In this document: piece by piece, positions 1 to 64,000 of the stretch
Layout: every line of letters starts with the position of its first letter
Position numbering within the stretch: position 1 is the stretch's first letter
Assembly (NCBI GenBank): GCA_020137815.1
Contig: CM035351.1
Location: forward strand, 8,866,001-8,930,000
Source of the DNA: Hormiphora californensis
Taxonomy: Eukaryota; Animalia; Ctenophora
Length of the DNA: 64,000 nucleotides
Direction of reading: 5' to 3'
Notes under the pieces: model-generated
Told to the model about the DNA's origin: nothing
The model's input: the letters and a program-made list of their open reading frames with translations, nothing else
The model's database searches: none
Program-made: the position numbers and the translations under genes

Positions 1-56
1 GGAGGGTTAGAACACAACAAAAAGACCCTCTTCATAATAATATTCCCAATAGCAGT

Positions 57-3000
57 ATGACATCACTTCATATAGCATTCCTGACGTTCTTCATTATAGT
101 GACAGCTGCAAGTACCGAAGAATACATCCTAGGTAAGATCGACTTTTTGAATAGAACTATAATTTTGATTTCGAAAACCTGGTACAATGAAGCATATATT
201 CAAATAGTAATTAGGATCTCAAAAATTACTGTAATTATTTAATCCCCAATATCTCTTTACAGAGTGTACAATTAAGACTACCAATTCTCTAAAAAGAGTG
301 ATACGATACTCAGAGTAAGTCAGCTTTAATTTAATGCTAAGAATTAGATAAATCACGATTTATGCGAACCACAATTTATGCGAACTACGATTTACCGTGC
401 ATAAACCTTTACCCGAGGAGTCCTGTAAATCGAGGTTTTATTGTGTGCCCTACTTTACCAATTCAATCACTGCAGTCACGTGGATGAGTGTGGAGTTGAC
501 TATACCTGCTCACAGAACTGTTATCAGAGTGTTATCGACGAAGTCTTCCACGGGTAATTATAACTCTGCAGTCTGCAGTCTGCATTGTAACAAGATTGAA
601 ATCTAATTCAAAGCTGCAAGATCAAGAAACAAAATTAACACATTGAGCATGTTAAAAAAAATAATCTAAAGCTCCTTGCAGATCAAGTGGTGCTACAGTA
701 TCCGATAGGTTCGATATCTCCACGTGTGAATGCAAGCTGAACACCAATGGAACTTTATACCCTGTAAATGACACTTCAGAGTGCGATGAAATCAGGGATT
801 TTACTCAAAGCTGCTTTCTGAATGATTGTAACGCCTGGGATTTGTGGGACAAGGGAGCCGTGTGTGATGTGACTGCAGACTGCACATGGGAGTGCTGGGA
901 AAAGATAAAGGAAATAAAGGCCTCCTACAATAATACTCTGTGCCACTGTCACCATGAATATGCTGCATCCAGTAATGAGGACAATGAACTTTGCGAAAGT
1001 AAGATATAACAACTTAGTGTCACATGAAAACAAGTTTATTTTGTGTTCCCCCCACGGCTCACCTTCATAATAGTATAAATTCTACACCGGCATTGAAAAA
1101 AGGCAATTTTTAATAATGAAAACCATTTAACAGGTGCTTTAAATAAGATTGGAAACTGTACCAACAACCCGCCAATGGAGCCAACAGAAAAAGAGCCAAC
1201 TGAAGAAGGTCCAACTACAGAAGAGCCTGTGAAAGACATGTCAATAACAGTAGTACTACTAGTAGTAGTCGGGATCACTCTGTGTTGTATACTTGTACTG
1301 GTGATTCTAAAGAGATGGTGCCTACATGCTGGGAGGGAAGGTAAGCTGAGATTAAAACTCAAGTACAATATTCAGTGAATATCAAGATCATTTAATATTA
1401 CACAATGACCATGATAAAGAGCTAAACGCGTGATTCTCAAGCTGTATTTGAAGCATCTCAACAAAGCTGTGTTTTCAGTAAAGAGGTCAGGAGATTTGAG
1501 GAAGATGATTCCGTTTATTCAGTGGCACTCCATTAGACTTCTTGGTCACACTGAAGAATACCTGAAATCTGGAAAGGACTCGACGAGACTTGAAAAGCGG
1601 GAGGTGAGTACTGAGTAATATTCTTTTACTCCTGAGACTTCACGCCAGTTTTCCGGTGAGACTAACTATTTGGTCTTCAACTTCCCCACATGCATCAAAA
1701 ATATTGATTCATTTCCCTAAAACTACAATCTTTTTATTGGGTAGAACTATTTTGGGTGGGAGACATTTATAAATCAATTGCTTCAAATAAGTTACACTCA
1801 CGCACCCAGGGGACCCACACAGCATTAGGGCTGCAACTAAGGGTCCCTTACTAACAAAACTTGAACTCAACGAAAATTTAGTTTCGCCTTGACGCAATAT
1901 AAAACCATTAGAGAAGGGTTTTCGTGCTGGTTGCTGCGGTATACCACGACCGCAAAACAGGGTCATGCGGCTTTACACTCGGAAGGGAGAAGGTGAAGGG
2001 AGAGGAGAAAGAGAAGGGTGGGGGTGACTGAAAAACAAGTACGAGCAAGATCAAAGAATATCATCAGGGACGATTGTTCCTGAGATATGCTTCTTCACTA
2101 GCTTATTAAAGAGGGGTAGTGAATTGCACTGCCTGATCGAAAAGGGTAACTTATTCCACAAACTGACTGTTCTATGGAAATAGCCAGCCCTGATCGCTCT
2201 GTGGGTAGCGGGCCCATTCCTAAGTTCAGGGATAATAGCTAGTGTGGTGATATCACGACCCTCACATATATCAACATTCTGACGCGTGGTTCTCAACGTA
2301 GTAGGATCGATGGGTTGAATGAAGTCAGGAATGGGGATATTAGTAATACCGAAAACCAGCTTGTAAAACAATCTGAGATCATAATACTGAAACAGATACT
2401 TGAAAGGTAACATATTAAGGGTACGCTAACCAAAATTTTTTTTCGAGTGCAGGGAAATCTCTCACCGTAGGGTTGTAGGCCATACCAAGGAGACATCAAA
2501 TATGCAATTTTAGCCCTTAAGTCGAATTCATATTTTTGCTACAGCTGTTTAAAAAATGTCCTGAAAATACGTTTTTGGCATCTCAAAAATTTTTTTTCAA
2601 AGATAGGAGCATGAAAATTTGGGGATTTGAAGAGGACATGAAGGTGAATAACCACAAAAAATTTTTTTGCAATCCGAGCTGATTTCCGGTCCTGAGATGG
2701 ATTTCTTTTTTTCCACTTTAACGCCCTATTTGGCAAAGTTCCGAAAACATGTGAAAGCTGTAAATTGGTGAAAAGTTGCGTCTAACGATTATCTAAGTGG
2801 CCATAAATTTTGGGCGTGTCCTTATTTGAGATAAGCTGTACGGAGTTTTTTTTGTGAAAGCCGTCATTTCAGAAATAAATAAATTCCCTGTATCTCAAAA
2901 ACGGCTGATCGTAGAGACCTGAGACTATGCTTAAACGATTCAGAAGGTCCGATTTTGGGGGGGTCTTCTGAGAGACATTTTGCTCCTACTTCAACCGTTT

Positions 3001-6000
3001 TTGCTGTAATTGCGAAAAACAATAACTCATTTTCGCCATCGTGGATTTTTTGTGATTTTGTTTTTGATGATTATAGGGACCCATATGGACCAAATAGTGA
3101 AGGAATTAGCTTGTTAAACATTTTTCCATAGTTTCGGTCCTTTCTTAGCTAAAATTCCCTAATTACAGGATATTGGAGTTTAGCTTTTGCCCTTTTCATA
3201 GAATTTGTTTTTCGCAATTACAGCAAAAACGGTTGAAGTAGGAGCAAAATGTCTCTCAGAAGACCCCCCCAAAATCGGACCTTCTGAATCGTTTAAGCAT
3301 AGTCTCAGGTCTCTACGATCAGCCGTTTTTGAGATACAGGGAATTTATTTATTTCTGAAATGACGGCTTTCACAAAAAAAACTCTGTACAGCTTATCTCA
3401 AATAAGGACACGCCCAAAATTTATGGCCACTTAGATAATCGTTAGACGCAACTTTTCACCAATTTACAGCTTTCACATGTTTTCGGAACTTTGCCAAATA
3501 GGGCGTTAAAGTGGAAAAAAAGAAATCCATCTCAGGACCGGAAATCAGCTCGGATTGCAAAAAAATGTTTTGTGGTTATTCACCTTCATGTCCTTTTCAA
3601 ATCCCCAAATTTTCATGCTCCTATCTTTGAAAAAAAATTTTTGAGATGCCAAAAACTTATTTTCAGTTCATTTTTCAAGCAGCTGTAGCAAAAATATGAA
3701 TTCGACTTGAGAGCTCAAATTGCATATTTGAGGTCTCCTTGGCATGGCCTACAACCCTACGGTGAGAGATTTCCCTGCACTCGAAAAAAATTTTTGGTTA
3801 GCGTACCCTTAAGGGTCAGGAGATGTTCCACATATGTATCATTGGAATATGAAGCTAGTGGTTCATTCCTAATCCATTTAACAGCACGCTTTTGCAACTT
3901 CTCCAGATTTTTCAAACTACCAACATTAACATTAGACCAGATTTGGTTACAGTGCTCTATCAAAGATCTCACCATAGACAGATACAGGGTCTTCTTGTAG
4001 GAACTGCGCTTCAGAAAATAACAAGTGCGACGTAGTAGGTTAAATTTGAAAACCATAGAGGAATGTAGACTCTCAACATGTGTGTTAAACTCAAGACTAC
4101 TAGTGACAGTGATACCTAGATCTCGCTGGCTGTCAACATAATTTAAATAAGTACCACCCAAAGAGTAAAAGTATTTAAAGTAAGGTAAATTACTAAAGGG
4201 GTTCTGGATATAGGAAAGGTTACTAGACACACTCAAAACTTGACACTTAGAAGGATGGAACTTCATCATGTTGCGTTCAGACCAGGCATATAAAGCGTCA
4301 ATTGATTGTTGAAGTGATATATGGTCATTCATGCAATCAATACGACGCCATATTTTGGTATCGTCGGCATAGAGCATGATATTAGTACCCGAGGTAACCT
4401 CAGAGATGAGGTCGTTTATAAAGATCACAAAAAGAACAGGCCCCAGGATAGATCCCTGGGGGACACCAGAACTGACAGGCAGTATATCTGAGCTCTCACC
4501 GTCAACAACAACTTTCTGAGATCTCTGTCTCAGATAACTCTTCACAAAACTCAGGAGATTACCCTCAACTCCAAAAACATGCTTCAATTTGCTGAGTATT
4601 AGGTCGTGGTTACACGAATCAAAGGCACGTGAGAAGTCAAAATACACCACATCTGCACGTGCCTTGTTGTCTAATACTTCAGCAAGATTGTGGGTGAAGG
4701 GTAACATCTGAGTAGTACAGGATCTACCTGCTAGAAACCCATGCTGGCGATCATCCAGGTTAGGATAACAAATCTCTAAAAGTCTCGGCTTAACAAGCTT
4801 CTCCATAGTCTTGGCAACAAGAGAGAGTAAGGATATTGGTCGGTAATTACTAACATCCTTTCTATCTCCTTTTTTATAAACTGGGACAATGGAGGCCAGT
4901 TTCCAGCTCTGGGGAAATTCTCCCTCTCGCATAGATAAGTTAAAAAGCAGCCACAAAGGATAGGATAGAGATCCAGCGCAGTGCTTTAGGACTCTGCCCG
5001 GGATCCCATCATCACCACACGCTTTAGAAGTATCTAAAGAAGATAACGCTACATACACCTCGTTAACAGAGAAACAAACAGAAAACTCAGAATTGTCTAC
5101 CTCAATATCATACTTGCTAATTACTTACTAATTAATTTCAGATGGTTTTTCGAGTTGGCATCAACAAATTGGCAAAGTTCGGAAGGTTCGGAAGGTTTTT
5201 GTTTCCCAATCAGCACGTTGTGATAAAAGTTTTCTCTGAACTACGAAAAGAGAACCATCGTCTTGAAAAAAGAATCTTTGACTCCATGGATAGAGATAAG
5301 TACGCAGAAGCTGTTTTAATTTTAAGTTCTAGTTTCATTTAGTTAATGGAGTTCACAGCTTGTAGTTTTGAGTTTCTATTTAGATACAGAAAATAATCGA
5401 TATACTCTATTTTGAGGGGGAACTAATTTATTTTTCATTTATCAGAGCGTACGAAAACAACATTATAACAGCATTTATCGCTGATGGAGAGGCAGTGAGT
5501 CAGCAGGAGCCGTTAACTACTTTTTTAGAAAAGGTAGCCAGCCATTCCCCTAATTTACCCGCTCTTCGCAGTGTGGTTAACAGTTACTACAGCAAGGAAC
5601 CACTGTAAGTTAAACCCATTAGAGCCTCGTGATGTGAAAACGCACCATCCCAATGTTAGATTTATTCCAAAAAAGCAGCATGAGGGTCAGAATTTGGAAG
5701 CACAGAGATGTATTGCCTTTACTGAACGTTACAAGTTCTCCCTCTCCAGGTGTCTAGTGTTTAACAACTCCCTCTCCAGGTGTCTAGTGTTTAACAACTC
5801 CCTCTCCAGGTGTCTAGTGTTTAACAACTCCCTCTCCAGGTGTCTAGTGTTTAACAACTCCCTCTCCAGGTGTCTAGTGTTTAACAACTCCCTCTCCAGG
5901 TGTCTAGTGTTTAACCACTCCCTCTCCAGGTGTCTAGTGTTTAACAACTCCCTCTCCAGGTGTCTAGTGTTTAACAACTCCCTCTCCAGGTGTCTAGTGT

Positions 6001-7140
6001 TTAACAACTCCCTCTCCAGGTGTCTAGTGTTTAACAACTCCCTCTCCAGGTGTCTAGTGTTTAACAACTCCCTCTCCAGGTGTCTAGTGTATAACAACTC
6101 CCTCTCTAGGTGTCTAGTGTTTAACAACTCCCTCTCCAGGTGTCTAGTGTTTAACAACTCCCTCTCCAGGTGTCTAGTGTTTAACAACTCCCTCTCCAGG
6201 TGTCTAGTGTTTAACAACTCCCTCTCCAGGTGTCTAGTGTTTAACCACTGCAACGAGGGCTCTCTAAAGGACTATCTGGATATCCGGCCCCTTGACCTCG
6301 CCAAGACGAGATCTCTCTTCCTGGACATTTCTCAAGCCATTTCCTTTTTACACGGTCCTCACAGTAATGGGGTAACTATCATTGACGATAATTATAGCTG
6401 TGTCTAGTATAATAGTCTGACCCCGATTTACCGGAACCCCGATTTACCGGGAAGATAAACGTAACAACTGATTATCACACATCTAACGGCTAACAATTCT
6501 CCTGCAGGTGCGAATCATCCACAGTGATATCAAAACGGACAATATTTTTGTGCAGCATCGCCGAGGGAAACTATTCTTTCTCCTAGCTGATTTCGGTTAC
6601 TCTCTGGTGTACACACCCGGTCCCCAGGCATTTTCTAATTTTAGTCCACGGGGTTACACTCCGAGTCATGCTCCTCCTGAGTGGGCCTTTCTGGAGCCCA
6701 TGGAGTCAATATCAAGTACACAGTTGAATGAGGAGCAGGAAAGCGCTTATCAGATGCGTGGTCGCCATCCCACCGCCATAGACATCTACCAAATGGGGTT
6801 GGTGATGTGGCAGGCTTTCAGTAGGACCTCACCCTGGCAGGACCGGGTAGTAAATCCTGCAGGGGGTAGGGACATGCTTAGAGAACTATTCAGGAATGAT
6901 TTCCTGGCACGACCTGAGTTCCCTATCTTGGACAAGGGGGACAATAGACAAGTAGTGTACGAGAAATTGAAGGGGATCGTTAGAAGATGTTGGCACCACA
7001 GGATTGAAAGTAGACCAAGTGCAGAGACACTTCACAAACTTTTAATGAAGGCGTTTTCCGATAAGGATTCTAAAAAAATTGCATATTCGGAAGTTCTATG
7101 TTTAGAAGACTATTCGTCTTGTAATCATCTGAATCCGTAA
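57..7140 (+). CDS. Receptor Ser/Thr kinase 1: signal peptide, 2 GAS1/GFRalpha-like Cys repeats, TM, non-RD TGF-beta/activin type II-like (TKL) kinase; 10 exons
   Basis: Phase-consistent GT-AG exons: 57-132, 263-314, 476-553, 682-998, 1134-1340, 1479-1603, 5142-5299, 5446-5604, 6230-6371, 6508-7140. Signal MTSLHIAFLTFFIIVTAA; TM ITVVLLVVVGITLCCILVLVIL; kinase motifs VVIKVF, GSLKDYL, HSDIKTDN, ADFG, APPEW, DIYQMGLVMW, CWHHRIESRPSA. Confidence 0.88.
1890..5118 (-). mobile_element. 5'-truncated CR1/L2-group LINE (RT ORF2 and 3' UTR) in intron 6 of kinase 1, interrupted by a foldback element
   Basis: ORF 3757-5058 has RT motifs NYRPISLLS, QHGF, DFSRAFD, GVPQGSILGP, YADDTK. Removing 2419-3808 plus one TTAA joins it in frame (EHLLTL-N-MLPFKYL) to ORF 2051-2413. 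Outer ends approximate. Confidence 0.9.
2419..3808. mobile_element. Non-autonomous foldback DNA transposon with TTAA target duplication (Kolobok-like termini)
   Basis: TTAA at 2415-2418 and 3809-3812; termini GGGTACGCTAACC...GGTTAGCGTACCC; near-identical inverted arms about 2419-3022 and 3205-3808; about 180-bp spacer; no transposase. Confidence 0.9.
5738..6246 (+). repeat. 30-bp tandem array (17 copies) of the intron 8 acceptor/exon 9 junction
   Basis: Unit ctccctctccag|gtgtctagtgtttaacaa, with AG ending at 5749+30n up to 6229. The last copy runs into exon 9 (CLVFNHCNEGSL). Confidence 0.95.
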
Positions 7141-7405
7141 ACTATCACCAAAAATATACCATTCACTTTATCTGCATACATACTACCTTATTTTTATTCA
7201 GAAAATATGAGCCAAAATTAGACCACATCTTAATATTTTATTGCTATAGTTCATAGTTTGATGTTTTTAACTGTTTTCACCAACTTTTTTACTAATATTT
7301 GTTGGCAAATTGCCAATGGCAATGTTTTCTACTTAACTCTTTTCTTTTATTTCAAAACTTAACTCGTTCGTATTGTGACTATGCTTGCTGACAAATCAAC
7401 ATTTT

Positions 7406-7553
<148 letters not shown>

Positions 7554-7950
7554 ATGTCTCGCCCAATGTCAGAGCGTCAGAGCGATGCCAAACCAGTAAC
7601 CAGTAACCACTCTCTGTTCGCCTGAACAACTCAACCTGTCAAAAAGCTGTCAGGCCAATGCTCTGACCACAGTTCTTGCGCGCTCTGACAGTCAAAAAGG
7701 GACCATTGTCAAAAATGGGAACATTGTCAAAAGCTGTCAGAGCGTTTGAGGGATCAGGCATCTATAAATTCTGCAGAGCACAACAGAGTAAACTGAACTG
7801 AATTAATTTTAGTTCTGTTCAAACAGGATCGAGCAAGTTGATTTACCTTTCGAATCTGTCAGAGCATTGGCCTGACAGTTTCGAATGTAGTCTCCGCAGA
7901 TAAGAGATAACTCAACATTACGTATTCGCATATTTCATTGTTCTACTATC

Positions 7951-8633
7951 ATGGAATACAACATTAATATATCATGGGCAGGACTGTACGTCAGTGCGAT
8001 AGCCAACACCTGCTATAACTCAGTACATGTGTCTCACATTACAGATAAGGGGTGTGTGTCACACACTGTGTGCTGTTGTTTTGTACATGTTTCTAGCTAG
8101 CTGTCTTATTGTGACGGTGCAACAATATATGGGTATGCATCGCAATATGTTAATATCTTGAAAACTCAGCTGACTAGATTTAACCCTGCATGTTAATATT
8201 ATTTAGAGGAGGGGTTATCTTATTGGTTTGAATTAACTGGTTGAAATAATTCACCGTACTGCTACATAATAACGCACAATGTGTCTTTGACGCACAACTG
8301 ATGGCGAAACACCGCGGAATATTAATTGTGGTGACTGTGCTGTGTAATATATTTATTCTCTCCCAGTATTTGGTGTCCAGGAGCCTCCCTCCCAGTTTGC
8401 TGCTCAGCTGCACATAACAGCACCAACTACAGAACATAACAACTATACTGGTGCAGCAGGGATCCAGGGGGTACAGAAGATTTGTCGCCCGGGCAAGTTC
8501 TATGTGCCCCAGGTGTCAAACTGCCGGAGATGCTCTAAATATGTTGGTGCGTGTGTGTTAAGCGGGGTATACTTGGTTCATTGTCACCCTGGTCATATTT
8601 GCATTGTATCAACTGTACAAATATCGCACTCTC

Positions 8634-8698
<65 letters not shown>

Positions 8699-11622
8699 CT
8701 CTCTCTCTCTCTTTCTCTCTTTCTCTCTCTCTCTCTAACGCTAACTTTTTAAATGTGTTACAGGTAAAAAGTACAGTGGTTACAATTGGACTTCATGTGA
8801 GCCCTGTGAAACGTGGCCTCAACGTCCCTGCTGTAAGTCATCCCAGTTTCCATTCAGAGATCGAGGTGTTGTTTGAGCTAAATCAAATCATTAACATCTA
8901 ATGTTTTGTGGTAGGGGTGTTGATGGAACTATTTTCAGATTGTGATTTAACGGTGGATAACTTACATTCCATTTCCAACTCTCTTGGTTGTCATGACTAC
9001 AATTGTACCCAGGATTGCTATCTCCAGGCACGTGGTAACGTGACCGGTATATGGGACATGTACGACACCACCGCCATATCCACCATGGTCAACTACCAGT
9101 CTTGTTCCTGTGAGGGGGCCGCTGATGTGGGTGTATGTGAGAGGGACAGGGCCTTTACCCACTCGTGTTTGGTAAACGAGTGTGGGGAGAGGTGGGGCTC
9201 CTTAGGGACCGATCTCTGTGACTTCTCCATCTCAGACCGATGTGAGAGGGGGTGTTGGGAGTGGGTTCAGAGGAACTTGAAGGATGGCATCCATCTGTGT
9301 CACTGCAACCAGTATCTCAAGAGGAACGAAACATGCGAGAGTAGGTACCATGTCGGACCCCCCGGGCCTCAATTTACCGGACAAAACCCTTTCCCCCGAG
9401 CAACCCAGTAAATCGTGGTCCAACTGTAACGTATTTTCCTCGTATTAGTTTGATTAATACAAATTACAACGTTTACCAAAGTGGATTTAGTTGCCAGGCC
9501 TATTACCAACACACATCATCCAAATGAACCCTCATGTTTCAGATTACCGTGAAAAGTTTATCCTTTGTGCTGGAGGGGGGCCAACAACAACTCACCCTGC
9601 TACTACTCCTGGTCCCATAACTACATCTGCCCCTCGTCCTGCCCCTATAAGGTGGACTACTATCACCCCACCGTTACTACTTATCCCACTACTCCTGTTG
9701 GTGATTTGGTGGTGTATTCGCTTCAGAACTCCCCCAGGTACCCCCTCCCCTCCTCGCCCCACCCGGCCCCCTCGCCCCCAAGCCTCCCTCGCCCCAAAGC
9801 CTCCATCGCCCCAAGCCTCCCTCCCTTGTTGAGTAAGGGGTGACCCCTCGCCCCAAGCCTCGCTTCCCCCTCTCAGTTTTATCTCACGGTACCCCATAAA
9901 CAGTTAAACTATTTTACTGAATATTCTGAGATCTGAGCAAGAGTAGTTTATTCTGAGCCATCTATAAACCATGACATTTCTTCGCCCTGTGCAATCGTTT
10001 AAAGGTGCCCCTCCCCAGTTAAAATATCGGATGGTATTGGAGCGATATCTCCTTATGTGGTATGGAGTTCAATAAAGTTCATTGGACACACAGGAAGGTA
10101 TCTAGGACACGGGGGAGACTGGCGTCTACTAGAGAAAAGAGAGGTAATTTTATTGGATGTTTTGATATGTATGTGATTTGCATTTATACGAGTTGTTTTC
10201 AGATGGTTATTCGAGTTGGCATCAACAAGTTGACAAAGTTCGGAAGGTTCGGAAGGTTTTTGTTTCCCAATCAGCATGTTGTGATCAAAGTTTTCTCTGA
10301 ACTACGAAAGGAAAACCATCAACTGGAAGCTGGTGTGTTTAAATTCCTTGATCAGAAAAAGTAGGTTGTTGGTCTGGTTGGTTTTACAGTTTCTCCACAT
10401 AATATGTTTGTCTGGCGGCGCCAGACCCCGATTTCGAAAGTTCACTCAGATGGGGTCCATATTTTTCGATATAATCTATTACCCCACTCACATCTCTCCA
10501 GGTGTCGCGAGAACAACATCAATACTGCGTTCATTACTGATGGAGAAGCGGTGACTCAGCAACGGCCCCTAATTGACTTTCTGAAACGAATTGTCAGCCA
10601 ATCACCAAACCTGCCCGCCCTGGGAGAAGCTGTCAGTAGTTACTACTGCAGAGAACCTCGGTAACTATTTAACTAATTTGACTCCTAGTCGAGCAGCGTG
10701 CGAGATGTACAGCCAGTGCCTGACAACCTAGTTGGTGTTGTTCCTATTTATCTGTCACTCAGTAAGATGGGTTTTTAACCCCCTCCCCCACTCAGCTGCC
10801 TTATACTAGAGTACTGCAATGGTGGATCTCTTAAAAAGTATTTGGAAACCAGAGCTCTTGATTTGGCCGGTACTAGATCTCTGTTTCTGGATATTTCTCG
10901 AGCCATTGCTTATCTACACGGTCCGCACGGTCAACAACAGGTATTTTCATATTTTGTGGGGGTCTGAGATGGGGAATTATTTATATTGCATTTTACAATA
11001 ATCTAAATCACCCCCCCCCCCCCAGGAATCAATAATTCACTCTGATATCAAGCCTGATAACATCTTTGTGAAGCGGAAACATCGCCATCTTGTTTTTGTG
11101 TTGGGTGATTTTGGCCATTCAAAGTGTTGTACAGCCTGGAGTGCCCAACATGGAATGTGGAAACCCAGGGGTTACACTGATACTCACGCACCCCCTGAGT
11201 GGGCTTTTCTGGGACCCATGGAGTCACAGGGAGAGTTGAATGAGGAGCAGGAAAGCGCTTATCAGATGCGTGGTCGCCATCCCACCGCCATAGACATCTA
11301 CCAAATGGGGTTGGTGATGTGGCAGGCTTTCAGTAGGACCTCACCCTGGCAGGACCGGGTAGTAAATCCTGCAGGGGGTAGGGACATGCTTAGAGAACTA
11401 TTCAGGAATGATTTCCTGGCGCGACCTGAGTTCCCTATCTTGGACAAGGGGGACAATAGACAAGTAGTGTACGAGAAATTGAAGGGGATCGTTAGAAGAT
11501 GTTGGCACCACAGGATTGAAAGTAGACCCAGTTCAGAGACACTTCATAATGACCTCAGAAATGTGTTTGAAAACCGAATTGAAGTGGTTTTATCCAATTT
11601 AGTTAACAGAGATACTGTTTGA
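7951..11622 (+). CDS. Receptor Ser/Thr kinase 2 (paralog of kinase 1) with an extra N-terminal TNFR/Eph-like Cys motif; 11 exons
   Basis: Exons 7951-7985, 8101-8132, 8367-8546, 8764-8832, 8915-9340, 9543-9737, 10019-10143, 10203-10360, 10502-10660, 10796-10940, 11026-11622. Putative signal MEYNINISWAGLCLIVTVQQYMVFG; TM PPLLLIPLLLLVIWWCI; HSDIKPDN, GDFG, APPEW. Kinase intron positions and phases match gene 1. The first two exons are less certain. Confidence 0.85.
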
Positions 11623-12533
11623 AATATTAATTGTGAAACTGGTGATAATTTATTTGTCCGACAAAATAACTGCTTATTATTGCATAATGAATAAGAGCAG
11701 GTCATAATCATGACGATGATTTGTAAGTGTGTATCTGTGCATGATTACACTTTTACACTCAACCCCTTCTCTCATGTTTGGAACGCGCGCCGCCGAATGC
11801 CTCAAAATATATCAATTGTGCGCGGGACGCGCAAACGTGCACCCTTTTCCCCGTTCAGCGGGAAAAGGGAGTTGAGACGCGGGCCGGAAACCAGAGCATC
11901 ATCCTAGTCGGGGTCCAAGACCATGGTGGTGGCCACCGCCCACGCTCATAAAGCCTACCCTGAATACCACTGCTATATTCTATGAGATTCAGACAGTGGA
12001 GTATCGTGGAATGAACGTGGTCAGTTAGACATGGTGGCCCATGAGAGGCCGAGAGGGCCATGGCTTTAACCCTACACCTTTCCAGTTTCCATTGGACTCC
12101 AAACGTGCTAACTCAAACTTCGTTAAGTTTGAAAAGACTGTTAGTTTGGAATGTGGTTTCCCTGCACACCCTTGCCAAACAAAGGAGCCTGGGTATTATC
12201 CAATTTACCAAATATGCAGCCTGCATATATGCTTGGTACTTGCCTTGTTCAAACAATTTGGTACGTGATATTCCTGATAAATGACGGGTATGCGTTGTCA
12301 GAGGTGGAAGGGTTGCGTGCGCGAAATAGCGCGCGGATAAACTTAGCTATAAAGAACCGACCGCGCCTTCCATAAAGTAGGAGTGGGACACGTCACGGTG
12401 TCACACTTTGTTACAAAGACACGTTTCTAAATTCTACGTTTTGGAAAATAAATAAAAGTGGTCAATAAGTTACAGTATAAAATAATAAAAACAGTCTCTT
12501 TTCGGTTTTATCGTTGCTGCTCTCTATCCCGTT

Positions 12534-13347
12534 TTATCTTCGGCCCCTGAATCCGCCACCACCACCACCTCGACCTCTAAATCCACCGCCACCACCTCGG
12601 CCTCGGCCCCCACCTCGACCACCGCCTCCCCTGCCTCTGAAGCCACCTCGGCCTCGACCACCAGGGGTTCCACCACCAGCCCTCTTCACCTTAGGAGCGG
12701 GGGGCTTGGGAAGGAATCTGGAGAGCGGCAACAGTTTCATGGGGTTGATGTAAAACGGCTGAAAAAAAGAGAGGGTCAATTAGTTGTTTAGTTATGCTGT
12801 TGAGAGTTTGAAAAAACTGCACCAAATACTACTCATAAACATAATATATACACACCTGTTTCCGTTTGAAGGAGTCAGCCTTCATGTTTGGTAGTAGTTT
12901 GACACTCATCATGTACTCGTTAATTGGTCCAAATATCTCGTCGACCTTCCCAACTTGTTCCTTATTTTCCAGGTAGATGGGGGCATTGAAGTATGGTACC
13001 ATATCGTTATCTGCACGCAGCACCAAGTCTCCCTCACAGGAGTTCATTAGCTGGGGAGGGAGGAGAGGGTAAGATGGGGAATGATCATGATAATATAGCA
13101 TGTATTATAGGGGTGGGGTCATGAACTGGGGGAGAGGAGAGGGTTAGTGGAAACAATAAAAGATGGGGAAGGAGTAGAGGGGAATATAATAGTGGGGGAG
13201 ACAATTAAAACACAAGATACAGGGACAAGTTACCTTTCCGATTTTAGTGACGGAGTCTGGGGGTCCTTCATCGTAATGCCTGCCTCCACCTCTACCCCCT
13301 CCACGTCCACCTCTCCCACCGCCACGTCCACCACCTCGGAAACCCAT
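12534..13347 (-). CDS. GAR1: H/ACA snoRNP subunit 1 (GAR1)
   Basis: Exons 13347-13234, 13050-about 12856 and about 12758-12534. Core VPYFNAPIYLENKEQVGKVDEIFG and FYINPMKLLPLSRFLP, flanked by RGG boxes. Confidence 0.96.
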
Positions 13348-13968
13348 ACTGCTAGAGAAATGAGATTATATTGAGAAGGGAATTATACTGATAGGGATTG
13401 TGTGTGTGAGAGAGTGGGCGAATGAATGTGTATGTGAGAGAGTGGGCGAATGAATGTGTGTGTGAGAGAGTGGGCGAATGAATGTGTGTGTGTGAGAGAG
13501 GGAGAGAGATTGTGTGTGAGAGAGTAAGAAAAACACGCCCGATCATAATAAGAAGTCCTTCAAATCAAAAATAAATTATAATCACACACTCCAACACTCA
13601 GATCACACATTAAGGACGGAACACAGAAAAAAAGAGAGCAAAAAACATACATAACTCGACAAGCATATATATTATTTGTTTAACCCTTTACATAAGTTTA
13701 TATTCGGAAATTACTTGCTGAAGATAATTTAAATTACTAATTTACCATTTTCTCGCAGAAAATATTCTCTTTACAACCTTTGTTACAAAAGACTAACCAA
13801 TAAAAATAATAGAGGTTAAGATTGATATATATAATTGACTACTGGTTAATTATAAATATCTGTATCTGAACCCAACCCTAAATCCCCAACCACCACCACC
13901 AAATATTAAAGAAGTGTCAGATATCTAAAATGTGGCCAATCTAAACAGGCCATATGTGTTCCCCCTTT

Positions 13969-16786
13969 TTAGGCAGCCACTACAGCGCAGCAGGTAAACT
14001 CCCGGCTCTCTCCCGCCTGTAAGGAAGGAGTTAGGTTAAAAGGAACTGGGGATATAGTGGGTCATATAGGACTTAGTAGTGAGACATGCTAGCTGTCTAC
14101 ACAAACGGGAATGATTGTTAAGGCCACGGTAAATTGAAACTACTAATTGGGGGCTAATTAGCTAATTACCTGGACAATGTTGCTGATAAGGAATCCCTCA
14201 GGACAGATGATATTATCATCATCAGTAGTAAACTTATCACACTTGGATCCAATAGTAGGGGGTATCTCCCTGGGAAGTAATGAGTGTGTCAACTTACTAT
14301 GTGTTTAGAAATGCTAAACAGAGAAAATCACCCAAACAGGGGGGGTTCCAACCTATTTTTTTGTATTTTTTTGTATTTTTTTGTACGGACCATACATAAA
14401 AGTATCCAAAATTCCTGTTTTTTTCCATACAAACAATACAAAAAAATACAAAAAAATACAAAAAAATAATGAAGGATGTGGGTGCGTGAAAAAAGTATAA
14501 ATAATACATGCACATGAACATAAATGGAACCCAGCTATACATAAACGGTAAGAAATTGCGATTCGGGGAAATTTCTCGCTTAGAAAATACGATTTGAGAA
14601 CATTTTCTCGGTAAGAAATTGCGATTTGGAGAAATTTCTCGCTTAGAAAATACGATTCGAGAAAATTTCCCGAAAATTTTCTCGGTAAGAAATTGCGATT
14701 CGAGAAAATTTCTCGCTTAGAAAATACGACTCGAGAAAATTTTCTCGGTAAGAAATTGCGATTCGGGGAAATTTCTCGCTTAGAAAATACGATTCGGGAA
14801 AATTTTCTTGGTAAGAAATTGCGATTCGGGGAAATTTCTCGCTTAGAAAATACGATTCGAGAAAATTTTCTCGGTAAGAAATTGCGATTCGGGGAAATTT
14901 CTCGCTTAGAAAATACGATTCGAGAAAATTTTCTCGGTAAGAAATTGCGATTCGGAGAAATTTCTCGCTTAGAAAATTCGATTCGGGAAAATTTCCCGGT
15001 AAGAAATTGCGATTCGGGGAAATTTCTCGCTTAGAAAATACGATTCGAGAAAATTTTCTCGGTAAGAAATTGCGATTCGGGGAAATTTCTCGCTTAGAAA
15101 ATACGATTCGAGAAAATTTTCTCGGTAAGAAATTGCGATTCGGGGAAACTTCTCGCTTAGAAAATATGATTCGAGAAAATTTTCTCGGTAAGAAATTGCG
15201 ATTCGGGGAAATTTCTCGCTTAGAAAATACGATTCGTGAAAATTTTCTCGGTAAGAAATTGCGATTCGGGGAAATTTCTCTCGCGATTTTGGCATGCTAC
15301 ATATGTAAAATATGTATATATTTTGTGCTAAATTGCGTGAAATAGCGTGGAAGAATGTTTAAAAACAGTAAAAGTTCGAACAATAATGGTAAATTACCAT
15401 ATAAAACTGTTTTTATTTTTTTGTTTTTTTTGTACTTTTTTGTATTTTTTTGTATTTTTTTGTATTTTTTTGTTTGAGGAAACCCGTGTTTTTTTCCGTA
15501 CAAACGTACACGAAATAGGTTGGAACCCCCCCCCCAAACATGATGAAAATATGGAGCCCAGGCCAAGTATGCAGATCTAGACAGTCTAGACAGGCAAACA
15601 TTGAATCAGGAAAATATTGAAAACGAGAAAATCAGCGGAAAGAAAATCATGCTCCCTCAATTTTTAATTACAAACTCAGATCGTACATGCACATCTTGAG
15701 GCACCTTTTCACCGGGTGTTCCAACACCCGCCTCGCCCCTTTGTCCCTGTCGGCCGTGAGATCCGGGAGGTCCCTCGGGCCCCTCTGGTCCTTCGGGTCC
15801 CTGGGGTCCAGCAGGTCCTTGTTCACCTGGGGCTCCAGCCTCTCCTGCGATGGAGGGGAAACATTGTTGAGAATAGATTATTGTGTTTGCTGAAGACGTG
15901 AAGACGTGATACACAGTGATCTCGAAAGCTTCTGTCAATTTATTTGATTTAGTACCATTATATCGTTGTCTATCTTGTTAATTATTGTGTTTGTATTATA
16001 ACAACACGAATAGTAACTATTATTGACTATTGAGAAATAAAAAGTATTTTCTCACCCTGTGGTCCGACAGCTCCATCCTTTCCAGCAGCACCGTTCTCAC
16101 CAGCAGGTCCAACAGGTCCAACAGGTCCCTCAGGTCCCACAGCGCCTTGTTCACCCTGAGGTCCAGTAGGTCCAGTAGCGCCAGCAGGTCCAGTTTCTCC
16201 AGCAGGTCCGGCAACTCCCTGAGCACCATCTTTTCCATCAGCTCCATTAATTCCAGCGACACCCTGTTCACCTTGTTCTCCAGCAGGTCCAGCGGGTCCG
16301 GGAAGACCTTGTGCCCCGGCAGGTCCCTGGTTTCCAGCGGCTCCCTGGGGTCCAGCAGGTCCAGCGGGACCCCTCATTTGCTCCTTGTCAGACAGAATTC
16401 CCTCTAGTTCAGATACACGGGAAGAGACAACGTTGAGCTCTTGGGAAAGTGCCTGGGGGAGAAATTAACCCTGATTAGCTGTGTCAATTGCAATTAGACT
16501 AGTACTGTAATAGGGACGTGGGCTGTAAACCTGTTAGATAATGTGTGACTGTAACACCACAGCCGTGTGACTATAGTAACACCACAGCGGATGGTAAACT
16601 AACCTGGAGTCCCTGAATGATTTCCTTGGTGTGATTTTCCTTTTCCAGGACAACAATTCTCATTTGGAACCAGGATGCGACCAGGGCGAAGATGACAGCA
16701 AGACACACAGTGGGAAGGAGAGATCCAATTCCCTCTGGCTTGGGGCCAGGGTGGACAACGGTGCCGCCTTTGTTCTTAGAAACCAT
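13969..16786 (-). CDS. Type II transmembrane collagen-like protein: short cytoplasmic N-terminus, TM, coiled coil, Gly-X-Y, small Cys-rich C-terminal module
   Basis: Exon 1 MVSKNK...LLPTVCLAVIFALVASWF...GLQ; exon 2 ALSQELNVVSSRVSELEGIL then GXY; exon 3 GXY to PGEK. Inferred last exons are 14269-14170 (SKCDKFTTDDDNIICPEGFLISNIVQ; needs one extra C removed from a C5 run) and 14016-13969 (AGESREFTCCAVVAA*). The 3' linkage is inference; the alternative stop is at 15657. Confidence 0.75.
14339..15532. mobile_element. Non-autonomous TIR element (MULE/foldback-like) with 8-bp TSD and internal minisatellite
   Basis: TIR gggggggttccaacctattt / aaataggttggaaccccccc; TSD cccaaaca at 14331-14338 and 15533-15540; subterminal (tacaaaaaaa)n / (tttttttgta)n in inverted orientation. 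Confidence 0.82.
14545..15282 (+). repeat. 63-bp tandem repeat (about 11.5 copies), itself a dimer of related ~31-bp subunits
   Basis: Unit cggtaagaaattgcgattcggggaaatttctcgcttagaaaatacgattcgagaaaattttct. Confidence 0.95.
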
Positions 16787-17012
16787 CCTGATTCTTTAAG
16801 GGGCATTAGAGTTGGATGGCTTGTTGGAGACATTAGAGAAAACAAAGTGATTCTGTAATCTGATAAGTATCAGCACTTGAAACAGCAAAAACTATTAGAA
16901 TATCTTGTAATAAAAAACAAATACAGATTTACTTAGTTGGCTCTATTTACACACAGTCACTGTATTATACAGACAAGGTTACATAGTTTAGTTAATGATT
17001 ATATTTAGTGCA

Positions 17013-17372
17013 TCATGTTGCACTTTCTGCAACTCCTCCCTCCAGCTGCTGGCCTTCATCTCTCAACCCTTCCCTCCTTTCCCTCTCTTCCTCTTCCTTT
17101 TGTCGCTCATACTCCTGAACAATGTACCAATACTTGGGTCCAGTGATACCGAAAAAGTCTGCCAACCACTCCCCCATTCCGTCAATGACACCCAGGGTCT
17201 TGCTGCCCCCTAGACAGGTGTAGTGTAGAAAGTAACCAGGCCAAGTTAGTTTGGAAGTATCGACCGGTTGTTGCTCCTCTTCCTCTTGCTCGTCTTCTGT
17301 ATCAGTGAGATCCTGTGACTCGAATATCTCCCTGTCAACAATACCAACTGTGCTGGGGTTTTCCGTTGTCAT
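17013..17372 (-). CDS. FAM177A1: FAM177 family protein
   Basis: Acidic tract, then VDTSKLTWPGY...TLGVIDGMGEWLADFFGITGPKYWYIVQEYER, matching the recalled FAM177 motif (DPTKLTW..Y...DFLGEKIA..LGIS.PKYQY.I.EY.R). Confidence 0.85.
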   Translation of the reverse strand: MTTENPSTVGIVDREIFESQDLTDTEDEQEEEEQQPVDTSKLTWPGYFLHYTCLGGSKTLGVIDGMGEWLADFFGITGPKYWYIVQEYERQKEEEERERREGLRDEGQQLEGGVAESAT

Positions 17373-17397
17373 ACTAGGGATAGGAAACGATTTGTTA

Positions 17398-17647
17398 GAG
17401 GCGATTCAAAAAGGACGTAGGGGGGAGGTAGCCGATTTCGGAATCTCTGGACAAAGGGGGAGGGGGGTTGACGCAATTTGGAGTCCAAACTGATTTTGGA
17501 CTGTCCAAGGTTTTACTGATTTAACTAGATATAGGTAAACGAAACTCGGACAGGGGGAGGGGGGTCTGGCAGAATCGGACAGGCCTGGACAGGGGAGGGA
17601 GGGGGTAAAATTACCAAAAATCACGGACGTCCTTTTTAACTCGCCAC
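17398..17647. mobile_element. PIF/Harbinger-type MITE, 250 bp
   Basis: TTA on both sides; imperfect TIR gaggcgattcaaaaaggacgt / acgtcctttttaactcgccac. Confidence 0.75.
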
Positions 17648-17687
17648 TTAAGTAACCCTTCTTTATTGTTATTGTTTACATTTGGAC

Positions 17688-18157
17688 TACTAGAGTACCC
17701 GAGCTATGACAATGCGCAAAAAGGGGTGGCACGCGACTTTAACCACGTGGTGATCTAACCGCTCCTACTATCATACACATTGGGTTTTTGAAAAACAGCG
17801 AGGCGGGTAAATCATTTACTGTAACGCGCGAATTTTTCCAAAAAAGCGCTGCTTTTTTACGCCGCGCGCGGAACCTAGAATTACGCGCGCAGTGTAAAAT
17901 TTTAAAATTCATTGAAAATTTCCTCGCGTTTTATGTCGCCAAAAAAAGTCGACGAAAAATTCCAAATTCGTGAATTTAGAATTATAAGAACTCCGTCACT
18001 GTTGTAAAGATCGGATCAAAAATCTGAGCCCGTACTTACACCCGCCTTGGTCCAAAGTACCAGTGTACAAATTTTCAGGGGTCTAGCTCAAAAACTGTAG
18101 GAGGAGTAGGGAGAAAACAATTATCGGACTAACATTTTGGAATTTATTATATGGACT
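17688..18157 (+). mobile_element. Possible Helentron/DINE-like non-autonomous element
   Basis: Starts ACTAG, ends tttattatatggact, with an internal caaattttcaggggtctagctcaaaaactgtaggagg block recalled as typical of such elements. No TSD seen. Confidence 0.4.
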
Positions 18158-18281
18158 TATTCTCAAAAGCTGCAGAATTATTATTCCCAAATCACGGCAT
18201 TTCTTCTCAGTTGTGAACTTAATGATACCGCAAACGGTTCAGCCGCTGATAATCTGCACCAGGTGGTAAAAACACGAGCAA

Positions 18282-18665
18282 GAAGGATCCATAATATAGT
18301 TCAAGAGCCTCCAAGAGCGCACCCCATCCAAGAGAGACCAAACTCAAGAGCGCACCACAATCAAGAGAGACCAAAATCAAGAGCACACCACAATCAAGAG
18401 AGACCAAATCAAGAGCGCACCACAATCAAGAGAGACCAAATTAAGAGCGCACCTCATCCAAGAGAGCTCCCTATCCAGAAGATACCAGATGTGGTGCACT
18501 CTTGAATTTGGTCTCTCTTGATTGTGGTGCGCTCTTGATTTGGTCTCTCTTGATTGTGGTGTGCTCTTGATTTTGGTCTCTCTTAATTGCGGTGTGCTCT
18601 TGATTTTGGTCTCTCTTCATTGTGGTGCGCTCTTGGAGGCTCTTAAACTTTATTATGGTTCCTTA
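18282..18665. repeat. Foldback structure built from ~30-bp tandem units in two opposing arms
   Basis: (caagagcgcaccacaatcaagagagaccaaa)-like units on the left arm and their reverse complements on the right; ends aaggatccataatatagttcaagagcctcc / ggaggctcttaaactttattatggttcctt. Confidence 0.85.
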
Positions 18666-19288
18666 GCGCCAAAAGGTATTTTCATTTTGAAACAAAAGAG
18701 TTTGAAACAAAGTTGAAAAAAGTTTGAAACAAGGTTGAAAAAAGTTTGAAACAAAAAAGTTTGCCGCAATTTCAATCTCCGCGCCGCGCATACTTTGTAA
18801 AAAATTGCGCGGCGCAAATTTTGCGCGTGCTATTTTTCCAACATTTTAAATTTAATCGTTTTAACTTCCCCATATCAAGCGAATGATCTGTTTCAATTAG
18901 ATTAATGAAATGAAACAGCACTTTAAACTTTGTGAAAATATCAATATCGAATTGAAACATTAACAAAGACTAGCTAGAAAGATCCTATTCGCCAGGAAAG
19001 TCTATCTTTCAGTTTCTCTCCGGCTCCCACTGGGAGTCCCACTCACAAATACACGTATACGCTCATAAAAGCACAAAATACAATAAAAATACCACTGTCT
19101 GATGAGTGATGCTTGGCCACCCTGAACATTACATAGAGGTATGGAAATCCCACACAACTGAACACCATAACAAAGCTAGTGTTCAACCCAACTTGTCTCT
19201 ACATACAAAACCTAGTCAGTCTGCTGAAGCCTACATGTGTTGTCTCGACTGGATATAGAATGCTACATGACATTATAAATCATGTGTC

Positions 19289-21668
<2,380 letters not shown>

Positions 21669-22163
21669 AGCTACACAGCGATAACAATTAATTAATCAAT
21701 TAGATATAGAAGGGCAGAATAGTTGAGTGATCACATTTTGGAAAGAAATAATATCTATCCTGGACTGAGTACCACACCAATATGATTCGATGCAAAGGGA
21801 AAAGGAGTGCTTTGCTTGCATACAGTGGTATTATAGAGAGAAAAGGAGAGCGTGTAGGGGTCAGGGACAGTACTAATATACATGTATATCAAGAGGTAAG
21901 GCAGTGAACACAAGACTAATTTGTAAATTGAATACGTCAGTGAAAATACCTAACTATAAATTAACATATCAATTTAGACTACTGGGAAGGATAAAAATTC
22001 ACCCAAGCTTGCGATCTATGTTAGGGCAGAAAACCAATTATATAACCTGTCTTAGTGCCTACCCCAATTCTCACTCTCCCTCACTCTCCTCATCTCTAAC
22101 CACGCTACAAAATCATATAAATAAAGCAGTACTTGTTCCGTCACAAATCACATTCTCTCTCTC

Positions 22164-23379
22164 TCAGCTAGTCCGAAGATGTTTATTAGATGGTCCTGGA
22201 GTGTCTTCCCCAGCTCCTCCTCCTCCCCCTCCTTCCTCTGTCAGGTCACTGACTTCTCTCTTTTTTGAATTCCCTGGGGTTCCCTGTAATGATACATTAT
22301 TATGCCAAAAATGGGAAAATTATGGCACTTTTATAGACATTAAACAGGACCTTTAAATAAATAATCCGTACCGAGACAATGTAATGATCGACAGTGCAGC
22401 ATTCCTGGTAACACTGACCTTACTATAGTTCCACCGTTTGCTGTAGAACTTCATCAGCAGGTTCCTCTTATCCGCCACTATAACCTGGGGCTCTGGATCC
22501 GTCTCTTTTACCACTGATATGTATTGTATCGGCCGTTTACACTAGAGACAGGGGATGGTGTTACAGTTTACACTAAAAACAGGGGATGGTGTTACAGTTT
22601 ACACTAGAGAGACAGGGGATGGTGTTACAGTTTACACTAGAGACAGGGGATGGTGTTACAGTTTACACTAAAAACAGGGGATGGTGTTACAGTTTACACT
22701 AGAGAGACAGGGGATGGGGTTACAGTTTACACTAGATACAGGGGATGGGGTTACAGTTTACACTAGAGACAGGGGATGGGGTTACAGTTTACACTAGAGA
22801 GACAAGGGATGGTGTTACAGTTTTGGAGACTAGATCTAGAGAAAGAACCACTAACTTTCCTTAATACAGTCGGACCCCGATTTAGTGGCATCCTCGGGGG
22901 GAAAAATTCCTGCCACTAAATCGGGGTGCCACTAAATAGGGGTCAAATAATGTTAATTTCCTATATCGGGGGAAACAAATCCTGCCATTAAATCGGGGTG
23001 CCACTAAATCGGGGTGCCACTAAATCGGGGCCCGACTGTATTCCTTAGCCCAAAGTGAAACAAATCAAGTTGGACAAATTGTTCGAAATTGGTGATGCAA
23101 TCCCCTCTTATGTTCGCGCTTTGCCCGGATGGTAGTGGAGGGCCCTGTGTCACCAAGGTTCGATAACGTGAACGACAAACGTGTAATTCCTTAGTCCCCA
23201 AAGGAGTCTAAAAAGTGAGGTAAACAACTCACCACAGTTTTATTTCTGTCGTAAGAGGCGAAGTTGCTTTTGTTGTGGATAGGTAGATTTAGTAGGCATG
23301 TCTCTGTGTGTTTTGGCACCCCACTACTACTACTGCTGGTCCCATGACACACCTTATCCTCTCCTTCCTCCTCGAACAT
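22164..23379 (-). CDS. DDA1: DET1- and DDB1-associated protein 1
   Basis: Exons 23379-23233, 22541-22419 and 22283-22164, all phase 0: LLNLPIHNKSNFASY..|CKRPIQYI..EPQVIVADKRNLLMKFYSKRW..|KKREVSD..NKHLRTS*. Compare recalled DDA1 [42 protein letters not shown]..KKR. Confidence 0.88.
22536..22822 (-). repeat. 31/33-bp tandem array (about 9 copies) of the DDA1 exon 2 acceptor
   Basis: Minus-strand unit ctgtaacaccatcccctgtctctag|tgtaaa. Confidence 0.93.
22867..23038. mobile_element. Tc1/mariner-type MITE
   Basis: TA flanks; TIR cagtcggaccccgatttagtgg / ccactaaatcggggcccgactg. Confidence 0.85.
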
Positions 23380-23784
23380 GGTGTCCTAATATATTGGGAA
23401 TAATGGGACTAGTTTAGTGGGGGTGTTAGAGGAGGTGCTGACTGTTGGAGAGTTGTATTTAGGATCAAGGGTTGGATGGGAGACTGTCCTAATATATTGG
23501 AGATAATGGATTGAATAAACATAATATTGAGGAGAATGGGATTGGTCCAATGGGGTTTCAGAGGATTTAGGATCAAGGGTTGGGGTGAAATGAAATTCAA
23601 AACACGTTGCTTTTCTAATAAGATATAGAGCATTAAACAGCAAAATAAAGTGCTAAAGAATCGTCACCCTCTCAACAAATACAACACCAAATAAAACAAA
23701 AGAACTCAAACATCAAAATGTTGGTATCTGAATAGAACCCGGCGGACTTGTGCCATAATTATAGCTAGATAAAACATTCTCCCA

Positions 23785-24070
<286 letters not shown>

Positions 24071-24091
24071 ATCGTTTTCTCTACCACACAA

Positions 24092-26492
24092 CTAGTACTG
24101 TTCTCCCATCATCAGTACAACTAAGCTGCTCCACCCGGTAAAAGGGTGGACACTCTGGCCCCTCCCTGTCTGACAGTTATACTGCTCCCAAATGTACCCC
24201 GTCCTCTTATACTCCAGGTACATATTGTTCACAATGTTATCCCTCAGCTCCTTGTACAGGGCCCCAGATAACTCTTGGTGGGGTCCCACAACTTTGGAAT
24301 AGTGGTCCAGGGCCCGTACTGCAAGGAAGTTGATATTGATCCAGACAGGACCCCGCCAGTAAGGCGCATCATGTTGGGTGTTGTGCTTCAAGTAGTAGGA
24401 GTCGGATTTAGCTACAGAACACAGACCAAACTGGCTCCACATGCCGTTAGATTGGGTTTTCAGGTTTTTAAGGATGGTCCCCAGCTCCGCACTGGATGGT
24501 TCAAGAAGCGTTAGGATGAAGGGAAACAGGTTGACATATCCTTGGATCTTGACATGTTGATACAGCGGTAACTTCCCCACAACCCTTCTCTTCTCAAAAT
24601 GTCCCTGTCCCATGTGCTTCTCTGTCAACCCCACTACATCAGAATGTAGCCCGTAGTCCGCAAAGAACTTGCCCGTCCAATGGAGCTCCTTGAGTCTGGT
24701 ATTATTGGCCAGCAGTTCGTATGTCTCCCGGTATTGGTCCACATTGATCCCTAGTAGGTCCCCCAAGTTAGCCAGACTCCGGGACGCAAAGGCCATCCAG
24801 CATCTCAAATCCACATGATACTCACTCTCTGTGGGATGGGTCGCTCGAGGGTAGTCATCAAGACCACTGGTAAGGGTTTTAGGGTTGAGTTCCTTGTCAG
24901 TTGTCCCATTCCTGCCCCTCCATCTGTAGGTGGTTGGCAGGGGTCCAGATTGGGTTGTGTTGTACCAGTTGTACCAAAACGCCATCCTATGGAACATCTT
25001 CTTCAGCGTGGAGTGGTGGTCCAAGATCTCAGAGGGCTGCATGTCAGTAACGAGGGAGTCCAGAGAGAGGAAGAGGGTGGGAGGGTTAGCATATTCAGCG
25101 TTCTGTACCACAAACTCTGGAGGAACCTTAGTCAGTGCCTCGTTTCCTAGGATCTGTTCTCTAGGGATCCAACCCCGTGCATTCATTAGGTTCAGCCAAT
25201 GTCCGATGATCTCAAGAGAGATGGTATGGTCCCATTTACCTATCAGCAACTGATGGAAACCCTCATCCCAAAGAAATCCCCGGGGGAAGAAAGATCGAGA
25301 AGGGACAGCGGAGTAGAGAGAGGAGGGGTTATAGTACACTGGTTCAGAGTCTTCAGATTCCTTTACAATAGACTGTCCATGGAAATACCCAATACCACCA
25401 ATCAGATTACTGAACGTACTCCTCGCAAAAGCTGATGTAAGATTCAGAGTAACCCTTATCCTTTAGTCCAAATTTCTGCTCAAATTTCTTGTCGAACTCC
25501 TCACTATACTCAGCTAACACAGACTCGTAGTGGCTCCCTTCCAGGGTCTCTCTTTGACGGTTGATGTTCAGATTCTCATATACCACCTCAACCTCACTAT
25601 CCAGAGCTAGGGTGAGCTGCATGACGACAAAGTTGCTCTGCTCGCTGCACTGGGTTTTACTGGACTTGATCCCGAACAGCCTCCCACCCCTGATGTTCCC
25701 CGACATTTTCATGTGGTGTTTTATGTAGTCAGAGATGAGGTGCAGAGGTACATCAGTCCCGCAGTGTAGAGCGCTGTACAGGATGGGCTGATTTTCTAAC
25801 ACCGTCTTGTACTTGATGTTGAACTTCCCCAACTCCAGTGTCTCGCCATAAATCGAGTAGCCGTTGGGTATAGCAGACATCATTAGCTTGGAATTGCGGT
25901 GCTCCACGCCAATATACCAGAATAGAGAGATGGCTTTAGGACGCTCCGAGCCCGGACTGTTGACCCCGTTGACCTTCACTCTCGCTGTCCAGTCCTGCAG
26001 GGCGTAGTTCGCTTTTACGAAACTAGTTTCCAACTCATAGCCGTTATCGACTAGCTTCTGGACTCCAAACTTGTTGCCGTCATGTCGCTGCCACATGAAT
26101 GATTTCAACTCCCTCTGTTCGGAGGTATGTCGGAGACTAGCCTGACCATGAGGTCCCATGACGGGCATCCAGGCAAGACCAAATATAACTGATTCTGGTA
26201 TCCGGGGTCTGATTCCAAAGTAGACCTGGGGTCGGTAGCTTCCCCATAGTCGGGCAAGTTGGTCCTCAGTGCCTGTACAGCACTCTGGGTACACCAGGGG
26301 TAGGTAGGGTTGGGCAGTTAGTGTGTTGGGCTGCTTATAGAAGACGTAGATCATAGAGCATGCCAAAATGGCTGCGGAGATCATGGAAGGAACTCTGCTC
26401 ATTCCCCCTCCTCCAGCTTTCTTTGTCACGTTTTTAGGATCTTTCGTCGGTTTGCCTGGTTTCTGGGACTTCTTTTTGTCTCCAGATCCCAT
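24092..26492 (-). CDS. MOGS: Mannosyl-oligosaccharide glucosidase (GH63); single coding exon with one apparent frameshift
   Basis: Motifs LWGSYRPQVYFG, AVPSRSFFPRGFLWDEGFH, GWIPREQILG, SGLDDYPR, YWRGPVWININ, HPFTGW. The two ORFs join as SFARSTFSNLIGGIGYFHG if one base of the 25427-25430 run is removed. Confidence 0.95.
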
Positions 26493-26688
26493 CGTCACTG
26501 AGAAATAGTGAAAAATGTTACTAGCAAATATAAATTATCAAATGAACGCATACATCATTTTAAGTAAAACTGTGGTATAGGATAAAACAATTAATAATAT
26601 AGTTAACAGTAAAAATAATAGTAAAACTAAAGTTCAATAATTCTCTCTGATCTATGAACAAATAAACACCATTCGAAAACAACACATT

Positions 26689-28428
26689 TCACTCATCCAA
26701 TTTAAAATCAGGATCCTCCTCCTCATCCTCCTGTTGTTTTCTCTTCCTCTTCTTGCCGCTACCATCATCACCATCCAGAATCATCAACAACCCACTGCCC
26801 TTCAACCTAGCACTCTGCAACTTCTTCAACAAATCCACCTTCACATCACATTTCTCATCATACTTGAGCCCATAACTAGCAGCAACACACTGCAGCTCAT
26901 CCCTCGTCATTGCATCCATGTTCTGTGGTAAATCCTCCTCATCAACCTTGTGTATGGGAGTGATATCATGCAACCCTGACCCAGCCTCCTCCCCACCAGC
27001 TGTTATAGCTCTCCGCTCCATGCTCCTGATCACCTGACCTAGCCGGGATATTAGGACATGTTTAGGTCCCTCCGTTTCAAGGCCATGTTTCTTGCACTCC
27101 TTCACCAGGGTACCCTCACCTAACATCCATAGTTGTCCCACCTGCCTTCCATTGTACTCCCACGTTTTGTAAGCCTGGGTTTCCTCTTGGGTCTCTACTG
27201 CCTTAGTTTTAGCGTCCTTACTGGCCCTCTCTTTGGCTTGTTTAGCCTTGTAAACACTATGTGCCTTCTCATCATTACACCCTGCAAGATGCTCCTTCGC
27301 ATCCTCCGATTTGAGGCCCCTCTCGATCTCCCAGCCACACCTTGGGCATGTGTCCAATAACAACAACGCAAACAACTGCTCCTTCACTCGATCTTCATTG
27401 CTGACATTACCAACTCTCTTCTCCGCTCGAGCACCCCGCCGTCTCTGCTGGGCACGTTTCCGGGCTATAGCTTCATTTTCCTCCTTCACCTCCTGCCTCA
27501 CCTCTCGCTCCCTTCTCTCACTAACCTTGAACATCCAAAACCCGAATTCCTTCTCACATTTCCCATTTCCACAGGTTATCTTTCGGTGGTAATCGTCCGG
27601 GTCATACTCAAAGCTCTTCCTGCAATGAGGACAAGAGTGTTTCGCAGTCATACATCCAAACTTTAGAAAACAACCCCCACAAATGTACTGTTTGATTCCC
27701 TGCATCAGGAAATTGTAGGCGGCCTCTTCCAGCCCCTGACTGTTAGTCTCCCACCTATCTCCACAGCGAGGGCAGCAGATTGAAGTAACTCGACATCCCT
27801 TATTGTCTCGAGTAAATCGCTCTGTTTTACGTCGTTTTCTGGTCCCCGCCTCATCATCATCTTGATCATCTTCATCAAACTTTTCAGGGTTTGCTAACCG
27901 CTCAAAAGCCTCCAGAACAACTTGGAAGGCCTTCTTGGATGTTACAGAGTTCGCATTCTTGTCGGGATGCACCTTAGAGCTGAGCAGGAAATATGCTTTT
28001 CGAAGTTCTGCTTTGCCTGATGTTGCCTTGACAATCTTGCCGCTAAGTGACAGAACAAAGGCAAAGTCGCCTTCATTTTCAAGAATGGCGTTCATTAGAT
28101 CTTCACGGTTGTCTGCAGGCTGTCCACCAGAATCTTTCTCCTCAACAGATCCTGATGAGGAGCTTTTAGCTGATTTTGTAAAGTGTATGGCAAGCCGCTT
28201 CTGAAGTTCCCCTTTGTCTCCTACAGGAGAGAGACCGGCATCACACAGCGCCTTCCTGATCTCTGCTGGTTTCATTCCCTTCACTTTTAGACCGACATCA
28301 GTGTTGAGGCAGGGGACGTTTTCCCATGGAACCTTTCTGTGGCAGTTATCTGTACACATGATTTTGGCCTTGAAACAGGGGCACCCACTGGCACATGGTT
28401 TGCTGTCGCATCGACACGGTTTTGACAT
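26689..28428 (-). CDS. Intronless 579-aa J-domain protein: Cys cluster, SAP-like, J(HPD), CxxC zinc ribbons, coiled coil, ZnF, two SAP-like motifs
   Basis: CRCDSKPCASGCPCFKAKIMCTDNCH (CXC-like); MKPAEIRKALCDAGLSPVGDKGELQKRL (SAP); ELRKAYFLLSSKVHPDKN..AFQVVLEAFERL (J domain); CPRC/CGGC/CPHC/CGNGKC; LVKECKKHGLETEGPKHVLISRL. Confidence 0.85.
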   Translation of the reverse strand: MSKPCRCDSKPCASGCPCFKAKIMCTDNCHRKVPWENVPCLNTDVGLKVKGMKPAEIRKALCDAGLSPVGDKGELQKRLAIHFTKSAKSSSSGSVEEKDSGGQPADNREDLMNAILENEGDFAFVLSLSGKIVKATSGKAELRKAYFLLSSKVHPDKNANSVTSKKAFQVVLEAFERLANPEKFDEDDQDDDEAGTRKRRKTERFTRDNKGCRVTSICCPRCGDRWETNSQGLEEAAYNFLMQGIKQYICGGCFLKFGCMTAKHSCPHCRKSFEYDPDDYHRKITCGNGKCEKEFGFWMFKVSERREREVRQEVKEENEAIARKRAQQRRRGARAEKRVGNVSNEDRVKEQLFALLLLDTCPRCGWEIERGLKSEDAKEHLAGCNDEKAHSVYKAKQAKERASKDAKTKAVETQEETQAYKTWEYNGRQVGQLWMLGEGTLVKECKKHGLETEGPKHVLISRLGQVIRSMERRAITAGGEEAGSGLHDITPIHKVDEEDLPQNMDAMTRDELQCVAASYGLKYDEKCDVKVDLLKKLQSARLKGSGLLMILDGDDGSGKKRKRKQQEDEEEDPDFKLDE

Positions 28429-29569
28429 TCTGAAAAAAATTTGGCTTTAAAAAGGTTTTACAACAAGAATTATTGCATTATGTATTCATAATGCGGTGTT
28501 TCCCTGCCCTCCGTCGACAGGATCAGTATCACACTATCAGTATCACAATATCAAGGCTTGGTCACAATGTGAGATGCATGCGTCCTGTATGTATATGCAG
28601 TTACACAGCTGTTTTACTCTACCCTCACCCCTTCAGCAACAGTGTTGTGAGCGCCGCGCACAGCTTTGAAAAATAAGCGTCCTGACATCATATTTCATCA
28701 AAACAGTTATTTGATTTTATGAAGGAGCAGTTACTATGCTGCTACCGTGACACACGCGATTTTGACCACGCTCGAGTTACTATTTCAAATCCGAGATTTC
28801 TAAACCCTTTATGATCTTTTTAGCACACGTGCTAAAACGATCATCCGGGTGGATGCCCTTCGGGCATCCACCCGGGCAGGGAAAAAATCAGGTAAAGCAT
28901 AAATCAATATGGGTCGTTCTGACATTGAATCTCTAAATATCTAAATGATCCATTGATGAGAGCACTGAGCAGGAGATCCACAACCTTGGCAAACGCTGCG
29001 CGGGATAAGATTGGCAAACGTTGCTGGCCCCCGGGATAAGGCAGCGCTTTTCAAGGGATAAGGCAGCGCTTTTCAAGCGCTTTTCAATCCACAACCAAGA
29101 ATTTGAGGAATTTTCAAATTTTTTTTTTTTTTTCGAAAATTCACTAACCCCAACACCGATTGGCATCACTTTCCAACAGCCGAAGAGAAGCTGCCGAAGA
29201 GAGAAAGGGGGTAACCGTATGAAGAGTTAATCGCGATGAGTCTCATTCACATTGGGTTCGATCATTTGCCCCCGGTGTTGGGGAATTTTCCCCCGGTGTT
29301 GGGGAATTTTCAAAACGTTTTTCTTACGTGGGAAAGTGGACTCAACGGACAACGACACCGGGAAATATATATGTAACACGCGAAAAGTAAAGCCAGTAAG
29401 CGAGGCATTTTTATGCGCGGCGCGATTCGACTCAGCTCAGCTCGAGTCGACTCGACTCGCGACCTCCGGTCTTTTTTTGACAAAACGTTCTCAACTTGTC
29501 CTGTGTCCCGTTTTTCCTTCTTTTTTCAACTTTACTTTTCTCCTAACCGATCGTTGCTAAAAGCCTTTG

Positions 29570-31230
29570 ATCAATCAATCAATCAATCAATCAAAAACTG
29601 CCGCTGGCAGTGGCATTGCGCCGAAATAAACATATAATATCAAGCAAACCAACCACACAGACCAAACTGAGTGAGGATTCAGGGTGGCGTAACAGGGTCG
29701 TCAGCACGAAGACGGTTAGGTCTTATGTGTGCTTTGAACCTGCTACCCCACCCTGGTCCCCACTATGTCTTTACAAAACTGAAAACCAAAACAATAGTAT
29801 AAATCATTAAATAAATCCATATCTAAAACAATAACTTATGCATCACTCTCACTAAATTCTCTCAACACTTCTCACGTTTCACTCTCTACAATAGAACCTT
29901 TTCTAATCCTCCAGACTTTATCAGGTTCATTATCTCTTTTCTCTCTCAGTTTAGCAACTAATTCTCGTCTCTCAGTTCTCTCCTCTACTGATCTGTCTGG
30001 TGCAACAAACACTGACTGATACTGGTCTGAGTCCTTCAGAGTCGCTGATTTTCCCAAAATAGTTCTGGCAATTTCTCTGTTCCTCAGCACCACCCGCACT
30101 GGCCGCACTCCCTCACCACCTCTCTTACCAAGTCGTGCCACCTCTGTTAACACTGGCGCCTCAGACAACTGTTCAAATAGTTCCTTTACTAAAGTACTGT
30201 CACTTTGCTGGTCACTCTCTGCGAGACCATATACCATCAAGTTGCTACTACGATCAACTGAAGCACTGGCAATTGCTGTTCGGAGTTTACTGGGAGCAAG
30301 GGCAGTTACGCAGGTCTGGTTTACAGCAGTAGCAGCTGTCTGAAGAACAGCAGAGTAGTTCTGGATCTCGTCTTTAACAACTGTCTGTACAGCAGTCACA
30401 CTCTTCTCTAGCATGGTGTCCTTCATGGATATTATAGAGTCTTTTAGGGCACTGATCTCTGATTGCAGTTCAATGATCTTGGAGTCACGTTCTAATACCA
30501 AATCTGTAGCACTGTCAAGGCGGTCACGGGTGTGGTCCAGATGCTCCATAAGCTTCTCTACCGTTTCTTTCGATTCATTACTGCACACAGAACTATTCTG
30601 TTTCGCTCTCGTGTCAGCTGATAACAACTCCTTCCTAGCTAATCGACTAAGAGGAAGTGCACGAAACCAAAGCAAACCAGCCATGTCAGAAAGAAGCTGT
30701 ACTTTCTTGTTCGTGTCTAGACTTGAGAGGTATTTGCTGGTCAACTTATTCGGATCAAACTCACCGCCTTCCTTGTTAGGGTCAGGGTACCCAGCAACTC
30801 GCCTCAATGTAGATAAGATAGACGTCTCCAGCTTACTGTAATCAGAAGTCATACCATAAGGACGGTTGCCCGGACCGCCCTGTTGCCAGGTAGTGAAGGC
30901 ACGATCCAACTTGGAGGCCATGTTCGTACGCGTGTACAACGGTGCAAGATCAAAGATACATGGATGGTTCATGGTGCTGGGTCCCTAGGAGCGGCAGCTC
31001 CGGTCACGGGTGTGGTGACAAACAAGTTGGGCCAGATCTTAGGGACGCAGGTCGCAGATACGGTGGGGGTGTCCGCTGGCGCTGTCTGTAGTGTGCGGAT
31101 CCCCCAGGCTGCAGGGTTGAGGGGCTGCAAGTTTAATAAAGCCATACACTCGATAATATTCCGTTACCCAATGCCTTCCGTACACCGCTCACAATTAAAC
31201 CGGTCACACTTCACCTGCCGATTAATTGGT
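29570..31230 (-). mobile_element. ORF1-only non-autonomous LINE derivative (L2/CR1 group)
   Basis: Intact ORF1-like ORF, about 280 bp of 3' UTR, a stem-loop actgcc-agc-ggcagt and a (TTGA)n tail at about 29570-29594. No endonuclease or RT between ORF and tail. 5' end approximate. Confidence 0.7.
29872..30972 (-). CDS. LINE ORF1-like protein (coiled coil plus RRM-like/CTD)
   Basis: NLMVYGLAE...RLGK...RPVRVVL...LK...SVFVAPDRSVEER..RRELV is the typical CR1/L2 ORF1 C-terminal signature. Confidence 0.8.
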   Translation of the reverse strand: MNHPCIFDLAPLYTRTNMASKLDRAFTTWQQGGPGNRPYGMTSDYSKLETSILSTLRRVAGYPDPNKEGGEFDPNKLTSKYLSSLDTNKKVQLLSDMAGLLWFRALPLSRLARKELLSADTRAKQNSSVCSNESKETVEKLMEHLDHTRDRLDSATDLVLERDSKIIELQSEISALKDSIISMKDTMLEKSVTAVQTVVKDEIQNYSAVLQTAATAVNQTCVTALAPSKLRTAIASASVDRSSNLMVYGLAESDQQSDSTLVKELFEQLSEAPVLTEVARLGKRGGEGVRPVRVVLRNREIARTILGKSATLKDSDQYQSVFVAPDRSVEERTERRELVAKLREKRDNEPDKVWRIRKGSIVESET

Positions 31231-31317
31231 CAAGAAGAGGATTACATTTTACAATTTTACGCTTTCAACCTTTATATAAGAATTTACCTTGCTTTTATTT
31301 TGTCTTTTTCCAACTAG

Positions 31318-32432
31318 GCACTATTGAGGAGAAAATTCATCAGAAGCTCCTCCCGGCGATAACCGGTCAGCCAGTTGTAAATGAAACCTTGAGATTGGTT
31401 GCAGCCCTCCCTGTAAGATTCGGAGGACTAGGAGTAGACAACCCTCAAATATCATCAGACTCAGACTACAGTTTCTCAAAGTTTGTTACTGAAGAGCTCT
31501 CAGTTGCAGTCCTGGCTCAACAGGAAACATTCAAAATCAACCAAAAGGAACGAGCAGAGAAGAAAACCCTCATCCACCGAACCAAGAACGATATTCATCA
31601 GAAGAAAATCGACGAGATCAAAAACATGATGACTACAGCTGAAATCAGAAACCTGGACCTACTCATGGAAAAGGGGGCCTCATCCTGGTTAACATGTCTC
31701 CCTCTCCAATCTTTGAACTTCACCCTCAACAGACAGGAGTGGCACGACGCCATGTCAGCCCGTTATAACCTGCCTCTCGTCGGACAGGCCTTACCTCAGC
31801 ATTGTGCATGTGGGGAAGAAAACACCATCGATCACCTCATATCCTGTAAACTCGGAGGTTTTGTATGTTTCCGACACAACAACGTGAGAGATTTCATTGG
31901 CCACGAACTGAATAAAGTATGTGTCGACACTAAGATCGAACCCCATCTCCTAAATGTTAGAGGGGTGAATCTTCCGGCTGGCACTATAACAGCCGATGGC
32001 GCCAGACTTGACATCAGTAGTCGCGGCTTTTGGTCGGATATGGACAATATCTATTTCGATGTAAGGATTTTCAATCCAAGGATATCGTCCAATTCAAACC
32101 AGACCATCGCCAAAACATATGAAAAACACGAGAGAGAGAAGAAAACATCCTACCTCCACCGTGTCCTAGAGGTGGAAAAGTCAACATTCACACCACTGGT
32201 CATGTCAACTACAGGGGGCCTTGGAAGGGAATTTAATAAGACTTTGAAACAATTGGCTGAGAAGAAGGCGACTAAAACAGGATATTCATACGATCAGTGT
32301 ATCCGGTACCTGAGGCTAAGGTTGTCATTTGCCATGGTCCGCTCCGTCACCATTTCCATCAGGGGGCACCGCGGACGACTGAGGGCAGAAGGCAGCAGCG
32401 GTCGGGATGACAGTATCTACCAAATAGACTAA
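31318..32432 (+). mobile_element. 5'-truncated CRE-type non-LTR retrotransposon (thumb, CCHC, restriction-like endonuclease)
   Basis: LPVRFGGLG, GASSWL, CACG..DHLISCKLGG..RHNNVRD, ARLDISSRGFW, FDVR, HEREKK..Y, TFTPLVMSTTGG. Confidence 0.85.
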
Positions 32433-33080
32433 ATCTTTTATTTATATAATTTATTGACCCCGTTTGTTTAATTTATTATTGACATTGTAAGTGTGTGTAC
32501 CACTATTTATATTCAAGGCCAATATCGGCCGACCCCCCCCCCCCCCCGCTCAAAACATTTTCCTTCTTTTTTTTTTCCAATTATCAAACTCAGTAACACT
32601 GCAAGTTCACTGCCCTAGAGAGATTTGCATTTTGTCGAGTACTAACAAGTTGTCAGTAGCAACTCATTAGTCTAATGCCCAGCACATATGAGTCACTGAC
32701 ATGCACCTGCTGTGTACCAACGGTTCGACTCTTTCTCTCTCCTTCTCTTGTTGATATTTCTAAACCCAAGTTGCTGTATTGCTTTTCTTGTCATGTGTCC
32801 GGCATTTGTCTTATGTTACTCTTCCACTCTTCCACTCTCTCGCTCTTCCACTCTCTCGCTCTCCCCCGTTCTCCCTCTATTTCTTTCTTTCTCTCGCACC
32901 CATCTTTCTCTCCCCCTCTCTGTCTATCTCCCCTCTCTCTTACTCTCTCTCTTGAATCTTGATCCCCTTATGACGTCACCCTCACTTGTGATATTACTCA
33001 CGACTCATAGTGCATGTCGCTGCTCCTGCAGCACAATGACGAGTTGCAATAAAAGTATTTCCCGGTGTTCTTCCCTACAG

Positions 33081-36000
33081 CATGATATGGGCAGAATTAA
33101 AAAGCTCAACGGAGAGATAAATGAAAAGATCCTAGGAAAGCTGCCCAAAGTTAGATCCAACCTGGAGGACCTGCAATTTGACGAGGACTCTATTGATGGA
33201 ATATCCATCCTATCTTTTAACACATACGATGATCTGAAGGTAGGAAATGGAGTGAAAGTGTGTCATGGCTAGAGAGAGAGATTGAGATAGTGAGGGAGAG
33301 ATTTGAGAATGAGGTGAGCAAACAATGAGAATATATATACGAGAGAGGGGTAGTGGGGAGAGACAAGGAAGTAAGCGGTACAAGAGTAAACCACCCACCA
33401 AGAAAGAGAGAGAGAGAAATAAATATGCAGAAAGAGAGAGGGGGAGTAATAAGCATGTCGCGGTTAATTTGATTTAACTTCCTACTACAGGAGTATTACC
33501 CGATTGAACAAATAGAGCCTGAACACCTGAAAGAAGAACCTAAGAAAGATCCTGCTAAAAGGAGGCGACGAGATAAGGTACTTCTTTGTGCTGTTGCAAT
33601 ACAAGTACTTCTCTAAAGATATATATTTAAATAATTGATACATTTATAATGCATTTATGTTTTGACGATCTCTTTATCTCTTCTCTTTATACAATTTTGA
33701 TGTGTCTCTTTTGTCCCAATTCTTTATCTCTTTCTCTTGTTCTCTCCGCTGATTCACATCATTCGCTTACACCTGGCAACCATTGCAGTGTGCGGACAAG
33801 GGAGCTTCAAAACCGAAAGTAAAACGTAAACCTACTCTCAAGCAACAGGTAAGAATATTTTCCGAATATTTGCACCCAATGGCCCTCTTTCTCAACACTC
33901 CTGAATACATTCTCATTATTCCGTTGCGGCGAATATAACGATGTCACCCCTCTAGCTAGCCATTCTCCCCCTTCTGTCTGCTAAATTTCTCCCTTTCGAA
34001 TCTATCTAAGGGATCTTCCCTCCTTCTGCTGTAGCCCCCATTTCTCCCCTCCTCTCCCTATCTATTTAGGGAAGCTTGAGTCAGTTTGATAAGAGTGAGG
34101 TAGGTGCACGAATTGCAACCCTGTCACTGTGTGTGTTTTAATTGTTGGGTCTTGTTGTGATCAGATCATGCAATGGAAGGGATCAGGAACCGACCGAATC
34201 AGGAAATACTGGTCCCTGATTGGCTGATAACCAGTCACGTGACCTAAATAACGAGTTCTGATTGGTTGTTTACTTGTGTCGGTCGGTTCCTGGGAGGGAT
34301 GATGTGCTGTGTTAATACATGTGTCTGCCGCTCTCTTTCACCACCACGTTTTACACGCCGCTTTTACCCGTGGATGCTATATAACAGTACTTAATAAGTC
34401 CCCCCACCTCCCGTGCCAGCTCACTAATAAAGTATATAACTCTTTCAGAGCGAGACAGATGAAGTTAAAAACATCCTTGTTAAGGTGGGTGTTTTTAGTG
34501 TCAACCTGCATGCGAGATGGGAGGGAGAGAGACAGATAAAAATAGAGGGACAGAGAGAGAGAGTGATGATAGGAGTAGATTGATTGTAATACGTAGAGTA
34601 AGGAGCGTGAAAGAAGGGTGGCAGAGAGAAAGAGAGAGAGAAAGAAATAGAAGGGTGGCACAGAGAAGAAGTCTACCTACATCTGATGAGGCCCGTGCCG
34701 AGTGATGTAAACACCACCACCCTATCTCCCTCCTCTCGTGTTACTGAAATTAATATGCCCCCGCCGTAGGGCTGTTCCGCAATTTCGGTAATTTACCGCT
34801 CTATCTGGATTAAGTTTCCCCCAATCTGCAGGATTCAGAGAGTCCCACGGTATCTCCCCCGGTACCTGGATCTAATGTATCAGTGGTTGCCCCCGCCGCC
34901 AATACCACCACGCCAATCACTTCTACTACCACCACGACCACCATTAAGGTAAACTCTGATGAATTCTTGCTGACACTTGTCACTTCCCTGCCTTCTACTT
35001 GGTATGAATATAGGGGACTTTATTATTGAGAAATATACCCTGTCTTTTAAAATGCTTTTAATCTCCTATTTAATTTAAAATGTCTTTCGCTACATCCCCG
35101 TGTCTTCTCTGTGATGTCCTCTTCTCTCTCTGTGTTAGTACAGTCGGACCCCGATTTAGGGGCCCCCGATTTAGTGGACACCCCGATTTAGTGGACAAGA
35201 GCCTTTCCCCCGAGGGTGTCCCTAAATCGGGGTCCGACTGTATACTTCTGCAATTTGTCAGTTATTTTACCCCGACTAGCGGTTTCTAGTTCCCACGTCT
35301 CTCACCATCAACGATTTAGCGTTATTCCTTCCCTCACTTTTCCCCCTTTTTACAGTCGGAGGGATCAAGTACCAGTCACCAGACGAGTATAGCAGTTGTA
35401 TCTCCAGCTGTGAGTGCTCCTGCACCTCCCACCTCCATGCCGGCCACCCCTACAGCATCCTCCTTCTCGGCTCCATTGGCACCCCCTCCTGGGGTTGCTG
35501 CTGGGGTTGCCATGGCTACCAGCCCCATATACCAACCACCCCGGTCCAGTGTTCCCCACCAGCTCCTACATCGCCACCCCCACCACCCCCACATGCCTAT
35601 AATGACAGGGGCACGAGGCAATGCAAACCAACTCTTCCAGCATCTCTCCAACCTACACCACCAGCAACAACACAGGCACCCCATCGCGGCACCCCGGCTT
35701 CCCCCTCACTCTTTAGGTATGTACAATGTATTTACAGTACACCCCGCAGTTCTCTCAATATTGGGTAGAATATTCTTTGGCCATGACTCACAGGACATGT
35801 AACTCCATTGGTTACAGCATGTTACCCTTGGTTACCTCTATTGTGTTACAGGTGACCGGTTACCCTTGGTTAACCTCTCTCTATTGTGTTACCTTGGTTA
35901 CCCTTGGTTAACCCCTCTCTATTGTGTTACAGGTGACCGGTTACCCTTGTCTGAAATGAAGATGAGTCCCGGATTCGACCCCCGGTTATTGCTGCAACAT

Positions 36001-36510
36001 GGTAATTAAATTAGGGGGTGAAACACGGGGTGAACCACATAGCACTTCACGGGCTGGGATAGACACTCATTGTATTACAATTGAATTATTAGGAAAGGCG
36101 CTAGGTTAAGTAGTTTAAAATATACTGGGAAGATGCAAATCTGAAGGCCACCCACCGTGCAGTGAGACAGCGATCAGACAGGGTTATTTAGTTGAGAGCT
36201 AGAGAGAGAGAGATGTGTGTGTGTCACATTGTAACTGGGAGCAGAACAACTTTATGGGGGGTTTTGGCAGAAACGTTTTGAGGATTTAGATAGCTGGGAG
36301 AATTGGGATTTATACAAAGCCTGTCAAGTGTATTAGAATAGACAATATATTATAATATGTAACATCCCTCCCCAGTAAATGTGCACATGTTAAAATTCCC
36401 ACGTTTTCACATTCTATTCTATTCATATTCCCTCTCGCAACAGGTGGCCGAATGCCGACAGCTGCGGATATTAATCGACTGCGAGAGTACGAGAAGTTAC
36501 TGAGATATCA
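33081..36510 (+). CDS. 5' exons of an uncharacterised Lys/Arg-, Pro- and His-rich protein, probably continuous with 46277-47441
   Basis: GT-AG bounded segments at about 33081-33239, 33491-33577, 33789-33848, 34831-34948, 35356-35716, 35933-36001 and 36444-36506. NLS-like KRRRRDK. Exon chain only partly verified. Confidence 0.55.
34184..34292. mobile_element. hAT-like MITE, 109 bp
   Basis: TIR caggaaccgaccga / tcggtcggttcctg; 8-bp TSD gaagggat / ggagggat with one mismatch. Confidence 0.8.
35141..35240. mobile_element. Tc1/mariner-type MITE, same family as 22867-23038
   Basis: TA flanks; cagtcggaccccgatttagg / cctaaatcggggtccgactg. Decayed relatives at about 6414-6452, 9350-9428 and 10422-10460. 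Confidence 0.85.
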
Positions 36511-36805
36511 GCAGAGTCTGGCTGCAAGCCAACAACGACCTTTCTTCTCCCCTCCTTCTTTACAGGTATAACAGCATGACCTATGTGCCAGAGTGTATAA
36601 GTAGGGAGAGTTATATCATCGCTAAACTTTTTCACATATATAATATCACACCACTGTGGGTTAGCAGTCACGGTGTAATTAGGCGGTCTAGATATATGAT
36701 ACATAACTGGGTGTATTATGCATTCTAATAGGGTAATTGCGTTTATATATACAACATGTGTGTATGCAATTTAAGAAGCCACATAACCATCTACAGCCTA
36801 GCTGT

Positions 36806-36896
<91 letters not shown>

Positions 36897-37394
36897 TTTT
36901 TTTTTTTTGGATACTAAGCTGAGGTTTGCCAAAACGGAAACCAGGTGAATTGCACCTGACAACCGAGACACATGCTCCCGCATGGTAAACATCACCCGGA
37001 CCGCCACACCTTACAGACACTTCGGTAGTATTCAATCAGGAATCCGAATATGTGCCAAATGAAAGGGGGGAGCCCACTGTTTTGCAGGGGGTAATGTCTT
37101 TTGGGCCCAGGGGAGTCCTTTGGGGGCCCCTGGAGTCCGTCTTGAAAATGCGTCTGTCGTTTTTGGTTTGAGAAAGAGGGGAGGGGCAGACACCGGGTTG
37201 GACTAGGAAAAGGGGAAGGGGAGTAGGGGACAGGTGGGGATTGGGGGGAAGAGAGGATGAAAAATGGATAAAATCAATATACACATTGAATAAAGAAACA
37301 TCCCGGCTGGTCCTATCATCATATCGACATGCAAGGAGAGAGGAAGGGAGAGGGGAGGAGATATGGTATAGGGTAACTGAAATCTATTACTATA

Positions 37395-38780
37395 TAAATC
37401 GGGCGGGGAAACTGCAGAAAAACTAGGTGTGTTTTTCAATGATAGGTGGGGTAACTGAAAAATAAAAGCGTCCTAGTTATGATTGGCAGGATAACTGCAA
37501 AATGAATGGGTGGTAGTAAAATATAGCAGGTATGCAGAATAAACTGGGTGTACGGGTAAATGAAAAGCAGGGAAACTCGGGATGAACTGGTGGATGGTTT
37601 TACTGTTAACAGGAACTGCAGAATAACAGGTGGACTGGTACAGTGAAGACAGGGTAACTGCAAAAATAACGGGTGAACTGTATGGTAAAATGATGGCGGG
37701 GAAAACTGCAGAATAAACTAGGTGTGATGGTACAAGATGACAGGTCTGCGAATAACTAGGTGTGAGTGGAAAATTTAGGCGAGTAACGCAGAAGAACTAG
37801 GGTGACTGGTTAAATGTGGGCGGGGGAAACTGCAAAATAAACTAGGGGGAGGGGTACAATGAAAACAGGGTCTGCAAATAAACTAGGTGTGACTGGTACT
37901 AAAGGCGAGAAAACGGGCAGAATAACTAGGTTGACTGGTCAATATGGGCAGGGTAATTCAGAGTTCTAGGTGTGAGTGGTACATGAAGGCAGGGTAACTG
38001 CGAATGAACTAGGGTGATGGTACAATAAAGGGCGGGGAACTGCAAAAATGAACTATGTGATAGTACAATATAGAAAAGGGAAACTGCAGAAATAACTAGT
38101 TGTGACGGGTAAAATTAGGCGGGGAAAAGCCGAATGAACTATTTGTGCCTGGTTTTAAATGATACAGGAAAACTCAGAAGAACTGGGTGTGAGGGTACAA
38201 TGATAGACGGGAAACTGCAGAAATGAACTGGCGTGACGGGCCCAAGATAACAGGGTAACTGCAGAAGAACTGGGTGTGAACTGTGAGGGGTACAATGATA
38301 GGCAGGGAAACTGCAGAATGAACTAGGTGTACTGGGTACAAGATAGACGGGTAACGCAAATAAAACTAGGTGGACTGTACATTTAGGAGAGTACTGCAAA
38401 AACGGTGTGCTGATACAATGAAAAAGGGGTAACTGAAAAATAAATAGGTGTCTGGTACAATGATAGGGGGTTAACTGCAAATAAACAGGGTGCGGTACAA
38501 TGATAGGCGAGTAACTGCAGAATAAAAACTAGGTCAAGGTGTGACGGGTACAATGATGGGGGGGGAAATTTTCAGAGAAATCTAGGTGTGATGGTAAATG
38601 AAGGAGGGTAACTGCAAAATGAACTGGGTGTGACAGTACAATGAAGACAGGGTAACTCCCGGAGAACTAGGTTACGGGAAAAATGATAGGCAGGTTTAAC
38701 TGCCGAAGAACTAGTTGTGACTGGAAAAAATTGGCCTAGGCGGAAAACTGCAAAAGAACTAGGGTGATGGTCCAATGTTT
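37395..38780 (+). repeat. Degenerate ~45-bp minisatellite (about 30 copies)
   Basis: Consensus approximately gggtaactgcagaataaactaggtgtgactggtacaatgataggc, with many indels between copies. Confidence 0.85.
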
Positions 38781-40636
38781 GGGGGGTGGGGGAAGGGTCG
38801 TTGGGACCACACCGAAAATGACATCGAGCAGGGTAGCCCTGTAAAAGGAAAAGGGGTTAAAAATAAAATTTTGAAATTGGAAAAAATACAATCCCCAAAT
38901 AGGAAAAAAGGGGGAAAAAGGGAGTTAGGGGAATACTAAAAAAACATTGACAGGGAACCCCGTCGGGAAAACGGTAGGGGGTAGTCCCCGGGGGGTTGAT
39001 GAATAGATGGAGGGTAAAATGGGACCCAAAAAGGGACTCGGGAAACTCCAGCTAATTTACATCAGAGATGGGTGTTCCCCGTAAACAATTAAACCGATGG
39101 GACAGATTTTTCCCTAATCAGCCTAAACCATAGTTTTGGGGAGCAATATTACACACGGGAGAGAGGGTTCCCGCCCGGATTTAAATTTCACCTGAAAGGG
39201 GAGTAAATGAGTGGGCTGGAAGTTAACCCGAGAAAAGGGGGTAGAAAGGAACCCAAGGATAAAATGGCAACCCAAAGGGGGGGTAGGGAAAAGGGGGGGA
39301 AGGAGACGAGTCATGGGGAAACTCATAAAGGGGGTCACTAGATGCCCTGGAAAGATGAACACCAGGGGGGGGAACTGGTCATGGGGGAATGCAGGGGCCG
39401 TTGACAGGATCAACTGATTGAATCAGTATTCGGTCTGGATAGGTAACGTTTTTCCTTTGCGAGTGTAGCAAGTCAGTACGGAGATGGTCCTTTGTAAGGC
39501 TATCAGCCAGAGTCAGTCAAAAATGGCGGTGCTACTTGTACGCCTGGGACCTGAAAGAGAAGTTCTACTCGGGACTCTACTACTCTCCTAACTCAGCTAC
39601 TAGCTAACAACTAACAGACAAATGAGGATGCCACTATACTCGGAGGTCTAGAGCGTACAATTGTACGGTGTACAGAGAAAAGCGAAAGGGTTAGATGAAT
39701 ACCTATGCTACTGGAAAACAGAAGCTGAGATAAAGAGTATTACAGTGCTGCTTGTAGTGGGAATACGGCGTCTCAACAACACGGCATACGACGGTTGCCG
39801 AAATACAGATACATAATTGAAATACACAAATACTACAGTGTCGACTCAGTGAGGACACACGTGCTGTCAATCTGGCGCTCTGAATCAAAACGGCAAGACG
39901 AGCCAAATCAGAGTCTGATCTGGCTCGTCTTACCGTTTTCCACCGACACTGCACTCCCACCACAAGCACCCATGTTATAAGGGAAAGAACTCAACTCTTG
40001 ATGAGAAAGGAATAAATATAAAACAGGAAATTCCAAAATAAGACCTGGTGAGTGGGTGAGATCTAAATTCTAAGGACTAAAAGGTGAGTGTGATATAAGA
40101 GAACACAGGAACTGGAACCCCAAGACTACGGCCCCAAGAAAAACTAAGCCTAAAAACCCTGAAAGGCACGACTGCAAAGACAGACAACCTACCAAACAGC
40201 CCAGAACTAGATACCTAAGACGGAAAGGCTGAAATGACAACTTTGCGCTTACCAGCACAGAAAAGAAAATGAAAACAATGAGGAAACTGGGGAGGGGGGG
40301 GGGCAGAGAAGCCGAAGCCAACCCAGGGAGGGAGACAGAGGCCAAGGGACCACGACATAAGAGGACGCCGTGCCCTAAATACTGGCCACCCTTCCAGCAG
40401 AACACGTCCAGATAACAACAATAATAAATAGTAACCAATGAATATAGAATGAACGATCTTATCTGATTTGAGAATGTAGGTAGGGGATGTAGGTGGCTGG
40501 TCCTTTGTTGCTAGTCCGTGGTGGTAGGTAGGGCTGGCTGGGCTTTGTTGGTCGCGGTAGACTATGTCGTGAAATACGAGAAGGGCAAGAGATGGAGAGC
40601 TCGTGCAACGTTAGTCAGAAAACAAATTAGAAAAAG

Positions 40637-40684
<48 letters not shown>

Positions 40685-41536
40685 ACCAACTAATCACTTC
40701 TTCCTCTTTCTCCCTCCTTTTGCCTCTCTCTAATTCTACCAGCTGAGTTGTTGCTGCAGTAGTAGAAGGCTTGAGAACAATAAAAATGAGCCCCCTCACG
40801 TCCCCCCCTCACGTCCCCTCACACTAGACCACATGGGGTGCACAATTTCTCTCTCTCCTCCCTCTTTTGTCGGGGACACATTTTCATTGGTATTCAGAAA
40901 TAGAATATTCCAGTATAAACTCTATTAGGTGGTTAGAGTGTTGGAGAGCTAAGTGTTCAGTGAAAAGATGTGGTTACATCGTGGCAAACAGTAACTGTTA
41001 AACGATCACTCAATGAGTGAGAGGAACCAAGTTACGTGTAGTTTAACCACTGAACATACGCACACGGCACAGTTCATATCTAATCATCTCTAACTACAGG
41101 CCCCTGTACTGCCATTTCATTTGAAATCCCCTTTTCTCTCTCTCTCCTCTCATGCACTTTCTCCCTATATTTCGTCACTTTCTTTGTCTGAGAAATAACT
41201 TTCTCCCGTTATAATCTCTTTATTTTCCATTACACGTTGAACGTTCCTTCACATGTGTCACTGAATATGGTACTGCCCACTGGGCAGCTGATCGTGTATT
41301 CGACATACAATATATGTGCCACCTGTGCCCCCTCCTCCCCACTCTACGTCGCTCTCTGGTTAAATAATTAGGGGGGAGATAGAATAAAGGAGGGGAGAGG
41401 AATATGTAAATAATGCTAAAAGACAGACTGAAGGAAGTATGTCACATCATTTTACCATTTCTAATTAGTGGACCGCAACATTTGCAGCGGCCATGAAAGC
41501 TACTCTATTGTGTATACAGTTCACTAGTCTCTACTC

Positions 41537-47441
<5,905 letters not shown>

Positions 47442-48045
47442 GAGTGGTGGCGGCTTGATATTTGTATCCCATGATATGGTTGGTGTGTAAGAGAGTGTGT
47501 GTGTGTGTGTGTGTGTGTGTGATGTTGGCTATGTTTTCATTTCTTGAGAAGCTGTGAGTGAGTTATATTTATGTGTACCGTTATATATTATAGTGCGTGA
47601 GAGAGAGAAAGCCTAAAGACCCAGACTTAATATTGAACCCGTGTACATTTCATGCACATGTTAGGGAGTGTTAACTCCGTGTAAAAATGTACCGCTTATA
47701 TCATCATTATCTCGCCTCATGTTCGTCCCCTAATGCGCCAACAAGAATTTAATTTTTAGTTCTGTTTTTATATTTTAATTATAGACACTTGATGAAACCA
47801 TGCCTTATCATTGTCTTATTTAAAAGGTGTACAGGAAAAACGCTAATGTGAAGTGCTGGAAGACGCCGGAAAGTTTGTTTGGCGCTTTCCAGAGCAAACG
47901 GTACGCGCAATTGTTAACCCGCGCTAAACTGGTGAAGTTGCGCGCGTTTTCCTTGCATTCCGAAAATAAAAATCGAACTCAAAGTATTTAAAATAAAATT
48001 TGCACCCATTTTATTTTTTAACTTTTGGTGTTGTTTCTGATTGCC

Positions 48046-48603
48046 ATGTCGTTCGAATATGACGTCCCAATAGATTGCTCGACACTGAGGGACTTCAGAG
48101 AATCTATCCATTTGTCTGTGAAAAAACAAAGCCAGACAACAGAACGTGTCCTTTCCATTTTCAATGTTTGGTCCGCACACAACTGGGACCCAGAAGCGTT
48201 CGAACACCCGGTATGTAAGTCATTTTACTGCAACTGACTAGTTTTCTTGAAAATCACAATTTTGTTTTTTCAGACCTTGGAGTTCTGTGAAAAGTACAGT
48301 TCCGCTCAGATGGCGTCGTTAAAAGCCATGAAGGAACGACAAATCGCTGCCATGGAACGTTGTGTTGCTTACAAGTTTTCTGAACATGAGACTCTCTTGG
48401 GGGACAGCTCTACCTACAAAGCAGCTCAGCTGGCTAAGAGGGATGCCCTTATTATGGAGATTGATATTAAGAAACAGCATGTTACAGACTTTGAGGATCT
48501 GAAAAACTTTAGAGAACGTTGTAATAAAGAGGTGATTGCGAAAAGTGAGACACCGCATCTTGTAGGTCAGGCGATACCTCATTGGAAGGATTATGAAACT
48601 TGA
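48046..48603 (+). CDS. CCDC58/Mix23-like protein
   Basis: Exons 48046-48210 and 48274-48603. Four Cys in contexts IDCSTLRDFRE, FCEK, MERCVA and KNFRERC parallel recalled CCDC58 VNCEEFAEFQE, TCKQ, IKNCIA and KVFNERC. Confidence 0.6.
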
Positions 48604-48869
48604 GATTCAGTGACGTGCGTCAGGAGTTGAGTGATATGTCAAATATTGGTGTATGATTACATTTTTCCCATAAACCTAATTAGGTAATGGATACACTCTT
48701 CAATACGCCACATAGAACTTGTAACAGACCCAATTAGGGTTGTCACCGATCACTACTCAATAGTCTCACTAACCTCATTAGGATGTGTCTTGCTCAATAA
48801 TTAGGTGTGGTAATTACCACGTCCCCACCCTTTATAACCCCCGTGTGTTTCCCTCAGTTACCAAACACA

Positions 48870-49956
48870 ATGACTTGCCTAATTTCTTCTTCTTCTGCTC
48901 CTTCTAGGCCCATGTCTGAGAGGGGTGTCTGCCGAGGTTTCGGTAGGGGCCGATCTCGGGGTGGAAACAACCAGCACCTCCTCAACTCCTCCTCCATCAA
49001 CCAACCTGATATCCAGAAACCTCAACCTGATGTACAGAAACCCCAACCTAACAACCAGAAACCCCAACCTAACAACCAGAAACCCCAACCTAACATCCAG
49101 AAACCCCAGCCTGACAACCAAAACTCCGTCAACCAGCCTACAACTACCCTTCCTGGAACTGGGACACTACCCAACTCTCGGAACCGGCAAATCAGACAAT
49201 CCCGTTTCAATAGTTCCTCTCTGCAAGCCGTCAACAGATCCCTAACTCGGGATGTCGTCCAATCACGGGCCAAGGTGAACGGGGCCCAGAAGTGTTTTAA
49301 CTTTACCTACAAGGAGCCTGTGGTTCAACCAACTGCACCCTCCCCTGCACCAACAACCAAACAAACCCTAGGACCAGGACAGCATCTACTTGATCCGAAC
49401 CATCCGGGACAACTAACCTACAGAGAAGGTGTTTACCCTGCCGCCAAGTCTGATAAACTGCTACACATGCTAATGGGATCCCTCAACTTCCAGGGGGTCC
49501 GGAAGGGACGGGGCCAGGATTCCACCAGGATGAGTGTGTGGTTTGGACCGACTGATACCCCCTACAGCCCCTCCTACAGCTCCCTCCAAACCTATGATTT
49601 CTCCAACAACCGGCTGATGAACCAGATAAAACACGACATGGAGGAGATGGGAGGTTGCCGGTTCAACTGCTGTCTGGTGACACTCTACAGAGACGGAAAG
49701 GATCACCTACCTTGGCATGGGGATGTTGAACCCTGTCTAGGACCACAGGTTGCAGTTGTGAGTCTAGGGAGACAAACGACGTCTCCAGTTCAGTCAACAT
49801 GATGAAGCAGAGTATGAGATGCATTTGACGCACGGTTCTGCACTGCTGATGAAGGGAGGATTGAGCGAGAGGTGGAGGTACTGTGTGCCCATTGAATACC
49901 ATGATAGGAAACCAAGGATTGAACTGGCATTCCGATATATCAAGGACACTGAATGA
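48870..49956 (+). CDS. AlkB-family dioxygenase, ALKBH3-like, with one apparent frameshift
   Basis: FNCCLVTLYRDGKDHLPWHGDVEPCLG, VVSLG. After removing one G at 49767-49769: DKRRLQF..LTHGSALLMKG..WRYCVPIEYHDRKPRIELAFRYI*. N-terminal (QKPQPNN)n repeat. Confidence 0.82.
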
Positions 49957-50360
49957 AAGTAGTGTGTGGCTGTGAGAGATGGCCATTTGAACTGTTTTAT
50001 GTATATTTTGAAGCATTATGAATGTTTATAAATGCATGCTGTGGGTGTTGTCATATTATCTAGCTGACAATTTTATAGTTTTCGTTTATAATCACCGTCA
50101 TATTATTATTGCTATCGTTTGTAGATGTTTTGATATTTAACTGCCCCCGTTTATATAACTACTACTAAAGCGAGAGAGTTATTATTAATGTTGAAGTGTT
50201 ATGTGAAAACAAATTAACTTGATATATTCCTTCTGTAACCCATGTGTTTTGTTATCTGTCTCCCATCCTCTTTTACAGACCCTGTAAAACATTACAAACT
50301 GACATTCTTCCTTCCACTTCCGCCACATAATCGATTAACATTTCCTCAGCCGTCGTAGTC

Positions 50361-51222
50361 ATGGGCTCCATCTTCGAGCAGATACTCGACTCAGAACGGA
50401 TATTCAAAGAACGAACTTCCGTTATCCACGCAAAGAAGGCAGAAATATCTGCAGTTGAGCGACGTATTACCGCCCAGAGGGAGTCCATATCAGTCCTTGT
50501 AGCTGAGATCAGTGAGTGTCTTGTTGAGAAGAGCGAACTCGAACTTGAGCGGGACTTTCACCGTCGGAAACTCGCATCTTTAGAGGAGATACTGAGCGAG
50601 ATAAATGAGAGAGAGGAGAAGGTCCGACAAGAGAAGGAGAAGAGTCTAGTTACACTAGGTGAACTAATGGTTACACTAGCTAACACAGCGAGTGAGCAGA
50701 GAAAGAGGGTTATCTCTGCTAACCAGGGGTTGAAGGAGGTAGATGAGAATCTTGTTGCTTCTCACTCGAGTTGTAAAGAAAGGAGAGACCAGTTGAAATC
50801 AGAACTCACTGTTCTGAGAGAAGAGATGTCCACCAAGCAGTCCAAATCTGATCTGCTGAAAAGGGAGATAGAGATTGCTAAAATGTCGCTCAATAAATCG
50901 AACGAAACACTATGTTCCCTAACCGCTATGCTGGAGAAAACCTTTTGTTCTCACTGAAGTGCAGCAAGGCCAGGTCAACAATCTGAGAAACATGGTGGCA
51001 GGGTATGAGAAACAAATGGTTTCCATAACAACTGAACTACGGAAGAAGCAGGCGTTCCTGCAGCAGGGAAGTAGGTGGGGTAATCCTGCCCCGCGGAGCA
51101 AGTTCTTCCCTCCCCGGTTCTCACCCTACCACCCAGAAGAGGAGGATGAATTTGATGATATTCCCTATGTCCCAAATCACTACTCCTGCTACCAAGCGAT
51201 AGGAAAGGGTGGTGTTTGTTAA
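50361..51222 (+). CDS. Coiled-coil protein, weakly CCDC172-like, with one apparent frameshift
   Basis: Heptad-rich ORF starting MGSIFEQILDSE (recalled CCDC172 LESLFQHIIFTE). Joins the 50959 ORF as KTFVLTEVQQGQ if one T at about 50943-50946 is removed. Confidence 0.55.
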
Positions 51223-51470
51223 TTAAGTTATTGAATCAGTCAGTCTGGGTTTCATAATTCCCGTTTTGTAAAAGAGCGAATGTGTTTGTTGTACAAACTT
51301 CAGTTTTGTAAGATTTTTAACTTTGTTCCATTTTTGTAGTTATGTCCAAATGTATTCTGTTTCCAAAATAACACATTATTTATTTTGTAACATGTGCTTT
51401 CTTTTCGTGTGACTCACCCTCAGTTTAACCCTCTCCTACACTTTCCATATCTTGTTTCCCAGCTGTTACC

Positions 51471-53841
51471 ATGAGTATACCAATGATACCCAAGATCATG
51501 ACGGAGCCGACTGCTTTTGAGCCTAGTTACGCTAAAGTAGAGAGGGACGCATCCATGTCAAAGACTTACTATTGTGGAAGCTGTAATTTGGGATTCGACG
51601 TGCTCTCGGTAGGAAATTTGGTACAACTTGTGTCTCAATGTAGATGCCAGACACAATAGTCAATAAATTTATTGGTACCCTTACCAGGGTCAGAATATCA
51701 AAGAATAGAGTTCCCTATTATCTGGTTACTACTTAGTTATCTGATTAATTACCCCCACCCCCTCCCCCAGGATTATGAGGCACATTGCTCTCTCGAGGAA
51801 CACAATTTCCACATCCAGCGAAAGATAGACATGTTGGTGCCAGGTCTGGGTTTCTGTCCGGCCTGCTCAGGAGTCCACCTAACCTCCCACTCCTGGAACA
51901 CGCATCTAACATCAATAAAACATGCCAAGTGCAAGACATCCCTCCAGGCTCTCAATATTCAGGGTGATTTTGATACCTTGTTAGGGTGCTACTCCCCCGG
52001 TGTCCTGGGTGGGCCCATAACACCCTCCATGTTGAGTCAGCAGAATGCTAAGAAGTATGGGTTTGGGCATGGTGGACAGATCAAGCAGGGAGAATATCTG
52101 ATTGGTCTACAACACATATCAAAAACAACCAAGGAGTTTGAGTACCTGTGTGGTATGTGCAAGGAGCTGTTTAACTTTGAGTTTCGTGCAAAACACCTGA
52201 CATCACCGCAACATCGGCTGAACTACCTGGTTAGTACATATATCACCATAGTAACGTATATCACCATAGTAACGTATATCACCATAGTGACTAGTGTATT
52301 GTTACCATGGTAACCCCTGACACCACTCCTTCAGAAACTAAACTACCAGCCCTGGTACGAGGATGCAATGACGCTCTTCCCGAACCAGCCGATACAGCTG
52401 TCACAGCGGTTAATATTCAGGGCAGCATCAGATAATGAAGATCGAGCAGCCAGCAGGAGGATGCCAATACTGCATGCTCTGAGGGTGTACTTCACCACAG
52501 AGGCAACCAAGAAGTTACCTAAGAAGTGAGTATGAACTTAGAATGAGGCGGGGGTAACACTAGGATAATAGGGGCACTAAGCTAGGGTAGTTTGTAACTC
52601 AACTAGTAATACGTTCAGCAGATTGAGTTATATGATGATTCAAAAACTCTCTTCACAGTGAGCTAAGAGCACAGCAAGAGGAGGAAGAAAGGAGGCGAGG
52701 AGGAAGAGGAAGGGGTGGTCGGTTTAGCAGTGATTCGGGTGGAAGATGGGGAAATAATGATAGAAATAGTGGTAGGGGTGATAGAGGACGAGGAGGTGGT
52801 CGTGGTGGTGATAGAGGAAGGGGTCGGGGAGGGCGGAGTGACCGCGGTGGTCGGGGTGGACGGTCCAGGGGTAGAAGTAGAGATCGGTGGAACCAGAATC
52901 CTAACGACGAATACGATGGAAACATGTGGGATGGTACAACTGCCCCTCTATTACAGACAATGAGATCCAATAATGGTCCCCCACCTCCTCCCTCTGGACC
53001 TCTACCTCCAGCAGCAGGGTTTCCACCGAGACGAGTTCCTCCTCCTGCTGGTGCAGCACCCCCAGCAATGGGAGGTTTCCCACCCAGACAACCACCAATG
53101 AAGGCCCCACCCCGGGTACCCCAGGTCAGACCACCCTTTAGAGAAAGCCCTGCCTCGTTTGAAGGTAATGGAAGGGGATGGTGGAGAGGATGAGTACTAT
53201 GGACCTGTTGTCGATCAGTTAGGAGATACTGTTAACGTAGTTAAGGTGAGTAATCCTACCAGGTACAACTTTGTTGTTGACCACCATGTTTGAGATGGTA
53301 GTTCTCATTCTGGATGTGGCGAGTTTCAAATTATATAGACTCCCCCGCTCACCCCCTGTTTACCATTTTCCACTAATCTTATTGTTCAGTTTGATGACCA
53401 AGAGTACGATAGTTACGATGCTAGTTTTGCCTTGGAGGCGGCTGGGGAAGAAGGATACTATGGTAGCTATGGTAACGAAGGTTACCAAGATGCAGGGTAC
53501 TATGAAGAGGGTTACCAAGGGGGATGGGCCCAACCACCACCTGTACAGCGATGGGCTCCCCGACCTCCTACCCGATATCCAACTCGAGCTCGTAGAATCG
53601 TGCCATATGGAGCCCCGCCCACTCGTTATATAACGAGGGTAAGTGTTCTCAATGCTTGAGACTGTGACCTGTGAGAACAGAATGATGTCTTGGGATTCAT
53701 GTGAGAGTTGCTACGAATGTAGATATATTTCAGTCCCATTTCCCAATTGAAAATAATAACACTGTTCTCCCTCCCCCCAGTTGTTTCTAATACCCCTCCC
53801 TCTTTCAGGGACGATCCCGTGGATTCCCACCACGTTACTGA
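51471..53841 (+). CDS. 3x matrin/U1-type ZnF plus RGG/Pro/GY low-complexity protein, paralog A
   Basis: YYCGSC..|..HCSLEEH; FCPAC..HLTSIKH; IGLQHI..YLCGMC..HLTSPQHRLNYL; RGG tract; GYY tract. Apparent +1 frameshift near 53171-53178. Confidence 0.8.
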
Positions 53842-54500
53842 TGAGGTGGGTCAGATAAACATTCCACCACCAGAAACTCTACTTCAGAATTCAGAAATTT
53901 GAAAAGATCTGACCTCTCTCTAAATATCTAAATTTCCCACCTTTTCACCAGGAAACAGGGTATCCACCCTGAGCTATGTTTGAAGCGGTACTTACAAGAG
54001 TACCGGTATGAAGTACCGTGCAGGAGCCGTGCAGCTCCTGCCACCATGTTATACACTGAGGGAAAGCTTTTTATCTGTGATATGATACGGAATATTTTAT
54101 AGTAGTTCTACAACAGGAGTCCCTGGGCGCCTGTCCTATCCTCGAAGAAATTTAACAAAGCTCAAGACATATTTTAGAGAAATCCATAACTCTGATTTCT
54201 ATTTGGTGTTTATGTCCGTTTTTGTTGATTTTGGGTGATAAGATTTAGGACTGAAAATATTTTATTCTGTCGCAACCTGACTGCATAGAAACAGCTTGCC
54301 AGCTGCCAGGGAGAGAACCGTATAACATTCTTGCTATACGGTCAGAGAAGTAGTTTTAATACAAGATTGTTAAATTGGCTGACTTATATATTTTATTTTG
54401 TTAGCTCAGGGGGATCTGATATAGATCCCCGCAGTGTTTTAAACAATATCATCTTCTCTATTCCCACCCTCTCCCCTCATTCTCTGCTACTAACTCAGGT

Positions 54501-57500
54501 ATGTACTATCAGTGGGGAGGTGCCCCGGGTGGAGACCCAGCTGTCACTGCATGGCCCGCTTCCACCACCATCAAGGACTACAACACGTACAAGATCCCCA
54601 AGAAGAGGAGAGATAGGGAGGAGGATCAGGAAGGGAGGGGTCCACGAGGTAAACCCAAACAACACAACAAGAGTAAGGAGAGGAAGAGGATTGAGATGGC
54701 GGAGCTGGAGTACCAAATGGCCATGCCGTACTTCTGTGGCTCTTGTGGACGAGGATTCAGCTCACAGGGGGTACGTGTTTAGAAAACTGTGTGTTAGAGC
54801 TGTGTTAGAACTGTGTTAGATAGCTCACTGTTACCTAAAATGTGTCTCTCTTTATCTACAGGATTTTGAGGTGCACATGAATGAAGAGGAGCACAACTAT
54901 ATAATCACCAAGAGGATCAAAACGATAGTCCCTGGCTTAGGATTCTGTGCTGTGAGTAAATATGTCATGATAGTTTGGTTAACAGTGTTTTGTCCGTAAT
55001 GTCGAATAAAGAACAGCTGATGTGACACACTTGTGTAAATCTTTTTTTCCAACTATTTCAGGCGTGTTCAATTATTCTCCAAACCAAGAGTAACTGGGAC
55101 AGTCACATAGGTAACGATAAACACAAGCGATCCGTTGAGTCACTCTTCGCTGTTGGCATCCAAGGAATGTACGATGAACCTCTAGGTTGTGAAGTACCAG
55201 GTAACTAGTGCTCCTTCATAAAACATCCCAGTGCTCCTTCATAAACAACTCCATCAATTCTTCTTTGTGTTTTAGGCGAAATTTGTGGAGTTGTACAGTC
55301 GGATGCTCTGGATGTTAAGAAAGCCATGACCGAATATGGGTATGGACACGGTGGTCTGATGAACCCAACTTTACCACTAGTTGGTCTGAATAGGATCACT
55401 ATAATATCCCATGATAACTACATGTGTGGGGTTTGTAATGAGGAATTCAGTTATATGCACAGGGGTAATCACATGGGCAGTGACGACCACCAAACCGCTT
55501 ATCTGGTGAGTCCCAGGAAGTTCCTCTTCTTTTTCTTAGTATGTGTTTCTTCTGAGTGTTCCTCTTCTTGTTCTAAGTGTTGACGGGGTGAATATCACTT
55601 TCAGAAACGGTTCTATCCTGCTTATTACCAAGATGTCATGAGCATTCCAGAAAGTTTCATAATGCAGAAACGAAACAGACTGGTATTCTTCTCCTGGAAG
55701 GTAGGTTGTATTTTGTGTGAGTGGCTGATTTTTTGTCGGCAATATCTTTTGAAACGTTCTAAAATCAACAATCATGTACCCGCACTAGGTTGAACAAACG
55801 GAAAAGAATCTGGAGACATATACTGCAAAGGACATAAGAAGACGATTTAGATTTAAACCTAAACGAGCCGCCGGACTAGCGTAAGTTACCTATAAAGCGT
55901 GGCGGTGTCATTTACATTTACATTCAAAACGACAAGATTGGTAATATTCGAACTCACACGATCACTCTCCCCTGTCAGGCCTGAAGAGACGGCCCGAAAG
56001 AAGGAGTTCTACAAGCGAGCAGCTATGGAGAAATACATTGCAGAACAAACAGCAGGGCCAGTTAGCTTTGTCAGAGCCTCAGGTTCCATAGACTCATCTA
56101 AAGCGATAACAAAGCCAGATCCCATGACCAGGGCACCTACCAACCTGATGACGAATACCACATCTTCTTTTGTGTCTGCAGGGACAACACCATCTACCTA
56201 CCCTACGACACAGGGAGGCACCACCTACAACAACTATAACACTACCGGATCACAACAACAAGCTGCAGCTTCTACCTCTGCACTTGCAGCAGTGGCCACC
56301 ACCTACTCAGTTAGTTCTTCAGCAGCCACCTACTCTGCTACTGATGTAGTACAGGACGCCGTGCATGCTTATAGCATCAACAAACAGAATACAAAGTCGG
56401 GTAGTTCTTACAGTACTTATTCAGCTGCTCCCAACTATAACGTCCAACCACCTACCCAGCCCCCACCACCCCCTCCCATCCAGCCTCCACCCCCTCCTGA
56501 CGATGAAGAGAAGAAGGATAATGCCCAGTTGATTGGACCTGTAAAACCTGCAGATACTCCAAAAGTGAAGAATGAAGACAATGATGTAGACATGACCGAT
56601 CAAGCCAAGGAAGGAAAGAAAACGGGGAAAAGGGAATTCAGCAAAACAAGGGGTGGAAGAGGTGGTCGGGGTGGAGGTAGAGGTAGGGGTAGAGGAGGAG
56701 GGCCAATGACAGGTGACCCATATTATGATAACGAGCAATACCCAGCTGGTGGCTACCCCGCCCCGGATTATGCTCTCGATCAGTTTGGATATGAGACTGG
56801 TCATGGTTACGGTGAGGTTGCCCAAGATAGTGGTTACCATGGTGGTTACCATGAGGGTGGTTACCATGAGGGTGGTTACCATGAGGGTGGTTACCCTGAG
56901 GGTGGTTACCATGAGGGTGGTTACCATGAGAGTGGTTACCCTGAGGGTGGTTACCATGAGGGTGGTTACCATGGCGACTATCAGGAGGGTGTAGAGGGTT
57001 ACCAGGGAGGTGCTGGGTTTGGACCTCGACCACCACTCAAGAAACACAAATCCTTCCATGCACCACCGCCCCGTGGGCCAGCACCTTATGGTGGTCCACC
57101 GCCACCTCATCAGGGTCCACCGGGTGGACCAGTAAGACCTCCTGTTGGTGACAGAGTACTGGAGGAAGATCTGATTGATACGGCTGGACCCTGGGACGGT
57201 CCTCCTCCAACTGGTGGACCTATGATGCCACCTCGAGGGCCTCCCAGAGGTGGCCCACCGCGACCCCGTGGAGCTCCAAGAGGGCCCTGGGGAGGACCCC
57301 CACCCAGATACCCACAAGGACCCCCTCCTGGATACGATGTAATTATAATATGTTGAATGTTCGCCGTCTCTTTTCTTACTCTCTAGATCCCCCTCTACAG
57401 CATAACTCACACCCCCCCCCCTGTTTCAGGACATGACCCCAGAAGAACAGCATGCTATGGCCGTGTTAGAACGGTTCAAGAACAGAACCACTCGAGGTGG

Positions 57501-57696
57501 AGGTGGATATCACGGGCCACCACGAGGGGGTCCCCCACCAAGGAGAGGAGGACCACCAAGGGGTCCACCAAGGCACACTGGACCACCAAGGTGTCCACCA
57601 AGGCACACTGGACCCCCAGGACACAGAGGACCCCCACCACCCTGGGGAGGGTTCCATCATCGTAGTGGTCCACCACCCCGACCCTGGATGGGATGA
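54501..57696 (+). CDS. 3x ZnF plus RGG/GY protein, paralog B
   Basis: YFCGSC..|..HMNEEEH; VPGLGFCA.ACS..HIGNDKH; VGLNRI..YMCGVC..HMGSDDH; (GGYHE)n; last exon MTPEEQHAMAVLERF followed by RGGPP. Confidence 0.82.
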
Positions 57697-57884
57697 AGGA
57701 CTGAATTTTAGTGGGCGCTAGAGACCCCTTGTTGTTTCAAGCTAATCCTTGTATGTTTTTCACAAGAGCTGATTATATTATATTTTATCTTAATTTCTTT
57801 TGAAATACAATTGTTTCGAGCCCCTGAAACCCCAAGTCACAAGCATACAGCAACTTATAAACGTCAATACGCCTAGCGTAGAAA

Positions 57885-60095
57885 ATGCCGAACAGGGAAA
57901 GAAAAGCCCAGCTCGGGATGGAAAGAACGAAGAATGCTATAGCAGAAGCATGTGAATACATGGAAAAATACAAGTTCTTCTGTACAACATGTTCAGAGCC
58001 ATTTGAAGAAGTCGAGGTAATAGTTTAGGGGGCAGTGTTAAAAAGATAAACAACGATAAATAATGGTACTAAATCAATACATTAGGGCCGTGATTTTATT
58101 TTGATGTTTTTTTCTGGTATTTTAACTCAACAAAATCATCTGTCTCACAGGACCTTCGAAATCATCGAAGTGGGGAAATGCACACATACATCTCGACGTT
58201 CCGACGGAAGAGGCTAGTTCCAGGGCTGGCATATTGCTACGCTTGTGACGTAGGTCTTCCCTGGGAAGTGGCCAGAACATATTGACACACCCCGACACAC
58301 ACACTCTTACAAGATGCTACAAGCACTAGGGGAGGTGGAGGAGGGCATAGACTATGATAAACCCTATAGTTGTACAGAACAGGGTAGGTGGCGTGTGAGA
58401 TTTTGTAAAGCCTCTATATAATTGTATGCTTCGTTATCTCAAAGCGGCTCAACTTGTCAAACCACCCTGTTCATTTCCAGGTGTTATAGGGGTGGAAATG
58501 TTGCCCGAAGATATCGATCCTAAGAAGGCAACCGATGAGTATGGTTGGAGTAACAGCAGTAGGGAGGGAATTCCAACTATTGGGCTACAGCATATGTCAA
58601 AGAATGACAGAAATGAGTTTCTGTGCAACTTGTGTAATTACACGTTCTCTTTCTCTGGCCGACTTGACCACCTTTACTCTGAGAAACATAAGATGAACTA
58701 CCTTGGTAAGTTATCTCACAAGCTGTTTTATTTCCTCCTTTTACCTCTATAAGCTAAGCAATAAACTGTATACAACTAACTGAGTAAACAACAACTTTCA
58801 GAAAAGAGAGTACCCAGAATGGCATAGGGTGATTGAGGATGCGCCTGTTGTAGTGCGTAGGAAGACTTTGATTCAATTCTACATACACAAGGTAGATGAA
58901 AAGGAAAGACCTGAAGAGTCGGAAGAGGCACAGAAATGGAGGAGGATCTTTTTCGATCCGAAAAAGGTTGCAAGGTGAGCTTGAATGCACGATTGATAGT
59001 TTTAGTACCTTGTTTTTTACTATCTTATCTGTCCTTCATTTTCAATACCGTGTGTTTCTTGGTGGCAAGTCCCAAGGGCCAAGACCACATCTAAGCTGGA
59101 GTTGTTTTTAAAATTTGTTTGTTTCAGGGAACAGGAAAGAAGACGAAATAACAAAGAAATGAGAGAGTCTTCTAAAAGAGACAGGGTGGATCACAGTGAT
59201 CGGGGAGGTCCTCCTAGACGGGGTCAGGGGACACGTACAATGGAATAGACCACCTAGTGGACCCTGGGATAGTGGTCATGGTGGTCATAGACCTCATTGG
59301 GACCAATACCATGGTGGCTGGGGTGATTATAATGGACCTGAGGAATCAGTGGGGTCATGAAGGTTACCAAGATGACGGTTACTATGGAGATGACGGTGGT
59401 TACTATGGAGATGACCGTGGTTACTATGGAGATGACCGTGGTTACTATGGAGATGACGGTGGTTACTACGGAGGAGACAACTACGGAGGAGGATGGGATG
59501 AAGGGTGGGGTTACACTGATCCATATCAACAGCAAAAAACGGTAAACTATACTGCTTTTTATTTCTACACCGAATACTTTCTACACAGTTCTCACATTTC
59601 CAGTTCCTAGATCAGATACAAACACTATTTAGACAGTGCTTAAAATTTTATTTTCTGCAGGATATGACCGAAGAGGAACTTCGAGCATTAGAAATCCTCG
59701 AAAAGTACCAATCCAAGGCAAGGGGTGCTCCACCTCCTAGGGGAGGTAGTAGGGGGGCTCCCCATATGCGGGGAGGTCTTCCGCCGGCTAGGGGATCGGG
59801 TCCTGCTATGAGGGGAGGGTATGGTGCCCCAATGCGGGGCGGTCCTTCTTCTTCAAGAGGTCACGGTCCCCCAATGACGGGCAATCCTCGGCCCCTTATG
59901 AGGGGAATGAGAGGCGGTCCTCCGACAAGGAGTCGTGGCTATCCTCCTATGAGAGGGGCCCCTCCACCGACAAGGGGAGGCAGACCTCCCAAAAGAGGAC
60001 CTTCAACAAGAGGGAATAGTCGGGGTGGTGGTTTCCTAAACCATGCGTACAGCGGAGAAACGGCCCCCAAAAGGGCCAGAAAAGATAGTTGGTGA
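57885..60095 (+). CDS. 3x ZnF plus RGG/GY protein, paralog C (several indels: errors or pseudogenising)
   Basis: FFCTTC..|..HRSGEMH; LVPGLAYCYAC; IGLQHM..FLCNLC..HLYSEKHKMNYL; (GYYGDD)n; MTEEELRALEILEKY followed by MRGG repeats. Confidence 0.72.
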
Positions 60096-60534
60096 GCTAA
60101 CTATTCTTGGGTTTTTGTGTGTTCAGACAGCAGTATTATAGCAGCTGCAGCTGACGTTTAGAGATTTTGGAGAAAATTAGCTCATAATTATGGGTTTCAG
60201 AATTCAGGATACCGAAAATGAAAGAATGCTGTTGCTACTTGCTTAAAAGTGTTGACATTTTAATAGCCGTGATATTTCACAGTTGATCAAGGTTGAAAAT
60301 ACAATATAAGTTGCGTGAAAAAGAAATATTTTGCAAACTCTGTTTATTTTCCTTTAAATTTTACTGGTGATGCCAGATTAGTGTTTTTATTTGGAAAACT
60401 GGTATAATAACTGGTATAACGACTACTTTACGGGGGATCGATTTCTATCGATATAATGCTGAATGCAGCTTTTACAAAACATTCTGTTAATGATGACTGG
60501 AAGCTAATTAAATACCCGTTGTTTAGTTCCCATC

Positions 60535-62609
60535 ATGCCACGAGCAAAGACGAAGATGGATAGGGCTAAGGAGAGCTCTAGGAATGCTCTAAAAGAGATA
60601 GTGGAGTGTATGGAGAAATACAACTTTATGTGTACAATCTGCTCAGAACCATTCGACGACGTTGAGGTAACACACACCGAGAAGCAATCACTTTTTCTCA
60701 CTTGATATAATCTCATTAAATTAATTTAAATTTTATACGTATAATATCAATCTAGGAACTCCGTGACCACCGTAAGAGTGAGATGCACCGCTACCTATCT
60801 GAGAGGCGTATCAAGAGGCTGGTCCCTGGATTAGCATTCTGTATGTCATGTGAGCTCCTCTTTCCCGGTCAATGGGAGGACCACGTGGCGAGTGATAGAC
60901 ATGCCTATGCTATCAAGATGCTGACTGCACTTGGCGAGTTGAAGGAGGAGATCAATTATGACATGCCTTATGGGTGTAATGAACCAGGTTAGTGGGATCC
61001 ATGGTTCGACATTTCTAGACTATGTTCCAACTTCCATCTCAGTTCCTAAATCCCGATCTGTACAACTCCCTCTTCTAGATTCCCTGTAGTTGACCTCCCC
61101 TTCCTTTCAGGCAAGCTGGGTGAGGCGATGTCTCCAGAAGATATTGATCCAAAGAAGTACTCTCTTAGCTGCTCCGAGAACAACGGTATCTCTGCAGACT
61201 CTCGGAAGAGCATGCCCTGTATCGGCCTGAAGCATGTCCGGAGACTCAACAAAAAATCATTCATGTGTGACCTGTGCGACCATGAGTTTATCTACCAATC
61301 TCGACTGTCACATTTACATTCTGAAGTCCATAAGATGGCATACATGGTGAGAATCATTGGAATGCATTATATTCCTAGTAGAATCTCTCAATCCAGCTGA
61401 TATATCATTGTGACAAGTTGTCCTTATCATACTTTACCCTGCATTGTACTGAATCTCTCTCCTTATAGAAAAAGTGGTATCCAGAGTGGTACGATGAGTG
61501 TGGGAAGGCACCCATAACTTTGCGGAGGAAATCTCTTATCCAGTGGTATGTCCACCAGATAGATGAGAAGGACACCCCCAATGAATCTGAGGAGGTTAAG
61601 GAATTAAGAGCTCTCTTTCTTGACGAGGAGCGTGTGAAGAAGTGAGTATAACAGTCATGTGAACCTGGAGGCTGGATGTCGTTCGAGGCAGTCTGAGTAA
61701 AACCAAGCTAACTTTCAAATAACTTACCTTGTTTCAGAGAGCTTGAAAGGGTGAGAGAGGGGAAAGAGAGTGCCAAACAACGCGATCAGAACCGTGCCCA
61801 ACACGGATCCTCCAAGAGAGCAAGGATAGATCACAGTCGGGGAGGAGGGAGAGGGAGAGGTCGTGGTGGTCAAATGATGCTGCAGGAAGATATGATGTAT
61901 GGTGGTCCAGAGATGGGTGGACCATATGGAGGTTGGGATGAGGGATGGGGAGCCCATGATCAATGGGGCGGTGGATGGGGTGAGAGTTACCCTGGTGAAG
62001 ATTACTACAGTGCTGGTTACTATGGTGAGGAATCTGGTTACTATGGTGGTGCTGAGGATTACTACGGTGGTGGGTACCAAGGTGGAGAGGCTGGTTACTA
62101 TGGTGACAGATACGGTGGTTGGGGTGAGGGTTGGGACCAATCCGGTCCACAAGGAAGCTGGTCAAGCCCGGTTAGTGCCTTGTTTTTAGCGATCCTCTCT
62201 TCTTGCTCCCGGCTCATTATAATATGTTAAATGTTTCTATTGTGCAGGAATTATTTCACATTGACTGTTATTTCCACAGGGTATGACTGATGAAGAACGG
62301 CGAGCTTTGGAGATTGTAGAAAAATTCAATGCAAGAAACAGCGCCCCTCCTCCCCCTATGCGGGGAGGGTACGGTGGTCCTCCGATGCGGGGCGGTCCTC
62401 CGCCTGCCAGACGAGGGTTTGGTCCTCCAACTAGGGGTTATCCCCCCATGAGAGGGGGACCTCCACCAATGAGAGGGGGCCCTCCTCCTTCGTATAGAGC
62501 TAGAGGGGGTTATCCCCCCATGCGGGGAGGTCCACCCAGGGGAGGCAGACCTCCAATGAGACCATCAGGCCGAGGTCGAGGGAGTTTCCTAAATCACTCT
62601 TCAAAGTGA
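60535..62609 (+). CDS. 3x ZnF plus RGG/GY protein, paralog D
   Basis: FMCTIC..|..HRKSEMH; LVPGLAFCMSC..HVASDRH; IGLKHV..FMCDLC..HLHSEVHKMAYM; G/Y/W tract; MTDEERRALEIVEKF followed by (PPMRGG)n. Confidence 0.82.
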
Positions 62610-63087
62610 AATATCCCCTTCTCAGAGGATTAGCCAGATAGAAATCCAATGGACGTTCTGATGCTCTATCGAGCCTTCTGACTATTCCATACTTTTTGTT
62701 TTTCAAAGCAGAATTGACGATGGGACAATATGATATTTCAACTCACCGCAGTTGCTTTGACAACAGTATTAAAAGTGTGTTTTATTTACTCAAAATTTGC
62801 ATCACTACAACATCGATGTACATCATCAGATTCAGATGATCGGATCGCGATGGAATTTTCCATAGCATCATTATATTTTTCATTTAAATTCTATACGCTG
62901 CTTGTTATTTCTAACAACATAACATGAGAATCAACACGATTCTGTGGCTACTTGGGAAGATCGTCCTAACGACGATATCTGTCCCTGATCTACCTAAACT
63001 TCTGTATCCCCACGATCTCCAGTAAACTAATATTTAAAAAACACTCCAATACTACATCAATGACCTCCAATATATCATCTGTATAGC

Positions 63088-64000
63088 ATGAGCCTGCTGT
63101 ACCAGGAGGAGATAATAGGGAAGTTAGGTAGAGGTGGATATGGAACTGATTCGAGGGGTTCAACACCCTTCACATATGACAGGTATAGACGCCTTTCTGG
63201 TACCCCACGTTATAACTTGTCTCTCTTCCCGTCCATCCCGCAAAACAAGTTATAACTTGAAGCCAAGTTATAAATTGAAGCCACAATATCAATATTCCAA
63301 TCAGTGACTGTAGTGGGAGTGGAGCTGATCCAGCCCTCTGGATCTGGTAGTGGTATACCGAGTGTTCCCCTATCGCGGAGAGTCCAACTCTATGGAGACG
63401 ATCCTCCAATCTTATCAAGGAGAGTCCTCCAGCGATCTGCTGAGGTGCTCCAGGAGTGGGAGTGGCCCGAGGGGTCTGGGAACTGGTACCTTCTTCAGGA
63501 GACAATCAAAGACTTTCTACAGGTGATTAGAAGCAATTTCAGTGCTCTATATTAGCCAGCATCCTATTATTATTAGAATAAGAAGCAATTGATTTGTTAG
63601 TCACGGCCGTTTTAATCACTATTGGAGCCTATACTTTGTCTGTAATCACTCAATACCAAACTAGTATCCCCTTACAGGCCCGTAATTTCCACCGGAGATA
63701 CCCGGACATCCAGCGTCATCCCATCAATGGTGACTGAGAGGGAGATGTTGGTTGAGCGAGGTATCCTAGATGAGACATCAGCCGGGTTCAGCTACCTTGG
63801 AATCCTAACTGAGGACTATTCTAGGAGATCCTGAAAGAGGACTTCCCCTCAGAACACAGGCAGTTAGTTGCAGTTCTCAGGACGACGAGACCTCTATCAC
63901 CGGATAGAGACCGTTCATGGATGACAGTGATAAGGCTGATTGGGAGAATGATGGAGGGCAGGTCCAGGAAGCACTGAGAGAGCAGTTGGTACGCGATGCA
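63088..64000 (+). CDS. PHF10: PHF10/BAF45a/SAYP-like protein, N-terminal SAY region (partial, with indels)
   Basis: AEVLQEWEWPEGSGNWYLLQETIKDFLQ|ARNFHRRYPDIQR..EREMLVERGILDET versus recalled PHF10 [53 protein letters not shown]. Start codon uncertain. Confidence 0.75.

Follow-up and report, generated by a model that had tools for sequence, protein, structure and literature searches.

A probable mirage-type array of 17 acceptor-bearing 30-bp units in a predicted receptor-type kinase gene of a ctenophore

The closest described counterparts of the locus reported here are the mirages of amphioxus, minisatellite-like duplications of intron/exon boundaries that carry AG/GT signals and are unstable in length, whilst regular splicing is undisturbed. 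The available text of PMC3087553 describes such mirages in Adh3 and in the globins BflGb6 and BflGb9 and suggests that new introns may arise from them; further examples, in troponin C and PGBD5, appear in the accessible part of PMC3902484. In humans, the 844ins68 allele of CBS duplicates the junction of intron 7 and exon 8 and, according to the text available of PMC2630376, is spliced at the distal copy. Humans also have donor-side junction VNTRs, of which the portion of PMC1557585 at hand names F7 IVS7 (37 bp), 6-16, CBS IVS13, LAMIN B2 and PDGF. A further related process is intron gain by tandem duplication, for which the available parts of PMC3443670 and PMC3265369 require a duplicated exonic AGGT. 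No case of an acceptor array is contained in the accessible parts of PMC10078293 or PMC13196383, and a literature search, which covers few subscription journals, found no mirage in a ctenophore. The array described below would be the first of the mirage type in a ctenophore.

The window (i.e. the whole 64-kb stretch of DNA that was analysed) contains a minisatellite array at 5738-6247 on the forward strand, made up of 17 units of 30 bp that are in frame, free of stops and have a YAG in each unit. TRF delimited it at 5738-6249, with a period of 30, 17.1 copies, 98% matches, no indels and a score of 996. As in the definition of a mirage, the 17 units span the intron/exon boundary head to tail; in each, 12 nt from the end of the intron (a pyrimidine tract and YAG) are followed by 18 nt that resemble an exon start, 16 nt of which equal exon 9. 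The first-pass annotation had described the unit as the tract, CAG and the first 18 nt of exon 9; its boundary make-up holds, and the exon match is corrected to 16 nt. Two further statements in it were borne out, namely that the unit is a multiple of 3 without a stop (30 bp, with the spliced reading frame CLVFNNSLSR open in the array) and that all copies keep YAG, with one TAG variant, as part of AG/GT. Unit-by-unit comparison found YAG with GT directly after it in 17/17 units, the splice signals thus being retained as in mirages. The same comparison showed homogenised units with distinct boundary copies, again a property of mirages: 13/17 units are identical, and the variants are A29C in copy 6, T24A in copy 12, C10T (CAG to TAG) in copy 13 and A29C in copy 17, the last of these being the true start of exon 9. 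In place of a CA in exon 9, AA is found in 15 of the 16 extra copies (A29, absent from the terminal copy). Moreover, every unit holds a second YAG, a TAG 8 nt into the exon part, use of which would lead to a frameshift and an immediate stop. The 30-bp unit has no further occurrence in the 64-kb window outside the array.

The host, hereafter gene A, has exons at 689-998, 1134-1340, 1479-1603, 5142-5299, 5446-5604, 6230-6371 and 6508-7140, all on the forward strand. Exon numbers follow the first-pass annotation and are not counted from a start codon, and the 5′ end of the gene is undefined. The upstream exons (689-1603) would encode a Cys-rich region, a hydrophobic segment and a juxtamembrane part, in a frame that is open through to 7140. 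Alignment to the paralog assigns the kinase N-lobe with the VVIK lysine motif to exon 7 (5142-5299). Exon 8 (5446-5604), covered by an RNA-Seq-labelled contig discussed below, would encode a family-specific insert of two predicted helices ahead of beta5, as judged from the alignment and a structural model. It is followed by the unique part of intron 8 (5605-5737), which has the donor ACT/GTAAGT and lies within a single contig of run X4 spanning 5186-5758. To exon 9 (6230-6371, CLVFNHCNEGSL...) belong beta5, the hinge and the following helices, according to the alignment and a match to PF00069 positions 74-115 (E 0.011). The last exon (6508-7140; PF00069 E 9.5e-11) carries the HSDIK, DFG and APPE motifs, the C-lobe and the stop at 7140. 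With a PF00069 match of 42 bits against a cut-off of 31.7 and with VVIK, HSD, DFG and APPE in an open frame, gene A is predicted to be an intact receptor-type kinase gene. The frame remains open to the stop at 7140 with the last acceptor of the array and also with the first, the latter version having 737 codons from 689.

A paralog, gene B, follows gene A in tandem with the same intron positions. Across 150 aligned codons of A and B, 63 are identical, 43 have silent differences and 44 residue-changing ones. The equivalent intron of paralog B (10661-10795, forward strand) is 135 nt long and of the same phase, and the A/B alignment confirms the earlier observation that only one acceptor, at 10795, is present in it. 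Among named proteins the closest is one of Pleurobrachia bachei, with 77% identity over the last exon. Full-length relatives (33-39% identity) have the layout of gene A and, after the strand, the NHCN/NYCN/HYCK motif in common with it, so the hinge of gene A is typical of the family. Protein searches found only 3 near relatives and no full-length or repeat-bearing product, a weak negative in view of so few relatives. A neighbouring gene encodes a J-domain protein, whose best Atlas cluster is commonest in Ctenophora (score 0.89), which we note as a lead only. We regard the source as probably a ctenophore close to Pleurobrachia.

Contigs from four of 17 listed sequencing runs (X4, X6, X7 and X8) were placed on both flanks of the array, with two units each; run X17, which bears the same organism label and may be RNA, contained almost none of the sequence words and was left out. 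The repeat closes into a cycle in X4, where contig depths are 640, 98 and 600 against 52-80 on the flanks; this gives about 8-14 units, close to the 13-14 exact 31-mers of the repeat in the window. A closed cycle is also present in X6, which comes from another sample and another study; its depth on the repeat (12,000-30,000 summed) was not used for copy number, because overlapping contigs were summed and the cover is uneven. Between the window and the X4 flank contig there are 3 differences in 573 positions, and either X4 or X6 may be the source sample of the window itself. Holes in the cover of these two runs (from 5759 onward on the unique path, at 6248-6276 and, in X6, over intron 8) were not taken as single-copy alleles, since holes of this kind carry no evidential weight. 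The concern of the first-pass annotation that the array might be absent from raw reads is refuted by the cycle in contigs derived from the reads of both X4 and X6, and the array is real. In X8, the run of a related species, depth is 0 on 5734-5797 and intron 8 is without cover. A 126-nt contig of X8 matches 6214-6306 starting at its letter 34, the pattern expected of a junction present in one copy, and may stem from a paralog. The array is likely younger than the split from this relative; its absence from the related species' run and the 3 substitutions found in its 16 extra copies suggest that it is young.

The sole spliced contig across the junction, and with it the only evidence of expression, came from X7, a seawater library labelled RNA-Seq whose RNA status is the guess of a tool. 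This single 224-nt contig, at a depth of 2.6, joins 5467-5604 to 6230-6315. It fits 5467-5606, where the loose end continues as the terminal copy, and then 6230-6315 with 0 differences (138 + 86 = 224), and thus holds neither the intron nor any repeat copy. It differs from gene A at 2/224 positions and from paralog B at 82/224, and it matches the window at 6275, where the X6 and X8 contigs differ. No contig of X7 covers the repeat bins, and last-exon contigs of this library with the paralog B letter at 6909 were left out of the gene A count. Regular mRNA from the authentic site, a property of mirages, is thus weakly indicated by exon 8 joined to 6230 in one contig of an ungenotyped animal, given that rare variants are lost from contigs and that a processed copy of the gene would be indistinguishable. 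Within the limits of a single contig at a depth of 2.6, 6230 is the only acceptor used, the outcome that had been named in advance as counting against a choice among acceptors. Masking of the upstream acceptors by RNA hairpins was considered separately and rejected, the RNA of the array being unstructured (z +5.55).

The 21 introns of the window have a median length of 141 nt. Splicing to the first acceptor (5738-5749, forward strand) would give an intron of 145 nt, like that of paralog B (135 nt) and the median, and so this acceptor likely marks the ancestral position. It has no YTRAY within 40 nt; a TTTAC lies 28 nt upstream, and an AAG precedes the end of the acceptor by 14 nt. Downstream of it, unit comparison places 16 exon-start copies and 15 internal acceptors (5750-6217, forward strand), followed by the last acceptor (6218-6229, forward strand), which is the one used in the X7 spliced contig and gives an intron of 625 nt. 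A TTAAC made from exon sequence lies 15 nt before the AG end of 15/16 downstream acceptors, and may act as a branch point; a motif of the YTRAY type is found at 14-23 nt in 8/21 window introns.

Our preferred reading, to which we assign a probability of roughly three in four, is that a mirage-type array of 30-bp units arose from the intron 8/exon 9 junction and is spliced out mainly via the last acceptor, leaving the kinase unchanged. One tandem duplication at this junction would have been followed by ordinary minisatellite expansion to 17 copies. The first-pass annotation had suggested tandem duplication giving rise to a nascent intron; an origin by junction duplication is supported by the 145-nt intron, whilst a new intron was not seen. 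In most splicing events the donor of exon 8 would be paired with the terminal acceptor, and removal of the intron would take the 16 extra copies with it. Only this acceptor adjoins the unique exon body and its donor, which would favour it in cross-exon recognition of the 142-nt ancestral exon; we regard this adjacency as the simplest and probable reason for the choice of copy 17. The duplication would also have given downstream copies the branch-like TTAAC that the first acceptor lacks; this can account for the failure of copy 1, but not for the preference of copy 17 over copies 2-16. The array probably persists as it costs little, since a mis-chosen acceptor would stay in frame and add residues beside an existing insert. 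Moreover, the duplicated AG/GT sits at an existing acceptor, so that skipping all copies only lengthens intron 8. Against use of the last acceptor, the nearest one is expected for short introns under intron definition. Likewise, in one study cited in the available part of PMC1557585, the proximal copy of duplicated globin acceptors was used. The same text reports that in the donor arrays of human 6-16 and CBS intron 13 two pseudo-sites are used besides the authentic one, so some product with 10 or 20 additional residues is plausible here.

The consequence of any such product for the kinase was judged from an AlphaFold model (mean pLDDT 78.4) of P0005, a 37%-identical relative, which has a strand at 61-66, helices at 77-87 and 94-101, and a strand at 107-112. 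The two strands are those that we take, from general kinase knowledge, to be beta4 and beta5. A Foldseek search ranked TGF-beta-type receptor kinases at the top with 16-17% identity, which indicates the fold and not the family. Exon 9 starts at PF00069 position 74, and in the alignment to P0005 the exon 8/9 junction corresponds to the first residue of strand 107-112. The array had been located at the kinase hinge; more precisely, the junction is where the strand preceding the hinge begins, outside the hinge itself. Judged by this model, extra copies would likely lengthen the family-specific insert before beta5 rather than break the hinge, with the terminal copy supplying beta5 and the hinge and the extra copies extending the loop after the two-helix insert. 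Paralog B has an Arg before the Cys, as would be the case at each copy junction of the array.

Junction duplications were simulated at 10 acceptors from genes A and B; of the 4140 obtained, 1380 were in frame and 1171 (28%) were also stop-free. Three random substitutions miss the AG with a probability of 0.81, and 7 of the 21 acceptors in the window, read by eye, have GT directly after them. Chance is far from accounting for the array itself; the frame, stop and AG features, on the other hand, are no more than chance would give. A second acceptor duplication, with two copies, is found at 35842-35949 in an unrelated gene and is likewise in frame and stop-free. Against a chance origin of these properties, both acceptor duplications of the window (2/2) share them, which at the 28% rate has a probability of about 0.08. 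The presence of the second in an unrelated gene points to a mutational process.

Those features bear on the proposal of the first-pass annotation that the array acts as a splice rheostat, in which substantial and regulated use of several acceptors would yield kinases whose activity is tuned by 0-16 CLVFNNSLSR blocks. All copies are in frame and stop-free with YAG kept, 15/16 downstream acceptors have the branch-like motif, limited ladders are known for the human donor arrays, and the position beside the family-specific insert means that products might fold. However, these features are at the level expected by chance, neither paralog B nor the related species' run has an array, and near-identical units would give no handle for graded regulation. 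Only the zero-copy form was seen in X7, at a depth of 2.6 that leaves room for minor isoforms such as the transcripts of a 6-16-type VNTR, which differ in unit number. We regard a rheostat as very unlikely. A leaky ladder of isoforms growing by 10 residues and set by allele length, which would make the kinase insert heritable and tunable, is unlikely. The zero-copy contig could also stem from a non-carrier, the first acceptor winning in carriers of the array so that the 16 copies are exonic and add 160 residues. This would agree with the typical 145-nt intron, with the frame open over 737 codons from 689 and with the ungenotyped state of the X7 animal, but the array is present in the window and in 2/2 samples of the same organism (one of which may be the source of the window), the contig agrees with the window at 6275 where those of X6 and X8 do not, and copy 1 lacks a YTRAY and is preceded by the AAG described above. 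We consider this quite unlikely.

A nascent intron, in which an upstream acceptor and an internal AG/GT donor define a micro-exon of a multiple of 30 nt, splitting intron 8 in two, or in which the array is removed stepwise at AG/GT points, draws on the mirage-to-intron model proposed in the accessible text of PMC3087553 and on the 6-16% at which a duplicated AGGT gave a working intron in that of PMC3265369. On a donor matrix that is small (21 donors) and was read by eye, the internal donor CAG/GTGTCT scores 2.83, in the middle range (10/21 real window donors are lower) and above 97% of the 642 GT sites in 1-12000. In contrast, the donor that splicing to copy 1 would create anew (ACT/GTGTCT) scores -2.39, below 21/21 real donors, and does not have the character of a recursive site. 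A micro-exon is therefore possible on sequence and stepwise removal unlikely. Neither was seen in the X7 contig, from which the at least 10 residues that a micro-exon would add are absent, and the textbook mechanism, as far as the available part of PMC3443670 describes it, needs an exonic AGGT, whereas an existing acceptor is duplicated here. There is thus very little likelihood of a nascent intron. Lastly, contigs cannot span the array and no piece spans the whole of it, as would be the case for an assembly artefact; with the closed cycle in X4 and X6, an X4 depth of about 8-14 times that of the flank and copy-specific variants in the window, such an artefact is extremely improbable.

Taken as a mirage-type array removed mainly through its last acceptor, the locus likely extends mirages to ctenophores, so that they would be more than an oddity of amphioxus or bilaterians. 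It is also a trap for annotation, as a gene predictor could add 160 false residues to what would be an ordinary by-product of repeat instability. As each of the 17 acceptors preserves the frame, transcripts spliced at a wrong one would escape nonsense-mediated decay, and the choice of acceptor could be read directly from cDNA. A preference for the last of them over a site giving an intron of typical length (145 nt) would mean that recognition from the exon side operates in a genome with short introns. Were the leaky ladder true, this early-branching animal with its short introns would offer a natural setting in which to test how acceptors are chosen from the exon side.

Compared with the described systems, the locus shares with intron gain by tandem duplication, as presented in the available text of PMC3443670 and PMC3265369, a tandem duplication containing AG/GT; unlike there, its AGGT is not exonic and lies at an existing acceptor shared with paralog B. 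With the human donor VNTRs it shares splice sites reiterated by a minisatellite and use of the site next to the unique exon, the reiterated sites being acceptors here and donors there, to judge from the accessible part of that source. As in CBS 844ins68, a junction is duplicated, and in the text at hand the distal copy is strongly preferred there and the mRNA is normal; that allele has one extra 68-bp copy, whereas 16 extra copies of 30 bp are present here. From the amphioxus mirages, as far as their available descriptions go, the array differs in its ctenophore host, in having 17 near-identical units against 3-6 in BflGb6, in all units being in frame and stop-free, and in the short introns of its genome. 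In common with them it has tandem copies of an intron/exon boundary, in the acceptor-side form represented by BflGb6, with AG/GT within the units and a 30-bp unit that falls within the 10-72 bp of Adh3, and it is in these mirages that regular splicing is reported to remain intact.

A second acceptor duplication was found on the plus strand at 35811-35949, in a Pro/Gln-rich gene that is unrelated to the receptor-type kinase gene carrying the acceptor array (gene A). Here the end of the intron and 17 nt of the exon are present twice, at 35851 and 35932. The spacing of the two copies is 81 nt and the duplication is in frame without a stop, the predicted intron measuring 135 nt via the first acceptor and 216 nt via the last. 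At 22535-22823, upstream of a minus-strand CDK-like gene, a unit of 31-33 bp occurs in nine copies. Read on the minus strand, the unit contains a pyrimidine tract followed by TAG, and on the plus strand the array is preceded by a short open frame; this repeat is possibly another junction array. The window also contains a palindrome-rich array of about 12 copies of 63 bp (14546-15280) and a degenerate array of 25 copies of 43 bp (37614-38724).

Gene A and its tandem paralog, gene B, are 94% identical at 6650-7037/11168-11549, with a single difference across 6722-7016 of gene A, and 92% identical at 5136-5267/10197-10328, whereas identity in exons 8-9 is only about 63%. This alternation of similar and divergent stretches suggests patchy gene conversion between the two genes. 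In the Pleurobrachia bachei protein P0002, both ends are B-like, with an A-like middle stretch (ESISSTQL). Multiple contig variants of window positions 5140-7200 were recovered from runs X6, which contains the array cycle, and X8, from a related species, and depth was higher over the exons. Taken together, the variants and the rise in exon depth suggest that these runs contain additional members of the family or a pool of alleles.

Intron 9 of gene A contains, at 6420-6460, a short CCCCGATTTA-type motif with a summed depth of 360,000-820,000 in three DNA runs. This motif is the terminus of an element present at very high copy number, and similar termini were found at 22867-23040 and 35138-35245. 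Further upstream in gene A, a 3.5-kb intron (1604-5141) carries a minus-strand reverse-transcriptase fragment (3757-5124; RVT_1, E 1e-32). Next to this fragment, at approximately 2417-3810, is what appears by eye to be an element of 1.4 kb whose inverted arms are long; the two together occupy 2417-5124.

Lastly, the glycine-rich loop (5142-5200) is non-canonical in the kinase family of genes A and B. Both genes encode KFGRFGRF, and GxGxxG is absent from the loop in the four aligned relatives. Despite this, the alignment shows that the Lys, HxD and DFG motifs are retained in the family.

Follow-up and report, generated by a model that had tools for sequence, protein, structure and literature searches.

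Tandem copies of acceptor junctions in five unrelated genes of the ctenophore Hormiphora californensis

Introduction

Tandem repeats that copy an intron–exon boundary have been described in amphioxus as 'mirages', in Adh3, the globins BflGb6 and BflGb9, troponin C and PGBD5 (PMC3087553, PMC3902484). As far as the available text of these papers goes, regular splicing was reported to be intact and intron gain was proposed as a possible outcome, while somatic length instability of the Adh3 mirage is reported via citing papers. Intron 7 of human F7 carries a polymorphic 37-bp VNTR whose unit spans the junction, and the accessible part of that study describes the pseudo-sites as functional but silent, the site adjoining the intact exon being the one used (PMC1557585). 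The Rogers model, again according to the portion available, derives intron gain from the tandem duplication of AG|GT, with a test in ATP2A1 (PMC3265369). The accessible part of a further paper (PMC10078293) has no bearing on junction-spanning units.

Here, we describe head-to-tail copies of the intron end and the first exon bases in five unrelated genes within a 64-kb window of Hormiphora californensis (the window being the whole stretch of DNA analysed). The kind of repeat is known from amphioxus and human F7 and is new to the phylum as far as the open literature shows: the open-access literature (subscription papers were outside the scope) yielded neither a ctenophore report of such copies nor a genome-wide count of them at acceptors versus donors. 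As in the available descriptions of amphioxus mirages, the intron–exon boundary copies are in tandem (four clear cases and a decayed one in GAR1), the AG signals are kept and haplotypes differ in length, here at the CDK intron and just before the DDA1 start codon, as seen in one contig each from a second sample (X5). The setting differs in being a ctenophore, in its introns of about 140 nt, in the clustering of several unrelated genes within 64 kb and in units of 30–103 nt. All our cases are on the acceptor side, whereas both sides are represented in the amphioxus material accessible to us, and normal splicing was seen here for one gene only (GAR1). Similarly, human F7, as far as the accessible text describes it, is a donor-side case tested by experiment, while the ctenophore copies lie at acceptors and are known from sequence. 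With the Rogers model they share a short tandem duplication within a gene, splice signals included (PMC3265369); in the part of that model available, however, duplication of coding sequence creates a new intron, whereas here an existing acceptor is crossed and the intron is only lengthened. The lineage-specificity suggested in a first-pass annotation of this DNA is not supported, because the same structure has been published in amphioxus (PMC3087553, PMC3902484) and human (PMC1557585), judging from the available parts of these papers.

Data and methods

Thirteen genes with 68 introns were placed by hand and verified by translation. The introns have a median length of 142 nt, and four of the 68 exceed 1 kb. 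Eight of the 13 gene models are open throughout, including those of kinase 1, GAR1, CDK and the AUTS2-like gene. Three models contain frame breaks or run past a stop; their introns were retained in the counts because the splice sites are canonical and most are common to paralogs. Among the gene models, RNA supports the two GAR1 introns only. Read contigs were aligned from runs X3, X5 (the second sample), X7 and X13 (RNA, environmental samples) and from organism B. Because X3 may be the assembly's own source sample, a match to it checks the assembly and not the biology. RNA contigs omit rare isoforms, and the RNA evidence on splicing covers GAR1 only.

In an anchored test, each true junction was aligned to every AG (or GT) at most 300 nt away in the same intron, and a score of at least 9 was counted. 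Local duplications were also sought in the 64-kb window by an ungapped scan (period 9–300, microsatellites masked), for which the null placed collapsed units at random; four score-13 events were left out of this null as weak or likely chance. Acceptors were scored with a matrix built from the other 63 introns. All crossing and sidedness statistics are post hoc, as the window was chosen for the pattern.

Results and discussion

Among the hand-annotated introns of the window, five of the 68 acceptors have a copy of the junction within their own intron, and none of the 68 donors does. In a cross-intron control of 1,312 pairs, a score of at least 9 was reached by 0.08% of acceptors and by no donor, so the five sites are not chance similarity. 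The five acceptor-junction duplications listed in the first-pass annotation are all present, lying within 1–3 nt of where they had been placed. The copies contain 7–18 exon nt in the four clear cases, and the GAR1 copy is nearly all intron-side. The splice signal is kept, which leaves 16 AGs upstream of the true site in kinase 1, eight in DDA1, three in CDK and one each in GAR1 and the AUTS2-like gene. Together, the copies add 1,012 nt to the five introns, or 8.9% of the combined length of introns shorter than 1 kb (11,376 nt). This extends mirages to ctenophores and gives a first figure, for the window, of their frequency at acceptors and donors and of their share (9%) of short-intron DNA.

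In receptor kinase 1 (forward strand), the array at 5738..6249 lies over the acceptor of intron 8 (5605–6229) and, as assembled, comprises 17 copies of a 30-nt unit (12 intron and 18 exon nt), 13 of them identical. The 16 upstream AGs are all in frame and stop-free, the last AG is at 6229, and the exon that follows matches Pkinase 74–115. The paralog kinase 2 provides a control: the two genes share four kinase-domain introns at identical positions, and the same intron in kinase 2 (10661..10795, forward strand) is without an array and 135 nt long, against 145 nt for the kinase 1 intron once collapsed. When the last AG is used, kinase 1 is colinear with the kinase 2 protein. A metagenome scan with the last exon of kinase 1 gave 11 loci and no close relative (25–60% over short stretches), homolog searches with this exon gave no match, and a HMMER search gave 83 matches, of which two close ones were confined to the last exon.

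The AUTS2-like gene (forward strand), labelled from a weak Pfam match (E 0.013), has a 38/81-nt duplication at 35796..35949 in intron 7 (35717–35932), identified by alignment. Its decoy AG at 35851 copies the last AG at 35932 with 17 exon nt and is in frame and stop-free (+27 codons). A homolog search with the exon gave no match, and no homolog fixes the ancestral AG.

Reading stays in frame and open from each of the 16 decoys in kinase 1 and from the AUTS2-like one, so the copies could conceivably serve as working alternative acceptors, adding 0–16 ten-residue units to kinase 1 and 27 residues to the AUTS2-like protein; moreover, the branch-like motif of the last site recurs at 14 of these 16 decoys in kinase 1. 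The motif copies are built from exon-derived bases, so that the original branch point must precede copy 1, and because only 32 of 63 true acceptors have such a motif, its occurrence at decoys says little. In-frame, open decoys in two of five genes are about what chance would give, early stops (after 3–8 codons) follow from the decoys of GAR1, DDA1 and two of those of CDK, the kinase 1 insert would land within the kinase N-lobe, and kinase 2 manages without an array. We regard such use of the copies as very unlikely. In annotation, the in-frame open arrays of kinase 1 and the AUTS2-like gene could pass as false coding repeats.

The same two junctions read AG|GT, as would be expected if the arrays were on the way to intron gain through AG|GT duplication, in the manner of the Rogers model, or were removed by recursive splicing. 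AG|GT is, however, present at 11 of the 68 acceptors anyway (P 0.19), and no new exon or intron position was seen. Rescue by recursive splicing was considered and rejected, the regenerated donors scoring 0.6 bits, less than any true donor, and 5.2 bits, at the 9th percentile, where true donors reach 4.5, 6.7 and 8.1 bits at 5, 25 and 50%. Either route appears highly improbable. The first-pass annotation had suggested tolerance and intron growth, which the added DNA and the differing alleles of the second sample bear out, as well as intron gain, which finds no counterpart in the equal intron positions of kinases 1 and 2 or in the colinearity of the CDK exons with CDK1.

The last CDK intron (19609–19391, reverse strand) contains a nested 35/89-nt duplication at 19371..19524, documented by alignment, CDK1 colinearity and contigs. 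Decoy AGs lie at 19515, 19480 and 19426, one of the three with 16 exon nt, and the true AG is at 19391; use of the decoys would give an early stop at two and a frame shift at the third. Exon 7 ends at CDK1 residue 264–265 and exon 8 begins at 266, the exon 8 match being weak (E 0.38). An X5 contig has six other letters in place of 19495–19542, so that the first decoy is gone; the short side of this joint is 24 letters. Among the matches listed for the X7 RNA run, no CDK or DDA1 joint was found.

In DDA1 (reverse strand), intron 1 (23232–22542) carries an array of 9 × 31–33 nt at 22535..22823, supported by sequence, Pfam and contigs, with nine copies as assembled and seven exon nt in each. Each of the eight decoy AGs is followed by a stop after three codons, and from the true AG at 22542 the exons match Pfam DDA1 3–21 and 29–65, consecutive in the profile. 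The same intron holds a MITE-like, TA-flanked inverted-repeat element (22865..23040, no strand assigned), recognized by its repeat ends, which is missing from the X3 and X5 contigs (joint 22840–23073). Further, an alignment and an X5 contig reveal a 103-nt duplication at 23382..23583 (reverse strand) spanning the AG immediately ahead of the DDA1 start codon, which had been overlooked in the first-pass annotation. The AG at 23386 is 6 nt before the ATG and its copy is at 23489; the X5 contig skips 23399–23501, with a short side of 56 letters. This AG is likely a sixth case, as a putative 5' UTR or trans-splice acceptor, and is the one of 11 pre-ATG AG sites that has a copy.

In GAR1 intron 1 (13233–13051, reverse strand), alignment and DNA and RNA contigs document a decayed 75-nt duplication at 13044..13200, with a decoy AG at 13126 (stop after six codons) and the true AG at 13051, from which exon 2 starts at Pfam position 7–8. 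Of the copy's score, 11 comes from the intron side, almost all of it pyrimidine tract, and 1 from the exon side; the ungapped scan missed the copy. We read it as an old, decayed copy because its 75-nt period is stronger than in shuffles that preserve composition (P 0.003) and than at any of the 64 other acceptors examined. An X7 RNA contig skips 13051–13233 (five differences in 341 bases), which corresponds to the last AG, although its species is uncertain and the animal may not carry the decoy; similarly, the end of an X13 RNA contig fits the 13051 joint over 12 nt, in an environmental sample whose animal may likewise not carry the decoy. In organism B, for which the GAR1 intron was compared, the intron core has 196 other letters where the window has 131, which points to fast turnover of this core. 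Contigs of organism B leave the middle of the DDA1 array uncovered and reach little of the CDK intron, which counts neither for nor against the copies.

Four genes of the window contain frameshifts and the sequence is noisy around 37,500–39,400, as might be expected if the copies were an assembly artefact. The contig check, which covers CDK, GAR1 and DDA1, speaks against this: an X3 contig (19364–19652) is identical to the window throughout the CDK intron, an X5 DNA contig covers both GAR1 AGs with six differences, and the DDA1 array units are present in both X3 and X5 contigs, which give presence and not copy number. We give the artefact almost no credence.

These observations probably reflect mirage minisatellites that arose through slippage or unequal exchange, are near-neutral and are spliced at the last AG, with the total of junction crossings following from geometry. 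Ordinary slippage or unequal exchange, which seeds and expands minisatellites, would produce short tandem duplications at short matching ends, and a unit straddling the intron end and exon start would leave spare AGs inside the intron. Direct matches at the array ends measure 2 nt in kinase 1, 4 nt in DDA1 and 10 nt in the AUTS2-like gene, and nested rounds of duplication are present in the CDK, DDA1 and AUTS2-like introns. The spliceosome would likely skip the spare AGs and take the last copy, which adjoins the intact exon, and mis-spliced products may be rare or degraded. We infer last-AG use for four of the five genes; conserved protein follows from the last AG alone in CDK, GAR1 and DDA1 (profiles) and in kinase 1 (paralog). 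The copies are likely harmless. Decoys score like true sites in the acceptor matrix (9.1–12.3 versus 11.1 in kinase 1, 10.9–12.2 versus 10.1 in CDK and 10.4 versus 9.3 in GAR1), so the sequence alone fails to explain the skipping.

The ungapped scan yielded 52 events, of which 26 touch introns and 21 of these score at least 15; shuffled sequence gave 7–9 events, all within or beside simple-sequence runs. Seventeen of the 21 are wholly intronic, four cross an acceptor and none crosses a donor. The four acceptor crossings compare with 1.15–2.23 expected (P 0.062, 0.023, 0.11 and 0.17 in four null variants), the excess is not significant in the variants that leave out the four long introns (P 0.11–0.17), and acceptor and donor crossings together show no excess (P 0.18–0.70). 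The comparison with intronic repeat density proposed in the first-pass annotation, run here in the 64-kb window, is therefore borderline for acceptors. Where introns are about 140 nt long, a duplication of 30–90 nt would often cross a junction through geometry alone, and the size of the duplications relative to the introns accounts for the total crossings. Junction copies are as numerous as expected for short, repeat-prone introns.

The preference for acceptors over donors is suggestive and may reflect chance, given how small the sample is. At least four acceptor crossings with 0 donor crossings have P 0.009–0.023 under a symmetric null (one-sided, post hoc), and the plain two-sided split gives P 0.125 for 4:0, 0.0625 for 5:0 and 0.031 for 6:0 (post hoc), the sixth acceptor in the last being without a matching donor set. 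A mutational process directed at 3' splice sites, through polymerase pausing or C-rich tract structures for instance, would place copies at acceptors beyond intronic repeat density. The 5:0 or 6:0 skew fits such a process, as does the C content of the five duplicated tracts, 0.51 versus 0.32 in the other 63 (P 0.03, n=5); pyrimidine content alone does not set the five tracts apart (P 0.06). However, the acceptor excess loses significance without the four long introns, and wholly intronic arrays approach donors as closely as acceptors (starting 6, 9, 14 and 19 nt from donors and ending 11, 26 and 30 nt from acceptors), so that a filter on crossing fits better than a hot spot. A process of this kind is unlikely.

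A filter could act if both intron ends were duplicated alike, acceptor copies were ignored and donor copies were purged, the downstream GT copy being liable to use in a short-intron genome. Of the events lying at most 20 nt from a junction, none of the four near a donor crosses it, whereas four of the five near an acceptor do (Fisher P 0.048, post hoc; P 0.015, also post hoc, with GAR1 and one weaker event added). The numbers are tiny, though, and in the available parts of the published accounts the donor copies of human F7 remain silent (PMC1557585) and donor-side mirages exist in amphioxus. Purging, which would refine the mirage explanation, thus seems somewhat unlikely. For mirage minisatellites, a skew to acceptors, if real, would most likely come from slip-prone, C-rich pyrimidine tracts, from purging of donor copies or from both.

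Tentatively, and with some doubt, we propose a one-sided rule, by which about 7% of introns genome-wide would carry still-polymorphic copies of the acceptor and almost none of the donor, the last of equal acceptors would be taken even in short introns, and donor copies would be purged or rarely made. Should the skew hold across the genome, it would become a testable statement on 3' splice-site choice and intron lengthening in a short-intron animal. If the rule is true, the segregating alleles of an early-branching animal would serve as natural reporters of how 3' splice sites are chosen and as a driver of intron growth that can be measured.

Elsewhere in the window, the single-exon glucosidase I gene (25407–26492, N-terminal part) has its best match, at 97% identity, in Pleurobrachia bachei, and the cluster of a 54% match contains Mnemiopsis and Bolinopsis proteins.

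Receptor kinase paralogs

The last exons of the two receptor kinase paralogs (6720–7020 versus 11235–11530) have about 100 identical codons, and the remainder of the genes has diverged. Recent gene conversion is the likely source of these identical codons. The paralogs also differ in the size of intron 6, which measures 3.5 kb in kinase 1 versus 59 nt in its paralog. Within the longer intron lies an inverted repeat pair of about 590 nt (2400–3810), which looks like stacked mobile elements.

Inverted and tandem repeats

A TA-flanked inverted-repeat element family occurs in the window in an intron of the minus-strand gene DDA1 (22865–23040) and at 35141–35245. The copy number of the family was very high in all three DNA read runs, and contigs lacking the DDA1-intron copy were found in both X3 and X5, two of these runs. 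Tandem repeats include a 63-nt satellite of approximately 11 units (14546–15280) and two 32–33-nt arrays opposed as an inverted pair (18310–18635). In intron 3 of the CDK gene (20869–20925), a duplication with a 41-nt period has copied a branch-like motif; it stops 11 nt short of the acceptor and does not cross it.

Frame breaks and gene clusters

The reading frame of glucosidase I is broken at 25186–25407; its nearest homolog is a single 797-aa protein. Three further genes have frame breaks, at about 50950, 53190 and 57900–59300, and assembly indels likely underlie the breaks in all of these genes. Sequence may also be unpolished at 37487–39400, inside a 6.1-kb intron, where a very degenerate 42-nt satellite and a purine-rich run were observed.

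Four paralogs, labelled zinc-finger-like from their Cys/His motifs alone, form a tandem array at 51470–62612, with common intron positions and Gly/Pro/Arg-rich tails. An intronic 14-nt palindrome occurs at 52301–52314 and resembles the RFX X-box. A word similar to this palindrome is contained in the repeat unit of the AUTS2-like gene (35821–35949).
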